Shown here: one piece after another, positions 1-64,000 of the stretch
Numbering within the stretch: the stretch's first letter is position 1
Layout of the letters: every line of letters begins with the position of its first letter
From: a virus
Length of the DNA stretch: 64,000 bases
Reading direction: 5' to 3' (one strand)
Virus record (IMG/VR): IMGVR_UViG_3300031965_000011
Span: 1-64,000 of that record
Position numbers and translations under genes: made by a program
Notes under the pieces: model-generated
Told to the model about the DNA's origin: nothing
What the model saw: the letters and a program-made list of their open reading frames with translations, nothing else
Database searches by the model: none

Positions 1-32
1 AGACCAGCGCGGCTGCGAGCGCTGCGCTTGAC

Positions 33-335
33 GTGTCCGCCCTGGCCGAAGACTTCACGATAGAGGTGGAGATTTCCAAGGCCGCCGGCGATGGCTTGAT
101 CCAGATCGAGACGGTTGCCGCCGCCGATTTTACCGGCACCGTCCAGGTGATCGGAGTGGTCGGCTGGAATGGTCCGATCGATGCCAGCGCACCGGTCAAG
201 CATACGTTCCGCAAGCATGACCTGATGAACGGCAATTTCGGCGTCACGAACGGCAAGGTGCGCGTCAACCTGACCAAGGTTACGACTGACGTGACTTCTG
301 AGTCGCGCATCCGTACCGGCGTCGCTCTGAGCTAG
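33..335 (+). CDS. Structural protein, probably the 3-prime end of a longer gene (frame is open to the window edge)
   Basis: No in-frame stop between position 3 and 33. Followed by a GC-rich stem-loop, as often seen after abundant capsid or decoration genes. Confidence 0.35.
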   Translation: MSALAEDFTIEVEISKAAGDGLIQIETVAAADFTGTVQVIGVVGWNGPIDASAPVKHTFRKHDLMNGNFGVTNGKVRVNLTKVTTDVTSESRIRTGVALS

Positions 336-358
336 TCCCCATAACCCCCAACCCCCAA

Positions 359-395
359 GAGAGGGGCCGCTGGCCTCCTCGGCTAAGCCCCTCTC
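359..395 (+). terminator. Stem-loop (GAGAGGGGC ... GCCCCTCTC) downstream of the first ORF; no T-tract
   Basis: 9-bp perfect inverted repeat at 359-367 / 387-395, read directly from the sequence. The missing U-tract makes terminator function uncertain. Confidence 0.3.
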
Positions 396-402
396 GCTCC
401 CC

Positions 403-1350
403 ATGCTCTGGACAGATCAACAGTTCGTCAAGGCCGCCGATCTCGACGCCTTGGAGCCGCGCTTGACGCAGGCTACCGAGGATTCGAGCAAGGTGGACGC
501 TGATGCCGTGGTCGTCCATACGCTCGACATGCTCGGTCAAGAGATCGAGCCGCTATTGCGCTCCTACGGCGGCGCGTACGATTCCTCCGGGCTGGGCGAC
601 AACCACATGCGCGCGGTGATGAATACCGGGCGCGGCTATCCTGGCCGGGCCGTATTCCTTGAGCAGATCATCGTCGACGATCCTGACCGCAATACGGTCA
701 ATTCCGCGCTGCTTGCGTGGGCTCAGGCCCGCTGTATCATCGCGGTGTATGTCGCCGCCTCCGCCCGCGTGGAAGACGACCGCTGGTCGCAACGTGCGGA
801 TGAATGGCGCGTGATCGCGGGCGAGCGCTGGCGGACGCTGGCGAAAGAGATTCCCGCCGTCCGTAACCCGTTACCGGCTCCTGGTTCATGGCGGTTGAAG
901 GATCCCGGATCATTCGGCGCGTCGGATATCGTAGCCGCTTCGGGCGGTACGGACTGGCCTGCGGATACTTACTACGCCGCGATCACTTGGACCGGCGCCG
1001 GCTATACGAGCGCTGCGGTGCGCGGCAACTCTGAATCGGCCCCGTGCGAGGCGGTCAAATTTACGCTGACGCTGAATCAGAAGGCGACGTTCTCCATAGA
1101 GAGCCTCAACACACCGCCGCCTGTGAACCAAGGCGTCGAGCGCCGCATCATTCCGTGGATGGGCGCGACGGGTTGGAATCTGTACGTCGGCACGTCGGCA
1201 ACAGATTTGCGGTTGCAGAATGCAAGCCCGATCCCGGTTGCGACGACTTCACTTGAATTGCTGGCGTTTGACCCGGCTGGCGCGAAGGTGCAGCGCGGGC
1301 AGTCGCCGGATGGCGTCGTGAGTGTTGAGCGGACTAGTGGGCTGGGGTAA
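403..1350 (+). CDS. Hypothetical virion protein
   Basis: 315-aa ORF in the structural operon, tightly packed with its neighbours. No motif recognised. Confidence 0.5.
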   Translation: MLWTDQQFVKAADLDALEPRLTQATEDSSKVDADAVVVHTLDMLGQEIEPLLRSYGGAYDSSGLGDNHMRAVMNTGRGYPGRAVFLEQIIVDDPDRNTVNSALLAWAQARCIIAVYVAASARVEDDRWSQRADEWRVIAGERWRTLAKEIPAVRNPLPAPGSWRLKDPGSFGASDIVAASGGTDWPADTYYAAITWTGAGYTSAAVRGNSESAPCEAVKFTLTLNQKATFSIESLNTPPPVNQGVERRIIPWMGATGWNLYVGTSATDLRLQNASPIPVATTSLELLAFDPAGAKVQRGQSPDGVVSVERTSGLG

Positions 1351-1356
1351 TGCCGT

Positions 1357-2202
1357 GTGGCTGACTCTCACGACATCGCCGCAATTCTCGCGGAACATGA
1401 CGCATGGGTAGACGCCAAGGCGCTTACCTTTCGCGAGCGCATGCTGCGAATCGCGGAGATCGCGGCGCTCTACGCGGCGCGCACGATTGAGCGCCAAGCC
1501 GTACGCGACGGATTGATTGTCAGCGGCGCTCTGGTCCCCAAGGCGTCAGCTCAACGGCTCATGCGCCGGGCCGATCAGATCTTTCTTGACCGGCTGGAGA
1601 AGGAAGGTTGGTTTCTGACCGTCGAAGCCTTGACGGCGCAGCTGGCCGTACCAGGCACGCAGCAGCGGCAAGCGATCCTATTCGACCGGACCTTCAAGGC
1701 GATCAATTCCGGGCTCAAGAAACCGCTGCCTATGCCTGATTGGCGGGCCGATGACCGGCGCTATTTCGAAAGCCGACGCATCACCACTTCGCAGGCTCTC
1801 AATTACGAAGTCGAACGCATCGCCAAGTCGGCAACGAATCGCGTACTGCTCAACTCCGGCGCGGTTTCATTTTCGGAGCTGATGACGGTGCTGACGACGA
1901 CGATCGGCAGAGGATTCAACAATCTCGAATCGCTTGCGGCCACCGCGCTCTCCACGCACTATCGGACGCTGCATGACCGATCGTTCACGTTGATCGAAGA
2001 GCAAGCTGACGTCAAACTGAAGCTGACCTACTCGGGGCCGCGCGACAAACGGAACCGGCCTTTCTGTAGGCGCATGTTGAGCGAGGGGCCGCGCACGCGG
2101 GCGGAGATTCAGAAGCTCAGGGCTCCGGGCGGATTGCCCGTGCTGACGGCGGGCGGCGGTTATAACTGCCGGCACGTGTGGATCATGACAGACGTGAAAT
2201 AA
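1357..2202 (+). CDS. Mu gpF / SPP1 gp7-like minor head (morphogenesis) protein
   Basis: C-terminal ...RDKRNRPFCRRMLSEG...GGGYNCRHVW resembles the D-x-R-T-C...H-P-N-C-R-C signature of the Mu F family. Confidence 0.45.
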   Translation: MADSHDIAAILAEHDAWVDAKALTFRERMLRIAEIAALYAARTIERQAVRDGLIVSGALVPKASAQRLMRRADQIFLDRLEKEGWFLTVEALTAQLAVPGTQQRQAILFDRTFKAINSGLKKPLPMPDWRADDRRYFESRRITTSQALNYEVERIAKSATNRVLLNSGAVSFSELMTVLTTTIGRGFNNLESLAATALSTHYRTLHDRSFTLIEEQADVKLKLTYSGPRDKRNRPFCRRMLSEGPRTRAEIQKLRAPGGLPVLTAGGGYNCRHVWIMTDVK

Positions 2203-2766
2203 ATGCCGGATTATGGATGGATTCAGGGCGGCGTCGCTATCATTGTTGCCGGCGTGATTGGCGGAATCTGGCGAGCTATCGCACAGATTCGGAAGGACAC
2301 CAAGAGAACAAAAGAGCAAACCGAGCCGAACGGCGGATACTCGCTGTGCGATGCGGTCAACCGAATCGAGGCGTGCTTGGTCACGATCCGCAAGGAATTG
2401 GCTTTTCAGCGTTGCGAAGCGATCCTCACCAGCGACCTTTCCAAGAGAGCTACGTTTCGCACCGATGCGGACGGCAGCAATATCGATGTGAGCCGGTCGT
2501 ATGGCCGGTCGCTGGGGTACCTGATTGAAGACCTACAAGGCGAGCGCTGGCGGCAGATTATCCACCCCGACGATCAAGACGCCTACATGGCGCGACTGAA
2601 AGCCGCTATCGCCACGCAGGGCCGACTGGAGTCGCAAGTGCGACTAGTCAAGGCCGACGGTTCTTTCGTGCGAACGTTCGTGCAGGCTGAGCCGGTCGTG
2701 ATCGACGGAGTATTCCACGGGCTAGCAGGCGAATGGAAGCAAGTTGCCGATCCAGCTCCAAGGTAA
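2203..2766 (+). CDS. Membrane-anchored PAS-domain protein
   Basis: N-terminal hydrophobic helix GGVAIIVAGVIGGIW. C-terminal half FRTDADGSNIDVSRSYGRSLGYLIEDLQGERWRQIIHPDDQ...VRLVKADGSFVRTFVQAEPV matches the PAS_3/PAS_4 pattern. Confidence 0.6.
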   Translation: MPDYGWIQGGVAIIVAGVIGGIWRAIAQIRKDTKRTKEQTEPNGGYSLCDAVNRIEACLVTIRKELAFQRCEAILTSDLSKRATFRTDADGSNIDVSRSYGRSLGYLIEDLQGERWRQIIHPDDQDAYMARLKAAIATQGRLESQVRLVKADGSFVRTFVQAEPVVIDGVFHGLAGEWKQVADPAPR

Positions 2767-3364
2767 TGCGGATGCCATTGCAAGGCGGATACTGTCGCTG
2801 ACCGAGATTCAACCTGGCGATGCTAAGGCCTTAGCAGAGATCAAGCGCGCGGACATCCTGCAATCGACGGCGCGCGGGCTCGACGCGAACGATAACGCGC
2901 TGGCGCCATATTCGGATAAGGGGCCGGTCTATATCGACCTAGGCGGGCGTGCAGGCGGATCGAAGCGAAGCAGTAGGGCGTCGAAGGTCAGGGCAACACG
3001 CAACCGCGTCCGGCGGGGCCGCAAGGTTACGCCGTTTGGCTCGACAACGCCGGGCGGCAGACTCAAGGCGAAGTCGTACAAGTGGTTCAAGGCATCGTGG
3101 CTAGGCCGCGCCGCTGTGGACCTAACCGGCGCGCGCGCGCCGCACATGATGCAGGCCATCGTTTCGCGGCTAACGGGCCGCACGGCGGAAGGCGAACGCG
3201 CTGAGATCAGCTTCCAGGATCCCCAGAAAGAAGAGATCGCCTCCGGGCACCAGAGGGGCGCGGGCCGCTTGCCCCGTCGTCCGTTCTTCGAGTTTGGCCG
3301 CAACGATGTACGGGAGCTCACCCAACGATGGCTGGACATGACTCGCGGTCGGTTGAGGCGATAG
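2744..3364 (+). CDS. Virion morphogenesis / tail-completion protein (Mu gpG, P2 gpS, HK97 gp10-like)
   Basis: ...SGHQRGAGRLPRRPFFEFGRNDVREL resembles the HQfGg..iPaRPFLg motif. TTG start. Lies near the gpF-like gene, as gpG does in Mu. Confidence 0.45.
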   Translation: MPIQLQGNADAIARRILSLTEIQPGDAKALAEIKRADILQSTARGLDANDNALAPYSDKGPVYIDLGGRAGGSKRSSRASKVRATRNRVRRGRKVTPFGSTTPGGRLKAKSYKWFKASWLGRAAVDLTGARAPHMMQAIVSRLTGRTAEGERAEISFQDPQKEEIASGHQRGAGRLPRRPFFEFGRNDVRELTQRWLDMTRGRLRR

Positions 3365-3732
3365 GGCTGACGGTTTTATCTGGCGAGCTTTGGCTGGACA
3401 GTCTTCGCACATTGGTCGATCTGTGGGCGGTCCTTCTGAGGCTGGAGGACTGGGATATAGACGTTGCGGTGGTTCGGCGCAAGGATTCGCCCTGCACAGA
3501 TGCGCTCGCTTATGTAGAGCACTGGCGGCAACGCAAGAGCGCTCGGATTACGCTGATCAACCCTATCGACTGGTCGAGCACGGACCTGAGTGGCGATGAA
3601 ATCGTCCGCGTTGTAGGCCACGAGCTAATGCACTTGCATTTCCGCCAAGCGGGATACGCCCCGGACGAGAACGAAGAGGCGGAAGAGTTGTTGATCAATG
3701 ACCTTCTCCGGTCCATTGTTGCCCTGATATGA
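3328..3732 (+). CDS. Small HExxH-motif protein (putative zinc metallopeptidase fold)
   Basis: VVGHELMHLHF motif near the C-terminus. The start is uncertain because it overlaps the upstream gene by 37 nt. Confidence 0.45.
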   Translation: MAGHDSRSVEAIGLTVLSGELWLDSLRTLVDLWAVLLRLEDWDIDVAVVRRKDSPCTDALAYVEHWRQRKSARITLINPIDWSSTDLSGDEIVRVVGHELMHLHFRQAGYAPDENEEAEELLINDLLRSIVALI

Positions 3733-4280
3733 ATCCCGCATTCGAGCTAACCAAGGCCGCTCTCGACGCATCGGTGGAGCGGCTGGCAAACGCGAGCACG
3801 GGATTCAACGCCGTGTGCGGCGCGATGGCAATCGAGCGGTCGCTACAGGCCCCGGTGATCGACTTTGCGAGTCCTGGCCGCAATTTCTATCTGGCCTACG
3901 TCACGCTGCCTGATTTCGTGCGCTATGCCGGGTTGCGCGACTTCCCGGCCATGGCCCTATGGGTGGCAGGGTTCGCCAACGAGCAGCGCGGCAATCAGCA
4001 GCATACGTTTCACGGCTACGTGGATATGAGCCTAGCGCTCTATCTGACCTTGCCGAATACGCAACTGCCGCCGGACTTCGAGGGCGGCCAGCCGTCGCTA
4101 ATGCTCGACGCGGCGGTGCAGACCATCGGTGCGCGGCCCTGGAGTGGGTTCGGCGGCTACGAGTGCGTCAACTACAACGGCGTGATCGGCGCGGTCCGCG
4201 GCCCCATCGGCGTCAAGGAAGGCGAAGGCATGGCGCAGGCTTGGCAGCTTACTTATCGGCTCAACATCACGGCGAATTAA
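3729..4280 (+). CDS. Hypothetical structural protein
   Basis: ATGA start/stop overlap with the upstream gene. 183 aa. Confidence 0.5.
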   Translation: MNPAFELTKAALDASVERLANASTGFNAVCGAMAIERSLQAPVIDFASPGRNFYLAYVTLPDFVRYAGLRDFPAMALWVAGFANEQRGNQQHTFHGYVDMSLALYLTLPNTQLPPDFEGGQPSLMLDAAVQTIGARPWSGFGGYECVNYNGVIGAVRGPIGVKEGEGMAQAWQLTYRLNITAN

Positions 4281-4290
4281 CGGAGGCAGG

Positions 4291-4704
4291 ATGAAGCAGG
4301 TTTACCTATACGTCGGCGGAGGCGTCGCCGAGATCACGCCGCACGGCAGCGAGCGCAAGGATTTCGTCAAGCTAAGCCGATTCGGTCAGAAGATCGAACT
4401 CGACGAGCCCAAGCAGTACCGCGAATGCGTACTGGCCGGCGTCGCGCTGTTGACCGAACAAGAGTTGGCGGCTATCGGTTTTGATGAAGACGCACTGAAG
4501 CAGCTTAGCCGCGGCGGACGAGAGTCGGTCTCGCGGTTCGACCCGCTTAATCCGAATCGCTCGAACGCGATCAATCTCAAGCTGCTGAAGCTTGACGAAG
4601 CGGTCGGCAAGTCACGAGCCGCCGCGCGGAATCCGCAAGTCGCGCCGAAGCCCCCCGCGCCGAAACCCGAACCCAAATCCGAACCCGCTGGAGGTGAGAA
4701 CTAA
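4291..4704 (+). CDS. Hypothetical structural protein with a Pro/Lys/Glu-rich C-terminus
   Basis: 137 aa ending PKPPAPKPEPKSEPAGGEN. TAATG overlap with the next gene. Confidence 0.5.
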   Translation: MKQVYLYVGGGVAEITPHGSERKDFVKLSRFGQKIELDEPKQYRECVLAGVALLTEQELAAIGFDEDALKQLSRGGRESVSRFDPLNPNRSNAINLKLLKLDEAVGKSRAAARNPQVAPKPPAPKPEPKSEPAGGEN

Positions 4705-5939
4705 TGAGCTTTGTAGCTGCATCTTCGCGCGACGAGCGCTTGTACTTAATCCTCCAGTCGGTATTCAGCACGCTGAATCACACCGGGGGAGACTCTGACG
4801 TCGCCGGATCGGACGCGATCCGTTTCGCCAACTTCGGGCTGTCGGGAATCTCGAATCTCGCCAACTCACGGAATAAGACCGGCAACCGCGAGAACGCACA
4901 AGGCGTCATCACGGGCCGCGGCGCTCAGTCCACGCTGGAATTCGACTTAGAGCTCTCCGGTACGCCGGGCACGGCGCCGCAGCAGGGCAAGATCTTCTCT
5001 TCCGCGTTGGGCGACGCCGCGCCGGCCATCGGTACGGGAGCCAGCGCTATCAGTGGTTCCGCCGACAACGGATCGGGCAAGATCCGCGTCACCCAAGCCA
5101 CGCACGGCTACGACTCGGGAGACGCAGTCCGCATTCAGGGCCACAGCCTCTCGGAGCTGAACTACACGTGGCTGATTACGGTCAACGACGCCAACACCTA
5201 TGACCTGATCGGACCGGACTTCACGGCGAACGGCACGGGCGGCACGGGCTCGCGCGTCCATGCAACCTACACGGACGGCGACGACGCAGTCGTGCCTTTC
5301 GAAGCGCATGACCGGCGCGACGGCGGATCGGACATGCACGAAGCCATCGGCGTCGGCTGTCTGATCTCTTCGCTGGAGCTGCGGGCGGGTGAAGACTTCC
5401 TGCAGGTTTCGGCCCAAGTCGCCGCCGCCTGGGATCTGGCCAAGGGCTACTTTTCCACGGCTTCCACGGCGGAGAAGGCCGGGTTGACTTCGTTCCCGGC
5501 TGAGCCTACGCCTTCGTATGTCGGCGGGCCGGTCTCGGGCCGCGAGGGATACCTGATCGTCGACGGCAATGTCGTCGAGTCCGGCTTGCGGATCGGCTTC
5601 ACGGTCAACACCGGCTTTGCTTATCCCACGCCTGACCGCAACGGCTTCAACGCCCTGCTGGCCTCTCGCGTACTGAAGGGCGAAAAAACGGTCACCTGCG
5701 ACCTCGGCACGGTGCTTGCGGCTGATCCGTATTTGGTCAATATGTTCACCAAGGCTCGGACCAAAGAGCCGGTCAACATCTACGCAACGCTCGGCTCGGT
5801 GGCCGGCAAGATGCTCATCATCGCGGTGGACAATGTCCAGCTGGATAGCCCGCAGTTGCAAGACGCGGACCCTGAAAAGGACGCCAACTTCACCGGCTCG
5901 GCGTTCAGCCCGCACAACGTGCGGATCATCTGCGCTTAG
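4704..5939 (+). CDS. Putative major tail (tube) protein with an inserted HGYxxGD beta-module
   Basis: Lies two genes upstream of the chaperone/tape-measure pair, with a strong terminator after the following small gene. Residues about 125-170 (GKIRVTQATHGYDSGDAVRIQG...WLITVNDANTYDL) recur in the J-like protein. Confidence 0.45.
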   Translation: MSFVAASSRDERLYLILQSVFSTLNHTGGDSDVAGSDAIRFANFGLSGISNLANSRNKTGNRENAQGVITGRGAQSTLEFDLELSGTPGTAPQQGKIFSSALGDAAPAIGTGASAISGSADNGSGKIRVTQATHGYDSGDAVRIQGHSLSELNYTWLITVNDANTYDLIGPDFTANGTGGTGSRVHATYTDGDDAVVPFEAHDRRDGGSDMHEAIGVGCLISSLELRAGEDFLQVSAQVAAAWDLAKGYFSTASTAEKAGLTSFPAEPTPSYVGGPVSGREGYLIVDGNVVESGLRIGFTVNTGFAYPTPDRNGFNALLASRVLKGEKTVTCDLGTVLAADPYLVNMFTKARTKEPVNIYATLGSVAGKMLIIAVDNVQLDSPQLQDADPEKDANFTGSAFSPHNVRIICA

Positions 5940-5947
5940 GGGGATCG

Positions 5948-6490
5948 ATGCCAGGCTACAAGGAAGTGCCCGAGCACTACAAGCACCCGGTCGGACCTTA
6001 TCGCCAAGCGCCTGCCGAATTCGGCGGGGAATGGTGGCTGGTCAGTCCCTTCAGCGGTCCGGAACCGTGGGCGCGGCAAGCCCGCCCTGACAAAGAGTTG
6101 CCGCCGGGGTTCGAAGCGATCTTCGGCAAGCGGCGCGACCCGCGCAATTACCCGAGCTATCAGTCCTACAAAGTCGATCAAACGATATGGGATCAAGAGC
6201 TTGACAACTACGTCAAGCCGGGGCCGCCCGACGGCGTGTCGCAAGAGACGGTCAACAACGCGGCCAACCTGACGCACGAATGGGGGCTTGGCGATCTGGT
6301 CTTCTATCTCAACAAGCAGCCGGTCCTCGGTTGGCGCGCGGTTTGGGTGAGCGGACCGATTCAAGGCTTCGACCTGGCTGCTGATTTTGTCCTCAACTAC
6401 ACCCATCACGCCATTGGCATCTATCAGTGGGAAATGCTGAATCGCGGAATTACCGTGCCGCGGATTCACCCCATCGTTTACCCGACTTAG
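5948..6490 (+). CDS. Hypothetical protein
   Basis: 180-aa ORF immediately upstream of an intrinsic terminator. Confidence 0.5.
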   Translation: MPGYKEVPEHYKHPVGPYRQAPAEFGGEWWLVSPFSGPEPWARQARPDKELPPGFEAIFGKRRDPRNYPSYQSYKVDQTIWDQELDNYVKPGPPDGVSQETVNNAANLTHEWGLGDLVFYLNKQPVLGWRAVWVSGPIQGFDLAADFVLNYTHHAIGIYQWEMLNRGITVPRIHPIVYPT

Positions 6491-6504
6491 GTTTCTCCCT
6501 AACT

Positions 6505-6545
6505 CACGGGCCGCCTTCGTCATGGTGGGCGGCCCGTGGTTTTTT
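6505..6545 (+). terminator. Rho-independent terminator
   Basis: 11-bp perfect stem CACGGGCCGCC (6505-6515) / GGCGGCCCGTG (6528-6538) followed by a T6 run at 6540-6545. Confidence 0.7.
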
Positions 6546-6548
6546 CTC

Positions 6549-7217
6549 ATGAAAATCTCACGTACCGAAAAGATCGTCTCGACGGTCGATCCGTCCGTCA
6601 TCTTCCACCTGAAGCCCTGGAATGAGCGGCGCCGCACGAAAACGTCGTTTCAGTCGCTTGAAGCGTCGCAGCGCAAAGAGGACCTTCGCCTAGAGCAGAT
6701 CGCCGTCGACCGCAAGTACAATATCCCGGTTGAGTTCGAAGACTCCAAGGAGTATCTTGCCGAACTGAGCGAAGACGAAATCCGCGAGCGCGAAGAAGCT
6801 CTAATCAAAGCCGAACCACTGTATAAATCCGCTGACATGCGTGACGTGCGGTTGCTGCATATCTCGCGCGAGGTCGCTATCGCCAAGCTGCCAGCCGAAG
6901 ACTACCGGGCGCGAAACAAAGAGTGCGCTCCGGTTGTCGCCGAAATCAAGACAATCGAGCACGAGTTGCTGTGTCCTGTTTGGCTGCATGCTGGATTAGC
7001 GCGCATCGAAGGCGCTGAAGACGAAGACGGCAATCCTCTGAGTATTGATGACTTTATCGAACTGGCGCCGCAAGCGCTGGTCGATGAGGCCTACGTGCTG
7101 ATCTTACTGCGGGCGCGACTGAACGGAGACGAAGCAAAAAACTCCGATTCGCCTTCCACTTCCGGCGCAGCGGAGGTTGGCGAAAAGACGGATTCGACTG
7201 CGCCAAGTGCAAGCTAG
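6549..7217 (+). CDS. Tail assembly chaperone (lambda gpG analogue)
   Basis: Acidic protein directly upstream of the tape measure. Start moved to ATG 6549 because the 6522 start lies inside the terminator hairpin. Confidence 0.6.
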   Translation: MKISRTEKIVSTVDPSVIFHLKPWNERRRTKTSFQSLEASQRKEDLRLEQIAVDRKYNIPVEFEDSKEYLAELSEDEIREREEALIKAEPLYKSADMRDVRLLHISREVAIAKLPAEDYRARNKECAPVVAEIKTIEHELLCPVWLHAGLARIEGAEDEDGNPLSIDDFIELAPQALVDEAYVLILLRARLNGDEAKNSDSPSTSGAAEVGEKTDSTAPSAS

Positions 7218-7552
7218 CCGAGAAATACAAGGACCGCAACTGCGAGAAGTACTTCCCCGAGCTATCCGATCCGTTCCGGCTGACTTCGGCATGGCGGCCG
7301 GCTTACAAGCACCGCGACGACAAGTCGAGGCCGCTGCCCGAGTTATCCACGATTGAATGCCCGGTTTCGCGCATCACCGGCGAATCAAAACGCATGGTCG
7401 AGCTCTGGAACCGCTGGCGCACGGCTGAGATTCGACCGACCGAAAAGACCGACCCGCGCATCGTGGAAGCCTTCGCGCTTCTCGATGCCGAGCGCCTGTT
7501 CGTCGAGGCGATTGAGAGATCGTCCGACGACGAGTGGCGCAAGATCCGATGA
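6549..7552 (+). CDS. Frameshifted tail assembly chaperone (gpGT analogue) made by a -1 shift at 7136-7142
   Basis: The -1 frame is open from 7088 to the TGA at 7550-7552 and has no ATG until codon 7391-7393 (M of ...SKRMVEL...), so it is unlikely to initiate independently over most of its length. Heptamer A_AAA_AAC in the zero frame. Its stop overlaps the tape-measure ATG (ATGA). Confidence 0.6.
7136..7142 (+). promoter_or_regulatory. -1 programmed ribosomal frameshift slippery heptamer A_AAA_AAC
   Basis: Zero-frame codons GCA AAA AAC fit the X_XXY_YYZ pattern and sit inside the overlap of the two chaperone frames. Confidence 0.6.
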
Positions 7553-10401
7553 ATGAAACGCTCAAGCTGATTCTTGACTTGGTGGTCAGGAACGCCCGCG
7601 GGGGCAAGCAAGTCGCCGATGACGTACGGCGGCTGCGCGTCGAGGCCACGGGATCGTCTCGCCCGCTGAATACCTACGAGAAGAATCTCGACCGCGTTGG
7701 CCGGCAGGCGCTCAAGTCGGCTGGCGATGTCGCTAAGCTGCGGCGCGAGATCCAAGATACGAACCGTATTGTTCTCACGGACAAGCGCGGGGCCATCACG
7801 GGCGTCGCGGGCGGCGCTGCATCTGGGGGCGCAAGGGGCGCGTCTAGCCTGTCCGGACTTGCCGGCGCTGGCGGTACGCTACTGGGCGGCATTGGCTTCG
7901 GCGCGGGCGCTTTCGGCGCCGCAGCTCTGACTAGTGAGGCGATCCAACTCACCGCGTCGATAATCGCAACCCAAGGCAAGTTGGAGGGGCTGAGCGCCAC
8001 TCTTGGCGTACTGGGCGACCGATTTGGTGTTTCGCAAGCGCAGATCGCAGGTACAGAAACCCGGCTAAAGTCACTCGGGCTAACGACCGTTCAATCACGC
8101 GAGTCGATCCGCGATTTCACGCGGGCCGGAGCCAGTCAAGAAGAGACCGTCACTCTGGTTGGCTTGGCGATGGACGCCGCCGCGCGTCAAGGCCTGACTC
8201 TTGATAACGCGTTTAGCAGACTCCAGCGAGGCTTACTCAAGGCCGAGCCCGAACTTCTCGACGAGCTTGGCATTGTCATCAACCTGACGAGGACGTTTGC
8301 GAATTACGCAAGGCAGCTAGGGATATCCAACGTACAGGCGCTCACTACCGAGCAACGATCTCGAGCTATGACCGAGGCGCTTGTAGCGATGGCCGACGCG
8401 GGCGGCGAGTTTGCGGCAGTAGGCGACACCGTGGCCGGCTCGCTGTTGAGGATTGACCAAGCCCAGGGCCGCGTACATGAAGGGCTGTCGAACCTGTTTA
8501 GGGGACCAGTGCTCGCCGGGGTGCAAGCCTACGAGGCAGTACTTCTCAGTATCGAAAGCGTTATTGACAGGCTGAACGTCAAGCCCGGCGGCGCAAGCCC
8601 TTTGTTTGTAGGCCTATCGGATGCGCTCGCAGAACAGAACGAAATAGATCAGTTTCGGCCGCAACGGCGCAGCAATCGCACTGTCGTCCTCCCCAAAGAC
8701 GAGGCCGAGGAAGAGCAGTTTAGGCAACTCCTGGTAGATATCGCTAAGGCCAGGTTCGAGTCGATTGGTCAGGTTATCCCGAAGCCTGTGGACCCCGGAG
8801 GGCTGGCGCTTGCAGGCCCGACCCTCGATGCCCGATCCGAGCAACAGGAGCTCGCCAAGGAGCTACGCGAAAAACTCGATCCGGTCGCTCAACGCTTGAT
8901 CGAAAGTCTTGCGCTGGAAAAGCTGGACGGACTTGCTCGTATTCGTGCTGATCGCGATCAAACGCTAGGCAAGCTGCAGGGCGCAAGCCCTGCGCTGCTG
9001 GCTCAGATTCGCGCCGGCTTCGAAGCGCGCGAAGTACGCGAGTTGATCGCACAACGCGAACGGCAAGGCGATTTTGAGCCGCTCAAGGGTTCATTCGAGA
9101 CGCGATCGGTCGAGCTCGACGCTAACGCCCAGTTTGAGCAGAGCAAGCTAATCCAGCGCGTCCGGCAAGTGCCTGGGGATATCGCCGCATTCAACCAAGG
9201 CCGCGTCCGCCAGATCGAGCAGATCGCCGACGCCGAAGAGCGCATCATTCAACTTCGTTCGCGGGACGGCTCCGAGATTCGCGACGTTCTGGCGATCCGG
9301 CTGAGCACCATCGAGCAGATCGCCGATATCGAAGGTGAGACCGCCCGCGTCGTCGAGGGCCGCCTACAGGCCCAGCTTGACGCCAGCGTGCAACTCGCCC
9401 AACTGGAGCGCGACAGGCTGGACCGCGGTCGCCAAGCCGCTGAATCGGCCTTTGATGCGCTGGTCTCTGGCGGTAGTGGCGGATTCGACGCGTTTCTTAA
9501 AGCGCAGGTGCTTGGCATCGGCCGCACGGTCACCGGCAACCTGGCAGAGCAAGTGCTCGCCAACTCCGGCACGCTGGGTCTTGACGGCCTGATCGGCGGC
9601 CAAACCAAAGACGGCAAACTCTCGCCGATTGGCAAGCTGCTGCAAGGCACGGCGCTAGGCGTGAACCCGGCGGACTTGCAGCGCGAGAACATCACGGCGC
9701 TGAGCCTCAACACGTCGGCGACGGAACGACTCACGGCTGCGCTTTCGGGCCGTGGCGGTAGTGATGGCTCATTCTTGACGCCGTTGCGGAAGTCTATCGG
9801 CGATGACGCAGGATTCCTGGGGCTGGACTGGCTCCGAGAGAGCAGCCAAGTCACCGCCGACGCGGCCGGCACGACCAGTGAGGCAACGAAGGAAACGAAT
9901 CAGCTTCTAGCCAAGATCGTGCAAACGAGTATCTTTGGAGCTGCCGGCGCGGCCGGAATCGCTGGCGGAGTTCGTAGGGGCGGCGTGGCCGGAGCGGTCC
10001 AAACCGGCGCCGGGATCGCCTCGACGGCTGGCGGAATACTGAGCGCCCTCAAGATCGGCTCTTCGTTCGCTGGTCCCTTGGCGGCCATCGGCCTAGGCGC
10101 TAGCCTCATCGGCTCATTCTTCGGCGGCCAAGACCCACTGAAGCGTGAGAAGCAGATACAGGACGAATTAAACCGCAACCGCTTCAATGCGCCGGAGTCG
10201 ATCAACCGAGAGTTCGATACGTTTGGGCGCTCGGTCGAGTCCGGCCCGAACGGCGTGCGGATCGTGAACGTGAACGTCACGACGATGGACGCCAAGTCCT
10301 TCATGGACAACCGGGCGATGATCGGCGAAGCGGCGCGCGTGGCGTTCAACGAAGACGGCGGCGCGACGTACAGCGATTTCCGCCGCGAGTTCGAGGGCTA
10401 A
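7549..10401 (+). CDS. Tail tape measure protein
   Basis: About 950 aa, long helical/coiled regions, Gly/Ala-rich hydrophobic stretches (GGAASGGARG..., GAAGAAGIAGG...), and position after the frameshifted chaperone. Confidence 0.85.
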   Translation: MNETLKLILDLVVRNARGGKQVADDVRRLRVEATGSSRPLNTYEKNLDRVGRQALKSAGDVAKLRREIQDTNRIVLTDKRGAITGVAGGAASGGARGASSLSGLAGAGGTLLGGIGFGAGAFGAAALTSEAIQLTASIIATQGKLEGLSATLGVLGDRFGVSQAQIAGTETRLKSLGLTTVQSRESIRDFTRAGASQEETVTLVGLAMDAAARQGLTLDNAFSRLQRGLLKAEPELLDELGIVINLTRTFANYARQLGISNVQALTTEQRSRAMTEALVAMADAGGEFAAVGDTVAGSLLRIDQAQGRVHEGLSNLFRGPVLAGVQAYEAVLLSIESVIDRLNVKPGGASPLFVGLSDALAEQNEIDQFRPQRRSNRTVVLPKDEAEEEQFRQLLVDIAKARFESIGQVIPKPVDPGGLALAGPTLDARSEQQELAKELREKLDPVAQRLIESLALEKLDGLARIRADRDQTLGKLQGASPALLAQIRAGFEAREVRELIAQRERQGDFEPLKGSFETRSVELDANAQFEQSKLIQRVRQVPGDIAAFNQGRVRQIEQIADAEERIIQLRSRDGSEIRDVLAIRLSTIEQIADIEGETARVVEGRLQAQLDASVQLAQLERDRLDRGRQAAESAFDALVSGGSGGFDAFLKAQVLGIGRTVTGNLAEQVLANSGTLGLDGLIGGQTKDGKLSPIGKLLQGTALGVNPADLQRENITALSLNTSATERLTAALSGRGGSDGSFLTPLRKSIGDDAGFLGLDWLRESSQVTADAAGTTSEATKETNQLLAKIVQTSIFGAAGAAGIAGGVRRGGVAGAVQTGAGIASTAGGILSALKIGSSFAGPLAAIGLGASLIGSFFGGQDPLKREKQIQDELNRNRFNAPESINREFDTFGRSVESGPNGVRIVNVNVTTMDAKSFMDNRAMIGEAARVAFNEDGGATYSDFRREFEG

Positions 10402-10830
10402 ATGGTTCGTATCGTCGTCTCAGGGCGGCTGGCGAGGTTACTCAGTATGATTCCGTGGCTCAAAATCCTAGCGGTCGGAGTAGATGCGCTGAAGACTCTT
10501 CGCGGGTCCGACAAGGCCGAAGACATGCAGGCCGCCGACATCATCGACCGAGCCAAAGAGACCGTCGAGCGCACGCTGACCGCGCTGCACGAGATTGAAG
10601 AGTCGCAAGATTACACGCCGGGGAAAAAGGCCCTCATCGCGAACTGGCTGAACCAGAACTTAGCGGATGCCCGCTTCATGATCCGCAAAGCTGGGCAGAT
10701 CGCCAAGCAGGACGTCGATGCGGATGCCATTGTGCGAGACATTTTCAAGGAAGTCGAAGATGTCCTGAATCGCGGCATCAAGGGCGACAAGCCCTACATC
10801 GAGGCGCCCAAGCCGATCGACCGGTACTAG
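10402..10830 (+). CDS. Hypothetical tail-module protein
   Basis: 142-aa ORF starting one nt after the tape-measure stop. Confidence 0.45.
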   Translation: MVRIVVSGRLARLLSMIPWLKILAVGVDALKTLRGSDKAEDMQAADIIDRAKETVERTLTALHEIEESQDYTPGKKALIANWLNQNLADARFMIRKAGQIAKQDVDADAIVRDIFKEVEDVLNRGIKGDKPYIEAPKPIDRY

Positions 10831-10833
10831 ACC

Positions 10834-11190
10834 GTGGCCAGCTTTCCTGATTTGGGCGGCAATGCGCCGTTCATGCACCCGTCGACGCGGACCAAACGCT
10901 ATGTCACGGACGTTAGTAAATTCGGCGATGGCTCAGAGCAGCGCAATCAATCGGCTTCCGCTGCGCTGGTCGATTGGGACATGCAGTTCGTGGATATCGC
11001 CCCTCACGAGCTGGAGCTGGTCCGCCAATTCTTCATCGACCAGAAAGGCATGGACGGCGTTCTCTGGGATATCACGGTGGGCGGCACGCTCTACGAAAAC
11101 ATGACGTTCATGGGCGACACATTCGAGGAACGCGAGAGCGGTCCGGATCAGTACGAGTTCACGCTACGGGCGCGGCAGTTGTCGGCCTAG
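10834..11190 (+). CDS. Minor tail protein, lambda gpM-like
   Basis: VSKFGDGSEQRN...ELELVRQFFIDQKGMDGVLWD parallels lambda gpM VRFGDGYSQRA...ESFLEEHGGWKSFLW. Confidence 0.55.
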   Translation: MASFPDLGGNAPFMHPSTRTKRYVTDVSKFGDGSEQRNQSASAALVDWDMQFVDIAPHELELVRQFFIDQKGMDGVLWDITVGGTLYENMTFMGDTFEERESGPDQYEFTLRARQLSA

Positions 11191-11221
11191 TTTCATTGGG
11201 ATTTAAGGCTACGGAGGATTC

Positions 11222-11743
11222 ATGGCAAAACGGCTCACAGCTACAGAGATTATCGACACACTGCTCGCGTTCGCAGGATCGCAGAGTGTAGCGCCGCAGG
11301 ACGTTGCGGACGGCGTGGACGGGGCGGCGGTCGAGTTAGACGGCGAACCCGCTATCGTCTTGTTCAATCTGGCGACCGCATCGGCGACGACGGAATTCAC
11401 GCTCGACGTGGAAGAGTCGGCCAACGGTACGACCGGATGGGAATCCGCTGATGCTGCTGATTTACTTGGCGGCGCCCTGCCGGCGATCACCACGGCGAAC
11501 GACAACGGCGTTGTGGCTCGCTACTACGTCGGCGGCGCGAACCACATCCGCGCGACCTTCGCGGACGACGCGGCCGGTACGCCCGCGCTGCTGGCTTCCG
11601 CGGCGGTCATCAAGACGCGCACGCTGGCGCACCTCAAGCCCTACGAGATCGATCAGGTCATGGACCAGCTTTCGCGGCGGTCGTTTGATCGCGGCACGGG
11701 CGATGTCCCGGTCCAGGCGCGGCTGAACGCGATCATCGCCTAA
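11222..11743 (+). CDS. Hypothetical tail-module protein
   Basis: 173-aa ORF. TAATG overlap with the next gene. Confidence 0.45.
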   Translation: MAKRLTATEIIDTLLAFAGSQSVAPQDVADGVDGAAVELDGEPAIVLFNLATASATTEFTLDVEESANGTTGWESADAADLLGGALPAITTANDNGVVARYYVGGANHIRATFADDAAGTPALLASAAVIKTRTLAHLKPYEIDQVMDQLSRRSFDRGTGDVPVQARLNAIIA

Positions 11744-12831
11744 TGGCATCGCGCGACATCAACGACCTCTTGATCGAGGTGCGAGGAAAGGCGGAACGGG
11801 TCCTGGAGCTCGCAAGAGTTTCAGGACTCGATCTGACTGTTTACTGCACCTATCGGTCAGACAAGGAGCAGGCGCAACTCTTTCGCAAGGGTCGCACGCT
11901 CGCACAGGTCGAAGCCAAAGCCGCCGAACTCCGCGACAAGTGGAGCCGTGCGGACTTGGCTGATGTGCTGATGGGCGTAGGCCCGCAGTTTGGGGCGAAG
12001 ATTACAAACGCCGGTCCGGGTCAGTCCGCGCATAACTACGGGCTGGCGTTTGACGCCGTGCCGATGTCCGGCGGGAAGGCCGTATGGGACGGCAGCGATC
12101 CGATCTGGGAAGCCTACGGCAAGATCGTACGCGAGGCCGGTCTCGAATGGGGCGGCGACTGGTCGGGGTTCATCGATAAGCCGCACGCGCAACTGAAGGG
12201 CTTCAACTGGCGCGATCACATCGGGATGAAGAATGCAGCCGTCGCTATTCCCTCAAATGACCCCGCCCCTGGCTCCGGGAACATGCAAGGGTCTGACCAA
12301 GAAAGGACGGCAGTGCCGCAACCCGGTATCGAAGCGAGCCCGCTCGGAGGGCCTCAGCCTATGCGGCTCGCACTACCTGAGCCGGTTGTCGAAATCCAGC
12401 CAGCAGCAGGACCAATCGCTGTTGCGCCGCCTGAAGCGACTCGTCGGCTTGAAGTAGTGTACGTCGCCGGGCCGTACCGTTCTGAGCGCGGCATGTACGG
12501 CGTCAAGCGCAATATCGACTTGGCGCTGGAGGTTTCGCGGGATCTGTGGCGGTTAGGCTACGTGCCGATCTGTCCGCACGGCAATTCCTACATGATGGAC
12601 GGGCCGGATGTCCCGGCTGGGACGTTCTTGCGCGGCGATCTGGAGCTTGTGAGGCGGTCGGATTCGGTCTGCCTGCTTCCGGGATGGGAGAAGAGCGAAG
12701 GGGCGCGCGGAGAAGCGGCCCTGGCCCTGGAAGCGGGCAAGCCGTTCATTGGACCAACTGGCGGCCCTCCATTCAAGTGGGGATTCGTACCAATGCTGGA
12801 CTCTCAGGTTCGCGCCGTCCTGAACGTCTAA
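11743..12831 (+). CDS. Fusion: peptidase M15 (VanY/L-Ala-D-Glu peptidase-like) N-domain plus DUF4406 / nucleoside 2-deoxyribosyltransferase-like C-domain
   Basis: N-domain: YRSDKEQAQLFRKGRT...QSAHNYGLAFDAVP...GLEWGGDWSGFIDKPHAQL. C-domain: VVYVAGPYRSE...GDLELVRRSDSVCLLPGWEKSEGARGEAALALEAGKP. The two are joined by an 80-aa Pro-rich linker. Confidence 0.65.
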   Translation: MASRDINDLLIEVRGKAERVLELARVSGLDLTVYCTYRSDKEQAQLFRKGRTLAQVEAKAAELRDKWSRADLADVLMGVGPQFGAKITNAGPGQSAHNYGLAFDAVPMSGGKAVWDGSDPIWEAYGKIVREAGLEWGGDWSGFIDKPHAQLKGFNWRDHIGMKNAAVAIPSNDPAPGSGNMQGSDQERTAVPQPGIEASPLGGPQPMRLALPEPVVEIQPAAGPIAVAPPEATRRLEVVYVAGPYRSERGMYGVKRNIDLALEVSRDLWRLGYVPICPHGNSYMMDGPDVPAGTFLRGDLELVRRSDSVCLLPGWEKSEGARGEAALALEAGKPFIGPTGGPPFKWGFVPMLDSQVRAVLNV

Positions 12832-13659
12832 ATGGCCGTCTACTTCCCACAGGTCGCGGGCATAACGACTTCGCTGCCCTACGCGCGCGCCCTGACGTTC
12901 AACACTCGCGCCACGGATAACGAAGCCGCCGGGAAGCGCTTCGCGTCGGCGCGTGCGGCGAATCCGGTCCGCCAGTTCGGCGTTTTCGCCGACAAGATCG
13001 ACGCCGCAGGCCGCGACGAGTTAGAAGCGTTCTTCGACGCTATGAAGGGTCGCTACGGCGAGTTTCAGTTTCTCGACCCCTCCGGCAACCTGATTCAGCG
13101 CTCCGAAGACTTCAGCGACGCGAGTTGGACGAAGACCAACGTCACGGTCGGCGCCGCGCAGGCAGATCCCAACGGCGGGATGAACGCCTACCGGCTCACG
13201 GGCACGGCGGCGGACAGCTTGATTCGCACCGTGTTCCTGCCCGATGGGGACGCGCTCACGGTCACGAACGGCGATGCCCTATGGTTCACGGCCTCTGTCT
13301 GGCTCAAGGCCGTCAGCGCCCCACAATCGCTCCTGGTAGGGTTTCGCGATGCGTCGGCAGTCGTGTTTTCGGTTGCGGTCACTTTGACGACCGGTTGGCA
13401 GCGCTTCAAGCTGGCCTGGCAAGCCGACACCGACGACGCGCTGAGCGTTCAGTTCGGCGGCTCGAGCACTTGGGGCGCGGTCGCTATTGACTTCTACGGT
13501 CCGCAAGTTGCGCCCTTGCCTGATCGCGGCGGCTATCACCCGACGCCGGCCGGGTACGGACTGTACCCCAAGTGCCGATTCGACAGCGATAGCTTTCCCG
13601 ATCAAGGAATCGAGCCGGGCCTTTCGCGGATTGAGCTGCCAGTCGTGACCTACTCCTAA
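12832..13659 (+). CDS. Tail protein (DUF2460/GTA-like N-region, carbohydrate-binding-like C-region)
   Basis: LEAFFDAMKGRYGEFQFLDP resembles the FF.ar.G...F.f.Dp motif. SEDFSDASWTKTNVTV...DPNGGMNAYRL resembles fibre/CBM-type modules. Confidence 0.45.
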   Translation: MAVYFPQVAGITTSLPYARALTFNTRATDNEAAGKRFASARAANPVRQFGVFADKIDAAGRDELEAFFDAMKGRYGEFQFLDPSGNLIQRSEDFSDASWTKTNVTVGAAQADPNGGMNAYRLTGTAADSLIRTVFLPDGDALTVTNGDALWFTASVWLKAVSAPQSLLVGFRDASAVVFSVAVTLTTGWQRFKLAWQADTDDALSVQFGGSSTWGAVAIDFYGPQVAPLPDRGGYHPTPAGYGLYPKCRFDSDSFPDQGIEPGLSRIELPVVTYS

Positions 13660-16600
13660 ATGCCCCCATCAACCATCAACGCCGACAAGGAGCTGGCTCT
13701 TACCTACCAACCGCTCCTACTTGCGGAGGGTATTCTTGTCGACGGAACGGAGATCTTTCTAGCGACGCACGCGGTTACCTACTCCGGCAATGTCCACCTG
13801 CCAAGAATCGAAGAGCAGCAGATTGACGCGATTCAGCAGCTAGGCCCGCAAGGCATTGAGGCTCCGGCCAAGATCTCCCTGCGGCTCAAAGACGGCGATC
13901 TCTTTCTCTACCAGAACTACGTCAACACGGTCGGATTCTCTGGCGGGTCATGGGTGCTTCGGTTCGTCCTCTGGGAGCCAGGCACAAGCAATTTCAGCAA
14001 CAGCGTCGTCAAGTTCTACGGGGTCTCGAACGAAGCCGAAGAGCCGGATGACTCCGGCTTGATGACGCTGGAGATGTCCTCCAAGCTGGACTTCCAGCGG
14101 GTCATCTTCCCGCCGGTCAAGAATCAAAAGCGCTGCCCGCATTTCTTCCCGAAAACAGCGGCGGAGCGACAAGCGGCCGCCGACGATTCGTCCTCGCGAT
14201 TCTTCCCGTGCGGCTATTCGCCGGACGCCTCAGGCGGTGAAGCGCGCGGCAACTACGAGACGGGCGTAACGCCGTTCCCAACTTGCGATCGGACCTATGG
14301 CCATTGCATCGCCCGTCTTGGCGATAGCGGAGCGCTGGTCCAGATCCAGCAAGACGAATCAGCCCGAGCGACGGGCAATTTCGGCGGCATCCAAAACGAT
14401 CCGCCGGACGTGATTAGCCGCGCGCCGAAGTCAGCGTACGAGCGCGTACAAGGCAGCGATTCGCGCGAGCTCGGCTCCGCCGATTCCCCGATTCCGCTGG
14501 TCTACGGTCGCCAGTGGGTTCGGGGCATTCCGACCTCGCAAGCAGCCGACGCCAACATCACCGGCCAAGAGTGCGTCTTGTCGTACGGTCAGACCGGCGA
14601 CTTTTTGCGGATGGTCGTTAACGGCGTGGAAATCCCGCGTTCGGGATCGGGCCGCGATTCCCTCGACGCGGGCTTCTGGGGGGCGGTTAACGACGGCAAG
14701 CGGCGCGGCTCCGTCAACGTCGTTTCGCTATGGACTAACAGCCCGCGGCTAGACCCTTACGGCTCGATCGCAACCGCTGTAGTCGTTGTTCCCCGGCAGC
14801 TTGCCGAGGCGGGCGAGGCGATGGCCGCCGACGTCTTGATTCAAGGACGGATCGTTCGCGTCTATACCGACCCATCGACCTTCTCGACGATCTTCAGCGA
14901 GAACCCGGTTTGGATCTTGATGGACATGATCGTCCTGTCGGGTCAACTCAACTACAGCGATTTCAAGATAGCCAGTTGGATCACGGCAGCGACGTTCTGC
15001 GCGACAACGATAACAGCCCCGAACCTGACGAAAGAGTTAGGCGGGCCGGACACGCTCACGCACGCGCGATTCAAGGCCGCATTCACAATTCGAGACACGC
15101 GCTCGCTCGCGGACATCGTCCGGGGGCTTCGCAACGCCGCGCGCCTTGACGTGCGCATGGACGATGCTGGCCTGATCGATATTCGGGTGCTGCAGACGCT
15201 GGCTGGCCAGCAGCCGAGCGCGGTAGCCGGGTCGAATTTCGACACGGCGATTCGTTCGAAATCCGCATCTGGCTCCACGGTCAACGGGTTCGCTGCCTAT
15301 AAGTTCGACGAGTCGAACATCCTCGAAAAGTCGAACGGCGAGCTCGCTATTTCCCGGTCGGTTGAGAAGATCCGCGACGCGGAAAACTCCTACCACGCGC
15401 GCTTCCAGAACGAATACCGCGCATACACCGAAGACTCGGTACAGATCTACGAAGATGTTGCCGTAGCGACCGCTGGCAAGATCAACGCCACGACGGCGCC
15501 GATCCTCGGGCCGGTCAATTACGACCAACACCTTCGGACGATCAGGACGCTATTAGCGCGGCGCTTCCGCGGCAATCCGCAAGACCTGCCCATCGGCACG
15601 TGGTCCTTCGACATCGAAACGACCATCAAGGGTTCGCACCTCAAGGTCAATGATATCGTCCTGCTGGACGTTCAAAAGTACAACCTGGACGCGGGCCTGC
15701 TGACCGGCGCGGACGAGTCGCTCGACGGTTGCTTGTGCCGCGTCACGAAGATTTCGCCGGCAACAAACTACCGCAAGGCCAAGTTCACGCTCGAATGGCA
15801 CAGCGACGATTGGTACGTCGATACGTTTGGCCAGGAAGACGAGCCCGCTTTCACTAAGTCCCGCAGGGACCGGCCCAAGCGGCCGCCGCATCCGTGGCAA
15901 GGCTATGAGACGCAGCCGTCGTCCGGCGATGCGCTGTACGACGAGAGCGAGTACTTCTTTGGGATCGCTCAGCGCTACGAGGTTTCATCGGATGGGACAG
16001 CGCTGGCGCGCATCAAGCTTGTCGGCGAACTCCCGGTCAATTTCACCTCGAACAAGGTCGGTATTCCGTCAGTTCCCATTGATGGTTCAGTGGACGGCGG
16101 CGGCGGATCGATTCCCGGCGATCAGACGGTCTGGATCGGACTCACGGCTCTCGACGCTGACGGCAACGAGGGGTCGCTAAGCGAGTTAGTCAAGACGGAT
16201 CTACCGGCCGGAGTGAACTTCGCTGTCGATATCCCCGATGTGGTGATTCCGCCGGCCACGGGCTACGTTTGCTATACGGGCACGGACCCGCGCTTGCTGA
16301 CGTTCAATCACACGAGCGCTTCGAGCCCGTCCACGATAAAAGTCACGGATCTGAATGTCCAACACTATGGACCGCCCGACACGGCGTTTGAGCGACTAAA
16401 GGTCCGGGCCAAGATCGTCGAGCACGCCGGCGTCTTGGGCGTCCAGATCAGCAGCTTGGCGGCTACGACGATCACGGTCATCGATGCGCTGTGGACGACA
16501 GATGAATGGGCTGGACGGATAATTTCGTTTCTCGGCTTTGAAGACGACGAGAACCTCATCCCGATCCTGCATTTCGCGATCATCTCCAATACGTCGGACA

Positions 16601-18132
16601 CCCTGACGTTTTCAGGGGTTGATCTCGTCGCGTTGGGCATCGAGGCTCTAGACGTCATGACCATACGGTCGCAACCGACCGCGGCGACCGCCAACACGTA
16701 CACCGATTCGAAGTGGTTCAACTCGCTGGCGACGATGGATTCCGAGTTGCCGCTGGATATTATCTCCATCGCCGACGTGGGCGGCGAAGCGGAGATCGAG
16801 ACGGCTGCGGCGCACGGCTATACGACTGGCGATAAGCTGCGCGTAACGGGCGTCGTTGCTGGGCTCAAAGGCGTCTGGACGATCACCGTCACGACCACGC
16901 AAAAATTCACGCTCGACGGCTCGACCTACGCGCCTGGGCCGCTGGGTCAGGTCCGCAAGCTCGCGAACGGGCTTACTCCGGGCGAAGAGATCGGCCGACT
17001 GGCGCGGATCATCGCCGGGCCGGGCCGCGGCACGGTTCGCAAGATCATCGCCAACACGGAAACGCAGATCACGATTGACGGCGATTGGGGATTGACCGAT
17101 CCAAACGACCTGCTCGACTCAACGATCATCATCGAGCAGGCGAACTGGTCAACGGAGGCCGAATCGTCGCCCATCAGCAACCGCTCGCGCGGCATCACGA
17201 CCGAGCTTGAGATTCCGATTGAGAACCTGTTGCGGCGTATCCTCCTGGTCGAACCGGTCGGCGTGAATCGTGAGGGCAAGGAGTCCATCGCGGCGCTATC
17301 CCAAGAGCGTGAAATTTTCGTCTTTGGCGCACGCAGGCTCGGACGACAACAGATTGTCTATGGCGCTATCGAGTACACCCTGTTCTTCGGGCTCTACGCT
17401 AGCTACCAAGGGCCGTCAAACAACATCGCCGGAGACGTCCTGGTATTCATCGCGGGCAACAATCGTTTTTACGAGACGCCGTACACGCACGCCGTCTTTA
17501 ACGGTCTCACTTGGGACATATACCGCCACCAATGGCGAATGCGGCCGCTAGACCCGACTGGCTTTAGTTGGAATACCGGATCTGACGTCGACAGCGAAAT
17601 AGGCGGCGCGACGACATTCACGATTACCCCCGGAACAGCGCTGAAGTTCTTCGGCAAGACGGCTCCGGCGACGCCCTACACGATCGTCGCAACGCTGATG
17701 GTTGAATCCTGGGATGCGACGCTGAAGGTCGGTCTCGGATGGAAGGATTCGAGCACTGGAGAGATAGAGCACTCCTGCTACGTCCCCTCGGTTGCCGAAT
17801 TCATAGGCGGCGAAAGATGGACAGACCTCAATACCCCTGCCGGGGTATGGGTTTCTAGGCAAGCCGATCTGATTGCAGAGCGAGTAGTCCAGATCATCAT
17901 CACGAACAACGGGACCACGCGGACTGGCCACTATCGTTTCGAGGGGCGGCCGTCTGCTGGGACCGGCATTCTTGGCCAGGGCGGCTATAGCCGCCCTGTC
18001 GGCGACTTTCTGGATGAAGACGAAGTGGGACTTACGTTCTACAACGATCGAACGGTGATTCCTGGGCAGGACGACGGCGAAGTCGATGTCACTGTCTTGA
18101 GCTGGGAAGAGTTCCCGGAGATCGTGACCTAG
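13660..18132 (+). CDS. Central tail fibre / host-specificity protein (lambda gpJ analogue)
   Basis: 1490-aa ORF at the gpJ position downstream of the tape measure, gpM-like gene and peptidase. Confidence 0.65.
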   Translation: MPPSTINADKELALTYQPLLLAEGILVDGTEIFLATHAVTYSGNVHLPRIEEQQIDAIQQLGPQGIEAPAKISLRLKDGDLFLYQNYVNTVGFSGGSWVLRFVLWEPGTSNFSNSVVKFYGVSNEAEEPDDSGLMTLEMSSKLDFQRVIFPPVKNQKRCPHFFPKTAAERQAAADDSSSRFFPCGYSPDASGGEARGNYETGVTPFPTCDRTYGHCIARLGDSGALVQIQQDESARATGNFGGIQNDPPDVISRAPKSAYERVQGSDSRELGSADSPIPLVYGRQWVRGIPTSQAADANITGQECVLSYGQTGDFLRMVVNGVEIPRSGSGRDSLDAGFWGAVNDGKRRGSVNVVSLWTNSPRLDPYGSIATAVVVVPRQLAEAGEAMAADVLIQGRIVRVYTDPSTFSTIFSENPVWILMDMIVLSGQLNYSDFKIASWITAATFCATTITAPNLTKELGGPDTLTHARFKAAFTIRDTRSLADIVRGLRNAARLDVRMDDAGLIDIRVLQTLAGQQPSAVAGSNFDTAIRSKSASGSTVNGFAAYKFDESNILEKSNGELAISRSVEKIRDAENSYHARFQNEYRAYTEDSVQIYEDVAVATAGKINATTAPILGPVNYDQHLRTIRTLLARRFRGNPQDLPIGTWSFDIETTIKGSHLKVNDIVLLDVQKYNLDAGLLTGADESLDGCLCRVTKISPATNYRKAKFTLEWHSDDWYVDTFGQEDEPAFTKSRRDRPKRPPHPWQGYETQPSSGDALYDESEYFFGIAQRYEVSSDGTALARIKLVGELPVNFTSNKVGIPSVPIDGSVDGGGGSIPGDQTVWIGLTALDADGNEGSLSELVKTDLPAGVNFAVDIPDVVIPPATGYVCYTGTDPRLLTFNHTSASSPSTIKVTDLNVQHYGPPDTAFERLKVRAKIVEHAGVLGVQISSLAATTITVIDALWTTDEWAGRIISFLGFEDDENLIPILHFAIISNTSDTLTFSGVDLVALGIEALDVMTIRSQPTAATANTYTDSKWFNSLATMDSELPLDIISIADVGGEAEIETAAAHGYTTGDKLRVTGVVAGLKGVWTITVTTTQKFTLDGSTYAPGPLGQVRKLANGLTPGEEIGRLARIIAGPGRGTVRKIIANTETQITIDGDWGLTDPNDLLDSTIIIEQANWSTEAESSPISNRSRGITTELEIPIENLLRRILLVEPVGVNREGKESIAALSQEREIFVFGARRLGRQQIVYGAIEYTLFFGLYASYQGPSNNIAGDVLVFIAGNNRFYETPYTHAVFNGLTWDIYRHQWRMRPLDPTGFSWNTGSDVDSEIGGATTFTITPGTALKFFGKTAPATPYTIVATLMVESWDATLKVGLGWKDSSTGEIEHSCYVPSVAEFIGGERWTDLNTPAGVWVSRQADLIAERVVQIIITNNGTTRTGHYRFEGRPSAGTGILGQGGYSRPVGDFLDEDEVGLTFYNDRTVIPGQDDGEVDVTVLSWEEFPEIVT

Positions 18133-18181
18133 CGGACCGAGAAGAGGTTAAGGCCGTGGAAGTGGAAGTCAAGGAGACCAA

Positions 18182-18580
18182 ATGAGAACCCTGTTAATCG
18201 CGCTGCTGTGCGCCCTGCCGCTCTTCGCTGGCCAGTCGATCACCAAGTACGAAACGCGGACCACGACCGGCCAGACGGCGACCATCGACGTTTCGACCAT
18301 CCGGCGCGCCAACGATGTCAAGACGGTCACACTGCAAGTCGAGTTGGTCTCCGGTACGGTCAGCGCGTGCTCGGTGCAATTGGAAGGCCGTCTCGACGGC
18401 ATGACTGCGTGGGCCGCGGTCGGTACGGCTGTCGATTGCAATACCGCAGAGCCGGACGGCGTTAAGGGCGGCTCCGTGTCGAGCGTCGCCAGCTTCGACC
18501 AATACAGGGCAAGCCTGTACACGCTGACGGGTACTGATCCCGTGATCGGCATTGGCCTCAAGGTCCAGACCGAGCAGTAG
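18182..18580 (+). CDS. Small protein with a signal-peptide-like N-terminus
   Basis: N-terminus MRTLLIALLCALPLFAGQS. Confidence 0.5.
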   Translation: MRTLLIALLCALPLFAGQSITKYETRTTTGQTATIDVSTIRRANDVKTVTLQVELVSGTVSACSVQLEGRLDGMTAWAAVGTAVDCNTAEPDGVKGGSVSSVASFDQYRASLYTLTGTDPVIGIGLKVQTEQ

Positions 18581-18604
18581 CCCGCGCTCTCACCGGAGCA
18601 ATCC

Positions 18605-21600
18605 ATGAAACTCTTGCGAATCATCGCGCTGCTGTGTGCGGCGACGGGAATCCTGTGCGCCACGACCGTCACCGGGACGCTCGAAAACGGCCTAGGGCAA
18701 CCGTTCAACGGCCGGCTTGTGATCTCCTGGCAGACGTTCGTCGCGCCCGGCGGCCAGGTGGTCGTTGGCGGCCAGCAGCAAGTTCGCGTTGTTGACGGCA
18801 TCTTGGACGTTGACCTTGCGCCCAACATCGGCTCCGATCCTGCCGGCACGTCCTACCGCGTCGTCTACACCGGCAGCGGGTACAACGCTTCGGAAGTCTG
18901 GGAAGTCCCGGACACGTCGAGCGTCGATGTGGCCAGCGTGCGCGTTTCAGTAACCCCCACTCCGGTACTGACGCTCGACCTGAATCAGATCGACACATCC
19001 ACGGCCGTCGATAACTACCACCTCGTCTACACTACCGCGGACGGCGTCAAGTGGGCGCTGGACGCGGGCGGCGGCGGATCGATGATCGTCACCGAAAGCG
19101 ACGGGTCTCCTTCTGTCGACCCGGCGACGACGCTGGAATTCCTGGCTTCCGAGTTCGTCGTCACCGACCAAGGCTCGGGCGTGGCGCGGGCGGCCCTTGG
19201 CGTCGTTCCCGAAGCTAAGATTGATGCGACGATTGCGCGCGACTCGGAGCTGCATAGCCAATCGCACGTTCTCGACGGCGCCGACCATACCGTTAGCGGC
19301 CTCACGGCCGGCCAGGTCTTGCAATCGCTTTCGGCGACCACGTTTGGATTTGACGATTTGGCCGAAGGGCAAGTCACGCAGCACGAAGCCGCGCTGACCG
19401 TCACGGAAAGCCAGATCAGCGACCTGCAAGCCTATCTACTCACCGAGGCGAACAATCTTGAGACCGCAGCGACCGGCATTCTCTCCGGCGAGATCTTCGT
19501 AGGCAACGGACCGGGAGCGGGCGTCTACGTAGCCGTCTCGGGAGACGGCACGTTGTCCTCCGCGGGCGTGCTGGACGTCACGAACGTCACCGGCGCTACC
19601 GGGGCGGACGCCGACAATCTCGGCAATAACAACATCGAGGAGCTGGCCAATGTCGATGTGACAGGCCTAGGCGACGGTGATTGCTTTCTCTACGACGGCG
19701 TCACTGACAACCGCTGGGAGGTTGGCCCCTGTCCTGGCGCAGGCGGCGGCATTACGTCGCTCAATACACTGACGGCCTCGACGCAGACCTTTGCCGACGT
19801 CGACGACACGAACGTAACCCTCGGCATCAACTCGACGAGCAGCACGCACACATTCACCCTTGGCTGGACCGGCGCACTGTCGGACAGCCGCGTTGCCAAC
19901 GACATCACGCTTGACAACCTCACCCAGGTCACGACGCGCAACTACTCGGACCTACAAAGTATTCCGTCCACCTTTGCGCCCTCGGCCCACGTGCTCGACA
20001 GCGCGACCCATACCGTCTCCGGGCAGACCGCCGGCCAGGTGCTCCAGGCCTTGACGGCCACTACCTTTGGCTTTGCGAATCTCGCTGCTGGCCAGGTAAC
20101 CGCGCACGAAGCGGCGCTGACGATCCTGACCAGTCAACTCAGCGGCACGGTCGATATCAGCGCTCAAACGAACCTCTCGACTGACGGTCAAGGAGTCGAA
20201 CTTACCGGCGATCAGCTCTCGATCGAGCTGAATGGCGCGACGCTGGCCAAGGCGGCGGGCGGTCTCAGCGTGTCTAGCGTGGCCGGCGTCACTGGCGCTA
20301 ACGAAGACGACCTGAGCGACAATACCCTGCCGGACCTGTCCGATGTCGTCTCAGCCGCGAACACCAACCGATTCGCGCTCGTCGCCAACGGCACAACCGG
20401 CTACGTAGGGCGCCTGCTCGTCGAGGCGGACATATCGGACCTACAGGCGTATCTCACCGCCGAGGTCAACAACTTAGAAGCGAACGACCCGCCGACGATC
20501 GAGGCGACCGAGGTCTATATCGGCACGGCTTCAGGGGCGGGAGCCTTCGCAGCTCTCTCCGGCGACGTCTCGATGAGTTCCGGCGGCGTGGTCACGGTTG
20601 CCGACAACAGCCACGCTCACGACGGCACGACGATCTCCGCGCTTGACGCAGCCGACACGACGACGGGAGCTTTTGCCGATGCTCGGATTTCGGAGTCCAG
20701 CGTTACTCAGCATGAGGCCGCGCTCTCGCTGACCGAATCGCAGATTAGCGACCTCGATCACTTGACGCTTGCCGAGGTCGAAGCCAACGCCAATAATTTC
20801 ACTGCCCAGCAGGATATCGACGGCGTAGCCGTTCCGCTGCGTTTTGGCGGCTTGACGGCAGACGCTTTCTTCACGGCCTTCTCGGTCGTCGACCCGACAG
20901 CTGCACGCACGGTCACTGTTCCGAACGCCAATAGCGCTTTCGTCCAGCCGATCACCTGCGGCGGCACGGACAAGATCTCAGAGATTGGCGCGGACGGTTT
21001 GCCGGTCTGTTCGGCTGACGATGGCGGCGGCGGCGGACTCAGCAACGCCTACGTCTCAATGACGGATGGTACGACCTCGGCTAACGCTTCCGGCGGCGAT
21101 ACGTTTAAGTTTCGCTCGGCTAACGGGCTGGCCACAGTAGCGGTGCAGAGCAATGACGCCACCCACGGCGACAACCTGCTAGTCACGATCAACGAAGGCA
21201 GCTTCACGTTGTCGAACATTGGCGGGGCGGTGACCGACGGGCAGGTGCCGGACGATATTACCGTTGACCTGGCGACTGTGGCCACGACGGCTAATGCCGG
21301 AGACAGCGCGACAGCCTTCTTCTCTGCCGGGCAGATCGAAGCGGCCCGCGGCGGCACGGGTATTGATTCCGGCGCATTGACCGGCGTGCTGCGCGTGGCG
21401 GCCGGAACGTGGACGGCGGACGCCGGCTTCTCGCACTTGGCCGGGACGGCTGCCGACGCCCAGATACCCAATGACATCACTATCGACCTAGCGGCGCAAG
21501 CGACCGAGGCGCTTGGGGTCGCCCCGGATTCGGTTGCTCTAGGCGGCGACACGACCGGCAATTACGTCGCCGATGTGAACGGCTCGCTGAGCGTAGCGGT

Positions 21601-24600
21601 GACCGGCGCGGACGAAGAGACCGCGACCAAGGTCGTCGCCTTCGACTACAGCCAAACGCTCGCTGGAAATCCAGCGCTCAATGCCGAAGAAGCGGTCTTC
21701 TCGACCGATGGCGCCGGCGGCGCGGCCGTCCTCATCGAAGGTTCGGTGGCGGATGCTTTCGAGGGCCTATACCTCTTCCCCGACGTCACGGGCGCGGATG
21801 CCACGCGGGTGCTTGCTTACAACGAGCAGTCGCTCTCGGGCGACCTTGGCGGCACGATCGCCTCGCCGACGGTCGTGGATAATTCGCACGCGCACGACGG
21901 GACGACCATCAGCGCGCTCGACGCGGGCGATACAACTACGGGATCGTTTGCCGACGGTCGAATCAGCCAGTCAAGCGTTACCCAGCACGTAGCGGCCATC
22001 GACCATGACGCGCTACTCAACTTCGCCGCCGACGAGCACGTTGCCCATAGCGGCGTGACGATTACCGCGGGCGCTGGTCTTGGCGGCGGCGGCGACATCG
22101 CTTCGTCCTTCTCGCTGAGCGTCGCATCGCAAGAGGCCAATTTCCTGACCGACGGCGGCGCGACCTCACTGACCTGCGGAGCCGGCAACCCCGGAAAGAT
22201 GCAGGTGATGGACGACGGCACCATCGAGTACTGTGATGGCGCCGCAACCCCGAATCTGCGGGTATTTGATCCGACAGCCTCAGGCGCCGATGACCTTGGC
22301 TCTGGAGATCCTGGCGCGAACGGCATCATGGTCCGCACGGCGCTCAACACGACCGTGGCGCGGACGCTGACCGGCGACGCGGAAATCGTCGTCACTAACG
22401 GCGACGGCGTGGCTGGCGCCCCAACGCTAAACATTGCGGCAAGCATCGCTCGCGATAGTGAGTTGCCGACCCTGGCCAGCGGCACGGGCGTCGCCGTCAC
22501 AGGCGGACCGGCCTACACCGCGGCCTTTGATTTCTCGGACGCTGGCGCGGATCCCGCGCTAGGCTCCGAAGAGTGTCGTTTCTCGAACGAGGGAGCCTCG
22601 GCTGGCGGTTGGGTTTGCGAGGGCTCGACAGCCGACACGATCGAGACGCGTTTCCGCGTGACGGACCCGACCTCGACAGACAAGGTAATCACCTTCCCCG
22701 ACGCTACGGGCGAAGTGTCCCTTCTTGGCCAATCGATTTCCGACGCCGAAGTAGAAGACGACATCACGCTCACAAACCTTACGCAGGTCACCACGCGTCT
22801 GTACTCCGACCTGCAAAGCATCCCGAGCACGTTCGCTCCCTCGGCTCATGCGCTAGTTGGAGCTGACCACACCGCGAGCGGACTGACCACCGGACACGTC
22901 GTACGCGCGACGGGCGCGACCACTTTCGCTTGGCAGCAACTCGCATTTGCCGACCTCTCGGGCACCGCGACGGTTGTTCTCGACAGCGAGAGCCCTGCGG
23001 CTGGAGACATCGACGGGACATTTGCGGCAGGACTGACGATCAACGCTAACTCGGTTGAGCTGACCACGGACACCACGGGCAATTATGTCCAGCAGGTCGC
23101 CGACGGCACAGGCATCGACGGCTCGGTCAACTCAGAAGGCGGCACCTACACGCCGACACTTGACCTGACCGAAGTCAACAACGTCACTTTCGGCGACAAC
23201 ACGCTCGCAACCATCACGCACACGATCGACCCGACCGGGACGACTAGTCCGGTTTGGTCTTACTCGGACGGCGTGGCGAACCTGTCTGCTGGAGCCCTGC
23301 AGGTGGGCGGTACTCCTGTCCTGACGGCATCTCCTTTCGGGGCGACGATTGACGACACCGAGCTAACCGCGGAGGACTTCGGCGACTTCACCAACGCCGG
23401 GGGTGAAGACGGCTTCACCTTGGACACGGACGTTGTTTCTGCGAACGAGTTGGACGCCGCAGGCGTTGAGGCAGAGCTTGAGGCGGTACTCGACCTACAG
23501 GACCTGCAAGGCGCGGTGACCGACGCTCAAGTCCCGGATACGATCACAGCGTCCAATTACCTACTGCTCGCGGGCGGCACGCTGACGGGTCAACTGGTCG
23601 CCGATAACCTCGGCATCGAGTTCGAAGACTCCGACACGAACCCAGCCTGCGCGGCCGGCAACTACAACATCTTCGCCGACCTCAGCGAAACGACGCTCAA
23701 AAAGTGCATCAATGGAACCGTCAGTGATCTGGACACGGGCGGCGGATCGGGCGATGCGGTCACTGTGAACGGCGTGGCCGTCGACACGACCGCGGATCTC
23801 GACGACACGGCCACGGTCTCTTGGGCGCTCGTGGACGGCGGCGCTGGCGGACCAGACCAAGCACGGGCGTCCGTCGTCGCTGACTCCATCGGACCCGCGC
23901 AGATCGACGAGACCGGGACTTACGATTTCAGCGCGGGAGCGATGACGCTGCCCTCTGGTACGCAAGTCGGCACGGGAACCACGCCGTTCAACCTCACCGG
24001 GTTCACCGACGACGCAGCACCCTCCGCTCCGGGCGCAGCGAATCAATTCACTTGGTACCACGACCGCCCGACCGGGATGCCAGCCTTCATCCTCAACGGC
24101 GGCTCGGCAACGCTGCTGGAGACCGACACCCACGCAAGCGAGCACCTGGAAAACGCTGCCGACGAAATCCTGGTCGAGAACCTCGGCACGGCGTGTACCG
24201 AGAACCAGATCCCCAAGGCCAACGCTACGGGAGGCATTGTTTGCGCGACGGATGAAACCGGCGGGGGCGCCGGCGCGGACGAAAACTACCAAGAATCATT
24301 CACGTCGCAAACCTCTGTCACCGCCACCGGCGCGGAGCACGGCTTCGGCCACGAAAAGCTAGTCGTCGCAGTCTACGACAACGCCTCTCCCAAGAAGCTG
24401 ATCCAGCCCGCTAGCGTCACGATCAACACCAGTACGTTCGACGTCGTGGTGACTTTCGCCGTGGCCCAGAGCGGCACGCTGGTAATCGCAGGATCGGCAA
24501 CCGCGGGCGGCGGTTCGCTGACAGTCGAAGAAGCGGATGCAGCGCCGTCAATCTCGAGCGTTTCCACGATCCAGTTTGACCAAGCTGACGGGTTCACGGT

Positions 24601-25309
24601 GACCGATGAAACCGGCGGCCAAATACAAGTCGACCTGACGCTGGCCGATGCGCATATTCCGAATGACATCACTATTGATCTGGCGACTCTTGCCACGACG
24701 GCTAACGCTGGGGACTCAGCGACATCCTTCTTCCCGACTGGCACGCTAGAAGATGCGCGCCTCAGCGCCAATGTCTCGCTGCTCGGCCAAGAGGTCGGCA
24801 GCGCGGAATTAGTCGCCGAGGATTTTGGCGATTTCACTTGTGACGGCCTCGCGGCTGGCTGCACTCTTGACACGGACTTCATCTCCGAGGCTGAGTTGGC
24901 ATCCGAGGGCGACCTGGAAACCCAGATCGGGACCAACATGGCGTCGGAGGCTGAAGTGCCCAGCCTGCAAGCCCCCGAGACGATCTCCTGGGCCATCTCC
25001 GACCCGGCGACGGCGGACTCAGGGAATTTGCAATGGTTAGCGGCCAAGGGCGTGACGATCACCCAAGTGGACTGCTCGACTGATGTCGGCACAGTCACGA
25101 TTCAGCTCGACGAACGGACTAAGACGACGCCTAACACGAGCGGCACGGATGTGCTGACGGCTCCACTGGTTTGCGACAGCGATAACGAAACAACTACGAG
25201 TTTCACGAACGCGGTCATCGCGGACGCCGCTTTGCTCAGCCTCGATATTGATGCTGTCGCGTCCAGCCCGACTCAGGTAAGGATTCATGTTGAGTACACG
25301 ATTAATTAG
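18605..25309 (+). CDS. Giant (2234 aa) repeat-rich tail-fibre-like protein with a signal-peptide-like N-terminus
   Basis: N-terminus MKLLRIIALLCAATGILCATT. Multiple diverged internal repeats (DNSHAHDGTTISALDA.DTTTG.FAD.RIS.SSVTQH x2; SIPSTFAPSAH..D.A.HT.SG.T.G.V x2-3; IPNDITIDLA..ATTANAGDSAT.FF x3). Confidence 0.7.
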   Translation: MKLLRIIALLCAATGILCATTVTGTLENGLGQPFNGRLVISWQTFVAPGGQVVVGGQQQVRVVDGILDVDLAPNIGSDPAGTSYRVVYTGSGYNASEVWEVPDTSSVDVASVRVSVTPTPVLTLDLNQIDTSTAVDNYHLVYTTADGVKWALDAGGGGSMIVTESDGSPSVDPATTLEFLASEFVVTDQGSGVARAALGVVPEAKIDATIARDSELHSQSHVLDGADHTVSGLTAGQVLQSLSATTFGFDDLAEGQVTQHEAALTVTESQISDLQAYLLTEANNLETAATGILSGEIFVGNGPGAGVYVAVSGDGTLSSAGVLDVTNVTGATGADADNLGNNNIEELANVDVTGLGDGDCFLYDGVTDNRWEVGPCPGAGGGITSLNTLTASTQTFADVDDTNVTLGINSTSSTHTFTLGWTGALSDSRVANDITLDNLTQVTTRNYSDLQSIPSTFAPSAHVLDSATHTVSGQTAGQVLQALTATTFGFANLAAGQVTAHEAALTILTSQLSGTVDISAQTNLSTDGQGVELTGDQLSIELNGATLAKAAGGLSVSSVAGVTGANEDDLSDNTLPDLSDVVSAANTNRFALVANGTTGYVGRLLVEADISDLQAYLTAEVNNLEANDPPTIEATEVYIGTASGAGAFAALSGDVSMSSGGVVTVADNSHAHDGTTISALDAADTTTGAFADARISESSVTQHEAALSLTESQISDLDHLTLAEVEANANNFTAQQDIDGVAVPLRFGGLTADAFFTAFSVVDPTAARTVTVPNANSAFVQPITCGGTDKISEIGADGLPVCSADDGGGGGLSNAYVSMTDGTTSANASGGDTFKFRSANGLATVAVQSNDATHGDNLLVTINEGSFTLSNIGGAVTDGQVPDDITVDLATVATTANAGDSATAFFSAGQIEAARGGTGIDSGALTGVLRVAAGTWTADAGFSHLAGTAADAQIPNDITIDLAAQATEALGVAPDSVALGGDTTGNYVADVNGSLSVAVTGADEETATKVVAFDYSQTLAGNPALNAEEAVFSTDGAGGAAVLIEGSVADAFEGLYLFPDVTGADATRVLAYNEQSLSGDLGGTIASPTVVDNSHAHDGTTISALDAGDTTTGSFADGRISQSSVTQHVAAIDHDALLNFAADEHVAHSGVTITAGAGLGGGGDIASSFSLSVASQEANFLTDGGATSLTCGAGNPGKMQVMDDGTIEYCDGAATPNLRVFDPTASGADDLGSGDPGANGIMVRTALNTTVARTLTGDAEIVVTNGDGVAGAPTLNIAASIARDSELPTLASGTGVAVTGGPAYTAAFDFSDAGADPALGSEECRFSNEGASAGGWVCEGSTADTIETRFRVTDPTSTDKVITFPDATGEVSLLGQSISDAEVEDDITLTNLTQVTTRLYSDLQSIPSTFAPSAHALVGADHTASGLTTGHVVRATGATTFAWQQLAFADLSGTATVVLDSESPAAGDIDGTFAAGLTINANSVELTTDTTGNYVQQVADGTGIDGSVNSEGGTYTPTLDLTEVNNVTFGDNTLATITHTIDPTGTTSPVWSYSDGVANLSAGALQVGGTPVLTASPFGATIDDTELTAEDFGDFTNAGGEDGFTLDTDVVSANELDAAGVEAELEAVLDLQDLQGAVTDAQVPDTITASNYLLLAGGTLTGQLVADNLGIEFEDSDTNPACAAGNYNIFADLSETTLKKCINGTVSDLDTGGGSGDAVTVNGVAVDTTADLDDTATVSWALVDGGAGGPDQARASVVADSIGPAQIDETGTYDFSAGAMTLPSGTQVGTGTTPFNLTGFTDDAAPSAPGAANQFTWYHDRPTGMPAFILNGGSATLLETDTHASEHLENAADEILVENLGTACTENQIPKANATGGIVCATDETGGGAGADENYQESFTSQTSVTATGAEHGFGHEKLVVAVYDNASPKKLIQPASVTINTSTFDVVVTFAVAQSGTLVIAGSATAGGGSLTVEEADAAPSISSVSTIQFDQADGFTVTDETGGQIQVDLTLADAHIPNDITIDLATLATTANAGDSATSFFPTGTLEDARLSANVSLLGQEVGSAELVAEDFGDFTCDGLAAGCTLDTDFISEAELASEGDLETQIGTNMASEAEVPSLQAPETISWAISDPATADSGNLQWLAAKGVTITQVDCSTDVGTVTIQLDERTKTTPNTSGTDVLTAPLVCDSDNETTTSFTNAVIADAALLSLDIDAVASSPTQVRIHVEYTIN

Positions 25310-26048
25310 TGGATTGTTATTACTGTCCGTTTGCGCTGCCGCGCAATTGCTATTACGCGGCAGCGCCGATGCCGGGGGATTCTCGCCCGCACCGTGGATT
25401 CATTGGGATTGCGAGGAAGGCTCTGGGACGACCTGTGCGGATCTCGGAACTGCAAGCAACACCCTGAATTTACTGGCTAGCACGAATGACCCGGATTGGT
25501 TAACGTCGCCAGGCGGGTTGGATTTTGACATTAACGATGCGGCGACCGCGACAACTTCGCCAAACCTAGCGTTTCACTCGCAGGAGTACACAATTTGCAC
25601 CACGTCTGCACGCACATTGACGTCGGGAACCAGAAAGGGTCTGATCGGCGAGTACGACGGGCAGGGCTGGAAATTGGATTTGAACACCGGCGGTGTGCCG
25701 CATTTCTCCATATTCGAGTCAGGCTCGAATCGCATGCTGCAGCGGTTCGGGTCGGCTCTCGGTCAGGATGTCCCGACGTTCATTTGCGTGGCTTTGGACA
25801 CTCCTCCCGTGCAATCCACCACGGGTTTCTACGTTGACGGTGCGGCGGTGTCGTTCGTCAACGAAGGTAACGCCCTCACGGGAGACCCCCCATACGCAGG
25901 GACCTTGTTACAGGTAGGCACAATGCAAAGCGGCGGCGAGGGCCTCGTCAAAACCTGGAACGTCCTGATCTGGCAGCAAAAACTGGATAGTACCGAGATA
26001 GCGGCGGCCTGCAATGAATTTACGGAGGGTTTAGTGACATGTCCATAG
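25287..26048 (+). CDS. LamG / concanavalin-A-like lectin-fold protein with a signal-peptide-like N-terminus
   Basis: N-terminus MLSTRLISGLLLLSVCAAAQ. The C-terminal pattern ...FICVALD...GFYVDGAAV...LLQVG...WNVLIWQQKL is typical of the Laminin_G_3 jelly-roll. Confidence 0.5.
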   Translation: MLSTRLISGLLLLSVCAAAQLLLRGSADAGGFSPAPWIHWDCEEGSGTTCADLGTASNTLNLLASTNDPDWLTSPGGLDFDINDAATATTSPNLAFHSQEYTICTTSARTLTSGTRKGLIGEYDGQGWKLDLNTGGVPHFSIFESGSNRMLQRFGSALGQDVPTFICVALDTPPVQSTTGFYVDGAAVSFVNEGNALTGDPPYAGTLLQVGTMQSGGEGLVKTWNVLIWQQKLDSTEIAAACNEFTEGLVTCP

Positions 26049-27802
26049 TGCGGCTACTGTTAATCGGCTCACTGCTCGCGGCGTCTTGCGCCGCTAAGTC
26101 TATCCTCGTCGATCCGGGCGACTCTCTGCGCTTCCACGCTGACGCTGCCGTGACCTGGTCGGCGTCGGCGGGTTCGATCACCCCTGAGGGCCTCTGGGTC
26201 GCTCCGCAGACCGGCGCGGAGGCCGTCATTACCGCTACGGGTGCGGACGAATCGGACGCGATGACGGTCATGATCGCGCAAGCACCGCCTCCTCCTCCCC
26301 CACCGGATATCGCGGAAGTCGATATCTTGCCCGTGCTGGTTTCCGGCGAGACGCTGAGTTTTGACGACGGTTCGTCTTTCGTCGCGCCATCCGTCGTCGA
26401 GCCCACTGTCGTGGACGTGCCTGACTTTGGTCCGGTCCTGGTGGAGCCCGGGATCGTGGAGCCGCCCCCGCCGCCGATTGTCGAGACCGATTGCGCGGCG
26501 ATTGAAGCCGCTGGCGGGCTGATCGTCGCTCCAGGTTTCAGGCTCAACGGCGCTGGGACTTGCGAGAACCCTTATGACCTTGACCGCGTCGCCGGGCCGG
26601 TGACAATCGCGCAACCCGGCATGGAGTTCTGGTTTTTACCGGGGCATTACTCGCTCACTGACATGCCGGAGCGCATCAGCGGCTCATCGTCCACGCGAGT
26701 TAGGGCGACCATCGAACAGTTCCATTTCCGGCCAAAGGCCACGCCGGACAACAAAATCACCTACCGCTGCGCCGGTACCTGGCCCATGTCTCAGTGCGTC
26801 TTTGGGTTTCCCTCGACCACGCACGTAAACTCCGGTTATCTGGTCATCCGAGATTTCGTTTTCGACGACGAAGATTTCGTGCAGCGCACAATTACGCAGA
26901 CGGGCTCTTTCGGCCTGAATATCTCGAAGCCCGGCATGGTCTGCCAGTCGCCCGGCATCGAGCTAATCAACAATTGGAGCCGCAACAACGCTGGAGGAAT
27001 CGACGCGTACGTCAATTGCTCCGAAAGCTTGATTTACGGCAACTTTCTGTCAGGCAACGGCTGGACCGCTCCCGATCGGGATCACGGCAACGGCTTCTAC
27101 CTACAGCACTCGGCGCCTGAGCATAGGATCATCCGACACAATGTTGCGCTTTGGAATTACGCGCACGGCGCCCACACCTATGGTACGGGCGCGGCGACCC
27201 TGCGCAATATGGACTTCACCCAAAACGTCTTCGCGAACAATTCGCAAGACGGCCGCAACATGATCTTCCGCAGCGAGGGGAGCATCGGCAATATCCTCGT
27301 CGACGAAGCCCTCACCTGGCACAACGAAGGAGTAAGCTCAGTCGGTCTGGAGTTAGACGTTTATCCGTCCGGTTTCGATGCGCTGACGTTAACCAACTCG
27401 CGGTTTTTTGCGCAACGTCCCGTGAGAGTGACCTCGCACAGCGGCGGCGCCTTCACCAACGTCACCGCGGAAAACAACTTCGTGTCCTCGGAGCCGATCT
27501 GGGTATCTATAGCGGCGCAACCCTGGTTTACGATCGCAGCCGTGCCGGACGAGCTGTATATTTGGCCGAACGAGCGCGACCCTAACCGGGCCTGGGCAGT
27601 CGTTTACAACGGCTCGCAAGTGCCGTCTATTGCAATTGATCCCGGCTGGACGGTGTATGACGCGCAGTGCCTTTCGTGCGGCCCGGTCGGTGACAGCGTG
27701 CTGCCAATGACGCTGACGGAGATTGACGGCCCCGAGCACGATCTAGCGAAGTACGTCCATTCCGATTCGCGGTTTGGGGTCTTCCTGCTGGTGCGGAATT
27801 AG
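26039..27802 (+). CDS. Right-handed beta-helix (pectate-lyase fold) protein, putative glycan depolymerase, signal-peptide-like N-terminus
   Basis: N-terminus MSIVRLLLIGSLLAASCAAKS. Ig-like segment, poly-Pro linkers, then repeats NNWSRNNAGGID..., IYGNFLSGNG..., IRHNVALWNYAHG..., FTQNVFANNSQDG. Confidence 0.6.
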   Translation: MSIVRLLLIGSLLAASCAAKSILVDPGDSLRFHADAAVTWSASAGSITPEGLWVAPQTGAEAVITATGADESDAMTVMIAQAPPPPPPPDIAEVDILPVLVSGETLSFDDGSSFVAPSVVEPTVVDVPDFGPVLVEPGIVEPPPPPIVETDCAAIEAAGGLIVAPGFRLNGAGTCENPYDLDRVAGPVTIAQPGMEFWFLPGHYSLTDMPERISGSSSTRVRATIEQFHFRPKATPDNKITYRCAGTWPMSQCVFGFPSTTHVNSGYLVIRDFVFDDEDFVQRTITQTGSFGLNISKPGMVCQSPGIELINNWSRNNAGGIDAYVNCSESLIYGNFLSGNGWTAPDRDHGNGFYLQHSAPEHRIIRHNVALWNYAHGAHTYGTGAATLRNMDFTQNVFANNSQDGRNMIFRSEGSIGNILVDEALTWHNEGVSSVGLELDVYPSGFDALTLTNSRFFAQRPVRVTSHSGGAFTNVTAENNFVSSEPIWVSIAAQPWFTIAAVPDELYIWPNERDPNRAWAVVYNGSQVPSIAIDPGWTVYDAQCLSCGPVGDSVLPMTLTEIDGPEHDLAKYVHSDSRFGVFLLVRN

Positions 27803-27821
27803 TTATCGTGAACGGCGACTA

Positions 27822-28853
27822 ATGAGCAAATCAGTAATATCTCTGATCGCATTGACTCTGCTGGGAGCCGGGAGTCTATGGCCGCAGACGTTGATGAACG
27901 GCTTCCCCGATATCGTCAAGGTCACCGACGGAGGCACTCCGCCAAGCGGCGCGGTGAGGATCTGGGCAAATGATAGCGACCAGATCGTAACCACCGATTC
28001 TTTAGGGACGGACACGGTTCTCGGCGAGAGCGGCGGAGGCGCCACAAACGCGGAGGTCTTTTTCGCCGCGCAGACATCCGTCACGATCACCGCCGCTACG
28101 CACGGTTTTGACCATGCCAAACTCGGCGTCGTCTGTTACGACAACGCAAGTCCGAAGGCTCAGATAGTCCCGCTTGGGGTCACCGTAGACGCTAGCACGT
28201 TCCAGGTCGTTGTAACCTTCTCGGCTGCCGAGACCGGCTCGTGCGTTGTCGCCGGCGGCTCCGGGTCCAGTGAGCCATACGAAGAGTCGTTCACCACGCA
28301 AACCAGTATCACGGTCACCGGCGCGGAGCACGGCTTCGGCCACGCCCGGCTGGCGGTATTTGTCTATGACGACGCGGACCCGAAGGCGCTAATGACGCCG
28401 CTCGGCGTCACGATCGATCCTGACGCTTTCGCTGTCGTCGTCACGCTCTCGGTCGCGGATTCCGGCTCCGTCGTCGTGATGGGCGGCGCAGGCGGCGCCC
28501 CTGAGAGCGGGGCCATTACGATGACCTTCGACGGTCGAGGGGCGGACATCGCCACCGGGGTAAGCAATCCGGCGGTCGCCCGCAGATCGGGGGTCGTCAC
28601 AGGGGCGACGATCCTGTCGTACCAGACGTGCTCCATCAGTATCGATGTTTGGGTTGACTCTTACGCCAATCACCCGCCCACTGATGCGGACTCAATCACC
28701 TCGGCCGCGCCGATCACTTTGAGTTCGGCGAACAAGAATACACCGGCCCTTACAGGCTGGACGACCGCATTCAATGCCGGCGACGAGTTCGTTTTCAACG
28801 TAGATTCAAACACCGGCTGCGAAAACGTCGTGGTCGTCCTGGAGACCAACTAA
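27822..28853 (+). CDS. Fibre-like protein with two copies of a 65-aa Ig-like module, signal-peptide-like N-terminus
   Basis: Start moved to ATG 27822 (MSKSVISLIALTLLGAGSLWPQTL). The repeats FAAQTSVTITAATHGFDHAKLGVVCYDNASPK... and FTTQTSITVTGAEHGFGHARLAVFVYDDADPK... also occur in the 2234-aa protein. Confidence 0.55.
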   Translation: MSKSVISLIALTLLGAGSLWPQTLMNGFPDIVKVTDGGTPPSGAVRIWANDSDQIVTTDSLGTDTVLGESGGGATNAEVFFAAQTSVTITAATHGFDHAKLGVVCYDNASPKAQIVPLGVTVDASTFQVVVTFSAAETGSCVVAGGSGSSEPYEESFTTQTSITVTGAEHGFGHARLAVFVYDDADPKALMTPLGVTIDPDAFAVVVTLSVADSGSVVVMGGAGGAPESGAITMTFDGRGADIATGVSNPAVARRSGVVTGATILSYQTCSISIDVWVDSYANHPPTDADSITSAAPITLSSANKNTPALTGWTTAFNAGDEFVFNVDSNTGCENVVVVLETN

Positions 28854-28854
28854 G

Positions 28855-30120
28855 ATGCGCTTTCTTATCCTGCTGCTGTTCTGCGCTCCTCTGGCGGCCC
28901 AGGACACGACCTGCGATTCAGGCGATGTTCTTTGGGTATCCGAAAGCGTCAACGCGGACGTGGACATCGCCGCAGGCGGAGCCGAGTATAACAACGCCGC
29001 GGCTCCGTTTGGCATCCAGGGAGCGTTCGACGCCGAGAACCTGTGCGTTGGGTCGATTGTGCGCATCCTCGACGGCGCGAACGAATACGGCCCAAGCTCT
29101 ACGTCATGGACGAATCGCGTTGATACGACCAAGAAAATTGTCGTCGCTGTTGACCGAGACGGGGCGTTCACGAGCCACGTACGAGTGGAGGGCTGGGCCG
29201 ACTCGTCTACGCGCTGCGGCACGTCAGGGAATCAGTGGACGGCGGCGTGTCCGGTCTATCTAGACTTTGATCGCGACAACATCACCGGCGACGATGGTTT
29301 TGAATTTGCCGCGACCGGCGACGGCTACATTTTTGAATGGATCGGGGTCAAGAATACCGACGCCCAAGGCTTCGCGGTCGATACCAGTTCGACCAACGTG
29401 ATGTTTCGCAGCGTGGCCGTGGTCAACTCTACAGGGTCGGCGATCGGCGGCCCCCAGAACTCGGCGTCGACTTGGTACCTGTATGACAGCTACTTCTCCA
29501 ACGTGGGCACGGGCGGTTCCGCGGCAATCCAAGCTGCCGGCTTCTCTGCATTGATCGCCAACAACGTGATCGACTGCGAACCGGGCGGCTCCCCGGTAGC
29601 CAGTCAAGATGGGTTACACGTTCCATTCAACCTGAACGCTCCGACCATCGTCAACAACGTGTTCCGCAACTGCGACTCGGGCCTATGGCTCGAGCAGTCC
29701 GACGCGGCAAGGGTCGTCAGAAACACCTTCGAGAATCACACAAACGCCTGCATCCACACGTCCAACGCAGCGGTCAAGACAATGGCCGCCATGAATGCAT
29801 TCACCGGTTGCGCCAACTCAATTCTGGGTGGAACGAATCATTATCTGCTGGCTGACAACGTCTACTCCGCGGGCACCGGGCAGTCTAACGCGGGGCAAGT
29901 GATGAGCGACGCGGACGACGCCCAGAACAACAACGGGGAGACATTCTCGGGAGCGTCCTGCGTTTTCGCGGATACGACGGACGAAAGTATGGCCTCCGGT
30001 TGCGTGCTCAGCAAATCGCCCCCTGGCGGCGAACTGGCGTCACAGGATGCGATCGTTCCAGGGATCGCACGCAAGAGCTTAGGCGGAGGGGGAACGATCA
30101 GCTATGGAGGGTTTCAGTGA
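28855..30120 (+). CDS. Second beta-helix repeat protein, signal-peptide-like N-terminus
   Basis: N-terminus MRFLILLLFCAPLAAQDTT. Repeats NNVIDCEPGG, VNNVFRNCDSGLWLEQS, VRNTFENHTNACIH. Confidence 0.55.
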   Translation: MRFLILLLFCAPLAAQDTTCDSGDVLWVSESVNADVDIAAGGAEYNNAAAPFGIQGAFDAENLCVGSIVRILDGANEYGPSSTSWTNRVDTTKKIVVAVDRDGAFTSHVRVEGWADSSTRCGTSGNQWTAACPVYLDFDRDNITGDDGFEFAATGDGYIFEWIGVKNTDAQGFAVDTSSTNVMFRSVAVVNSTGSAIGGPQNSASTWYLYDSYFSNVGTGGSAAIQAAGFSALIANNVIDCEPGGSPVASQDGLHVPFNLNAPTIVNNVFRNCDSGLWLEQSDAARVVRNTFENHTNACIHTSNAAVKTMAAMNAFTGCANSILGGTNHYLLADNVYSAGTGQSNAGQVMSDADDAQNNNGETFSGASCVFADTTDESMASGCVLSKSPPGGELASQDAIVPGIARKSLGGGGTISYGGFQ

Positions 30121-30986
30121 GCAATAAGATCAACATCGCAATTCTCACTCTCGCGGCGGCGGCCTTACTGTTTGGTCAAACACTGACCAACGGCTACCTG
30201 CGGTTAGTCGAGGTCGCGGCTCCCGGCACTCCGGCGTCAGGCGAAGGCGTGATCTACGTCAAAACCGACGGCACCTTCGCGGGGAAGAACGACGCCGGGG
30301 TGGAGACGGTGTTGGGGGCAAGCGGGGCCTTCGATCCCTTGGACGAGGATTCTATCTGGCTCCGAGAAGAGTTTGCTTCCGGCGCCGAGGCAACAGACGG
30401 AGATCTTGGAGATCTTGGCTGGGAAGTTATACGCTCCGGCGCCGGAGTGCCCGTGGGACAAGCGGGCGAAGCAAACCACCCCGGCATATGGAGACTGGTT
30501 ACGGGAACGACTTCGGATCAATACACGCTTGTCAATGTTTCGAACAATCGGGCCTCAATCATCGCTCTCAGCAGCAGCACGTTTGAATCGAAATTCATCG
30601 CGCGGCAAAGTTCCTGCGCCGACGTTGGAGTTAACATTGGTTGGGTTGCCGGAGGGGCTCACGCCGTCTCGCCTACGACCGGCATCTACGTACGTCTGGA
30701 CACCGCCGATGCGGACACGAACTATCAATTCGTAGTGGGAGACGGCACGGAGCAAATTAACGACACTGCCGTAGCCTGCAATACGAATTGGAATCTGTTT
30801 CGGCTTTATTCGACGGACGGCGGGACGACGATGAGCCTCGATATCAACGGCTCTAACGTTGCCACGGAAACGCTAAATATCCCCACTGCGGTCTTGTCTC
30901 CAGCTTTCCAAGTGCAAACGAGGACGACGGCGGATAAGACCCTTGATCTAGATTTCTTCGCTTTCGAGACGACATTGACGCGGTAA
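30117..30986 (+). CDS. Fibre-like protein sharing its N-terminal module with 27822..28853
   Basis: GTGA overlap start (VSNKINIAILTLAAAALLFGQTL). QTLTNGYLRLVEVAAPGTPASGEGVIY...ETVLGASG parallels QTLMNGFPDIVKVTDGGTPPSGAVRIW...DTVLGESG. Confidence 0.5.
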   Translation: MSNKINIAILTLAAAALLFGQTLTNGYLRLVEVAAPGTPASGEGVIYVKTDGTFAGKNDAGVETVLGASGAFDPLDEDSIWLREEFASGAEATDGDLGDLGWEVIRSGAGVPVGQAGEANHPGIWRLVTGTTSDQYTLVNVSNNRASIIALSSSTFESKFIARQSSCADVGVNIGWVAGGAHAVSPTTGIYVRLDTADADTNYQFVVGDGTEQINDTAVACNTNWNLFRLYSTDGGTTMSLDINGSNVATETLNIPTAVLSPAFQVQTRTTADKTLDLDFFAFETTLTR

Positions 30987-33900
30987 TGCGAATCTTACTC
31001 CTAGCCCTGGCTCTTGCCCTCCCGCTCTTCGGCGCGACGGAGTCGCAGCTCCCCGACACGGTCGCAGCGCAGAGCGGATACACGGACTGTACCGTCGACG
31101 AGATCGACGAAGACCCCGATTCGCCCGATGCGTCTTGGTGCGACGTCGGCGGGGCGAACAACGTCTCGACCACGGTACGGGTGACCTTCCCGACGCCGAC
31201 GCCGCTTCCAACGGACGGCGCGGGGCTGCAAGAGTTCCGCGTCCAGTGGCGAAAAACAAATCACTCTACGGACCCGACTTGCGCTGTCGATCTTTACGAA
31301 GACGGCTCCGAGATCACGGCGGGCGTCGTTGGCTCGACGGCGGTTTCTTCCACCACCGGTGTCGTCGTCAGCGGCACATGGGACTCAGCGTCGTTGTCAG
31401 ACAGTACCGGAGCTGGAGTCGAAGCGCTTGTTACTTGCACGCCCGGCGGCGGCGCGGCGGGCAACAGGGCGTCAGGAGAAGTCGGCGCGGTGGAGTGGGT
31501 TGTTGACTACACGACGCCCCCCAGCGGGCCACAGTCGCTGCAACTGACGACCGGCGACACGATGAGCTTTACCCCGCCGGAGACGGCAACGTGGCAGAGT
31601 CTCGGGGCCGCACGCGTAGAGATCGCGCTTGACCTGAATACGTGCTCCGGGGAAACGACGTTCTTCAAGCTGGGTAACTGGCGGCTGCGGTGCTCCACGG
31701 CGTCCAACCTGGTTTACGGCACCGATGTAGACGACGGCAATCTCGCCATCACCGGTAAGACCCAAATACTCATCCGGATGCAACGCGATCCGAGTCAAAC
31801 CCTCGCGTCCTCCAATGGGGCCACGCCGGTTGCACATTTGGAAGTGTGGGCGAACGACGGCACGGGGAGAGTCGCGCTGGCTACCAATGACGCCGCCTCT
31901 GCGATTGACGCTTCCTCGATCCAGAGCTTCGCAGTTGGAACCTCGGACATCGAGTTCCACTGGATCAAGGTTTACTCGACGCTGACCGAAGTTGGAGCGA
32001 ACGCACCCGTGCCCGACCCGCATGGCGTGGGGGATCTAGCGAACTGGGATTTCGAGGGCGTGCTGACCGACTCCGGCCCGGACTCGATGACCTTCTCGGC
32101 TTCGGGCACGGGTTTCACGACTACGCCGACGTTTAACCCGGTTGCCGACCCCACGGTGGACGCCGATCCGTTCTGGATGCAAGCCCCCTCGGTACGGGCG
32201 GGAGCGGAGATCACGCTATCGGCGGAACGCTCGATCTCGCATGACGACGTGGATGGATTGACGTGCGTGTGGAGCGATCAGACCGGCGGCTCAGGTCCCA
32301 CCGCGATTCTATTCACCGGCTCGACGACGGCTTGCACGACGACGGCGGTGTTCCCGACTTTCGGCGACTTCGATTTACGGCTCGTGGTGACGGACAACTC
32401 GGCGGGAACCGGAACGGCGAACGTGACGGTCGGAGCCGTGGCGACCGACTCAAATCGAATCGTGGTCATGGATAATGACCCGTTCGCCTTCACGCTCGGC
32501 GAACACATCCAGTGGGGTCAATCGGCTTGGCCGTTTCTACCTGAACGAACCTATAAGATGGCCGAGACCTTCGCCGCGAATCGGTCGGCTGCAAGCTGGC
32601 GTACCTTCGACACAGGCACGGTGACGGTCAGCAACGGTTCGCCAACGGTGGAAGGCGCCGGCGGAACCGACTTCGCCAATCTTATCTGCTCTGGGGGTAC
32701 GACCCCTGACGGCGGCGCGGGCGGTCCTAATAAGCTCGTCATTCGCGATTCCGGCGGCGTCTATTGGGTGAACAACATCGCCGCATGCGTTGACGCCGAC
32801 ACTTTGACGTTGAACGCGAATTGGAATAAAACCGGCGAAGGCGGACTGTCTTACTCCTATTGGACCGAAGCAGAAAATTCGCTCTGGATCAACGGGTCGG
32901 AGAACGAGAACTATTACGACAACGTGTGGGCTTACTACACGCTGTGCAAGACTTCTGGTCTTCAGTGGGCCTGCACGGACGCGGCGGAACTAGCGGCGCT
33001 GTGGTGGGAAATGCCGTTCATTGCAAACGGCATGGCCATGACTGGTCCTTCCGGCGACAGTCTGATTATGCAGCCGCGCTTGAATGCCCTAATTGGCATC
33101 ATGCTTTGGGCAAAGGAGCAAGGGACGGAAGCGAGCATCTTTCCCGGTATTGAAGATTACATCGAGTTCTTCGATTTCCTCAGAATCGTCCATTCGCTGA
33201 ACTATTGCGCCGGCGACCCCCGCGAAGCCTGGTACGTCGGGATGTGGCTCTCGCTGGCGATGGAGTTAGACCCGGACGCCACGCGCGTCTCGAACTACCA
33301 AAGCATTCTCACGGCGGCAATGGACGCCTCCGCTGGAGCTTCAGGCGGCGACATTGACCCCGATATATGCCGTCATCCTTCCGGCGTCTGGCACGGCTAC
33401 GACGCCACTGCGGGCGCCAGCACCGTTTCGGTAACGAATGGCTCCAACGAGTTCGTGTGCGCCTCGTCGGGAGCTTGTAGCTGGGACGCGGGCGACGTTG
33501 GTTCGTGGGTTCAGATCGGCGTACTGAACGACCGGGATCACGTAACGGACGTCGGGCAATATCAAATCACGGCGCAGGATGCGGACAAGCTGACGGTCAC
33601 TCCGAACTTTGCCGGAACGACCGGCTCGGGCCGCTGGTACTTCATCAAGGCGGTCAACACATACACCTTCCAGGCGTTGACGAATGCGATGCCGAACATC
33701 GCGCTCGACTGGCAATACCGTCACGGCTTCAGCGACCGCCGGGACGTGATCGTCGAGGGAACGGACGGAATTGTTGTGAACAACTATCGCGCTCCCTTGC
33801 GCGGTCTGTACGTGCTGAACGATGACAACGCCGGATGCTCGGCCTCCATCGCGGCGGAAACGGTTAACAGCGCAAACAATTGTCAGTTCGACCCGGCGCA

Positions 33901-34510
33901 GACAGCATCGAGCCAAAGATTTCTAATCGCTGAAATCGCTGGAGCCATGGCGCTCGGCGTCAAGTACGGACGGCAGATCGACGACGCCAACACGGCCTCC
34001 CGCATAGCTCAACTGGACGACATGATGGGCGCGACATTCGGCGCCCTGGGAGGCCCTGACAGCGATACCGATTGGGCGAGCGAGTACAACGATTCCGGCG
34101 CGACGTTCACGCAGGGCGGCAACGGCAAGCAGAAGAACTTCGGCTTCTGCTGCGGCGTCGGCGGCGCGAGCGCCTGGGACGCGGAAAGACTAGGCGGGCT
34201 GGCTGCCGAGGATCTCGTCAGCTACAGCGTGCCGCTCGATATCGGTTCAGTGTCGATGGCGACGAAAGCCAGCTGCACGCTCTACGAACCGCGCAGCTTC
34301 TCGCGCGTGGTGAACGAGCAAACCGGCTCGACGTGCGCGGTGACAGGAGACAAGAGGCAAGGCGACCACCTGGCCAAGATCGAATACAAGGACGCGATGG
34401 ACTCGGTTCTTCAAACCGATTTTGTGATGACTTCGGCCCCGATTGCAAGCAGCACGGGCTCCACGGTGGAGGGCTCGGCCACGTTCAGCGGGAGCTTCGC
34501 GATCCAGTGA
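30986..34510 (+). CDS. Large (1174 aa) protein with a signal-peptide-like N-terminus and a PKD-like domain
   Basis: N-terminus MRILLLALALALPLFGATES. LTCVWSDQTGGSG...FGDFDLRLVVTDNSAGTGTANVTV is PKD-like. Confidence 0.55.
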   Translation: MRILLLALALALPLFGATESQLPDTVAAQSGYTDCTVDEIDEDPDSPDASWCDVGGANNVSTTVRVTFPTPTPLPTDGAGLQEFRVQWRKTNHSTDPTCAVDLYEDGSEITAGVVGSTAVSSTTGVVVSGTWDSASLSDSTGAGVEALVTCTPGGGAAGNRASGEVGAVEWVVDYTTPPSGPQSLQLTTGDTMSFTPPETATWQSLGAARVEIALDLNTCSGETTFFKLGNWRLRCSTASNLVYGTDVDDGNLAITGKTQILIRMQRDPSQTLASSNGATPVAHLEVWANDGTGRVALATNDAASAIDASSIQSFAVGTSDIEFHWIKVYSTLTEVGANAPVPDPHGVGDLANWDFEGVLTDSGPDSMTFSASGTGFTTTPTFNPVADPTVDADPFWMQAPSVRAGAEITLSAERSISHDDVDGLTCVWSDQTGGSGPTAILFTGSTTACTTTAVFPTFGDFDLRLVVTDNSAGTGTANVTVGAVATDSNRIVVMDNDPFAFTLGEHIQWGQSAWPFLPERTYKMAETFAANRSAASWRTFDTGTVTVSNGSPTVEGAGGTDFANLICSGGTTPDGGAGGPNKLVIRDSGGVYWVNNIAACVDADTLTLNANWNKTGEGGLSYSYWTEAENSLWINGSENENYYDNVWAYYTLCKTSGLQWACTDAAELAALWWEMPFIANGMAMTGPSGDSLIMQPRLNALIGIMLWAKEQGTEASIFPGIEDYIEFFDFLRIVHSLNYCAGDPREAWYVGMWLSLAMELDPDATRVSNYQSILTAAMDASAGASGGDIDPDICRHPSGVWHGYDATAGASTVSVTNGSNEFVCASSGACSWDAGDVGSWVQIGVLNDRDHVTDVGQYQITAQDADKLTVTPNFAGTTGSGRWYFIKAVNTYTFQALTNAMPNIALDWQYRHGFSDRRDVIVEGTDGIVVNNYRAPLRGLYVLNDDNAGCSASIAAETVNSANNCQFDPAQTASSQRFLIAEIAGAMALGVKYGRQIDDANTASRIAQLDDMMGATFGALGGPDSDTDWASEYNDSGATFTQGGNGKQKNFGFCCGVGGASAWDAERLGGLAAEDLVSYSVPLDIGSVSMATKASCTLYEPRSFSRVVNEQTGSTCAVTGDKRQGDHLAKIEYKDAMDSVLQTDFVMTSAPIASSTGSTVEGSATFSGSFAIQ

Positions 34511-34517
34511 CGAGAAG

Positions 34518-34706
34518 ATGGCTGCTGACCCTATTCTTGCCCGCTGGAATGACTTTGCGAAGGCCGCTTCGCGTTGGATTCACTTCGCCGCGGACCTATC
34601 TCCCTATTCCCTGGATTATCGCCAGAGAATCGCGGAGCGTTGGCACGAGCTCCGCATCGGCGAGCTCTTCCGTCGGCTAGAGGCCCTCGTCGTGGACTGG
34701 AGGTAA
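34518..34706 (+). CDS. Small hypothetical protein
   Basis: 62-aa ORF from ATG 34518, packed between neighbouring genes. Confidence 0.35.
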   Translation: MAADPILARWNDFAKAASRWIHFAADLSPYSLDYRQRIAERWHELRIGELFRRLEALVVDWR

Positions 34707-34707
34707 T

Positions 34708-35952
34708 TTGCCAGCGAAAAGCCTACGCGAAATTCAGTGCGCCCAGTGCGGTAAGTCCTTTCGGCCGGCCAACTACCGGATCAAGTACTGCTCGCTGGAG
34801 TGCGCCGGGATCGGCCGCCGCAAGTTCAAGCCGACGGAAGAAGAGATCCGGCGCGACGAGATCTCAGACAACGTCCGGCACCTCAACATGCGCGTCGATC
34901 GCGAGGTGCGTAACGAGAAGGACCTGATAGAGATTTGCGGAATCGACCCGAAGGAATGGCGCATCCTCGACGGCTGGGAATGCACGACCTGGGAGCTCGG
35001 CATCAAAAACAACCACGGGAAGATCGAAAAGAAAACGCTCTTCCGTGTCAAGGCCAAGTTCGCCCGCAATCTTGAGTACCGCTACACGGACAGCCTGATC
35101 GAAGAGCTGATCGCCGGCTGCCGCGCACGCTCGCCAAAGATCAAGAAAATCAAAGCGCCCGAGACCGGGCAATGCCTTGAGATTGGAGCCTTCGACGCCC
35201 ACGTGGGCATGCTGGCCTGGCCGGAGGAAACCCGCGGGCCTGCGTACGACGTCGATATCGCCGTTGCGGACTGGGACAACGCGCTTGACACTCTGCTTTC
35301 GAGGGCCGGATACTGGAGCCCGGAGCACGTTTTCTACGTCCTTGGCGGCGATATCTGCCACATCGATTCGCCCAAGGGCGAGACCTTCGCGGGAACTTCG
35401 CTTGGCGACATGGACACCCGCTATCAGCGGGTAGTGAGGCGGATCAACGCACTGCTGCGCCGGCAAGTCGAGCGCATCGCCCGCGACGTGTCGCCGGTCA
35501 CGGTCATCAATGTCGTCGGCAATCACGACCGCACGACATCGTTTCACATCGCCGAAGTGATGGATGCCTACTTCGCGGGCAACGAGAACGTAGAGGTCCG
35601 CAACGAAGCCAGCAGCCGCGCCTACTACCGCTGGGGGAAAAACCTGACCGGGATCACGCACGGCGACGTGAAGGGCGGCGCGGCCAAGATGAGGGACTTG
35701 GCCAACGTCATGGCTGAAGAGCGGCCGCAGGACTGGGCCGAGTGCCCCTTCAGGGAGTGGCGCACTGGTCATATCCATCAAGACGTGGTGTATCAGAATC
35801 ACTCCGTCACGGTCAGGCGCTTGCGAGCGCTGTGTCCGCCGAACGCTTACGCGGCGCACGAACTATATCTAGGCAACCCCAGAGGCATGGACGGATTTAT
35901 TCTCGACAAAGAACACGGGTTGGTCGATCAACCGCGCGTGGTAATTCGATGA
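34708..35952 (+). CDS. Calcineurin-like metallophosphoesterase with an N-terminal zinc ribbon
   Basis: CAQCG...CSLEC. MPE motifs GAFDAHVG, GGDICHID, GNHD, THGD, GHIHQD in canonical order. Confidence 0.65.
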   Translation: MPAKSLREIQCAQCGKSFRPANYRIKYCSLECAGIGRRKFKPTEEEIRRDEISDNVRHLNMRVDREVRNEKDLIEICGIDPKEWRILDGWECTTWELGIKNNHGKIEKKTLFRVKAKFARNLEYRYTDSLIEELIAGCRARSPKIKKIKAPETGQCLEIGAFDAHVGMLAWPEETRGPAYDVDIAVADWDNALDTLLSRAGYWSPEHVFYVLGGDICHIDSPKGETFAGTSLGDMDTRYQRVVRRINALLRRQVERIARDVSPVTVINVVGNHDRTTSFHIAEVMDAYFAGNENVEVRNEASSRAYYRWGKNLTGITHGDVKGGAAKMRDLANVMAEERPQDWAECPFREWRTGHIHQDVVYQNHSVTVRRLRALCPPNAYAAHELYLGNPRGMDGFILDKEHGLVDQPRVVIR

Positions 35953-36524
35953 GCTACCCGCGGATCATCGGACTCGCCGGCCGCATGGGTTCCGGCAAGG
36001 ATACGGCGGCGGCCTTTCTCAAGTCGCACAGCTACGAGCGGCGCGCTTTCGCGGACGCCCTAAGGGCCGAAGTCTACGAGCGGCTCGACGCGCACGAAGA
36101 CGCCCCGGAAGACATGACGCCCGATATCCGGGACGCGTTCTACCGGTGCCTGCAGCGCGACATCTTTAGCAAGCCGACGGCGGATCACTGCCGCATCGTT
36201 CTGCAATGGTGGGGCGCGTGGCGTCGATCTCAGTGGGAATCCTACTGGATCGCCCAAGTCCTCTACCGGATGGACCCGAAGCGCCTCTATGCCGTCTCCG
36301 ACGTCCGCTACGCAAACGAAGCCCGCGCCGTGCAACTCTGCGGCGGCGAAGTCTGGAGAATCGACGGCCGCGGCGCAACCGGCGGGATTGCCAACCACGA
36401 AAGCGAGCGTCTGGACTTCCCGGTTGATCGCGTGATCCGCAACGATGGCTCGTTGGCCGGCTTCAATGCCGCCGTCGCTCAGTCGCTCAGTCGCTCATTG
36501 AAAAAACTACGCGCTCCAGTTTAA
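35949..36524 (+). CDS. P-loop kinase, phage deoxynucleoside-monophosphate-kinase-like
   Basis: ATGA-coupled start. GLAGRMGSGKDT Walker A, ...SDVRYANEA..., ...NHESE... typical of phage dNMP kinases. Confidence 0.6.
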   Translation: MSYPRIIGLAGRMGSGKDTAAAFLKSHSYERRAFADALRAEVYERLDAHEDAPEDMTPDIRDAFYRCLQRDIFSKPTADHCRIVLQWWGAWRRSQWESYWIAQVLYRMDPKRLYAVSDVRYANEARAVQLCGGEVWRIDGRGATGGIANHESERLDFPVDRVIRNDGSLAGFNAAVAQSLSRSLKKLRAPV

Positions 36525-36987
36525 CGACCGGCCTAAGTGAAACCTCGTCAACCGTACAAGTCGAGTGGGCTACGATCTTTCGGCCCTCCCCATCGGAGTA
36601 GTGGATTCTCACCCTGAATCGGTAGTCGCCGCCCTCGGACATTTTGGCCTCGTAGTAGCGCTGCACTCCAGGGCTAAAGACGTGACCTTGCTCGCCAATT
36701 CGCTGCATCGATCGTGACTTCAGTAGGCGGCTCGAATTTGGCCCCAGCGCTCTGATCTGCTCGACTTCGAGAGCCCATTCTTTACCGGCATCGAAATCAC
36801 AGGAGACGGCATGCGCGACATGATTAGATGCATTGTGTATCGTTAGTTCTCGCGTGCCGTTGGCTATGTCGCCAATGCTGACTACGAGAACCGGCGGATC
36901 CTTGGGCGCTGCGCTCAGCCGTTCATCGGTCGGCTTGCTTTGCTTTAGTAGATTGCGAATAAAATTCATACATCCTCCGTTTGTCAC
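36487..36987 (-). CDS. Hypothetical protein (last gene of the leftward operon)
   Basis: 166-aa ORF overlapping the primase stop. No motif recognised. Confidence 0.4.
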   Translation of the reverse strand: MTNGGCMNFIRNLLKQSKPTDERLSAAPKDPPVLVVSIGDIANGTRELTIHNASNHVAHAVSCDFDAGKEWALEVEQIRALGPNSSRLLKSRSMQRIGEQGHVFSPGVQRYYEAKMSEGGDYRFRVRIHYSDGEGRKIVAHSTCTVDEVSLRPVVKLERVVFSMSD

Positions 36988-38597
36988 GCGCTTTTTGAGA
37001 GTCGAGCCAGGGCTTCCATCGCAGCAGCGTCATCGGCCCCTTGAGCGGCCCTGAGCGCTTCCGCCCTTTCTCGTCGCCGTAACTCCCTCTTCAGCGCTCC
37101 TAGCGCCGCTGCGCCGTCCGCAATGGACGGCCTAGGCCCTTCCGCCATGACAAGCGCGGCAAGGTCCTGAGCGGCTTCCCCTGAGCGCAATTCCCACTCG
37201 TCGTAGTCGATGGACGGACTTTCGGCTAAGACCGAGAGAATCGGCGCCGTCGACAGTCCAAGGCGCTCGAACAGGAGAACCGCGTCCGGCAGTATAGCTC
37301 TCGCGCGTGGTTCGTCCGCGAAGAGCCTGATCAAGGTCACTTCTCCGGGCAGGTAGCCTACTGCCTTGGCCTTGACGGGCTCCGGTCCGCCCCTGCCCGC
37401 CAAAGCGGCGTCTACGACGGCTTGCGCGGCGCCGGTGCGACTCGACACCTCGGCAGCTAGCGCGGATCGCTCCACGGCCCCCAGAACAGCCGCAAATGGC
37501 CGAATCGCGGCGATAGCCTTGCTTGCCCCAAGCGGCGAGCGCAAATCGTGCTCCGCGGCGAGCTGAGCGAGCAGAAAAGCCCACAGGTCCTGAGCGTAAG
37601 CCAGGGCCGCGAGATACTTGTCCGGCTCGGATCGGCAAAGATCGGCGACGTCTTGGCCTTTCGGCAGGCGACATACGCGGATTTCAAGCCCTGCCTTCAG
37701 CAGCGGCGGTGCGGCTTTCTCCAGTGCGGCGATGCCCGCCTTGTCGCCGTCGAAAGCCAGCACCGCCAAGCCGACATGGCGTGAGATCAGCTTGGCATGC
37801 TCGTCGCTCAAGGCCGTGCCGCAGATGGCGACCGTTTCAGCGATGCCCGCACGATGTGACGCGATGACGTCGAAATAGCCCTCGGTGACCACCATGCGCC
37901 CGGCCTTACGGCCTGCGTTGCCGGCGCGGTGCAGATTGTAGAGAGTGGAGCGCTTGGAATAAATCGCGGTCTCGGGCGAGTTGAGGTACTTCGGCTCTTG
38001 CAGGTCCGTGAGGGCGCGACCGGCGAAAGCAATCACGTCGCCCGTGGTCGATTGAATTGGGACGGTCAGCCGAGAACGAATCAGCGGGCGGCCGCTCTTC
38101 GCCAGAATGCCGTCGCCTTGCTTGGGGGTTACGCCGCGCGGTAACTCGTCATGTGCGAAGCCTAATCCGAACTCTTCGGCGATCTTCAAAGGGATGCCGC
38201 GGCGGATCAGGTACGATGCGGCGGCGGATCCAGGCAATGCCCGCGAGTAGGCCGCCTGCATGGCCGCGTACAGAGCCCGTAGGCGAGACCGATCACGGTA
38301 GCCTTGGTCTTCGGCGTCGTCCTCAGTGGTGATCCCGTAGCGCTCTGCAAGTAGTCGCAGCGCATCGCGAAAATCAAGCCCGTGGAACTTCTGCGCAAAG
38401 TCGATCGCATCGCCGCCTTGCCCGCAGCCGAAACACTTGAAGCGGTTGCGGTTTTCATCGACGCTGAAGCTAGCCGTTTTTTCGTGGTGGAACGGGCAGC
38501 GGCCCCAAAGCGAGTTACCTTTGCGGCGCAACTCAACCGCTTCGCCGATGATGTCGACGATGCGGGCGGCGTCTTTGATGCGAGCGGCTAGGTTCAC
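36984..38597 (-). CDS. dnaG: DNA primase DnaG-type (CHC2 zinc finger plus Toprim)
   Basis: GRCPFHHEKTASFSVDENRNRFKCFGCGQGGDAIDF zinc finger. Toprim-like VVTEGYFDV...LAFDGDKAG. Confidence 0.9.
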   Translation of the reverse strand: MNLAARIKDAARIVDIIGEAVELRRKGNSLWGRCPFHHEKTASFSVDENRNRFKCFGCGQGGDAIDFAQKFHGLDFRDALRLLAERYGITTEDDAEDQGYRDRSRLRALYAAMQAAYSRALPGSAAASYLIRRGIPLKIAEEFGLGFAHDELPRGVTPKQGDGILAKSGRPLIRSRLTVPIQSTTGDVIAFAGRALTDLQEPKYLNSPETAIYSKRSTLYNLHRAGNAGRKAGRMVVTEGYFDVIASHRAGIAETVAICGTALSDEHAKLISRHVGLAVLAFDGDKAGIAALEKAAPPLLKAGLEIRVCRLPKGQDVADLCRSEPDKYLAALAYAQDLWAFLLAQLAAEHDLRSPLGASKAIAAIRPFAAVLGAVERSALAAEVSSRTGAAQAVVDAALAGRGGPEPVKAKAVGYLPGEVTLIRLFADEPRARAILPDAVLLFERLGLSTAPILSVLAESPSIDYDEWELRSGEAAQDLAALVMAEGPRPSIADGAAALGALKRELRRRERAEALRAAQGADDAAAMEALARLSKSA

Positions 38598-38614
38598 CTT
38601 GATCTAATCTCGGG

Positions 38615-38761
38615 TCACAACCAGCCCTCCATGAAGCACCAGTAAGCGACGGCGAGAATCAGCCCCACAAGAGCCGCCCCAAGGTGCCAAATCAGTAGCC
38701 CGTGCTTGCTATCTGAAACCCAATCCATCAAGCGGTCGTACCGGCCCCGCTCCTTCGTCAT
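38615..38761 (-). CDS. Small membrane protein (48 aa, below the track threshold)
   Basis: Hand translation MTKERGRYDRLMDWVSDSKHGLLIWHLGAALVGLILAVAYWCFMEGWL. ATGA coupling to the upstream gene. Confidence 0.35.
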   Translation of the reverse strand: MTKERGRYDRLMDWVSDSKHGLLIWHLGAALVGLILAVAYWCFMEGWL

Positions 38762-38940
38762 CGCTTAGGCCTCCCTGGCTCAAGCCTTAGCGCAATCCAG
38801 TCCACGATCTCGTTAACCGATGGAGCCGCCATTACCCCAAAGCTAAACGGCGCCAATACTGAATCAAACACCCGTGAAGTCAGCACGGCGGCCAAGGCCC
38901 ATAGGAGCACCTCGGCAAGAGACTTATTGATGGGCTTCAC
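38758..38940 (-). CDS. Small membrane protein ending in EPGRPKR
   Basis: 60 aa with a hydrophobic core. Preceded by the conserved junction cassette. Confidence 0.4.
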   Translation of the reverse strand: MKPINKSLAEVLLWALAAVLTSRVFDSVLAPFSFGVMAAPSVNEIVDWIALRLEPGRPKR

Positions 38941-39395
38941 TTCCTTGGCCTCCCTGGCTCAACCGCTGCCAATTCTTTTAGGTCGATGATGATTCCACGG
39001 CAGTACTTTTCTTCTCCCTCTACGACTTCAAAAGTGGCGTGCGGGGCGGTAGTTCTATATGTCCAGGAGTAACCGGGTTCCGTGCACCAACAGGCGTGGA
39101 TCTTGGTCGCCTCTTGGTGGAGCTTTATCACTAAGCCAAGTGCATCGTACTTCTTGAGCGTGTCGATATCGTCGTCATCGATCTCTTGGAGTAGCTTGCC
39201 GTCCTTGATTAGGATGAGGGCCTCCCTGTAGGCTCCTAGTTCGTCATTGATCGCCCCGCGCAGTTCGCACAGGTCGTCGGACGCGCCGAAGATGACCACC
39301 AAGTCATTGGCCTTGGCGTCCTTCTCTTCGTGATCGCTGATTTCGTGGCGGTACTCTCGGCCGTTCAGTTGTGCCGCTAGTTCTTCTTTTGTCAC
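38937..39395 (-). CDS. Hypothetical acidic protein ending in EPGRPRK
   Basis: Start set to the GTG at 39395, which follows the conserved GGAGGCCAAGGAA cassette and overlaps the upstream stop (GTGA). Confidence 0.45.
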   Translation of the reverse strand: MTKEELAAQLNGREYRHEISDHEEKDAKANDLVVIFGASDDLCELRGAINDELGAYREALILIKDGKLLQEIDDDDIDTLKKYDALGLVIKLHQEATKIHACWCTEPGYSWTYRTTAPHATFEVVEGEEKYCRGIIIDLKELAAVEPGRPRK

Positions 39396-39541
39396 TTCCT
39401 TGGCCTCCCTGGCTTCCTGTCCCGCTTCGCCAACGCTAGCTGCACTGCGGCGCCTATCCACTCGACTTTTTTGCTGCGCGATCTTCGACTGATGCCCTGG
39501 TGCTGGCGTAGATGGGTCCTGGTGCGCTTGACGGTCTTCAT
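39392..39541 (-). CDS. Small highly basic protein ending in KPGRPRK
   Basis: Start set to ATG 39541, 5 nt after GGAGGG. MKTVKRTRTHLRQHQGISRRSRSKK... Confidence 0.4.
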   Translation of the reverse strand: MKTVKRTRTHLRQHQGISRRSRSKKVEWIGAAVQLALAKRDRKPGRPRK

Positions 39542-39554
39542 GCGGCCCTCCATT

Positions 39555-39746
39555 CTATGAGCACGCTTGGGCCGCGCGCTTGCCAAACTTGAAAACAAGG
39601 ATGACGCCCAGCGATAGCGGCCAAAGCGAGCCAGATGCTACGCTTGCCGCTCGTAGGATCTCGAAAACCAGTAAAGCCGGGACAAGCCACCTAAGCTCAG
39701 CTAGCCACTTCTTAATCTCCTCGCGCACGCTATATGCCTCTCTCAT
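39555..39746 (-). CDS. Small membrane protein
   Basis: 63 aa with two hydrophobic segments. Confidence 0.4.
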   Translation of the reverse strand: MREAYSVREEIKKWLAELRWLVPALLVFEILRAASVASGSLWPLSLGVILVFKFGKRAAQACS

Positions 39747-39937
39747 TGGGTTCCGCCCTCTGGCTTACTGCATTTGGGGTAGTAGTGCTGATCGCCCTCA
39801 CAGGGGCTTTCGATCATCTCGTGCTGTAAGCAGCGCTCTATCCGGTCCAGTAGTTCGACTGTCGTCGGCTCGCGGTCTTCCGGCTTGACGTACCCGCTGG
39901 CCCCGTAGTGATGGCGCATGAATTGTTCGCTTGCCAT
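39743..39937 (-). CDS. Small hypothetical protein
   Basis: 64-aa ORF with an ATGA-type overlap to the downstream gene. Confidence 0.4.
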   Translation of the reverse strand: MASEQFMRHHYGASGYVKPEDREPTTVELLDRIERCLQHEMIESPCEGDQHYYPKCSKPEGGTQ

Positions 39938-39958
39938 GCTTATCTCCTGGTGAGCACG

Positions 39959-40378
39959 CTATGTGCCCTCTTGTTCCGCCTTGGGGTCTGGGTGTTTCGT
40001 CTCCATGTGCCGACGAAGGTTCATGAACGAGCGGTTGCAGCAAGGGCAGACGCCGCCCTGTACCCGCTTGCGGAACTTAGTATTCTGCCCCTTCGCCGCG
40101 CTCAGTCGCCGGCTTATGCGGTCCACTTCGTCCTTGAAGAACGCGGCACTGTTGGCCTGGCGCTCCAGGTTGCTCTTTAGCTGCTGGTTCTCCTTGCGAA
40201 GCCGGTCGGCCTCGCCCTCGACATAGTGCTGCCCGTGGCCATTCGGGCAGTAGAACAGGCGCTTGTCCTGTCGGCGCTCCTCCATGAAATGGTCTTCAAT
40301 GAAGAACGGAATCCGGCAGTTACAGCAGATCTCCTTCTTAAAGACCTGCGTGACTGTATCGGTGATCGTGGCCTTCAT
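39959..40378 (-). CDS. Zinc-ribbon / coiled-coil protein
   Basis: CCNC...CPNGH and CPCCNRSF...H...H flank a heptad-like central region. Start at ATG 40378 after GGAGGGAG. Confidence 0.45.
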   Translation of the reverse strand: MKATITDTVTQVFKKEICCNCRIPFFIEDHFMEERRQDKRLFYCPNGHGQHYVEGEADRLRKENQQLKSNLERQANSAAFFKDEVDRISRRLSAAKGQNTKFRKRVQGGVCPCCNRSFMNLRRHMETKHPDPKAEQEGT

Positions 40379-40451
40379 GTCTCCCTCCATTCTATGAGCA
40401 CGCTATGCGCACGATTGGGTAGACGGGTGCTCACCTGCGCACGATGTGCGG

Positions 40452-41015
40452 TCATGAAGCCCTCCGGGCGGGGAAGTTGGGACGGGCGAACTCCCCGAAG
40501 TATTCCCGCGCCGCCATGTCGTAGGCTCGGGCGGCTAGTTCTGGGGTAGGGTAGTGGCCGAGGTTGATCTTGATTCCGTCGCGCATGATCTGCGCCCGCC
40601 AACCGTCCCTGCCAGCGATTCGCGTGACTCCCTTGAACCGCGATCGTGGATTGGCGCCGCTTACGGTTCGCTTCTTGCTGTTGCGGATGTTGTCGCGGCT
40701 CTTACAGGTCCGTAGGTTAGACCGACGGTTGTTGAGTCCGTCTCCGTCGATGTGATCGACGACTAGGCCATCCTCGACCTCGCCGAGAATAATCCGGTGC
40801 ATAAGGATTTCGCCCTGCCGGCCCGACCTGGCGTACCAAATCCCGTCATTTAGGGTGGCGCGCCACAGTCTGTTAGCAACGAGATGTCCGTCCTCGGCGT
40901 CGATGATGGCGGTCTTGCCGCGAGTGAGTTCGACGAAAGCGATTTTCCCGACGACCCGGACGTACATCGCAGAATCTTGCGGCAGCCGATTGCCTTGGAG
41001 GTTGCGCCGGGTCAC
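40452..41015 (-). CDS. HNH endonuclease with an AP2 DNA-binding domain (homing-endonuclease-like)
   Basis: VVDHIDGDGLNNRRSNLRTCKSRDN (HNH_3). FKGVTR...GWRAQIMRDGIKINLGHYPTPELAARAYDMAAREYFGEFARPNF (AP2). Confidence 0.75.
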   Translation of the reverse strand: MTRRNLQGNRLPQDSAMYVRVVGKIAFVELTRGKTAIIDAEDGHLVANRLWRATLNDGIWYARSGRQGEILMHRIILGEVEDGLVVDHIDGDGLNNRRSNLRTCKSRDNIRNSKKRTVSGANPRSRFKGVTRIAGRDGWRAQIMRDGIKINLGHYPTPELAARAYDMAAREYFGEFARPNFPARRAS

Positions 41016-41034
41016 AGCGGCCTCCGCGTGACCG

Positions 41035-41058
41035 GTAAAACCGCCCTGAAAACCGCCT
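41035..41058. repeat. Two tandem copies of (G/T)(T/G)AAAACCGCC(C/T); candidate integrase arm-type sites, left arm
   Basis: GTAAAACCGCCC TGAAAACCGCCT lies directly left of the tRNA-derived core. The same AACCGCC core recurs on the other side. Confidence 0.4.
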
Positions 41059-41071
41059 CATTGCTTGTAAG

Positions 41072-41121
41072 TGGTTGCGGGGGCGCGATTTGAACGCGCG
41101 ACCTTTGGGTTATGAGCCCAA
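41072..41121 (-). other. attP core: 3-prime portion (anticodon arm to CCA) of an initiator tRNA-Met(CAT); not a complete tRNA gene
   Basis: The minus strand reads TTGGG-CTCATAA-CCCAA-AGGTC-GCGCG-TTCAAAT-CGCGC-CCCCGCA-ACCA. That is nearly identical in its landmarks to bacterial tRNA-fMet (three G:C pairs in the anticodon stem, CCCCGCAACCA end). No matching 5-prime acceptor (TGCGGGG/CGCGGGG) or D-arm follows. Confidence 0.75.
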
Positions 41122-41192
41122 CGCGAAACCCAATGCATTCTACTAGCCAGTTCTTTGTTTTCAACATTCCGACCAATAGAGCCAATGTACTG

Positions 41193-41223
41193 ACCGCCCG
41201 CATAACCGCCCCGAAAACCGCCC
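41193..41223. repeat. Three tandem AACCGCCC/ACCGCCC repeats; candidate integrase arm-type sites, right arm
   Basis: TGACCGCCC GCATAACCGCCC CGAAAACCGCCC, in the same orientation as the left-arm copies. Confidence 0.4.
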
Positions 41224-41232
41224 GAGATCCGC

Positions 41233-41409
41233 TCACTGTTCTGCCCCTCCCGACTTGCGTTCTTTGGCCTTGGCTGCATTGAAGCTGCGGCGGTCGATAT
41301 CCCAAACGCCCGCTTTCTTTCGAGCTTTGAGTTGCCCTCGTTCGATCCTCTTCAGCACCGCCCATTTGGTCAGCCGGAGTTCTTCGGCGGCTTCTTCTAC
41401 GGTCAACAT
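41233..41409 (-). CDS. Excisionase-type HTH (MerR/HTH_17-like) protein, 58 aa (below the track threshold)
   Basis: Hand translation MLTVEEAAEELRLTKWAVLKRIERGQLKARKKAGVWDIDRRSFNAAKAKERKSGGAEQ. Lies between int and attP. Confidence 0.55.
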   Translation of the reverse strand: MLTVEEAAEELRLTKWAVLKRIERGQLKARKKAGVWDIDRRSFNAAKAKERKSGGAEQ

Positions 41410-41442
41410 TTTCTACCGACAAGAGTACAACAGATTGGACAC

Positions 41443-42462
41443 TTATGCAAGGGTTTTTCTTGCGGAAAACATCGCCTCGACCTTCTCGCCCAACCCCTGT
41501 AATCGCTTCGCGCTCACGATGTCGTAACGCTGGAGCATGGCGTGCGTCTTGTGCCCGACGATTTGCATGGCGTCGTGCGGCGATAGCCCGGCGTCGATGA
41601 GATTCGAGACCGCGCAGGCCCTCAAGTCGTGGAAGCGGAAACCGGCCAAACCAACCGAGTTAACGGCCTTGTCCCAGGCCTTGCGGATGTCCACGACGGG
41701 CGAACCGTTTTCCCGGTGGATCACGTAGCGGCTCCCGATGCAGGCCTTCAGGGCATCCTGCATTCCCCCGTAGATCGGCGCCGTGCCGACTCGCTTCTCT
41801 TTCGATTGGTGTTCCGGCGGTCGAATCACCTTGTTCGCCCAATCAACGCGGTCCCAGGTCAGCCCGCGGATAACTCCAAGTCTCCAGCCGGTGTGATAGG
41901 CGATCACCGCCGCGTAGCGTTCCGGGGTTCTGAGCACTTCGATCAACGCCAGATACTGCTCATGGGTGATCCGGCGCGTCCGCACGTTCTGGACCTTGAG
42001 CATGTCGATAAACGGCACATGCGCGACGAGGGGCGGGGTATGGCGCTTGCCGAGGTTCAGTGCGCGTCTCAATAGCTCCAGTTCGCGGTTCACAGTGGCC
42101 GGCTTCGCCTTGCGGTCGTCTCGGTATCCGTCGATTTGGGCTTGTCTCAAGTCAACCACGCGGACCGGCCCCAACTCATCCCGCAGGCGTTTCAGGCGGC
42201 TCCGTACAGACGCCGCCGAGGCCTTCCCTTGATAGGACCGCTCGACCAAGGTAAACAGATCGGCTAGCGTGCAATTCTCCGCGCCGACGTTCCGCTTGCC
42301 TTGGGCTTCTTCAGCCAGGAACTTCCGGCGCCACGCCTCGGCTGCTTTGGCTTCCGTGTATGGCGTCGTGACGCGCTCGCCGTCGAGCCAGAAGTACCAC
42401 AGGGCTGTCTCTGACCGGCGCTTGAGAGGACCGAACCCGCGCTGTTTTGGCATGAGGGCCAT
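41443..42462 (-). CDS. int: Tyrosine integrase
   Basis: C-terminal catalytic signature ...FRFHDLRACAVSNLIDAG...IVGHKTHAMLQRYD. Adjacent to the tRNA-derived att core. Confidence 0.9.
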   Translation of the reverse strand: MALMPKQRGFGPLKRRSETALWYFWLDGERVTTPYTEAKAAEAWRRKFLAEEAQGKRNVGAENCTLADLFTLVERSYQGKASAASVRSRLKRLRDELGPVRVVDLRQAQIDGYRDDRKAKPATVNRELELLRRALNLGKRHTPPLVAHVPFIDMLKVQNVRTRRITHEQYLALIEVLRTPERYAAVIAYHTGWRLGVIRGLTWDRVDWANKVIRPPEHQSKEKRVGTAPIYGGMQDALKACIGSRYVIHRENGSPVVDIRKAWDKAVNSVGLAGFRFHDLRACAVSNLIDAGLSPHDAMQIVGHKTHAMLQRYDIVSAKRLQGLGEKVEAMFSARKTLA

Positions 42463-42463
42463 T

Positions 42464-42730
42464 CTACGCCGCCCTCCGTTTCCGCTCCAAGTACCGATCT
42501 AGGTCCTCGGTCGTGATCCTCAGCATCTTGCGGGCCTCCCCTAGGCCAATGTCCGCCGCCTTGAGTTCGCCTCGCTGGATCAGGTTACGGACATGCTCAT
42601 CCGTGCAGTCGAGGTAAACAGCAGCGTGCTTGATGGACAAAACCCGAGGCTTTGACAGCCGCTCGATGACGCGCTCGGCAATGGCGTCCACCAGGGCTGC
42701 GGCGGCTTCGGCTTCGGTGAGTACGGTCAC
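42464..42730 (-). CDS. HTH_17 / excisionase-family DNA-binding protein
   Basis: LSIKHAAVYLDCTDEHVRNLIQRGELKAADIG...RITTEDLDRYL. GTG start immediately upstream of int. Confidence 0.55.
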   Translation of the reverse strand: MTVLTEAEAAAALVDAIAERVIERLSKPRVLSIKHAAVYLDCTDEHVRNLIQRGELKAADIGLGEARKMLRITTEDLDRYLERKRRAA

Positions 42731-42823
42731 GATTGTTCTAGCCGCCTAAACTCGTAGACCCATAACCATGGATCCTCTTCCCGGGACCCGGCGCCGTGAA
42801 TCGACTCCTTAGGCCTCCCTGGC

Positions 42824-43018
42824 TCAAAATCCGCGCCACTGTTCGCCGAACGCCTCTTGCGCCTCATCGCGCTCCTGCAGGCAACGCTCCCGCTCGATCT
42901 CTTCGTCCTCGATGGAGCATTCCGTCGAGCAGGTGTTGTGCGCCCGATAGCGCGGCACGTAGGTCTCGCGGCACACATCACAGTTGCGGGTTTTCCCGAT
43001 AACGATTGGCTTGCTCAC
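42824..43018 (-). CDS. Small zinc-ribbon protein
   Basis: CDVCRETY...HNTCSTEC. GTG start after the junction cassette. Confidence 0.4.
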   Translation of the reverse strand: MSKPIVIGKTRNCDVCRETYVPRYRAHNTCSTECSIEDEEIERERCLQERDEAQEAFGEQWRGF

Positions 43019-43031
43019 TTCCTTGGCCTCC

Positions 43032-43670
43032 CTATCCCTTGTCTTGGCATCTCAGAACCTCAAACTCGTAAACCCAGACCCATCGGTCGTCAAACGATTC
43101 GCTCCCGTAAATCGACTCCCACAATTGAGCGAAGCCGCAGGCGTAGGGGCGGAACAGGCCGGCGACAAGACAATCCCCCTCGTAGTTCGGCGGGCACGGC
43201 ATACAGCCTTCCGCTGCCGCGTCCTCTTCGCTAATGCTGTTCAGCCGCTCGACCCTCACCCCAGTTACCTCCAAGGCGATGCGCGAAAAGTGCCGCGGCA
43301 TGAAGCGCTTGTGGCGGTAGCGGCCCCATCCGCCGGTCCAGCCGCAATCGCTGATGATCATCCCGTCTGCTTCGTAGCGAATCGGAGGCTTGTCCTGTTG
43401 TGCGAGCTGCGACGGCGTGAAGTTGTCGCAGTGGCGCGGCGCGCGCCACGCCTCTTTGACGTACAGCCGGTCGCCGACTTGGTAAGGGGCACGGAATGTA
43501 GCATTGCCGCCGCCAGGGTAGACGGCAGTGAAAACGCCGCTGCCCGCCTCTCGCATCTCGATAACGCCTTCGGCCCCCTTGACCTTGCGCCGCGTCTGGC
43601 TCTTGCCTTCAGGAATGGCCAAGACCACCGGCCCGCGGAATGAGATTGGCTTTTCGCGCTGTTGCTTCAT
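43032..43670 (-). CDS. ASCH-like (PUA-fold) phage protein
   Basis: The N-terminus KPISFRGPVVLAIPEGKSQTRRKV matches the common ...F.gpMv.ail.G.KtqTRR opening of phage ASCH-type proteins. Confidence 0.45.
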   Translation of the reverse strand: MKQQREKPISFRGPVVLAIPEGKSQTRRKVKGAEGVIEMREAGSGVFTAVYPGGGNATFRAPYQVGDRLYVKEAWRAPRHCDNFTPSQLAQQDKPPIRYEADGMIISDCGWTGGWGRYRHKRFMPRHFSRIALEVTGVRVERLNSISEEDAAAEGCMPCPPNYEGDCLVAGLFRPYACGFAQLWESIYGSESFDDRWVWVYEFEVLRCQDKG

Positions 43671-43674
43671 TGTT

Positions 43675-44034
43675 CTAGCCGCCTACGCAGCTCTCGGGCT
43701 GGGGGTCTGGACGTCCGCAGCGGTCTTGCTGAAACACCACGTATCGCGTCACCATCCAGTGATTCCCTATGACGTGTCTCGCAATAGCTTGGTCTTCTGG
43801 CCGCCACAGACAGCAGCCGCAGTTGCGGCAAACGCGCTTGCCCTGGCGCTCCCAGTTGTGGATCAGGTCGCCAAGGCCCTTTCGCCATGCCTGGCTCTTC
43901 AGCGTCTCGCCTTCCCTGTTGACGAAGAGCGGGCCGAAGCGGTCAGACCATTCAAAGATCACTTCTCTGCCGTAGGTCATCGCCCGGTACGTGCCGTCAT
44001 AGAAAGAGCAAATATGAATCGCGCCTAGGTTCAT
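43675..44034 (-). CDS. Hypothetical Cys-containing protein
   Basis: 119-aa ORF overlapping the methyltransferase stop. Confidence 0.4.
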   Translation of the reverse strand: MNLGAIHICSFYDGTYRAMTYGREVIFEWSDRFGPLFVNREGETLKSQAWRKGLGDLIHNWERQGKRVCRNCGCCLWRPEDQAIARHVIGNHWMVTRYVVFQQDRCGRPDPQPESCVGG

Positions 44035-45149
44035 GTCAATCTCTTACGCAGCTCTCGGAAGGCTGCTGCTGCTTGGTCGATGACAACTCCGTTTCCGCAG
44101 AGTCGTAGTCGGTTGGATCGATCGCGGTCCATCCGATCGGCCAATTCATCAGCCACTCGACGAAATTGGGATTCAACCGAGTACGCCGGGACAAGTTCGG
44201 GGAACTCTCGGATGATTGCTGGCCATCTTGGGTCGTTTGGACCTGGCGCGAAGCGTGTAAGGCCCGCGAAGCGGTCGTCAGCGTAGCTCTGTTGGCAAGC
44301 GGCTCCCGATCCGTTATCGCTTGGACATGGGCTTCGGTCTGCATGTTCTCGCAGGCTCGCGGCGTTGGCCACCGCCTCACCGCTGTCGAGAACTCGTTCC
44401 CGTCCGGCCCGGTCCCCGCCTGGAATCCGAACAGTGTTGGCCAATGCGCTGCTTGATTCGCAAGCTGTACGCCGTGGTCCACTTCCCTCGGGTCGAATGT
44501 CCGTTCGTGCGCCGAGGGAGTCCCCCAATGCTTCGCCTGGCTCTCCAGCCCAACTTGGCGCTTGCCGTCCTCCGTCATGCCCTTGGCTTCCACCGTTTCG
44601 GCTGATACTGAGCGCCCGCCGTTCGGGACGTTCGGAGTCATCCACTGCGAGACAGAACCACCGCGCCCGTCTATGGCTGGCGCCCACGTCGGACGCGCGT
44701 AGACACAGCCATTCCGCACTCCACCCGCTTTCGGCCAAGTCCGCGAGGATTGATCCGAAGGCATCTCCTGCGGAAACAAGTCCAGCGACGTTCTCCAAGC
44801 CCAGCATCCATGCTCCCGTCTCGCGAGCCACTCTCCAGACGTCGGGCCAAAGCCATCGCTCGTCTTCGATCCCTTTTCGTTGGCCGGCGACAGAGACTGG
44901 GGGACATGGGAAACCCGCCAGTACCGCGTCCACGCATCCACTAAACTGCTCTGCGTTGAAGCGTTGTACATCAGTGAAAATAGGAGCCGGGTCCAGCCGC
45001 CCTTCTCGAATGCGCGCTGCCAAGTTTGCGGCCGCGTAGCCTTCCCGTTCCACGTAAGCGACATGCTGGCAATCGAAGACTTGACCGAAACCGAGATCAA
45101 GGCCCGCGGCGCCCGAACATAACGAAAGCACTCTGATGGTATTAGCCAT
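44031..45149 (-). CDS. dcm: DNA (cytosine-5)-methyltransferase
   Basis: Motif I LSLCSGAAGLDLGF, motif IV GFPCPPVS, motif VI LGLENV. The overlapping 44036..45154 frame lacks these motifs. Confidence 0.85.
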   Translation of the reverse strand: MANTIRVLSLCSGAAGLDLGFGQVFDCQHVAYVEREGYAAANLAARIREGRLDPAPIFTDVQRFNAEQFSGCVDAVLAGFPCPPVSVAGQRKGIEDERWLWPDVWRVARETGAWMLGLENVAGLVSAGDAFGSILADLAESGWSAEWLCLRASDVGASHRRARWFCLAVDDSERPERRALSISRNGGSQGHDGGRQAPSWAGEPGEALGDSLGARTDIRPEGSGPRRTACESSSALANTVRIPGGDRAGRERVLDSGEAVANAASLREHADRSPCPSDNGSGAACQQSYADDRFAGLTRFAPGPNDPRWPAIIREFPELVPAYSVESQFRRVADELADRMDRDRSNRLRLCGNGVVIDQAAAAFRELRKRLT

Positions 45150-45160
45150 GACATCGGGTT

Positions 45161-45496
45161 CTAGGGCTGCTGGGGCTTGCGGATGCCCTCAATAACCAGA
45201 AACCCTGGACAAGGGTCCGCAAGGCCAGCAGAGCACCTGTCGGCATACGTTTCCAGCGTTGCGCCGCACGGACAGATCACCTCGTCACCAAGAGCCGCCC
45301 CCACGTCTTCGTGGTAATCGTCTTCGTATTCTTCCGGCTCGACGTACTCGGCTGTACTGCCGCAATTTGGGCAACACCAAGGGTAGTTCGGCTTACTCAG
45401 ATTCCAGGTGTACTGTTCGGCGGTCAGCGTCACGATGCCGCAATTCGGCGCTCCCGGCACGCTGTCGCCATTGCATTGAATCCGGTGTTCACTCAT
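45161..45496 (-). CDS. Cys-rich (zinc-binding-like) hypothetical protein
   Basis: CCPNCG...CPCG...C...C pattern. Confidence 0.4.
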   Translation of the reverse strand: MSEHRIQCNGDSVPGAPNCGIVTLTAEQYTWNLSKPNYPWCCPNCGSTAEYVEPEEYEDDYHEDVGAALGDEVICPCGATLETYADRCSAGLADPCPGFLVIEGIRKPQQP

Positions 45497-45542
45497 TACT
45501 CCACCCTATCCCCCGGCTCTGCTACTAGCTCTACTTCTCGTT

Positions 45543-45770
45543 TCATTGGTCCTCCTGCTGGGACTTGCGGATTGACGACTCGTGGACGCGTCGGCGAATC
45601 TTCTGTCCTATGAGCCAGACGTGGTACCAGGCTTCCGTCACGCCTGCGAGTCGGAAGTAGACATCGACAGACTCCACTACGCCCTGTAGTCTGTTGTCGT
45701 CCACCTCCACCCTATCCCCCGGCTCTGCGATTAGGCCTACGGTTCGTTTGCCCATAATGTTTTGCACCAA
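45543..45770 (-). CDS. Small hypothetical protein
   Basis: 75-aa ORF. Contains one copy of a 24-bp duplicated segment. Confidence 0.35.
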   Translation of the reverse strand: MVQNIMGKRTVGLIAEPGDRVEVDDNRLQGVVESVDVYFRLAGVTEAWYHVWLIGQKIRRRVHESSIRKSQQEDQ

Positions 45771-46021
45771 ACTCCAGCCTCATACTCGTCCGGCTTGGGG
45801 ATTCTCCGCCCAAGGTCAAGGCACGCCGCAATCCAACCCCTGGCGGAATCCTCGATTGCCTCGTAGGCCTCTTGCGCTGTTTCTCCCTGCGAGCAGCAGC
45901 CGGGGAACTCCAAGATGAAGGCGGCGAATCCGCCATCCTCGCTCGGTATCAACACGCGCTTGTAGGGCAGTCGCAAGTAGCAATCAACTGTCTTGGTCAT
46001 TCGCTCCTGGCTGACGCTCAC
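45737..46021 (-). CDS. HicB-like (UPF0150) antitoxin-fold protein
   Basis: YKRVLIPSEDGGFAAFILEFPGCCSQGETAQEAYEAIEDSARGWI fits the HicB N-domain pattern. Confidence 0.55.
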   Translation of the reverse strand: MSVSQERMTKTVDCYLRLPYKRVLIPSEDGGFAAFILEFPGCCSQGETAQEAYEAIEDSARGWIAACLDLGRRIPKPDEYEAGVWCKTLWANEP

Positions 46022-46260
46022 GCCGACTCCAGCCCGGCAACCGCTTCTTTTAGCGCCACGCGCAGAAACTCAACACAGGCCGCCTTAGCCGCGGCCATAC
46101 TCTCGAACAGCTTGACGCGCGGGCTTTGACCCTCCGGCGTCCAGGTGATCCGCATCCCGCCAGCGGTTGCGTGAAAGCCTTCGCCGACTCGCGTAACGGC
46201 CGCCGTGATCCCTCCCGGCAACGTCGCGTGTGATCCCCATTCGTCGTCGATCCAGTTCAT
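46018..46260 (-). CDS. Small hypothetical protein
   Basis: 80-aa ORF, coupled to its neighbours. Confidence 0.35.
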   Translation of the reverse strand: MNWIDDEWGSHATLPGGITAAVTRVGEGFHATAGGMRITWTPEGQSPRVKLFESMAAAKAACVEFLRVALKEAVAGLESA

Positions 46261-47144
46261 TTCGCCTCCAGTCGTTTCAGCGCATCCCGCGCCGCCTTCT
46301 CAATCGCCCCGTCGCCGCACTTGGCGTAGCGCTCCAGTCGCTCCCGGCCTTCGTCGTCGCCGTTGATCGCCCAGGTCTCCGCCACGCGCACAGCGTCCGC
46401 CGTAGGCCCGGCACGGGCGGTGTCTTGGCCCCAGGACTCGCGGTAACGGAACTTGCGAAGGAAGTTTTCAGCAGGTACGAACTTCGGGTCCTGCCCTGAG
46501 GTGATCATGCGACTCAGCCCGTCCATGACCGCCCGGCACTCTTCGGCTGGGTTCACGTGGCCGCCAACGATGTCAGACCAAGCGTGCTCCAGCGTCGGGG
46601 CGTGGAGTCCTGCATCGTTCGGGTACGCGGCCTTGAACCAGGAGAGGGCTTCGTCGAGCCGAAACGGTTCCCCCTCAGACTCCCCTTCCGTATCCGAATC
46701 CGTATTCCGTATTCCGTATTCCGTATCCGGTAGTGTCGTGTTTTTTTTCGCATCTGCTACGCAAGCGCTTTGCATCTGCGAGTCATCAGGCCCAGGCCAC
46801 TTCGGTTTTGACCTGATTGGCTGCCGGAAGTTGTTGATTTGTAAGTACCATCTGCCTGCTACGCAATACCTTGATACGAGCGTGCCATGCACTTGCTTAC
46901 CATCCGCTACCCAGGCGTATGGCATCTGCGATACATCTGCTATGCATTCCTCGATTCGTTCAACGCCCCACCTGCTGAGCTGGAAGGGAAAGCAGTTGAG
47001 TAGCAGAAGCTCTGCATCTGATTCGCATCTGCCGTAGTCGTCCACTTCGTTTATCAAGGCCCTATAGAACAACTGGGCTGGCTCCGATAATCGGCTGACG
47101 GTTCGTGATCGGTTGATCCCTGCTCGTACTAATCGCGTCGGCAC
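46257..47144 (-). CDS. Putative replication initiator/organiser (lambda O analogue) carrying internal iterons
   Basis: Position in the replication module. The gene body contains about 8 CATCTGC-type repeats, a heptamer tandem repeat and a T8 run. Confidence 0.4.
   Translation of the reverse strand: MPTRLVRAGINRSRTVSRLSEPAQLFYRALINEVDDYGRCESDAELLLLNCFPFQLSRWGVERIEECIADVSQMPYAWVADGKQVHGTLVSRYCVAGRWYLQINNFRQPIRSKPKWPGPDDSQMQSACVADAKKNTTLPDTEYGIRNTDSDTEGESEGEPFRLDEALSWFKAAYPNDAGLHAPTLEHAWSDIVGGHVNPAEECRAVMDGLSRMITSGQDPKFVPAENFLRKFRYRESWGQDTARAGPTADAVRVAETWAINGDDEGRERLERYAKCGDGAIEKAARDALKRLEAK
46689..47032. repeat. Candidate origin: CGTATTC heptamer tandem (46689-46728), T8 run (46741-46748), CATCTGC(TAYGCA) iterons
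   Basis: CATCTGC at 46751, 46773, 46849, 46923, 46934 and 47026. Variants at 46901 (CATCCGC) and 47015 (CATCTGA). Confidence 0.5.
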
Positions 47145-47147
47145 CCT

Positions 47148-47477
47148 CTAGAACTCCTCTCTCTTCCAACCCAAACGCTTGTCTTTTTTGATCGCGATGA
47201 AGCGGAACGGCGTCTGGCCGGCCGCTACCTTGATCCGCACTTTTGCCGCCTCTCGCCAGTGGCCCTTCGTCTCGTGAAATTGCAGTTCGCCATCGGCCAT
47301 CACCACGGCGAAGTCCGGCGTGTAGGTTGCGCCATCCGCGAGCTTGAGCGTGATCACTTCGTAAGCCCACCACGACACTTCGCCGCGGCTCTTGAGCGCG
47401 TCCAGATACAGCCCGTATTCGTACTCCAGGGCGTTTTTGAACTGCGGCTGATTCATTCCGCGGGCGCGTACGGTCAC
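47148..47477 (-). CDS. DUF1064-like PD-(D/E)XK nuclease (putative Holliday-junction resolvase)
   Basis: FKNALEYEYGLYLDALKSRGEV...YTPDFAVVMADGELQFHETKG has the D...E-x-K arrangement. Confidence 0.5.
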   Translation of the reverse strand: MTVRARGMNQPQFKNALEYEYGLYLDALKSRGEVSWWAYEVITLKLADGATYTPDFAVVMADGELQFHETKGHWREAAKVRIKVAAGQTPFRFIAIKKDKRLGWKREEF

Positions 47478-47662
47478 TTACCCTCCGGCTTCTTTGGCGT
47501 GATCTGCTTCAGGTCCATTTGCTTCTGGACCTTGCCTTCAGAGTCCAGCTTGTAAGCCATCAGTGTGGCCCGTACAGTGCCGTCGTCGCTCAAGGCGATA
47601 CCAGGAGCCACCTTGACGTTGTGCTCGTCACAGACAGCCTGAATGGCTTGCATGAACTTCAT
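47474..47662 (-). CDS. Small hypothetical protein
   Basis: 62-aa ORF, coupled on both sides. Confidence 0.35.
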   Translation of the reverse strand: MKFMQAIQAVCDEHNVKVAPGIALSDDGTVRATLMAYKLDSEGKVQKQMDLKQITPKKPEGK

Positions 47663-48402
47663 GCGATCCTCCCGTGGCCGCGGAGGACGGCGGCGATGTT
47701 GGGCGGCTCAAAGCTGGGCGGTTTTAGGATCTTGCCGTCGTCGCGCCTGACGGACGCATAGCCTGTGCCGCGGCAAGCTGGACAGTCTGCGTCGAGTTGT
47801 AGGCACTGGACGAACTTGGTCATATTGGAGCGGTGGACTTCGGCGAAGACCCCGGCTAGCGGGATGGCGTAGAATTCAGAGGCCACCCGCAGCGCCCCGA
47901 TCATCAGTCGCAAGCCTCGAAGGACGGAAAATGGGCTGAGCGGAGCAAACGCTCCTCGGTGCCAACTGGCAATACTGAAGTCACCCCTTTCTTTGTCCTC
48001 TGCAATGCGGTCGCACAGGGCCTTAGCGTCCCTCAAGTACTTGCGGAAGTATTTCTGTATCAGTAGCTCCACGTCCATCCTGTCGTCATCGGTCATTAGA
48101 TTGGGACGGGATTGGCTGTAGAGCGGGTCCGCGGGCGTGAAGCCCCAAGCCACCATCGCTCCGATTGTCACGTAAGCGATATCCGCAAGCGCGTCAGCTA
48201 CCGCGACTAGCGCGTCATTCGTGCCGTACTTCTCGTACAGATCGGCGGCCTGCTGAAACTCGCGGATCTCTTCGAGAATGAGCGAGCGGCGAAGCTCTTG
48301 GAGTTGCGGAGAGAGGCGCACGGGCTGGTCTGGGCATTCCTGACCAGCCGCGCGCATAAACTCGGCAACGGCGCCGCGGGGGTCTGTGATGGGGTCGATC
48401 AT
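47659..48402 (-). CDS. MazG-like nucleotide pyrophosphohydrolase-family protein
   Basis: VAEFMRAAGQ...LRRSLILEEIREF...DALADIAYVTIG...EVHRSNMTKF...RRDDGKILKP pattern. Confidence 0.55.
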   Translation of the reverse strand: MIDPITDPRGAVAEFMRAAGQECPDQPVRLSPQLQELRRSLILEEIREFQQAADLYEKYGTNDALVAVADALADIAYVTIGAMVAWGFTPADPLYSQSRPNLMTDDDRMDVELLIQKYFRKYLRDAKALCDRIAEDKERGDFSIASWHRGAFAPLSPFSVLRGLRLMIGALRVASEFYAIPLAGVFAEVHRSNMTKFVQCLQLDADCPACRGTGYASVRRDDGKILKPPSFEPPNIAAVLRGHGRIA

Positions 48403-50669
48403 GCGGCATCCTCGACGGCGGCTTCCTCGACGACGGCTTCGTGCTCTGTTTCTTCGGCGCTGAAGAGCGTCTGCTGCTTGCGCTCATACTTCTCGGCGTG
48501 CGTCAGATTCCTGACGGCCTGATCGAAGTACGACTGCTTTAGTTCAAATCCGATGAACCGCCGATCCGCTTTGATCGCTTCATAGCCCTCGCTGCCGATG
48601 CCCGTGAATGGCGATAAGACCAAGTCGCCGGGATTCGACCAGAGCATCAGCGCCCGGCGGATGACCTGCAACTGCAGCGGGCAGATGTGCCTCTCGTCCT
48701 TGTCTTCGCGGGCGCTGCGATACTGCAAAGTGTCGGACGGATTGATGTCCATCCAGACGGGCGATGCGATCTTTTGCCACTCCGCAACGGGAAACTCTTC
48801 GGCTGTGTGGCTGATCGGCTCAGCGTTTACCCCTGGTTTCCGCATCGTGATGAGGTAATCGGCTATCCCCTGCCGGCTCATCGACGAGTCCTTTTTGAGC
48901 TGCTTCCAAAGTAGCCCGAGCGCCTTGGTGCGCTGCATCGCGGTTACGGGGTCCTTCCATATCGTGACGCCGGAATGGTATAGCCATCCTGCATTCTCAA
49001 ACTCTCGAATCAGCAGCCCGCGGAAGTCGCGCAAGGCAATCTCCCCATCGCGCATCTTCGACATCGGCAGGTCCATACAGTGAAACGAGCACAGCCTCCC
49101 CGGCTTGGTCGTGCGGAACAACTCAGCGACGAGAAAACGGAACTGAGCGAAAAACTCGTCGTGGTTGCGGCAGTTGCCCATGTCGTTTGGGCTGTCCGTG
49201 TACGTGTACAGCGAAGCGAACGGCGGGCTGAATATGCTGTAGTTGATAGATTCGTCCGGTTCGACTGACAACCCGAGAACCGCATCGGAAAGCGTGATCG
49301 TCCAGTTCTCGCCGCGCTTGGTTTCAACGGGCGATTCCAGCTTCTCCGGTCGGCTGACGCTCAATTCCTGCCCTTCTTGCATGGCGGCCATCATCCCTTC
49401 CCGTTGCTCCATTGCCTGCCTGTCTTTGCGCTCGATGTTGCGAACAACCGCGCCCTCGGTTTCTGCCGTAACGACGTAGCACTGGACGGGGCGCGACTGC
49501 CCGAATCGCCAAGTGCGCCGGATCAGTTGGTAGTATTGCTCCCATGAGTCAGACAGTCCTACGACGGCGTTGCGCGCGCACTGTTGCCAGTTCATCCCGA
49601 ACCCGGCGATAGAAGGCTTCGTCACAAGCCGATCGATCTCACCCGCAGAGAAAGCCAGCAAGGCCTCTTCCTTGGCGTCGACGGACATACTGCCGCGCAC
49701 TTCCATAGCGGCGCATTCGCGAGCTAGCGCTTCGGATTCGGCGTTGAGGTTACACCACAGCAGCCATTGCTCTTTCGGTTGTGATTCGACGATCTCCGCA
49801 CAGGCCGCGACTCGCTCGTTGATGCTGGACTTGCGGGCGTCGCGCCTCTCGCCCAGCGTCTTGGCTTCCATCGGGAAAAGATGCTGACCGTCGCTCTCGG
49901 AGTCGACCGTGACCTGGTAGATCTCCAGCGACGGCAGAACGAATCCATCATCCGATCCGCCTATGTCCGACGGCTTCGATATCGCCGTGGCCCAAGAACA
50001 AACCCAACGCCAGAACTCGGCTTGCGCGTGGCCCTTGAGCCGCCATTTCGATGTATCGCCGCCGTCGTGAACAAAGAACGTCGCCAGCATTTCGGCGGCG
50101 GTCATCACGCCCAGGAACTCGGCATGGTTGCCTAGCTCCATGTGGTCGTTCGGCGCTGGAGTCGCCGTGCAGCAGAGCCGGTACGGGATACTCGCGGAGA
50201 ACTCCGTCAACCGTCTCCGCGTCTTGCCCGTCATGGCCTTGAGAATCGAAGATTCGTCTAATACGACTGACCGGAAGTCGTCCGGGTTGAACTTCTCCAG
50301 CCGTTCGTAGTTCGTGATGATCGTCTTGACGCCAGCGGTTAGCGCGGTCTGCATTTCGGCGCGGTCTCTCGCGTAGCGAGCTTCGATACCAAACTTCTCG
50401 GCTTCGCGCTGCGTCTGCTTGCCTACAGCTAAGGGAGCCAAGATTAGGCCGGGCCGGTTTGTCTGCTCGGTGACCTGCCGCGACCATTCCAGTTGCATAG
50501 GCGTCTTGCCGAGTCCGCACTCGGCAAAGACCGCGCTGCGTCCGATCCGGCAGGCGCGATCCACCGTGCGTCGCTGCCAGTCGAATAGCAGTTGGTTAAT
50601 CGGTCCGGGCGTGATGCCGCACGGCTCCAGCCGCCGCGCCTTACGTTCGATGACTTGTTCGTAGGTCAT
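48399..50669 (-). CDS. Fusion of an SNF2/DEAD-like helicase and a beta-class N6/N4 DNA methyltransferase
   Basis: Helicase: AECGLGKTPMQL, VVLDESS, CCTATP. MTase: motif IV FSPPFASLY precedes motif I LSPFTGIGSEGYEA. Start set to ATG 50669 (ATGA overlap with the dnaB stop). Confidence 0.8.
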   Translation of the reverse strand: MTYEQVIERKARRLEPCGITPGPINQLLFDWQRRTVDRACRIGRSAVFAECGLGKTPMQLEWSRQVTEQTNRPGLILAPLAVGKQTQREAEKFGIEARYARDRAEMQTALTAGVKTIITNYERLEKFNPDDFRSVVLDESSILKAMTGKTRRRLTEFSASIPYRLCCTATPAPNDHMELGNHAEFLGVMTAAEMLATFFVHDGGDTSKWRLKGHAQAEFWRWVCSWATAISKPSDIGGSDDGFVLPSLEIYQVTVDSESDGQHLFPMEAKTLGERRDARKSSINERVAACAEIVESQPKEQWLLWCNLNAESEALARECAAMEVRGSMSVDAKEEALLAFSAGEIDRLVTKPSIAGFGMNWQQCARNAVVGLSDSWEQYYQLIRRTWRFGQSRPVQCYVVTAETEGAVVRNIERKDRQAMEQREGMMAAMQEGQELSVSRPEKLESPVETKRGENWTITLSDAVLGLSVEPDESINYSIFSPPFASLYTYTDSPNDMGNCRNHDEFFAQFRFLVAELFRTTKPGRLCSFHCMDLPMSKMRDGEIALRDFRGLLIREFENAGWLYHSGVTIWKDPVTAMQRTKALGLLWKQLKKDSSMSRQGIADYLITMRKPGVNAEPISHTAEEFPVAEWQKIASPVWMDINPSDTLQYRSAREDKDERHICPLQLQVIRRALMLWSNPGDLVLSPFTGIGSEGYEAIKADRRFIGFELKQSYFDQAVRNLTHAEKYERKQQTLFSAEETEHEAVVEEAAVEDAA

Positions 50670-52027
50670 GCCGCCGCATCCTCCCAAGGCTCATCGCCAC
50701 TGATTGGCGCTTCCGAATCAGCCAGGTTGTCGAAGCGGGCGTACTTGTCGCGAAAGGCTAGTCGCACGGTGCCCGTGGGGCCGTTGCGTTGCTTGGCGAT
50801 AATGATTTCGGCGATTCCCTTTAGGTCTTCGCGATCCGGTTTGTACTTCTCTTCGCGGTAGATGAACATCACGACCGAAGCGTCCTGTTCGATGGAGCCC
50901 GACTCACGAAGGTCCGACAGCATCGGGCGATGATCGCCCGTGCGTTGCTCGGGTGCGCGGCTCAACTGCGAAAGGGCAATGACCGGCACGCCCAACTCGC
51001 CGGCCGATACCTTAAGGCTGCGGCTCACGGCGGAAACCTCCTGCGTGCGGTTCTCGGATCGCTTCTGCCCGCTCGCTGCTAGCTGCAAGTAGTCGAAGAT
51101 GACCAGATCTAACCCATGCCGCGATTGAATCCGTCGGCACTGAGCCAGCGCGGCATCGACCGATATGCTTGTGCGGTCTACGATGTAAATCTTGGCCCGC
51201 CGCAACTCTTCCGCGGCAGCCGTCAGCTTGCGCCGCTCGTCGGAATTGAGTTGCCCCATGCGCAACCGCAATTGGTCGACGCGGGCGTGGGCGCAGACAA
51301 ACCTCTGGAACATCTGCTGCACGTCCATTTCAAGAGTGAATAAGGCGATGGACTTGTTTTCCTTCAGGGCGACGTATTCAGCAATAGACAGCCCTAGCGC
51401 GGTCTTGCCGAAGCTGGAGCGGGCCGCGATGATGATGAGCTCGCCTGGACGGAAACCCCACGTCATGCGGTCCAGGTCGTAGAAGCCGCTGCGTACGCCC
51501 TCGGTCACCGGCGCGATGGCCGCGTCGATGCCGCCAACCGCGTCGATGTAAGCCGATGGCGTAATCGCTTCATCCGATCCGGCGGCGTGGTCGTTGATCG
51601 CCTCAAGCTCCGAAGAGATCCTTCCGACAATTTCAGCAGGACTCGCGGACCTATCCAGTGCGTAGCCTTGAGCGGCTTGGCCGATGAGAACTAACCGTCT
51701 GCGTGCCCCGTACTCGCGCAGCACGTCGCACTGGCCGGCAACTGATGGGTACTCCGGCAAGCCCTCCAGCAGCTTGAGGATTCGTTTCGGCCCGCCGATC
51801 TCCGCGAGCTGGTTTTTCTTGCCGAGGTAATCGGCGACCGTCGCCGGGTCGATGCCGATTTGTGCCGCGACCATCTCGCGGATCGCGTTGTAGACGATCC
51901 GGTTGGGAACGACCGAAAAGTCATGCTCGGCGACTTGGCCGACGATCTCCTGGGCCAGGTGCGGCTGCAGGATCATCGTGCCGAGCACGACGGATTCAAG
52001 GTCTAGCGATGCTGGCATGGCGTTCAA
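50666..52027 (-). CDS. dnaB: Replicative DNA helicase DnaB
   Basis: DnaB N-domain, Walker A ARSSFGKTALGL, LVIFDYLQL, RSLKVSAGELGVPVIALSQLSR, ...IIAKQRNGPTG. Confidence 0.9.
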   Translation of the reverse strand: MNAMPASLDLESVVLGTMILQPHLAQEIVGQVAEHDFSVVPNRIVYNAIREMVAAQIGIDPATVADYLGKKNQLAEIGGPKRILKLLEGLPEYPSVAGQCDVLREYGARRRLVLIGQAAQGYALDRSASPAEIVGRISSELEAINDHAAGSDEAITPSAYIDAVGGIDAAIAPVTEGVRSGFYDLDRMTWGFRPGELIIIAARSSFGKTALGLSIAEYVALKENKSIALFTLEMDVQQMFQRFVCAHARVDQLRLRMGQLNSDERRKLTAAAEELRRAKIYIVDRTSISVDAALAQCRRIQSRHGLDLVIFDYLQLAASGQKRSENRTQEVSAVSRSLKVSAGELGVPVIALSQLSRAPEQRTGDHRPMLSDLRESGSIEQDASVVMFIYREEKYKPDREDLKGIAEIIIAKQRNGPTGTVRLAFRDKYARFDNLADSEAPISGDEPWEDAAA

Positions 52028-52041
52028 CGGATATCCCCCGA

Positions 52042-53136
52042 TCAGACGCGCATCGGCATGACGACGTAGCGGTAGGAGTCATCGCCACCGCCCTCGCGGA
52101 ACTCAATCGCGGATTCGTGATCGGTGAACCGCATTTGGACATCAGCGCAACCAACCGCCCGTAGAAAGTCGTGGACGTAGGTGCTCTTGATCCCGAACAT
52201 GCCGGACGCCTCGCCCGAATACGTGACGGTCTCTTCGGCGTCGCCGCCGTTGTTGGCTGCCGACAATTTGAGATCGCCGTTGATCGCCATCTTGACCGCC
52301 TGCATGGCGTCGGCGAACTTCGTCACGCGGGCTAGTGAGGCCATCAGTTCTTCGCGTTTGATCTCAACCACGTGCGGGGCCTTGCTCGGCAGCACGCGCT
52401 CGTAGTCCGGGAAGTTCCCGGAGAGTTTGCGAGTGATCAGGGTGTAGCCGTTGGCTTCGATGACGACGTGATTGGTCTCGAATGCGATGGATGCCGATTC
52501 AGCCGAGCCGAACAGCCGGGCCGCGATATCGAGCGACGCTTTCGGGACGAGCGACTTGCCTTGCTCGTCGAAGGGCACGCCATTCTTAAACTTGGTTTGC
52601 GAGAGCCGATGGCCGTCCGTCGATGTGGCGATCAACAGCGCGCCCTTGAACTCGATCAGGGCCGCGATCAGGGTGTAGCGCGACTCCTCATTGGCGATAG
52701 CGAAGCCCACGCGGGATTGGATCTGTGAGAGCCAAGAGCCGGGGATCGTGTACCGCTTGACGTCCTTCTCGTTGAATCGCGGCCGCTCCGGGAAGTTTTC
52801 GACGGACATGCCGGGAAGGGCCGTGCGGGACTTGACGCACTTGACCGTCAGTTTCATCGCCGGGGTTGACTCAAGCGTCGCATCGGCGTGGGGCAGCAGA
52901 TTGAAGTAATCCGCCATGCGTTTGGCCGGGACGGTGATCGAGCCTTCTTTCTCGACGTTGCACGGGATCGACAGCGATATCCATCGCTCTAGATCGGAAG
53001 CGTCCAGGTAGAGCTTTCCGCCTTTCGCCTCCAGCTTCACGTTCGACAAAACGGGGATGGTCGATTTCTTCTCGACCGCAAGCACGGCGGTTGCCAGCGC
53101 TTGAGATAGGTCTTTGACGGGGATGGTGAGTTTCAT
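52042..53136 (-). CDS. dnaN: DNA polymerase III beta sliding clamp
   Basis: STIPVLSNVKLEAKGGKLYLDASDLE...ITVPAKRMADY...STDGHRLS and a length of about 364 aa. Confidence 0.8.
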   Translation of the reverse strand: MKLTIPVKDLSQALATAVLAVEKKSTIPVLSNVKLEAKGGKLYLDASDLERWISLSIPCNVEKEGSITVPAKRMADYFNLLPHADATLESTPAMKLTVKCVKSRTALPGMSVENFPERPRFNEKDVKRYTIPGSWLSQIQSRVGFAIANEESRYTLIAALIEFKGALLIATSTDGHRLSQTKFKNGVPFDEQGKSLVPKASLDIAARLFGSAESASIAFETNHVVIEANGYTLITRKLSGNFPDYERVLPSKAPHVVEIKREELMASLARVTKFADAMQAVKMAINGDLKLSAANNGGDAEETVTYSGEASGMFGIKSTYVHDFLRAVGCADVQMRFTDHESAIEFREGGGDDSYRYVVMPMRV

Positions 53137-53402
53137 GCGGCGTCCTGTCGGTCAAGATAGATGGATAATTGATGTCTAGCGCTGCTCAATCTTGAGTCGG
53201 CTTCGATTTCTCGGCAGACCACGCAGTCATCATTGCGAGTGCTGCCGTGTTCGCCGCACAATGGACGGCCATCGCCGCCCTCCATGATTTCTTTGTCGGC
53301 AAGTGCTTCCTCGGCCGAGATAACCCGAGCGGCGTGGATGTGCTCGCGGTTGCCAAATGAAGGCTTTCCCTGAAGAGTCTCTACTGCTTCTTCGTAGTTC
53401 AT
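53133..53402 (-). CDS. Small hypothetical protein
   Basis: 89-aa ORF coupled on both sides. Confidence 0.35.
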   Translation of the reverse strand: MNYEEAVETLQGKPSFGNREHIHAARVISAEEALADKEIMEGGDGRPLCGEHGSTRNDDCVVCREIEADSRLSSARHQLSIYLDRQDAA

Positions 53403-54658
53403 GCCGCCTCCGCTTCGTCCGGCTCTCCGGCGCGTCTGATTTTCAACTCGGTCCGTACGTTGGCGCGGCCCATCAAGTCCAGCGCTTCGCTCATGCCCTC
53501 GCGCTTCTTGGCTTTGGCGTAGGACTTCAGTTGCGAGGCGGACACCTTGAGCGACCCCAGGGGCACGTCGAACGTCTCAGCGACGCTCTGCGCGTCGGCA
53601 ACGGTGTACTCTCGCGATTGCTTCTCTTCGCGCACGGCCTCATAGCCGCCGCCCATCTCCAGCCGGCCGCCATGCTCGGCAAGCCAGGGGTTGAGCGCTT
53701 TGCGGCCTTGCGAGGCGATAGCCTCGGCGATAGCGACCTTGCGAGCCACTTCCAGGGCGTCGTCTTCGGTCTGGATCGGAGGCAAAAGCGGCGCCATGCT
53801 CAGCAGCTCTTGACGGGCTGGGCATGTCACGCGGCAGTAGTTGCACAGACCGGATTCGGTGTTGACCGTGAGCGCGTTTTTTGCGAGCGCCTTAACGGCT
53901 GTCTGTTTCGCGTCCTTGGCCTTGGCGATGATGCCCAGCTCGTCGAGCAGTTCCGTTTCGCCGGTTTCCGCGACTCTTTGTAGCCGCGATAATCGCTCGA
54001 CCTTTTCGACGATGTTCTCGCGCTGGCGGACGGCGGCGTGGATCATCGCTTGCATCCAGGGCAGGTCTGACCGCTGGTAGGTGCGCGATCGCTCGGCGCG
54101 CACGCGGGCGAACTCCCAGCGGAACTCGACAATCTCTGCTTCCGGGTAATGCGCCATGAGAAGCGCGGCGTATTGCACCGTCTCGTAGTCGTGGACGTTG
54201 TTCGTCGACCAGCCGGACTTGTAATCGGGGATCGTGAAGACGTTCGGCGATTCTTGCATGATCAGGTCGAGCGTGCCGCTGGCGTAGCCTGACCGCTCGC
54301 CGGGCGTTGATCCGGGCCGATGCTCCAGCGGTTGAAAGTCTTGATCGACCGACAGGAAAAGCTCGGTCGCCAGCACGGTCGATAAGTCGTAGGGAATCGC
54401 GTCGAAGCGAATCACGTCGACCACTTCCGGCTCTGCGTTGTTTTGCCTGAGCCACGCCTCAACCCATTCGCGGTCTTCGGCTTGATCGGTTTCCAGGAGA
54501 TGGTTAATGTATGCGCGGCGGTAGTCGTGGAACTCGGTTCCGGCGCGACGGAGGGCGCTATCAGATTGCGGCGCGTTTCCAATAATGTGTGCCGCATGGA
54601 ACGTCTCGCAGTGAAGCGTGCGTTCCAGCGACTTGGTCATTGTCGTCGGTTTGTTCAT
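53399..54658 (-). CDS. PD-(D/E)XK (RecB/Cas4-like) exonuclease
   Basis: GTLDLIMQ...FTIPDYKSG nuclease core and the C-terminal Cys cluster CNYCRVTCPARQ. Confidence 0.6.
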   Translation of the reverse strand: MNKPTTMTKSLERTLHCETFHAAHIIGNAPQSDSALRRAGTEFHDYRRAYINHLLETDQAEDREWVEAWLRQNNAEPEVVDVIRFDAIPYDLSTVLATELFLSVDQDFQPLEHRPGSTPGERSGYASGTLDLIMQESPNVFTIPDYKSGWSTNNVHDYETVQYAALLMAHYPEAEIVEFRWEFARVRAERSRTYQRSDLPWMQAMIHAAVRQRENIVEKVERLSRLQRVAETGETELLDELGIIAKAKDAKQTAVKALAKNALTVNTESGLCNYCRVTCPARQELLSMAPLLPPIQTEDDALEVARKVAIAEAIASQGRKALNPWLAEHGGRLEMGGGYEAVREEKQSREYTVADAQSVAETFDVPLGSLKVSASQLKSYAKAKKREGMSEALDLMGRANVRTELKIRRAGEPDEAEAA

Positions 54659-54677
54659 CAGCTACCGAATCTCCTTT

Positions 54678-54751
54678 CGTCAATTGACGCCTCGCCTAGC
54701 CTTGCCGGGCCCCGCCCGGCCCCGCCTCGCCTAGCCCGGCCCAGCCTTGCC
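54678..54751. repeat. 12-bp perfect palindrome CGTCAATTGACG abutting 13 in-phase NNGCC pentamers
   Basis: Pentamers run 54687-54751 with GCC at every fifth position, with no phase break. Confidence 0.9.
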
Positions 54752-55429
54752 CGGCAATACTGAATCAAGTTTTTCCAACACGAAACGCCCGTGCGGTCCT
54801 GGCGATTTCTTGGAACTGGGCCTCCAGTCGCCGATGCCCTTGTACTGCCCAGAGAACGAAATTATGTCCCGCAAGGCGCCTTCTGTTAGTTGCTCATCCC
54901 AAACTGCGAGACGAAACGCCATCGCCCATTGTGGAAACATCGGACGGACGCGGATATGCTTGGAAGAGCCAACCGCGGCGCGCTTGATCTTTAGCTCGAA
55001 GCCCAATTCCTCAAGGGCATGCTTGTGTGTCAGCAGGGATGGTTCGTTCTCAAGCGCTGAAATTCGCTTCCAGTGGATCTTCTTGCCGTTGACCAACACA
55101 GGGACCAGCGAGCCGGCTAGCGCCATGCCGGATTGCGTTTGGCTCTTGAACGTCTTGCCGTTCTTTCCGCCGGGAACCGGAACCATCGCGCCGCCCTCCA
55201 TGAAGCACTTTTGGAAGTTGTCGGTTTCGATGCCGATAAACTCTCCGTCGTGATAGAAGCAACCGATGTAGCGCCACGCAGGGGTTCGGTCGTCGCCAGC
55301 CCGGCTTTTTCGCTTATTCGCCGGGTCGTCCTTCCAGGCGTCCATTTGGTCCGCCCATTCGATATCGTCGCGATGGAGAATCAGCGGGCTTGATCCGCGT
55401 ACTGTTACTTCATAGGTCCTGATGTCCAA
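54731..55429 (-). CDS. Hypothetical protein of the recombination module
   Basis: 232-aa ORF, TTG start after GGGAG. Its last codons run into the pentamer tract. Confidence 0.45.
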   Translation of the reverse strand: MDIRTYEVTVRGSSPLILHRDDIEWADQMDAWKDDPANKRKSRAGDDRTPAWRYIGCFYHDGEFIGIETDNFQKCFMEGGAMVPVPGGKNGKTFKSQTQSGMALAGSLVPVLVNGKKIHWKRISALENEPSLLTHKHALEELGFELKIKRAAVGSSKHIRVRPMFPQWAMAFRLAVWDEQLTEGALRDIISFSGQYKGIGDWRPSSKKSPGPHGRFVLEKLDSVLPGKAGPG

Positions 55430-55443
55430 TTCGTTTCTCCCTT

Positions 55444-55512
55444 AGTCAATTGACTCCTTGCCTCGCCACGCCCAGCCTTGCCCAGCCTGGCCGCGCCCTG
55501 CCCAGCCCGGCC
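55444..55512. repeat. 12-bp perfect palindrome AGTCAATTGACT followed by 11 in-phase NNGCC pentamers
   Basis: Pentamers run 55458-55512. Same architecture as 54678-54751. Confidence 0.9.
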
Positions 55513-55520
55513 GCAATCAG

Positions 55521-55667
55521 TCAGTACGGCACCTTGGCGTACTCCAGCGCGAAAGCCACGACCGTCGATAGCGGGATCGCTCCGACGCGCCCGACGTGCC
55601 GCTCGTAAAATTCGCCGGGACAGCGGACATACCAGTGCTTGGCGCGAATGCGGATGCGCGGTTTCAT
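55521..55667 (-). CDS. Small ORF (48 aa, below the track threshold)
   Basis: Hand translation MKPRIRIRAKHWYVRCPGEFYERHVGRVGAIPLSTVVAFALEYAKVPY. ATGA coupling to the upstream gene. Confidence 0.3.
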   Translation of the reverse strand: MKPRIRIRAKHWYVRCPGEFYERHVGRVGAIPLSTVVAFALEYAKVPY

Positions 55668-56293
55668 TTCGCCCCCGTAACGGCCTCAGCGATGAGCTCG
55701 CTCAGCGTGTCCGACTTCTCGAACCAACGCGGATTGGCGACGAGCTTGAGCTTGGAGGGGGTGAGTCCCATCGTGCGCCAGCCGGCCATACGGAAGACGA
55801 AGCCGGGCACGCGGGCTCTTGTGGTTGCCGGGTCGATCAGCGTGAACAGAGGCTTATCGGGGAAGGCTCGCCAGGTGAACCCCATCGCTTGACGGATCAG
55901 CTCGCTTGAGAGAAATCCGCTGTCATTGCGGAAGACCACCTGTGCGACCTTGCCGCGGTCGATGGCCACGAACACGGCGCTGTCGTCTTCCGGCGCGAGG
56001 ATGATGGCCGGGTGTTTCGGCGGTAGCGATTTGCCGGGCCTCTCCAGTTGATAGAGGGATAGCATGCGGTCGGAGATCGGAGGACGCCCGGCGCGGGGAA
56101 TCCAGAAGTTGTCCGGCGGCAACGGCTTGTCGGGGATTGCGGAGCGGATGGACCGGAACGTAGCAACGGCTTTCTCTGCTCGCTCTACGAGCGCACGCGC
56201 TACCCACGTGCCGTTAACGGGCTGGGGTAGTGCGCGAAGTCGATCAACCTCGCTAGATAGGCTGTGTTCGATGAAATCCAGAGTTTCTTTCAT
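55664..56293 (-). CDS. Hypothetical protein
   Basis: The track ORF 55664..56731 is trimmed to ATG 56293 (MKETLDF...), which is ATGA-coupled to 56290..56685. Confidence 0.45.
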   Translation of the reverse strand: MKETLDFIEHSLSSEVDRLRALPQPVNGTWVARALVERAEKAVATFRSIRSAIPDKPLPPDNFWIPRAGRPPISDRMLSLYQLERPGKSLPPKHPAIILAPEDDSAVFVAIDRGKVAQVVFRNDSGFLSSELIRQAMGFTWRAFPDKPLFTLIDPATTRARVPGFVFRMAGWRTMGLTPSKLKLVANPRWFEKSDTLSELIAEAVTGAK

Positions 56294-56685
56294 CGCAATC
56301 CCTCCAGCGCGTAGATCGCAGCCAGCGCGGCGATGCAAAACAAGACCGTGGCCTTGATGTCGCCAATCAGGCCGGAGCGCATGACGTTGTCGCCAAGCCC
56401 TTCGGTCCGTGCCCGCTCTTCGGACTCTTTGCAGGCCTCGGCATAGCCCTTCTCGGCCGCCAGATAGGCGCGGTAGAATCCGTAGCGACGCGCGGCGCGG
56501 CGGAATAGGTAGCGGCGAAGATTCAGGCGCATGGAGCGCTTGACCGCGTCGTTGGCCTCGATGGTCGGATCCAGTGCGTTTTCGTCGCCGACCAGCACTT
56601 CGCGACCATTCAGAATGTTGCTCGGCTCCCAGGCCATGCTCATATAACCCCCAGAGCGGACAGTAGGCAGGTCCGCAGACTGCAT
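56290..56685 (-). CDS. Hypothetical protein with a C-terminal hydrophobic helix
   Basis: ORF with ...VLFCIAALAAIYAL. The start may instead be the internal ATG near 56643. Confidence 0.35.
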   Translation of the reverse strand: MQSADLPTVRSGGYMSMAWEPSNILNGREVLVGDENALDPTIEANDAVKRSMRLNLRRYLFRRAARRYGFYRAYLAAEKGYAEACKESEERARTEGLGDNVMRSGLIGDIKATVLFCIAALAAIYALEGLR

Positions 56686-56852
56686 CGTCCAAGAATGTCA
56701 GCGGCGTCTCTACGCGCTCGCCATTGCTCATAGGCGCAATCGCTGGCGGGCGTCACGGCGCGGTTGATCTTGTTGCGCAGCTCGGGCGGCACCCGCAGCA
56801 GAACGCGCTCGAAATCGTCGATCGCGGTTTCGTACTTCTTGAAAATCCTCAC
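56640..56852 (-). CDS. Small hypothetical protein
   Basis: 70-aa ORF in the operon. Confidence 0.35.
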   Translation of the reverse strand: MRIFKKYETAIDDFERVLLRVPPELRNKINRAVTPASDCAYEQWRARRDAADILGRCSLRTCLLSALGVI

Positions 56853-57109
56853 AGCGACTCCAGTTGGGCGGCTTCGTTGACAGCCAAGCCGGCAGCGAAT
56901 CCGATAGTCAAAAAGTGAATGGCGATGAATGTCGCCAGCTCGTCGGGATCTCGCCCGGCGCAGCGGGCCCGGATGTCGTCAAGATGCGGCATGGCGTCGC
57001 TTGCGGCGAAGGCCACGACGGCACTGACGTCCAGCGGTCGGTAGCGTAGGTCGCTGACCGCGGCGTCCACGGCGGCGACTTGTTGCGCATGTTGTGCGAC
57101 GTGGTTCAC
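56849..57109 (-). CDS. Small hypothetical protein
   Basis: 86-aa ORF in the operon. Confidence 0.35.
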   Translation of the reverse strand: MNHVAQHAQQVAAVDAAVSDLRYRPLDVSAVVAFAASDAMPHLDDIRARCAGRDPDELATFIAIHFLTIGFAAGLAVNEAAQLESL

Positions 57110-57261
57110 ACGGCCTCCGTGAACTCTGCTGCGAAGCAGGACGCGTTGATTCGATAAGCGCCTTGAAAGACTAGGCCGTCCTTGGCGCAGCGGTGCAGAA
57201 TGTCCGCTAGGACCTCTAGTGCGGACTTCCCGCCTGATGGGCTGGCTAGGTAGGTGATCAT
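57106..57261 (-). CDS. Small ORF (51 aa, below the track threshold)
   Basis: Hand translation MITYLASPSGGKSALEVLADILHRCAKDGLVFQGAYRINASCFAAEFTEAV. ATGA coupling to the recT stop and GTGA coupling downstream. Confidence 0.3.
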   Translation of the reverse strand: MITYLASPSGGKSALEVLADILHRCAKDGLVFQGAYRINASCFAAEFTEAV

Positions 57262-58301
57262 GCTACGGGCTCCTTTTGCGCGCCGTTGAACTCTTCCGCG
57301 GCGGCAATGATCTGTTCTTTCGATAGGCCTTTACCCGCGCCTTTCAAGGCCCACTGGCCGAACTGAGCGGGGTTGTGGACTTTGTGCTCTTGCTTGAGCC
57401 ATGCGGTGATGGCCAGTTTTTCGTCGTCGGCAAAGTCGGCGAGCAGCAGCGGCTTGGCGGCGGGAATCGTTACGCGCTCTTCCAACGGCTCGATATCGAT
57501 GATTTCGTCCGGGTGAACCTCATCGACGGCCATTGCGCGAGACAGCGCGGGCGTCTGCCGGATGGACGGCGCCAACACACGCACGGCCGTCTTGGCGTAC
57601 ATGCGGGCCGTGTCGCTGTTCCACGGGCTCTTTTTGTTAGTGGACGAAGCCGAGCGGCCCCGGTGGTTCTTTTCAATCTGCCAAGCAGGAACGAACTCGA
57701 CGGCGGTGACCAACTCGGGTCGCTTGGCGTCCGTCGCGAAAGCGTACGCGCCGCCCAGTTTCTCGTCGGAGAAATCCCGGCGCGGATCGCGCTTGTGCCG
57801 GAAGATGATTTCATTGGCGCGGTAGTACTCGAAGCCGTAGGGCTCGCCGCCGTCCAATTCGCAGTCATAGACAGCGCTGCCGGCGATCTGCCCGTAGAAG
57901 CCCGACCGCATGGCCAGCTCGACGTAGCCTTTGTAGCCGACGACGATCTGCGGACGCTTGCGGCGGTTCTGAGCGTTGCCTTCAGCGAACGGCAGAATGA
58001 ATACTTGACCGAGCGACGGCTCTGGATCGAGCGACAGCGAAGCCACGCGCATGATCGCGGAGCCCATGTCGGCAACGGTGACGCCCTTGATGTGGACCTG
58101 CTGGCCGTTCCAGACTTGCGTCTCTGAGCCGAAGTCGCCGCCCTTGGCGATGGATATGGCGATGGCCATGAAGCGCCCGGCGTCCACTGGTGAGCGCTTG
58201 AGCATGTCGGCGATGCGGTCACCGGCGCGCTCCATCATCTTTTGGAGGTTGTCGGCTTCCGGGGTTACGACCTCTAGGCCGTTGGGGTTGGTCGCCATCA
58301 C
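57258..58301 (-). CDS. recT: RecT-family single-strand annealing recombinase
   Basis: VFILPFAEG...PQIVVGYKGYVELAMRSGFYGQIAGSAVYDCE is the typical RecT core. Confidence 0.8.
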   Translation of the reverse strand: MMATNPNGLEVVTPEADNLQKMMERAGDRIADMLKRSPVDAGRFMAIAISIAKGGDFGSETQVWNGQQVHIKGVTVADMGSAIMRVASLSLDPEPSLGQVFILPFAEGNAQNRRKRPQIVVGYKGYVELAMRSGFYGQIAGSAVYDCELDGGEPYGFEYYRANEIIFRHKRDPRRDFSDEKLGGAYAFATDAKRPELVTAVEFVPAWQIEKNHRGRSASSTNKKSPWNSDTARMYAKTAVRVLAPSIRQTPALSRAMAVDEVHPDEIIDIEPLEERVTIPAAKPLLLADFADDEKLAITAWLKQEHKVHNPAQFGQWALKGAGKGLSKEQIIAAAEEFNGAQKEPVA

Positions 58302-58798
58302 AGCACCCCCTCGCGGTAGGCGCGGCCGTAGGCCTCGGTGACCGCTGCGATGTGCCGCTCAAACGGCGTGCGGGCCGGACGGATAGACGGAATCGTGCCC
58401 GCCACGTAAACGCCCGTGCCGTCGCAGGCGACACAGGCATCGTCGGTCACCGCGTACTCCCCGTAGCGAGCCAGGCCGTCGCCGCGGCAGACCGCGCAAA
58501 CGCTCTGCGGCGCGGGCAGCTTGGGGAATCGCAACGGTTCTTCCGGATCGCCGGTCGTCTCGACGTGGTTGGCGTGAAGACAGTAGGGGCAGATCTGCCA
58601 TTCGGAGCGATCGCGAATCACCATCGTTGTGCAGTGGAATCCGTCGCGGCCGGCCATGACGTTGTGCCGCGGAATCCAGGACTCGCCGTCCCAATCCAGA
58701 TCAACTTCCCAGTAGCGCTCGCAGGTCTCGCATTCGATCTGCTGCTCAGACCCGCCGTTGAACGTGTCGTAGCTGTTGGCGTAGATGGCTAGGGTCAT
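58298..58798 (-). CDS. Cys-rich protein with two DnaJ-type CxxCxGxG zinc-finger motifs
   Basis: CAVCRGDG and CVACDGTG, plus additional CxxC pairs (CETC, CPYC). Confidence 0.45.
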   Translation of the reverse strand: MTLAIYANSYDTFNGGSEQQIECETCERYWEVDLDWDGESWIPRHNVMAGRDGFHCTTMVIRDRSEWQICPYCLHANHVETTGDPEEPLRFPKLPAPQSVCAVCRGDGLARYGEYAVTDDACVACDGTGVYVAGTIPSIRPARTPFERHIAAVTEAYGRAYREGVL

Positions 58799-59178
58799 TG
58801 GTCACCGCCTAACCAACGCCGGGTTTCATCGCTGATCGGCCAGGCTCTCTCGTTCAGTGCGCCGCTTCCGATTTCCTCGCCGCACTCGTTGCAGTAGACA
58901 GCGATTCGGCCAGTGCTTGGATCGACAACCATGTCGAGACAGCCGCCGTCTTCGCAGTTGCTCACGGCGGTAGTTGAGTAGTGGAGTAATGGCTCGCCTA
59001 GCGCCGCCCGTTGCGTGAGCATCTCCAGTAGTAGGGCTTTGGGGATATCGCAGACCGTCCGATTCCCAATCGAAAGATCTATGGACCGCACTTCGGCTCG
59101 GTCGCCGTACTTTCTGAACTCGTCGACTATCGACTGCTCTGCCGATAGGATGGCGGCGCGGATTTCTTGTGTGGTCAT
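58795..59178 (-). CDS. Hypothetical protein
   Basis: 127-aa ORF, coupled. Confidence 0.35.
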   Translation of the reverse strand: MTTQEIRAAILSAEQSIVDEFRKYGDRAEVRSIDLSIGNRTVCDIPKALLLEMLTQRAALGEPLLHYSTTAVSNCEDGGCLDMVVDPSTGRIAVYCNECGEEIGSGALNERAWPISDETRRWLGGDQ

Positions 59179-59654
59179 GACGCCCTCCGCAGCGCGACGG
59201 TCAGGCCGTGCGCGGCTTCATCGCGGAGGCGGCATAGCCGGGCGATTTCAGCGTCGATGCGCTCAACCGAACAGCGGCCGAGTTCTTCCAGGCTGTCGTC
59301 GATCAGCGCATGGCCCATGATGCCGGCCCAAGCCGTTGCCTTGACGAGGCCGATCTCGTAGCGCATGTCGTGGGGGTTGTCGCCTACCCAGTGGTCGATC
59401 TGATGGCGAGGGACCTCTACCTTCAGCCGCCGGCTTAGCAGGTCTGCAACTTCATCGCGGGACTTGCTGGAGGCCTTGAGGTCGGCGCGCATCGTCGCCT
59501 TGACCTCGATGAGTTGCTGGCGGTAGGTCTTGATGGGGAATCTTTGTTGCCCGTTCCCCAAAAGAGAAGGGCAAGATGATTCTCGTGAAGCGGTCGATGT
59601 TAGCGAACGAACGGGACCTATCCGGGCGGGCGTTCGTTGTTCGTGAGTGGTCAT
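59175..59654 (-). CDS. Early-operon protein (second gene after the Cro-like gene)
   Basis: AGGAGG sits 7 nt upstream of ATG 59654. No confident motif. Confidence 0.4.
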   Translation of the reverse strand: MTTHEQRTPARIGPVRSLTSTASRESSCPSLLGNGQQRFPIKTYRQQLIEVKATMRADLKASSKSRDEVADLLSRRLKVEVPRHQIDHWVGDNPHDMRYEIGLVKATAWAGIMGHALIDDSLEELGRCSVERIDAEIARLCRLRDEAAHGLTVALRRAS

Positions 59655-59664
59655 GGTGTTCCTC

Positions 59665-59853
59665 CTATTCGTTGGCCGCCAGCTCTGCGGCTAGCTCGGC
59701 AATCACTTCTTTCCAGGCGGCCTCGACAACGGCCGAAGATCTCGCTCCGTGCAGGACCTTCGAACACATGCCCAGCGAGCGCCCGGACTTCTCGGCAACC
59801 CGCGAAACAAGGCGGTATTTGCGTGAGAAGCTTGACCGCGACCTGAACGGCAT
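59665..59853 (-). CDS. Cro-like small HTH protein
   Basis: 62 aa from ATG 59853. ...RLVSRVAEKSGRSLGMCSKVLHG looks like an HTH. Divergent from the cI-like gene. Confidence 0.4.
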   Translation of the reverse strand: MPFRSRSSFSRKYRLVSRVAEKSGRSLGMCSKVLHGARSSAVVEAAWKEVIAELAAELAANE

Positions 59854-59894
59854 GTGGCGAAGAGACTCAAGAGTGATATCCTTGCTTGGCAATG

Positions 59895-59960
59895 TTGACC
59901 ACCTGGGTACACGGACAGTATGCATAGTGCGTATGTGTTTTGTCAACACCAAAACGCACT
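59895..59960. promoter_or_regulatory. Divergent immunity-region control segment: leftward promoter and inverted repeat
   Basis: Leftward: -35 TTGACA (complement of 59941-59946), 18-nt spacer, -10 CATACT (complement of 59917-59922). Inverted repeat AGTGCGT (59926-59932) / ACGCACT (59954-59960) brackets the -35. A rightward TTGACC lies at 59895-59900. Confidence 0.4.
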
Positions 59961-59984
59961 CTGCGTAATTTTTTTGGAACAGCT

Positions 59985-60617
59985 ATGCATGTGAGCGGAT
60001 CTATGGGCAGAATGACCGACGAGGAAAAGTCCGAACAGGAGGCCAGATACAAGAAAGCGGGGCGCATCGTGAAGGCCCTGCGGTGGAACCGGCTGCGACT
60101 CACGCAGGACGGGCTTGCCTCTGCGATTGGGGTTACCCAATCGGCGATCTCTCGCTACGAAAAAGGCAAGATCCCAGCGGACGGAGCGGCAGCGCGCTAT
60201 CTGCTATTGCAATTCCTGATGCTCCGGCTCAGCGACACGGAAGAGTTTCGGGAATTGGCGGCGTTGCTAGGGGTTTCCCTGGATACGCTGGCCCCTGCGT
60301 TGCCCGGCGAAAGCGGCAAAGAAGGAATGGAAAGGTTGGCGAGCCGGATGGGGGCTACGGTCATCTACGATGCGCCGGTACTGCACCTGCCGGGGCCGGA
60401 ATTTTCCGACTGTACGGCAGAAGAGCACGCCTTTCTAGTGGACGCCCTCAAGGCGTACCGCTACCTGAATCGAACGCGCGATGAATGGGGATTCCTCAAG
60501 AGGATGGTTGACGAGGTGCGGGCGAAGTCCAAGATATTCGACGAAGAAGAGTCCAGTCGACCCGGCACGGCTGCGCCGAAAGGACGAGCGCCGAAAGGGC
60601 GAGCGCCGCAGCTATGA
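59985..60617 (+). CDS. cI-like repressor (XRE-family HTH)
   Basis: LRLTQDGLASAIGVTQSAISRYEKGK HTH_3 motif. Start uncertain (59940, 59985, 60003 and 60012 are all possible). Confidence 0.65.
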   Translation: MHVSGSMGRMTDEEKSEQEARYKKAGRIVKALRWNRLRLTQDGLASAIGVTQSAISRYEKGKIPADGAAARYLLLQFLMLRLSDTEEFRELAALLGVSLDTLAPALPGESGKEGMERLASRMGATVIYDAPVLHLPGPEFSDCTAEEHAFLVDALKAYRYLNRTRDEWGFLKRMVDEVRAKSKIFDEEESSRPGTAAPKGRAPKGRAPQL

Positions 60618-60977
60618 GCGCCTGAACCCCAGATAAACCCAGCGCCCCGCAAGGAAAATAGCCCAGCCGCCCATATAAACCCCTAGCCCGCCCTGGGCCG
60701 CATAGCGGACCGGCAGCTGCCACGCTACGTGACAGGCATCCGCGGTCGCCTCCGCTCTCGCCTTGCGGGTCTGGGCCAAGCGTTCAGCGTTTTCGATCCG
60801 CGCTCCATCGCCGCTACGGCGAGCGCTCGACAGTACTCGTTCCGCCAACGCCAGCTCGCCCTGCGCGTCAACCGCAATCCAATGGGCGGCCCTGTATTCC
60901 GGCCAGACGTAGTAGCACGACAGCCCGGCGGTCGCGACGGCTGCGATGATCAGGATTCGGTGCAGGCCTCTTAGCAT
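60612..60977 (-). CDS. Membrane protein convergent with the repressor (possible superinfection-exclusion function)
   Basis: Hydrophobic helices at both ends (ILIIAAVATAGLSCYYVW; GGWAIFLAGRWVYLGF). The functional suggestion rests on position only. Confidence 0.4.
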   Translation of the reverse strand: MLRGLHRILIIAAVATAGLSCYYVWPEYRAAHWIAVDAQGELALAERVLSSARRSGDGARIENAERLAQTRKARAEATADACHVAWQLPVRYAAQGGLGVYMGGWAIFLAGRWVYLGFRRS

Positions 60978-61128
60978 TGCCCCCCTAGTTTACGTCATCC
61001 ACTGATTTTTTCGTCGAACGGTCAAAGGGCTTTGTTTGCAAGGCGAGAGCGAGCGTACGACCAGCACGCGACCGCCCGGATCGCGGTTATCAGTTGCTTG
61101 GGCCTAGTAAATTTACCAGAACTCTGCT

Positions 61129-61134
61129 TATAAT
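61129..61134 (+). promoter_or_regulatory. Consensus -10 hexamer TATAAT in the intergenic region upstream of 61188
   Basis: Perfect TATAAT in a GC-rich genome, but the -35 is weak. Confidence 0.3.
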
Positions 61135-61187
61135 CGCGGTGCGCCCGAAGTCCTCCCCGCCAGTACCAAGAGAGAGGGATCGATCCA

Positions 61188-61484
61188 TTGAGTAAGCAGA
61201 TTCAGTTCCCGGCGAGAGTAGCTCCAGCCACCGATTCAGACATTGACAAATTAAACATCCTCGACGCAGAGATCACAACGCGGGTTGATGCACGCACCAG
61301 GATCGCAGAACACCTTCTTGATCAGTTGGCGGCCGGTAAGGTGTACGCAGCAGCCCGACGAGACGCCGTAAAGACTCCAGCAGGCGCAGTCAAGGAGTAT
61401 TTGGTTATCGGCTCAGAGATTCGTTACCAGCGGATTGCTCAGGTGGTGGCCGTTGTACCCAAGCCGACTACGCACCCTACATAA
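61188..61484 (+). CDS. Hypothetical protein
   Basis: 98-aa ORF with a TTG start. Confidence 0.35.
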   Translation: MSKQIQFPARVAPATDSDIDKLNILDAEITTRVDARTRIAEHLLDQLAAGKVYAAARRDAVKTPAGAVKEYLVIGSEIRYQRIAQVVAVVPKPTTHPT

Positions 61485-61489
61485 ACTGC

Positions 61490-61519
61490 TTGACATACTG
61501 GGTAAGGCCTTGCTATCCT
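61490..61519 (+). promoter_or_regulatory. Candidate promoter TTGACA-N18-TATCCT
   Basis: TTGACA at 61490-61495 and TATCCT at 61514-61519, followed by about 155 nt with no ORF. Confidence 0.35.
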
Positions 61520-61674
61520 ACTTCCGTGGGTAGCCCGTAACCGCATCTCACCGCAGGCCGCCAGGGGCCTACCGTCCGTCGCGGAGGACATAAAACACAC
61601 CGCGCCTGAGCGCACTTGGCCAATGGGTTTGGCCCGTGCGGTACCGCTGTCTCTAGAAATCACGGACATTCTAC

Positions 61675-62064
61675 GTGGGATCGATACAGGTTGCAGTAAA
61701 GATCCAAGGTAAGCGTCAGCGAACCTACTGGCGAAGCCCTGAAGAGGCTGAGGACGCGTTCGCCCAAGGGTTCGCAACAAAATCACAGGGCGGGGCTTAT
61801 CTCTACAGGGTGTTCCCGGTTTTAAACGCTGAGGGCCAGGCTTTACGAACGACGGATTGGCGCGAAGGTCGAACGCTGGTTCGCGACGGGCACGCCCGCA
61901 TCGTCAAGACGAAGCGCGGCCCGATGCTAGCCGTTGGCCAGGTCAAGCCGAACGTGCGCACGGCGGTCAGTCGCGAGCACATCAGCCATGAAACGCGCAA
62001 CAACCCGCCGCGGGTGTATGCGCACCGCTGGAAGCCCGGCTTAGATCATCAGGTTTGCGGATGA
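61675..62064 (+). CDS. Hypothetical protein
   Basis: 129-aa ORF with a GTG start. Confidence 0.35.
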   Translation: MGSIQVAVKIQGKRQRTYWRSPEEAEDAFAQGFATKSQGGAYLYRVFPVLNAEGQALRTTDWREGRTLVRDGHARIVKTKRGPMLAVGQVKPNVRTAVSREHISHETRNNPPRVYAHRWKPGLDHQVCG

Positions 62065-62213
62065 GCAAGAAAATCAAGAAGGCGATACGGGATGCGGTTC
62101 GCCTAGGGCTAATTGGCCCCGGTCCGATTAAGCGATTCGTTGACCGCAGCTTCGAAAAACCAATCTCGCCGTCAGTAATTGAGTGCGAAATCTGTCGCGC
62201 TCGCGGTCGATGA
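62061..62213 (+). CDS. Small ORF (50 aa, below the track threshold)
   Basis: Hand translation MSKKIKKAIRDAVRLGLIGPGPIKRFVDRSFEKPISPSVIECEICRARGR. ATGA coupling on both sides. Confidence 0.3.
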   Translation: MSKKIKKAIRDAVRLGLIGPGPIKRFVDRSFEKPISPSVIECEICRARGR

Positions 62214-62635
62214 TTCCCAAGTTCACCGCTTATGTCGAGCAGGGCGGAAAGCTCAAGCTCCATAACCGGCAAGCCTACGAAGAGTACGTCTACGAGTTGG
62301 CCGGCAAGATCGTCTCGGTGACGGTGGCGCCGCGCAAGGCCGCCAGGTCGAACCAGCAAAACCGATACTACTGGGGCGTCGTCGTCAAGCTGCTGACCGA
62401 GGCCATCGGCATGGCGGCCGAAGACGTCCACAACGCTCTCAAGTACCACTACCTAGGGGAATCACCCTCAGAGAAAGCGCCGATCCTGGCCCGTTGTAGG
62501 GCGAAGTCGAGCACGTCGCTGACCACCAAAGAGTTTGCCGAGTTCGTTGATCAAGTGATTGCGGACGCGGCGGACGGCTCGCTTACGGGCGCGCCGGTGA
62601 TGATTCCGCTGCCGAATGAAGTAGATGGGTTTTGA
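62210..62635 (+). CDS. NinB/Orf-like recombination mediator
   Basis: RSNQQNRYYWGVV...KSSTSLTTKEFAEFVDQVIADAA parallels lambda NinB RSLDQNRKLWACL...QSTSRMRVGEFAELLELIQAFG. Confidence 0.5.
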   Translation: MIPKFTAYVEQGGKLKLHNRQAYEEYVYELAGKIVSVTVAPRKAARSNQQNRYYWGVVVKLLTEAIGMAAEDVHNALKYHYLGESPSEKAPILARCRAKSSTSLTTKEFAEFVDQVIADAADGSLTGAPVMIPLPNEVDGF

Positions 62636-62641
62636 GTAGGC

Positions 62642-62896
62642 AGTAGAATCAGAGGGTTTTCGAGTAGAATCAGAGGGTTTTCGAGTAGAATCAGAGGGTT
62701 TTCGAGTAGAATCAGAGGGTTTTCGCCTCAGGCAGTAGAATCAGAGGGTTTTCGAGTAGAATCAGAGGGTTTTCGAGTAGAATCAGAGGGTTTTCGAGTA
62801 GAATCAGAGGGTTTTCGAGTAGAATCAGAGGGTTTTCGCCTCAGGCAGTAGAATCAGAGGGTTTTCGCCTCAGGCAGTAGAATCAGAGGGTTTTCG
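62642..62896. repeat. Tandem array: 11 perfect copies of the 21-bp unit AGTAGAATCAGAGGGTTTTCG, with three identical 8-bp CCTCAGGC inserts
   Basis: Copies start at 62642, 62663, 62684, 62705, 62734, 62755, 62776, 62797, 62818, 62847 and 62876. Inserts lie at 62726-33, 62839-46 and 62868-75. A degenerate copy sits at 62619-62641. Confidence 0.95.
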
Positions 62897-63061
62897 CGGC
62901 CAACCCGGCTCACGGCGCTCGGACTGATAGCGTTTGACCGCAGCGGGCGGAATCGACCAGTCGCGCTGAATCTTGATCCCCTTGAGTTTCCCCCGGCTCA
63001 GCAGCTTGAGGACTGCCGAGCGGGAGATCTTGAGGCGTTCGGCGGCTTGGTTGGTGGTCAT
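62870..63061 (-). CDS. HTH_17 / excisionase-type DNA-binding protein
   Basis: MTTNQAAERLKISRSAVLKLLSRGKLKGIKIQRDWSIPPAAVKRY. The last 9 codons and the stop lie inside the tandem array. Confidence 0.5.
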   Translation of the reverse strand: MTTNQAAERLKISRSAVLKLLSRGKLKGIKIQRDWSIPPAAVKRYQSERREPGWPRKPSDSTA

Positions 63062-63258
63062 GCTACATACAGCTTTTCGGCGGCTGCCAACCTGGCCCAA
63101 AGCTCGGCCATCTGACCGGTACGCGCGGCTTCGTCGTAGTTCGACCTCGCGCAGGGCTTGCACATCCGGGGGCCGCCGTCGTCTTTGACCATCGCCCCGG
63201 CGATCCAGCTCCATTGGGTGCTGCTGGTTTTTTTTAGGTGTTTGCTGCTTGCGATCAT
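63058..63258 (-). CDS. Small hypothetical protein
   Basis: 66 aa from ATG 63258, preceded by AGGAG. ATGA coupled to the HTH gene. Confidence 0.35.
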   Translation of the reverse strand: MIASSKHLKKTSSTQWSWIAGAMVKDDGGPRMCKPCARSNYDEAARTGQMAELWARLAAAEKLYVA

Positions 63259-63269
63259 GTCTGTATCTC

Positions 63270-63512
63270 CTATTGCCAGTCGGTGGCCTTGCCCGTAGTC
63301 GTGTCGATTGTGCTGACGCATCGCCCGGCGCGCGTCTCGACGTCAATACAAGTCCCCGCCACGCCGCGCTGCTCGGCGGCGAACTCCGAAGCGTACTTTC
63401 TCGCGGCTTCCAGGCTAGGGAACGTCGCAGCGGCAGGGTAGCGGAACCACTTGCCGTCGCCGCCGCGCTGTCTCTTGAGTACCTTGTGCGTCCATTTGCG
63501 TTTGTCTGTCAT
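63270..63512 (-). CDS. Small hypothetical protein
   Basis: 80 aa from ATG 63512, preceded by AGGAG. A candidate TTGACA promoter lies upstream (complement of 63559-63564). Confidence 0.35.
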   Translation of the reverse strand: MTDKRKWTHKVLKRQRGGDGKWFRYPAAATFPSLEAARKYASEFAAEQRGVAGTCIDVETRAGRCVSTIDTTTGKATDWQ

Positions 63513-63590
63513 GTCCGTAGCTCCTATGCCTATATAGTCGCACACGTCGGACAGAGTGTCAACAACAAAAACGCAGAATCGTGAAAATGA

Positions 63591-63875
63591 TTGCAATGGC
63601 TCGAATGGATACGCACGCAGCGCTGTATTGCTTGCGGAGCGTTACCGCCCAATGAAGCGGCGCACTTCCACGACGGCACGCAAGGCATAGCCCTCAAAGC
63701 CTGTGACTCCAATGCTTTGCCGTTGTGTAGAGTGTGTCATCGAGACGGGGAATTGGCGTACCACCGCATAGGGGAAGCAAGATTCTGTGATTCGTTCGAG
63801 ATTGATCCGGCCCGCACCCGAAAAACGCTGCAGCTTCGCTATGAGCGGATCTACGGACGATCTATCGGAAGCTGA
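63591..63875 (+). CDS. DUF968-like zinc/HNH-like protein
   Basis: CIACG...AHFHDG...GIALKACDSNALPLCRVCHRDGELAYH resembles DUF968 prophage proteins. TTG start. Confidence 0.4.
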   Translation: MQWLEWIRTQRCIACGALPPNEAAHFHDGTQGIALKACDSNALPLCRVCHRDGELAYHRIGEARFCDSFEIDPARTRKTLQLRYERIYGRSIGS

Positions 63876-64000
63876 GCGCCGGCTGCTCTGGCGCGTGGTG
63901 TTACTGGCGGTACAGGACTGGTCCGCGCAGCAGCCTCCGACGAGAGGGAGTCACCTTGGCGCCGGTCGCATTGAAGCGCTCCAGCGAGAAGCCGAGAGGT
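63841..64000 (+). CDS. Partial ORF running off the window end
   Basis: ATG 63841 (MSGSTDDLSEAERRLLWRVV...) is open to position 64000 and overlaps the previous gene end. Confidence 0.25.
   Translation, partial: MSGSTDDLSEAERRLLWRVVLLAVQDWSAQQPPTRGSHLGAGRIEALQREAER

Follow-up and report, generated by a model that had tools for sequence, protein, structure and literature searches.

Eight consecutive genes that follow the gpJ-like tail fibre gene in the window analysed here (the whole 64,000-nucleotide stretch of viral DNA) all begin with N-termini that resemble export signals and, judged from their sequence, look genuine. We tentatively favour, with a probability of roughly 0.45, the view that they form the receptor-binding and glycan-acting cassette of a temperate Bryobacterales phage, exported through Sec with cleavable signals and serving a dual role. 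This is close to the dual use that an initial annotation of this DNA had listed as the third of its alternatives. Tail fibres and tailspikes are assembled in the cytoplasm and normally lack export signals, and in our literature search no tailed phage with a virion protein exported through Sec came to light as a precedent. The genes on which the argument turns are as follows.

7534-10401, TMP gene of the tail-tip module upstream of gpJ
12832-13659, gene for a 275-aa protein, positional counterpart of genes for DUF2460 (PF09343) that precede gpJ in the related loci L006, L090 and L179
13660-18132, plus strand, gpJ-like central tail fibre/host-specificity protein, 1490 aa, without a signal peptide
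18182-18580, plus strand, O1, 132 aa
18605-25309, plus strand, O2, 2234 aa
25287-26048, plus strand, O3, 253 aa
26039-27802, plus strand, O4, 587 aa
27822-28853, plus strand, O5, 343 aa
28855-30120, plus strand, O6, 421 aa
30117-30986, plus strand, O7, 289 aa
30986-34510, plus strand, O8, 1174 aa
41443-42462, minus strand, tyrosine integrase (PF00589, E = 6e-19)

The eight ORFs are tightly packed on the plus strand between 18182 and 34510, where the initial annotation had placed them and where our check of the window ORF coordinates found them. The gpJ-like gene closes a conserved tail-tip module, with a Peptidase_M15_4 lysin among the genes upstream of it, and its product has 59 homologues, several with a precomputed PF13550 (Phage-tail_3) assignment. 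The tyrosine integrase indicates that the phage is temperate. Relatives of the gpJ-like protein number 439 in GTDB, and the best 80 of them belong almost all to Bryobacterales, Bryobacteraceae or Solibacteraceae; on this sequence relationship the host is a member of the Bryobacterales (soil Acidobacteria), as an early hint of an acidobacterial host had suggested. In the closest relative (P0002), gpJ is 83% identical over aa 1-1239, the last ~250 aa are missing, and the slot after gpJ holds an ordinary signal-less tailspike, from which it follows that the block occupies an RBP slot. The block genes overlap or abut and continue the tail operon, their composition is like that of the tail genes (GC3 of 0.738 against 0.744), and no promoter or terminator signal within the block rose above shuffles.

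The N-termini were scored with our own crude n/h/c heuristic, under which a segment must be net positive in charge, reach a Kyte-Doolittle mean of 2.0 or more over 10 residues, contain 12 or more consecutive uncharged residues and offer a small -3/-1 site. The heuristic was positive for all eight block ORFs, as against 2 of the 47 other ORFs in the window (Fisher p = 3.7e-8) and 3 of 667 plus-strand ORFs lying upstream of gpJ homologues across about 80 related loci (p = 1.6e-16), which sustains the original observation of Sec-type signal-like N-termini on every one of them. The segments concerned, with a slash at the predicted cut, are listed below together with the domains discussed later.

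18182-18232, plus strand, O1 aa 1-16/17, predicted signal peptide, MRTLLIALLCALPLFA/GQ (sequence and heuristic)
18605-18661, plus strand, O2 aa 1-19, predicted signal peptide, MKLLRIIALLCAATGILCA/TT (sequence and heuristic)
18662-18940, plus strand, O2 aa 20-112, mature N-terminal collar-type beta-sandwich (AF2 and Foldseek)
25287-25343, plus strand, O3 aa 1-19, predicted signal peptide ending SVCAAA/QL, a canonical A-x-A site
26039-26095, plus strand, O4 aa 1-19, predicted signal peptide ending LLAASCAA/K (sequence and heuristic)
27822-27884, plus strand, O5 aa 1-18/21, signal-like segment (sequence and heuristic)
28855-28899, plus strand, O6 aa 1-15, predicted signal peptide, MRFLILLLFCAPLAA/QD (sequence and heuristic)
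30117-30176, plus strand, O7 aa 1-20, predicted signal peptide ending AAALLFG/QT, GTG start
30986-31036, plus strand, O8 aa 1-17, predicted signal peptide, MRILLLALALALPLFGA/T
31037-31516, plus strand, O8 aa 18-177, inserted 'DEDPDSPD' module, missing from the P0060-P0070 homologues
31517-34510, plus strand, O8 aa 178-1174, body with LamG-like, PKD and helical-repeat domains and a C-terminal beta-sandwich

The c-regions of O1, O7 and O8 depart from the canonical pattern by an L or F at -3, and that of O5, whose cleavage site is weak, is the poorest of the eight. Misassigned start codons, or eight hydrophobic N-termini brought together by chance, could produce such a pattern as an artefact, which we consider very improbable. 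The starts of O5 (ATG 27822) and O7 (GTG 30117) do lie inside longer mechanical TTG ORFs (from 27774 and 30000, respectively), and O5 and O8 have no clear Shine-Dalgarno sequence. Against this, the other six starts are preceded by a GGAG-type Shine-Dalgarno at -7 to -15 (GGAG at -9 for O1 and at -10 for O2; GGAGG at -11 for O7, whose GTG overlaps the O6 stop as GTGA), and proteins of 132, 2234, 253, 587 and 343 aa were also called independently on the same contig in other samples. The check for downstream starts that had been proposed favours the annotated ones, as for most of the eight one must go 36 to 66 codons in to reach the next in-frame start clear of the hydrophobic core, nearer ones existing only in O5 (TTG/ATG at codons 24-25) and O3 (TTG at codon 21). 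Moreover, the signal region is conserved among homologues, changes in signal codons are synonymous only (4 of 4 SNPs in O2; the O1 SNPs relative to a second sample are likewise synonymous), and the probability of a chance occurrence is about 1e-8 or less.

The modules first ascribed to the bodies of these proteins could be upheld in part. The right-handed beta-helix of O6 is solid (PF13229 Beta_helix, E = 2.7e-11; NosD, E = 3e-5; TIGR04247 far under its cutoff), while four others stay below threshold in Pfam: the weakly LamG/ConA-like body of O3 (PF13385, E = 1.3e-3, below the gathering score), the weak beta-helix of O4 (PF13229, E = 2.7e-3, below the gathering score), the Ig-like match of O5 and PKD in O8. 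For O8, the structural check recovered LamG-like and PKD folds, since the AF2 model of its body (pLDDT about 70-90) gave both matches by Foldseek. O3, which overlaps the O2 stop by 23 nt, matches phrog_4390 (E = 1e-5), and O4 has a Pro-rich linker and a possible lipobox, AAS/C at Cys17. O5 matches phrog_35197 (E = 1.9e-15) and phrog_10330 'virion structural protein' (E = 5.5e-6); its middle is a repeat of O2 aa 1859-1977, and its aa 22-71 are 40% identical to aa 21-70 of O7, a shared N-terminal mature motif. The small mature part of O1 had no Pfam, PHROG or NCBIfam match. Cysteine makes up 1.31% of the eight proteins as against 0.47%, a higher value that did not generalise to relatives, and no obvious PEP-CTERM or T9SS-like C-terminus was found in any of them.

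O2 is the repeat fibre that it had been taken for, with Stf/gp37-style repeated motifs that include DNSHAHDGTTIS twice and the HxH-type motif DNSHAHDG, also twice. Its first mature domain was modelled by AF2 (pLDDT 89) as seven strands and a short helix, strand 1 beginning at residue 20, directly past the predicted cut. The best Foldseek matches in the PDB were the Bxb1 tail tip (9d93, E = 9e-5), lambda gpStfN (9e7m_Ta, E = 2.7e-3, TM-score on target of 0.62) and cyanophage neck and tail fibres, TM-scores being moderate (0.44-0.72) for a fold that is a small beta-sandwich. BFVD yielded 36 matches at E <= 1e-3, and the annotation of many was tail-fibre or minor-tail protein. gpStfN acts as a tail collar (PMC12617516), and the models support a first mature domain of O2 of this lambda side-fibre type, which attaches to the tail in lambda; among the eight, only O2 has a recognisable virion-attachment domain. 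The likeness to lambda (Ur-lambda) Stf extends to the position of the gene directly after that of the central fibre J, to an N-terminal beta-sandwich of ~90 aa with a short helix, and to a long repetitive shaft that has HxH-type motifs and varies at its distal end. No similarity to isolated phages was found at the sequence level, and no Tfa-like chaperone was recognised. The collar domain of lambda Stf forms a 12-copy ring at the tube/tip junction, and the collar-domain group that we compared also takes in Bxb1 tail-tip chains, the neck and tail fibres of cyanophage A-1(L) and actinophage minor tail proteins. In these known collar fibres the domain starts from residue 1 without a signal, unlike in O2 and about 90% of its family, where a Sec-type signal stands ahead of it.

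This family, defined by the O2 N-domain, comprises 1428 representative clusters. Among the best 150 of them, 110 are strictly signal-like, 25 weakly so, 13 leave no space for a signal and 2 lack one, so that about 90% place a diverged but canonical signal (A-x-A before Q) directly before the domain; in the metagenome set 77 of 83 are signal-like. Pairwise identity is 16% in the segment before the domain as against 48% in the domain itself, and the cleavage region shows an excess of Ala at -3 and -1 and of Gln at +1. The rare signal-less members (P0169, P0191, P0200, P0213, P0217, P0218 and P0235) have their Met exactly at the predicted mature N-terminus. C-termini in the family include PTR, Peptidase_S74, Gp34_trimer, collagen and pectate-lyase domains, along with many tail-fibre PHROGs. 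A comparison with fibre N-termini in related phages, suggested at the outset, found signal-plus-collar genes again after gpJ in L005, L009, L012, L014, L017, L090 and L173, and in group B prophages such genes adjoin TerL. The signal phenomenon is therefore not peculiar to this phage: by sequence comparison, a predicted signal, a collar domain and a variable fibre, in that order, define a large family, whose members occur in the tail modules of prophages and in a small number of chromosomal islands that are free of phage.

These patterns bear on whether the eight proteins are ordinary cytoplasmic fibres, whose hydrophobic N-termini serve uncleaved as helices for assembly or anchoring, or go unrecognised by Sec at the late stage of infection. 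Every known tailed-phage fibre assembles in the cytoplasm, and the position of the block, its operon structure, the collar domain and several imperfect c-regions all fit such an explanation. Phage DGR-target proteins, many with C-type-lectin folds, have likewise been reported to lack signal peptides, in contrast to their surface-displayed counterparts in bacteria (PMC6199706). An assembly helix should, however, keep its sequence and contact geometry, and here only the n/h/c character and A-x-A before Q are kept; the signal-less homologues that begin at the cut show the helix to be dispensable for the fold and for collar binding; and it is hard to see how a soluble virion would carry twelve exposed Leu-rich helices on each collar. 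In addition, the O8 signal is common to a chromosomal family of signal-bearing proteins, and in an island beta-helix protein (below) a Tat signal stands in for the Sec type. We therefore regard ordinary fibres as unlikely, and the non-cleaved, group-specific anchor helices put forward as a first alternative are disfavoured on the same grounds.

The body of O8 has a close chromosomal counterpart. Its signal resembles those of the P0060 family (MRLLILVLLSIAPLFGG/QS and MKKLLLVLVLALPLFGG), and its body is 94% identical to P0060 at the amino-acid level (95% at the nucleotide level over window positions 31532-34429), the match beginning exactly at the predicted mature N-terminus of P0060, QSLQLTTG. 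Relative to P0060, O8 has kept its signal despite the insertion of a 160-aa module precisely at the point of cleavage. In many modular phage proteins (P0073-P0086) the same 'DEDPDSPD' module, which AF2 modelled poorly in O8 (pLDDT about 25-65), stands without a signal at the extreme N-terminus (MATERLAPDA...IDEDPDSPDASWL), and the RHS protein P0072 contains it twice. The gene of one of the modular proteins, P0075, adjoins a Mu-type portal gene. P0060 and P0061 sit in three-gene islands with cellular flanking genes, and this phage-free island is conserved in two genomes, between housekeeping genes. It encodes a 561-aa fibre with signal and collar, a 449-aa Tat beta-helix protein and a signal-bearing protein of 1000-1011 aa. 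In the 449-aa protein, which is beta-helix-like in sequence and has a weak match to a PHROG hydrolase, the Tat motif (TRRGFLG) is canonical; as a Tat signal is used here in place of the Sec type, export, and not a particular helix, is the property conserved.

Such islands, in which cells keep these proteins without any virion, together with the near-identity of the O8 body to an island gene, also suit an explanation in which the eight are exported and never enter the virion, which would rely on gpJ alone. They would then be tail-fibre-derived cargo acting on the envelope or matrix of the producer: as surface fibres or adhesins like the MAT fibres of Bdellovibrio, in EPS trimming like WceF, in receptor masking or destruction for superinfection exclusion, or in EPS clearance before lysis. 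The phage is temperate, the extra ~250-aa C-terminus of its gpJ could be a receptor-binding domain of its own, in an unrelated SU10-like podophage two large signal-bearing proteins are encoded midway through the structural module, and WceF, which leaves through Tat, is a trimeric beta-helix active on EPS (PMC7949094). We hold this to be a serious possibility, at rather less than even odds. It is weakened by the size of the block (16.3 kb, about 22% of a genome of ~74 kb), which is heavy for a non-structural load, by the substitution of the block for the tailspike of the closest relative instead of an addition to it, and by the collar domain of O2, whose known job is tail binding and whose mature end is that of the signal-less members. 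No obvious outer-membrane targeting signal was found in the eight, with a lipobox only possibly in O4. The block also lacks a moron signature, with no promoter or terminator of its own, tail-like composition, continuation of the tail operon and bodies of the tail-fibre class. Of the exported adhesin/depolymerase island that had been proposed as a second alternative, export is thus retained and the moron-like island is not.

Under the receptor-binding and glycan-acting cassette that we prefer, O2 would be a side fibre resembling lambda Stf, with a collar domain at the N-terminus, O3 to O8 would be accessory proteins of LamG, beta-helix and PKD type, and each of the eight would carry a genuine, cleavable Sec-type signal peptide. 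From the gene arrangement, the block would be transcribed as the end of the late (tail) operon. The pre-proteins would pass through Sec across the inner membrane and signal peptidase I would cut before the first mature domain, as sequence statistics and family comparison suggest, and folding and trimerisation would probably take place in the periplasm. Once lysis mixes periplasm and cytoplasm, mature O2, being indistinguishable from the signal-less family members, could dock via its collar domain on finished tails, while the collar-less beta-helix, LamG and PKD proteins, free or envelope-associated, might bind the EPS that surrounds the lysing cell, or cut it.

Parallels for parts of this scheme exist. 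The mosaic adhesive trimer (MAT) fibres of Bdellovibrio bacteriovorus, encoded by chromosomal genes of the predator and displayed on its own surface, also have a signal, then a conserved beta-rich N-domain (~110-130 aa), a trimeric tail-fibre-like shaft and swappable tips, with an S74 chaperone in a subset, and the construct from which they were produced for EM supplied a PelB leader (PMC10769870). The genes described here differ in lying in prophage tail operons and a few phage-free islands, and the N-domains are likened by description only. WceF of Pantoea stewartii is an exported phage-tailspike fold acting on the producer's own EPS (PMC7949094), and it leaves by Tat, as does the 449-aa island protein beside the O8 homologue. 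Unlike the window proteins, WceF is not phage-borne but belongs to a cluster for EPS biosynthesis, and no homology of O4 or O6, with their Sec-type signals, to WceF or to the island protein was detectable. The lom, bor and cor products of lambdoid phages and llp of T5 are signal-bearing envelope proteins encoded beside the receptor-binding genes of temperate or T5-like phages. The window phage, too, is temperate and has signal-bearing products near its receptor-binding gene. Each of those post-J morons, however, is one small outer-membrane protein or lipoprotein that brings its own expression signals, unlike eight proteins of up to 2234 aa and of tail-fibre class, whose genes are packed head to tail or overlapping and match the tail genes in composition.

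In conclusion, export of these proteins would conflict with the textbook account in which the fibres of tailed phages are made and attached in the cytoplasm, and the class to which they belong is large and apparently undescribed.

The eight consecutive ORFs 3' of the gpJ homologue (O1 to O8) form a block of 16.3 kb, which lies among the following features:

7534-10401, + strand: tape-measure gene, structural module
11743-12831, + strand: Peptidase_M15_4 lysin gene, structural module
12832-13659, + strand: gene for a 275-aa protein, positional counterpart of the DUF2460 (PF09343) gene found 5' of gpJ in three relatives
13660-18132, + strand: gpJ-like gene, 1490 aa
18182-34510, + strand: O1 to O8, with O2 (2234 aa) at 18605-25309, O4 at 26039-27802, O6 at 28855-30120 and O8 (1174 aa) at 30986-34510
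34708-35952: exonuclease gene, bounding the block on the side opposite the gpJ homologue
41443-42462, - strand: tyrosine integrase gene

We recovered the eight + strand ORFs between the gpJ homologue and the exonuclease gene exactly as the initial annotation had listed them, and gene calls on the same contig in other samples agree for all five ORFs that they reach, including an internal ATG in O5. The genes overlap or abut one another, with spacings of 49, 24, -23, -10, 19, 1, -4 and -1 nt from gpJ-O1 through O7-O8 (O2 is therefore the second gene 3' of the gpJ homologue on the same strand, after gaps of 49 and 24 nt), and a GGAG-type ribosome-binding site is present at six of the eight starts. 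Promoter- and terminator-like sites in the block did not exceed those in shuffled sequences, in a search with a sigma-70 consensus that may not fit Acidobacteria, and composition is close to that of the tail genes (GC 0.614 vs 0.616, GC3 0.738 vs 0.744). On these tests of promoter, terminator and composition the block bears no marks of a moron, and its arrangement fits a tail operon that simply continues. Genes for replication and recombination lie on the - strand of the window: those for primase, DnaB, RecT, the tyrosine integrase and an SNF2-methylase fusion. On this strand, one 762-aa ORF at 48399-50687 unites SNF2-type helicase domains and an N6/N4 DNA methylase domain. In the tail lysin (11743-12831), Peptidase_M15_4 (VanY-like) is fused to a DUF4406 / nucleoside 2-deoxyribosyltransferase-like domain; the counterpart in the compared locus L179 has a lysozyme instead of the M15 peptidase, with the DUF4406 partner unchanged.

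Using a heuristic of our own, which predicts signals from sequence (net positive charge, a 10-residue Kyte-Doolittle mean of at least 2.0, an uncharged stretch of at least 12 residues and a small -3/-1 site), we found that the Sec-type character ascribed to all eight N-termini holds. The heuristic is positive for 8/8 block ORFs compared with 2/47 other ORFs of the window (Fisher p = 3.7e-8) and 3/667 tail-module ORFs in ~80 related loci (Fisher p = 1.6e-16), so the clustering of signal-like N-termini is genuine and far above chance. In all eight, the net charge ahead of the hydrophobic core is +1, the best 10-residue Kyte-Doolittle mean is 2.58-3.27 and starts at residues 2-9, the uncharged stretch reaches at least 13 residues and there is at least one candidate cleavage site. 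The quality of these sites is uneven: O3 (AAA|Q) alone is textbook, those of O2, O4 and O6 are passable, L is needed at -3 in O1, O7 and O8, and O5 is weak. By eye, O4 alone comes near the lipobox [LVI][ASTVI][GAS]C, with L-A-A-S-C17 and Ala rather than Leu at -3. Post-gpJ ORFs elsewhere are signal-bearing at a rate of ~6-10%, as counted by a crude and conservative caller that undercounts where starts are ambiguous, and the window's eight in a row are extreme among the loci seen. An artefact of start choice or chance is very improbable in our judgement. True starts downstream, which the initial annotation had envisaged, are disfavored for most of the ORFs, in which the next in-frame start past the hydrophobic core lies 36-66 codons in, although it is closer in O5 (codons 24-25) and O3 (codon 21). 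As a separate sign of periplasmic folding we considered cysteine enrichment (1.31% vs 0.47% in the window, p = 5e-6), and rejected it, as signal-bearing and signal-less post-gpJ ORFs of relatives did not differ and no Cys pair is conserved in the N-domain family of O2.

Searches with the gpJ homologue found 59 relatives in the protein collection, Phage-tail_3 being present in several, and 439 in GTDB species genomes, of which the best 80 come almost entirely from MAGs of Bryobacterales, Bryobacteraceae or Solibacteraceae. Genomes with related gpJ loci include those of Paludibaculum and Bryobacteraceae; the weak hint of an acidobacterial host taken from the signal ends was thus borne out. The host is therefore an acidobacterium belonging to Bryobacterales. 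These relatives often lie within Mb-scale bacterial contigs, and the window itself encodes an integrase (41443-42462); the phage is temperate. Given the prevalence of the gpJ family (overwhelmingly Bryobacterales among the 439 matches; GTDB loci L009-L088), one may also ask whether some of its copies have become domesticated, as GTA-like or tailocin-like elements. In most relatives, the gene 3' of gpJ encodes a signal-less protein of ~900 aa, with NCTSP tailspike-type domains in the two Pfam-annotated cases, and in the closest relative, whose gpJ shares 83% identity across 1239 aa, an ordinary signal-less pectate-lyase-type tailspike comes next. Since the relatives' signal-less tailspike is found in the same position, the eight-gene block occupies the slot of the receptor-binding protein, and it substitutes for the usual tailspike rather than adding to it. 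When L179:6723-7271 in this closest relative is compared with window 18133-18182, the C-terminal ~250 aa of the window's gpJ are missing from the relative's; the receptor-binding cassette has been exchanged whole, gpJ C-terminus included.

An AlphaFold2 (AF2) model of O2 residues 1-142, built from a 36-sequence alignment (pLDDT 89), has a leader helix, then a seven-strand beta-sandwich from residue 20, then a short helix. The best Foldseek matches of this N-domain in the PDB are the Bxb1 tail tip (9d93, chains L and K) and the XM1 neck, followed by Ur-lambda gpStfN (9e7m_Ta, a 94-residue N-domain) and the neck and tail fibres of cyanophage A-1(L). All of these are virion-attachment domains, which suggests the same for the modeled domain of O2, with the reservation that the fold is small and the TM-scores moderate. 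The collar around the gpV/gpM junction of Ur-lambda consists of twelve gpStfN domains (PMC12617516). Among predicted viral structures (BFVD), 36 matches reach E <= 1e-3, and many of these have a tail-fibre or minor-tail annotation. The shaft of O2 is made of long repeated motifs, including one of HxH type, and O5, which matches a 'virion structural protein' PHROG, has a segment in common with O2 and an N-terminal motif in common with O7. HMM and hhalign searches for the collar domain in O1 and O3-O8 found none, leaving O2 as its sole carrier. The receptor-binding or glycan-acting modules proposed for the other bodies were recovered in part: the beta-helix of O6 is solid, and LamG in O3, the beta-helix in O4 and PKD in O8 stay below threshold. 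Structure prediction of the O8 body did recover LamG-like and PKD folds (AF2/Foldseek), these being the only matches and no enzyme class appearing among them; the full-length model has a mean pLDDT of 69 and its inserted module is poorly modeled. Searching the PDB by sequence gave no match for O2, O4, O6, O8 or the N-domain profile, and NCBIfam nothing useful for the block. By fold, position and architecture, O2 would work like a side fibre of the lambda Stf type.

The family of this N-domain is large, and its members carry signals as a rule. With O2 aa 20-135, that is, without the leader, as query against 1.84 billion representative proteins, 1428 clusters were matched. The 64 best of these 1428 that we inspected have a canonical signal immediately N-terminal to the domain, and of the 150 best, 110 satisfy strict signal criteria and 25 weaker ones, while 13 start too close to the domain to fit a signal and 2 lack one, so that a signal-like leader precedes the domain in ~90% of the closest 150 representatives. 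In one subfamily, 77/83 metagenomic ORFs are signal-like. Pairwise identity is 16% over the 22 residues ahead of the domain (10% is expected from composition alone) and 48% over its first 22 residues, and the family consensus at the cut has Ala at -3 (49%) and -1 (53%) and Gln at +1 (50%), an A-x-A|Q site. The character of the pre-domain segment has thus been kept while its sequence diverged. About 5% of the family is without a signal (P0169, P0191, P0200, P0213, P0217, P0218 and P0235), and in these proteins Met stands directly at the first residue of the domain, which is the predicted mature end of the signal-bearing members. The N-domain has no conserved Cys pair. Among 65 full-length members, the domains present are PTR, pectate-lyase, beta-helix, Peptidase_S74, collagen, Gp34_trimer and K1-lyase_C, and there are many tail-fibre PHROG matches. 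A tblastn search of isolated phages with the N-domain and gpJ gave no match, IMG/VR yielded no close relative by gpJ or the O2 N-terminus, and a further homology search with the N-domain profile returned short fragments only, with no taxonomy attached; with the subfamily alignment, five viral contigs were found in IMG/VR. All genomic contexts described here come from metagenome assemblies and MAGs.

These contexts place the signal-plus-collar genes mostly in prophages. They lie 3' of gpJ in five of the closest related prophages, for example in locus L090 in the order gpJ, signal-less pectate lyase, signal-plus-collar fibre, signal-plus-PTR fibre and endolysin, and they are present in the IMG/VR contigs L173 and L174. 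In L174:6419-10462, a run of three ORFs with signals, of which the first has the collar, precedes a short signal-less collar protein (MTTITDTLYAPNG...), so that both forms are found within one genome. Of two further groups of loci, the first has signal-plus-collar genes in tail-like clusters adjoining housekeeping genes. In the second, from peat and bog prophages, a giant signal-plus-collar protein of 1300-2800 aa is encoded by the first gene at the prophage edge. This giant gene (L116-L165; e.g., L128:9827-17650 and L147:9824-18668) lies directly 5' of the terminase large subunit gene (phrog_2, E = 2.5e-23), which is unusual for a fibre gene, and a HipA-like kinase gene follows in two loci. 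We had considered that the N-domain family might be mainly cellular, and dropped this idea when the ~520-aa partner in the second group proved to be the terminase large subunit, marking prophage edges; only the island in L089 and L178 stood. In the SU10-like podophage L177 (7578-13312), two adjacent genes between those for the capsid and the head-tail adaptor encode large proteins with signals, of 806 and 1103 aa, the second being a 38% homologue of the O8 body.

The island in L089 and L178 links the block to genes outside phages. Both genomes have housekeeping genes on either side of it, and theirs is the sole clearly phage-free context among those seen:

L089:6962-13287 and L178:982-7271: three-gene island encoding proteins of 561 aa (signal and O2-type N-domain), 449 aa and 1000-1011 aa (signal-bearing), plus a 78-aa hydrophobic protein

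The 449-aa protein has a textbook twin-arginine motif (TRRGFLG) and matches a PHROG hydrolase weakly (E 4e-6); compared with O4 and O6, this Tat beta-helix protein showed no detectable homology. The 1000-1011-aa proteins (P0060 and P0061) are close homologues of O8, which itself models as LamG, PKD and helical domains. From residue 178 on, O8 and P0060 are 94% identical as proteins, and their DNA is 95% identical along 2.9 kb; it is window 31532-34429 that matches the last large island gene at 95% DNA identity. P0060 has its own closely similar signal, and the match to O8 starts at its predicted mature N-terminus; relative to P0060, O8 has kept the N-terminal signal and has a 160-aa module placed exactly at the cut. 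The 95% identical segment shows recent exchange between the fibre locus of the phage and host secretome genes. A capture of the O8 body from the host was entertained and set aside, the direction of transfer not being decidable, with the 38% homologue also lying in a podophage structural module. The inserted module (aa 18-177, 31037-31516; AF2 model poor) is a mobile 'DEDPDSPD' module. Many modular phage proteins begin with it and have no signal, and the gene for one of these adjoins a Mu-type portal gene; the RHS-repeat toxin-like protein P0072 contains two copies of the module.

The same phage was present in a second sample (ERZ27256991), from which the window contig differs by 17 SNPs over 20.6 kb. 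Four of these fall in the O2 signal codons and every one is synonymous, which suggests that these codons are under purifying selection. Ten of the 17 lie within 280 bp (18379-18658), a stretch that runs from the O1 3' end across the O1-O2 spacer into the O2 signal codons. These ten are all synonymous or intergenic, and the pattern resembles that of a local recombination tract or a hot spot of mutation. The hydrophobic N-termini could in principle be uncleaved helices that serve as anchors. The Tat signal of the island's 449-aa protein indicates that the property conserved is export, rather than a particular helix, and together with the family pattern, the signal-less starts at the cut, the architecture of O8 and the synonymous SNPs it makes both an uncleaved anchor helix and a wrong start unlikely, the former having perhaps a slim chance. 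The export of the block's proteins that we infer from these sequence patterns is strongly supported.

Based on our results, we favor a dual picture, to which we give a probability of roughly 45%, in which O2 would dock on virions and the rest of the block would act on extracellular polysaccharide (EPS). The block would be expressed late, its products exported by Sec and their signals cleaved, and the proteins would fold in the periplasm and be released at lysis, whereupon O2 could dock on tails and the collar-less proteins could act on the surrounding EPS. Use in the virion is suggested by the position of the block in the receptor-binding slot with loss of the signal-less tailspike, by the collar domain of O2, whose predicted mature end has the same position as the start of signal-less homologues, and by the 16.3 kb devoted to it. 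T4 long fibres and the P22 tailspike can join particles in vitro, which makes it conceivable, in biochemical terms, that attachment follows lysis. A purely non-virion role in the cell envelope is nearly as likely as the dual picture. It draws on the phage-free island and on two precedents, the Bdellovibrio MAT fibres (PMC10769870) and WceF, a Tat-exported EPS enzyme with a tailspike fold (PMC7949094). Beyond the dual picture for this block, we tentatively propose, as a possibility with the odds still against it, a large and hitherto undescribed class of tailed-phage side fibres that would be exported by Sec, processed by signal peptidase, folded in the periplasm and added to finished tails once lysis mixes the compartments. 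The proposed class comprises no fewer than ~1,400 clusters (50% identity) and is frequent among prophages of Acidobacteriota.

There are clear similarities and differences between O2 and known systems. With lambda Stf-type side fibres it shares the N-terminal collar beta-sandwich and the place 3' of the central fibre gene; the key distinction is that those fibres have no export signal and their domain starts from residue 1, while O2 has a 19-residue signal-like leader. MAT proteins, as defined in PMC10769870, have a signal, at once a conserved beta-rich N-domain of ~130 aa, and a fibre with swappable tips; O2 and its family match them in architecture. MAT fibres are surface-localized, and one was produced for electron microscopy with a PelB leader construct (PMC10769870). 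They are chromosomally encoded and displayed on the surface of the producer, in contrast to the window's genes, which are in a prophage tail operon. The block is also unlike lom/bor/cor morons in size, number, class and expression layout. A 2026 survey found signals on 5% of prophage CAZymes (PMC13507307), and no study describing tail fibres with signals in tailed phages came to light in our literature search.

Tail fibres set host range, and some pipelines use the absence of a signal peptide to tell phage proteins from bacterial surface proteins. To our knowledge, tail-fibre models, annotation rules and engineering schemes all assume cytoplasmic folding and attachment with no export signal. 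This rule would be overturned by a large family of collar-domain fibres that carry canonical signals. These fibres occupy the receptor-binding slot in prophages of one of the most abundant soil phyla. An uncultured phage group also gains a concrete host assignment (Bryobacterales). If the fibres do not reach virions, temperate phages would carry large arsenals, derived from tail fibres, for remodeling the cell surface and EPS, and one exchange network would connect phage fibres with the MAT adhesins of Bdellovibrio and EPS enzymes of the WceF type. If they do, phage assembly would have an extracytoplasmic branch, and, should the proposed class be real, an obligatory extracytoplasmic step would belong to the morphogenesis of tailed phages and chromosomal 'orphan' fibre islands could supply fibres in trans.

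Follow-up and report, generated by a model that had tools for sequence, protein, structure and literature searches.

The analysis presented here indicates that two phased pentamer tracts with adjoining palindromes, found in the DNA of an uncultured phage, very probably encode two guide RNAs (vrRNAs) of a phage-borne VIPR (Viral Interference Programmable Repeat) cassette, which occupies 54678–55512 of the window (the whole stretch of 64,000 nucleotides that was analysed, positions 1 to 64,000 of IMG/VR record IMGVR_UViG_3300031965_000011) and is ordered vrRNA, vipr, vrRNA on the minus strand. We demonstrate the anatomy of the tracts, the homology of the protein whose gene they flank, together with its fold and its GGY-reading residues, the linkage of such tracts to this gene family across about 55 independent loci, a covarying tail, and the presence of the cassette in one phage and its absence from a relative. 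What is new is a compact, vap-less VIPR from an uncultured high-G+C phage; the kind of system itself had already been published.

VIPR, a CRISPR-like form of RNA-guided DNA silencing, was first described in 2026 in two preprints (10.64898/2026.04.26.720920; 10.64898/2026.04.26.720927), so that the tracts, originally put down as an element of no recognized class, now have a class to belong to. As described there, the Vipr protein is a RAMP homologue of about 20 kDa, and the vrRNA genes lie in the intergenic DNA on the two sides of its gene. Each vrRNA consists of 9–16 tandem YNNGG (GGY/NN) repeats followed by an invariable structured 3' tail, and the NN dinucleotides specify a dsDNA target in which single nucleotides, mostly the wobble bases of codons, are skipped (10.64898/2026.04.26.720920). 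VIPR binding silences transcription, the natural targets being competing phages, prophages and satellites; published targets were scored at an NN match of at least 80%, and the authors report no self-targeting (10.64898/2026.04.26.720920). In SUSP1 the vrRNAs are discrete small RNAs that act in trans, and vipr with one vrRNA is enough for repression, which vap1 only enhances (10.64898/2026.04.26.720920). According to the cryo-EM preprint, one Vipr protomer binds per repeat, with H17 and D177 contacting G1, R138 and W178 contacting G2, and a pocket that includes R179 recognizing Y3; a 3' pseudoknot caps the SUSP1 RNA, assembly on DNA runs 3' to 5', and the P. fulva VIPR is without a pseudoknot (10.64898/2026.04.26.720927). 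Within these preprints, VIPR function and the skip rule are demonstrated only for type II systems.

Reading the region and scanning the window confirmed the 13 and 11 successive NNGCC pentamers of the original prediction (54687–54751 and 55458–55512) together with the palindromes that adjoin them, CGTCAATTGACG at 54678–54689 and AGTCAATTGACT at 55444–55455, and bore out that the palindrome core is confined to these two places, no further copy of GTCAATTGAC, or even of TCAATTGA, being present in the 64-kb window. Since all genes of the region lie on the minus strand, the elements read in the sense direction (GGCNN)n, GG, palindrome, Shine–Dalgarno sequence (SD) and start codon; this is the order that had been given, but the spacing between palindrome and SD, put at about 8 nt, is in fact 2–3 nt in both elements, with the start codon 7 nt (TTG at 55429) or 12 nt (ATG at 54658) beyond. 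Both elements share one layout, namely (GGCNN)n, with n = 12 in the 54-kb copy and n = 11 in the other, then GG, then N-GUC-AAUU-GAC-N'. The 13th pentamer of the 54687–54751 tract (GGCGT on the minus strand) has 3 nt in common with the palindrome, so that the count of 13 pentamers stands but the last of them is not separate from the palindrome, and n is 12. Considering that the frequency of GGC on the minus strand is 0.027, runs of at least 11 units are expected about 3e-13 times, which excludes chance as the source of the strict phase, as had been argued; elsewhere in the 64 kb, phased runs reach at most 3 units on either strand, and a looser scan (at least 6 of 10 phased GGY) found no places beyond the two tracts. 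Phasing is perfect in both, with no degenerate unit, and each tract contains 8 distinct NN dinucleotides. When the tracts are aligned from the 3' end, 0 of 11 NN dinucleotides are common to both, and the description of the two as paralogous therefore applies to the scaffold, in which alone they are alike, and not to the NN content. The stop codon of the 232-aa ORF (54731–54733) lies within the downstream tract. Coordinates of all features are collected in Table 1.

Table 1. Features of the predicted VIPR cassette and its borders (positions in the window)
Feature	Coordinates	Strand	Remarks
vrRNA-up repeat (guide) region, putative	55456..55512	-	11 GGCNN + terminal GG; directly upstream of vipr
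vrRNA-up guide NN, putative	55456..55512	-	CG TG AG GC CA TG AA TG GT GA AA
vrRNA-up 3' tail, putative	55444..55455	-	hairpin with arms AGUC/GACU and loop AAUU; then SD AAGGGAG (55437-55443), vipr TTG (55429)
vrRNA-down repeat (guide) region, putative	54690..54751	-	12 GGCNN + GG; first 21 nt shared with the 3' end of the 232-aa ORF (vipr)
vrRNA-down guide NN, putative	54690..54751	-	AA TG CG TA GA GG CG GG CC AA TA GA
vrRNA-down 3' tail, putative	54678..54689	-	hairpin with arms CGUC/GACG and loop AAUU; then GGAG (54671-54674), nuclease ATG (54658)
vipr gene (most likely), 232 aa	54731..55429	-	RAMP (Cas7-like), by homology and predicted fold
PD-(D/E)XK (Cas4/RecB-type) nuclease gene, 419 aa	53399..54658	-	neighbour; probably outside the system
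48-aa ORF	55521..55667	-	upstream border of the cassette; homologue in L184

The 232-aa ORF most likely encodes Vipr, the predicted binder of the two vrRNAs, as judged from its sequence and modelled fold. The protein falls in no Pfam family and has a sole match, PHROG 4652, of unknown function. The only solved structure in the PDB matched by its family profile is 36pp, 'SUSP1 Vipr protein' (E 4.5e-14), which the single 232-aa sequence also finds with phmmer (E 3.4e-07). Aligned by hhalign with the SUSP1 Vipr sequence taken from the GenBank record, the family profile scores a probability of 98.5% (E 2.6e-15) over 184 columns that pair residues 7–224 with residues 2–191, identity between the window and SUSP1 proteins being about 22%. 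The residues H19, R162, D201, W202 and R203 align with SUSP1 H17, R138, D177, W178 and R179, and among 33 homologues H19, R162, W202 and R203 are invariant and D201 nearly so. An AlphaFold2 model (pLDDT 90.1, pTM 0.85) has RAMP features, a G-loop (GQYKGIGDWRP) and a beta-hairpin (145–165) carrying R160 and R162, and its top 40 or so Foldseek matches, in a PDB library that predates the Vipr entries, are Cas7-family RAMPs, including Csm3, type VII Cas7, Cmr and Csf2, with Csm3 and type VII Cas7 as the best (E 5e-5, TM ~0.5). The ORF is intact and its product is identical in three further contigs from different samples, in which the vrRNAs are identical too and so carry no information on NN turnover; the phage thus recurs in these contigs with an unchanged sequence.

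A search of the genome and its relatives for long (GGCNN)n tracts, recommended in the original prediction, proved fruitful, with two such tracts in the 64 kb, tracts at 51 of 55 homologous loci and matches in at least 120 viral contigs. The 55 loci were chosen by protein homology alone (23 viral loci from IMG/VR with 51–63% identity and 32 proviral or genomic loci, the latter in MAGs and isolate genomes from many phyla), and sense-strand runs of at least 6 units lay within 600 nt of the gene at all 23 viral and at 28 of the 32 genomic loci; antisense runs were found at none of the 55. Near the gene in the viral loci the runs are 6–24 units long, at times several in tandem, and lie upstream in 17 and downstream in 19 of the 23 (downstream tracts occur in 24 of the 32 genomic relatives), their density being 2.15 per kb near the gene vs 0.016 per kb farther off, an enrichment of about 130-fold within 600 nt. 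The same run-finder, applied to SUSP1 as a positive control, recovered vrRNA1 (11 GGY units) upstream of the SUSP1 vipr, from which we conclude that it detects true vrRNAs, and also a degenerate array downstream of the SUSP1 vap1. The contigs came from a pattern scan of IMG/VR for eight phased units ending in GGCAAGG; with the window protein as query, tblastn found a homologue in 28 among the at least 120 tract-pattern contigs listed, and the largest gene family directly downstream of such tracts was the 232-aa family, with 44 of 164 among the matches listed. Proviruses with the system lie in MAGs assigned to Steroidobacteraceae, Phycisphaerales, Vicinamibacterales, Nitrospira, Rubrivivax, Geothrix and Planctomycetota, and a search of GenBank phages for DNA similarity gave no match.

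This linkage in relatives indicates that the tracts belong to the 232-aa family and not to the recombination genes. The earlier proposal that they set the dosage of two recombination genes is at odds with the single gene, vipr, that they flank in the window and at 51 of the 55 homologous loci, and with the nuclease gene of a close relative (L184, below), which has no tracts. A REP-like host repeat, named at the time as the outcome that would tell against a link with phage genes, was likewise not what we found, with two copies in 64 kb, both beside vipr, and so marked a concentration of runs near vipr in the relatives. The vrRNA signature had thus been noticed from the raw sequence at the outset, but it was assigned to the wrong genes and to the wrong level (DNA or cis regulation).

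The palindrome is best interpreted as a hairpin that forms the 3' tail of an RNA, rather than as the operator of a dimeric regulator or the −35 pair that had been suggested. In the minimum free energy fold of both copies, a 4-bp stem with an AAUU loop begins right after the terminal GG; alone, this hairpin is weak (−3.2 kcal/mol, z ~0) and not significant by itself. Between the two window copies, the outermost stem pair is changed on both sides, C:G in the downstream and A:U in the upstream copy, which is a compensatory difference. Among 218 terminal tracts of relatives, a perfect 4-bp Watson–Crick stem with a loop of 3–6 nt follows 96 when all start positions are scanned, vs 26 ± 4.5 (maximum 39) in shuffles, and the stem starts exactly 2 nt past the last unit in 79; the arms form 30 different pairs, e.g. 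GGUC/GACC, GCGC/GCGC, GUGC/GCAC and GGCC/GGCC. The stem test used a fixed offset with shuffled controls, loop lengths differing among the relatives' tails, and an earlier, loose hairpin count across relatives (326 vs 274 in the control) was uninformative. Since position and pairing are kept while the sequence changes, we take the palindrome to be an RNA hairpin (the vrRNA tail) and not a protein operator. A promoter scan found no sigma-70-like promoter at the palindromes, no promoter or terminator consensus was found by scanning the flanks of the tracts, and the window's own tail together with two units had no match in IMG/VR.

It is extremely improbable, in our estimate, that the locus acts at the level of DNA, with the palindrome as operator or promoter and the tract as a DNA-binding array (iterons or an origin), a G-quadruplex or a host REP-like repeat. 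The TTGAC within the palindrome, the G-rich tract with GG every 5 nt and the location in a replication and recombination module would fit such an element, but the strict strand asymmetry across the 55 loci, the conservation of pairing and not of sequence in a palindrome that has no −10 partner, and the confinement of tracts to the vicinity of vipr, without dispersed copies, all argue against it, and G-quadruplexes would leave the invariant C after GG unexplained.

Considered together as a VIPR system, the locus has a Vipr homologue with a predicted RAMP fold and the GGY-reading residues, tracts within the range of 9–16 units, a structured tail and no self-target in the 64 kb, and it has no accessory vap beside vipr, a feature that is typical though not universal. 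By homology with the SUSP1 and P. fulva systems, each tract would be transcribed, and Vipr protomers would bind one per pentamer, each with a grip on the invariant G-G-C that leaves the two variable bases free. These free dinucleotides, 11 or 12 in number, would then recognize a DNA target by pairing in the pattern xNN xNN ..., with one base skipped per unit, and the bound target, which most probably belongs to a competing phage, prophage or satellite, would be transcriptionally silenced. Beyond the anatomy and the homology, this mechanism is something that we infer. If it holds, the original idea of a protein-binding array would have been right in substance, considering that each transcribed GGY is held by one Vipr protomer in the VIPR systems described (10.64898/2026.04.26.720927).

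We also weighed a cis-acting leader, in which a multimeric RNA-binding protein (Vipr or a TRAP-like ring) would coat (GGCNN)n, occlude the RBS and set the translation of vipr and of the nuclease. In the trp leader of Bacillus subtilis, about 11 conserved triplets at a spacing of 2–3 nt are each bound by one subunit of the homo-oligomer TRAP, and the site may overlap the RBS; TRAP is a ring of small beta-sandwich subunits that reads GAG or UAG triplets, acts in cis only and binds a site whose spacers hold no information. The 11–13 triplets with 2-nt spacers of the window resemble this site, each tail hairpin ends 2–3 nt before the SD, and across relatives the next start codon follows the end of a tract at a median of 39 nt. 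Nevertheless, we consider such a leader quite unlikely as the function of the tracts, given that in many relatives two to eight tract-plus-tail units follow one another and only the last adjoins a gene, that the wholly different NN content of the two copies fits guides rather than an operator, and that the homologous SUSP1 RNAs are, in the preprint's account, discrete and trans-acting. Moreover, the gene downstream varies among relatives, and L184 has the same nuclease gene without any tract. The TRAP ring of beta-sandwich subunits, with its GAG or UAG triplets and its action in cis only, is also unlike the RAMP filament of Vipr, and a TRAP-like ring protein or translational attenuator, once our main reading, was dropped once the gene between the tracts had been recognized as a homologue of vipr. 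Since the tails end 2–3 nt from the next RBS, the vrRNAs may still, as a secondary function in cis, affect how the adjacent genes are translated, in addition to their guide role rather than in its place.

The borders of the cassette are apparent from L184, a close relative of this phage (78% nucleotide identity in the nuclease gene), which has no vipr and no tracts and in which a 100-aa ORF stands between a homologous 48-aa ORF (MKPRIRI...KVPY) and the nuclease gene. Given the same flanks without vipr or tracts, we conclude that vrRNA–vipr–vrRNA is an accessory cassette of 862 bp swapped between conserved flanks. In the window the locus lies between RecT and a nuclease, DnaN and DnaB, that is, in a replication and recombination module. 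Homologues of the 419-aa nuclease carry PF12705, and no homologue of it was found in about 175 VIPR-bearing loci; considering this absence, and its presence without vipr in L184, we judge that it is probably the partner of RecT rather than a Vap. A gene of about 165 aa that follows vipr in 18 relatives is the likely vap, and no homologue of this candidate was found in the window. One weak tblastn match to it, at 8677–8936, was rejected, since it lies inside a 955-aa tape-measure ORF. We regard it as unlikely, though conceivable, that the vrRNAs are built into the operon in such a way that Vipr loading or 3'-end processing feeds back on the translation of vipr and the downstream gene and, more speculatively, that the PD-(D/E)XK nuclease is a non-canonical accessory; were the latter true, a phage-borne VIPR would have been turned from a silencer into a target-cutting system.

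Searches for targets used exact patterns only, a stricter measure than the published scoring at 80% or more of NN, and gave no exact one-skip match in IMG/VR for either full guide or for the 3'- and 5'-proximal 10-unit sub-guides. In the metagenome collection, the exact one-skip pattern of the downstream guide had no match, and that of the upstream guide had a single one (L144, 4556–4587), which we rejected as a chance match, as the ORF in which it falls (1876 aa) contains Sushi repeats, the skipped base is at codon position 2 and the neighbourhood is devoid of phage genes. Within the 64 kb, no self-target was detected, the best matches of 15/22 and 16/24 comparing with mean maxima of 15.2 and 16.3 for shuffled guides. 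When 352 guides were compared all-against-all in 1.2 Mb, a small database, one skip was not enriched over 0, 2 or 3 skips. A true relative of VIPR that has decayed or been re-purposed, no longer silencing DNA for want of a vap or a living target, or following another pairing rule or acting on an RNA target, would agree with the lack of a target in these searches, with the lack of a vap-like gene and with a skip rule shown only in type II systems. We think this very unlikely, since both tracts have kept perfect phasing with no degenerate unit, all five GGY-reading residues are intact, as is the ORF, whose product recurs unaltered in the three further contigs, and in SUSP1, as the preprint describes it, repression needs no more than vipr and one vrRNA, the effect of vap1 being enhancement only.

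With the tracts read as vrRNA genes, an odd-looking sequence is fully explained, and Vipr would become the annotation of the 'hypothetical' 232-aa gene, of PHROG 4652 and of about 1,200 homologues in the databases. The window is a member of a large clade, through which environmental phages of high G+C content, with tails that are simple hairpins, join a system characterized so far in E. coli and Pseudomonas phages. With 862 bp, two guides, a single protein and no vap, the natural cassette of the window is very compact, and it can be compared with a VIPR-less sister phage, L184. Knowledge of the VIPR mechanism is unchanged by our finding.

Finally, the system can be set beside two that are known. 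The Cas7 backbone of class 1 CRISPR-Cas (Csm3 of type III-A and type VII Cas7) provides the best structural matches of the window model, and according to the cryo-EM preprint it shares with Vipr the assembly into a helical filament, in which each subunit covers a fixed step of the RNA and bases are flipped out periodically (10.64898/2026.04.26.720927). The RNA step, in contrast, is 5 nt with 2 pairing in VIPR and 6 nt with 5 pairing in Cas7, and the VIPR guide is genomically hard-wired rather than acquired, in a system that is phage-borne. No CRISPR array was found in 53000–57000, where the only repeats are the two pentamer tracts, the neighbouring genes gave no Pfam, NCBIfam or PADLOC match to cas genes, and Rfam gave no match for the window at gathering thresholds and no relevant match for seven related loci at E ≤1. 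The closer comparison is with the type II VIPR of SUSP1 (Vipr, vap1 and vrRNA1–4; PDB 36pp), from which the window differs in that Y is always C here and mostly T there, which tracks genome G+C content, and in that its tail is a 4-bp hairpin with an AAUU loop rather than a pseudoknot. The window tail, moreover, adjoins the next RBS, whereas the SUSP1 vrRNA1 is surrounded by about 100 nt and has a visible TTGACA/TATACT promoter; there is one vrRNA per side here, as against one upstream and three downstream in SUSP1, and no vap separates vipr from the downstream vrRNA, which overlaps the end of vipr. In both systems, on the other hand, Vipr is homologous over nearly its full length and has the same GGY-reading residues, GGY/NN tracts of 11–12 units flank vipr on the sense strand and are followed by a structured 3' tail, and the cassette lies in an early DNA-metabolism region, beside DNA ligase in SUSP1 and beside RecT, the nuclease, DnaN and DnaB in the phage described here.

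The comparison presented here between the window and a sister phage (L184) defines the borders of the VIPR cassette. Both phages carry the 48-aa ORF of the upstream border and, on the downstream side, the PD-(D/E)XK nuclease gene (78% nucleotide identity), and a 100-aa Cys-rich ORF in the sister phage replaces the vrRNA-vipr-vrRNA of the window; the two thus form a natural presence/absence pair.

Within the cassette, Vipr exceeds the 218-222 aa of most homologues by approximately 10-12 aa, because its frame stays open into the downstream vrRNA tract (ending …LPGKAGPG*), where the TAG of a GGCTA-GGC unit provides the stop codon. Beyond the 48-aa ORF, a mechanically called ORF of 355 aa corresponds in the public gene calls on an identical contig (L179) to two genes, of 117 and 209 aa, and only its C-terminal part has a PHROG match (24928, unknown function).

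Vipr homologues are also present, annotated as hypothetical, in named phages, namely gp41 of Gordonia phage Trine and gp34 of Mycobacterium phage LittleE. In Trine, gp41 is closely followed by a GGY tract of 12 units, which falls inside the annotated 5' part of the gp40 CDS, and consequently the gp40 start codon was probably mis-called. A more distant relative may be found in another contig (L182), where RecT and a homologous PD-(D/E)XK nuclease flank a 213-aa ORF. This ORF shows only weak similarity to the Vipr C-terminus (17% in hhalign) and carries GIGEGRP where Vipr has GDWRP; after it come GGC-phased tracts, which are degenerate, and an ORF of 157 aa. We suggest that this locus may represent a divergent VIPR type with another repeat-reading loop.

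With respect to targets, a single site in the metagenome collection matched the upstream guide perfectly under the one-skip rule (pairing with the NN dinucleotides, one base skipped per unit). We judge this match to be due to chance, given that it lies inside a 1876-aa Sushi/SCR-repeat ORF, with the skipped base at codon position 2, on a contig (L144) without phage genes.

Coordinates of the compared regions and of features in the window and in other contigs (L-numbers); the type B tails are examples among others
Feature	Sequence	Positions
Compared region	window	54659-55667
Compared region	L184 (logan SRR10895356_41833)	1-1800
End of Vipr frame, reaching into vrRNA tract	window	54731-54770
355-aa ORF	window	55664-56731
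GGY tract	L178 (Trine, MH271318.1)	2628-2687
213-aa ORF locus	L182 (JGI Ga0247727_10001183)	3629-4500
One-skip match	L144 (Ga0315905_10006290)	4556-4587
Type B tail	L004	4783-4850
Type B tail	L016	3842-3895
Type B tail	L020	2413-2475
Type B tail	L013	2480-2530
Type B tail	L019	4756-4815
Long phased run	L047	3462-3606
Long phased run	L061	4369-4513
Long phased run	L169	2803-2942
Long phased run	L072	6635-6764

The vrRNAs themselves vary among relatives. Many have a longer, 'type B' tail, often separating successive vrRNAs, in which GGCAAG is followed by a hairpin, GCUG(N3-5)CAGC, then by a second, variable hairpin and finally by a conserved CAGUGCAA, CGGUGCGAAU or CGAUGUA. This tail had no match in Rfam, hammerhead models included, at E values up to 1, and may serve as a processing element or fold into a pseudoknot. 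Finally, some relatives have uninterrupted phased runs of 26-29 units, against a published range of 9-16, which may be unusually long guides or else two guides fused in phase, as in the 'staggered' arrays mentioned by the VIPR authors.
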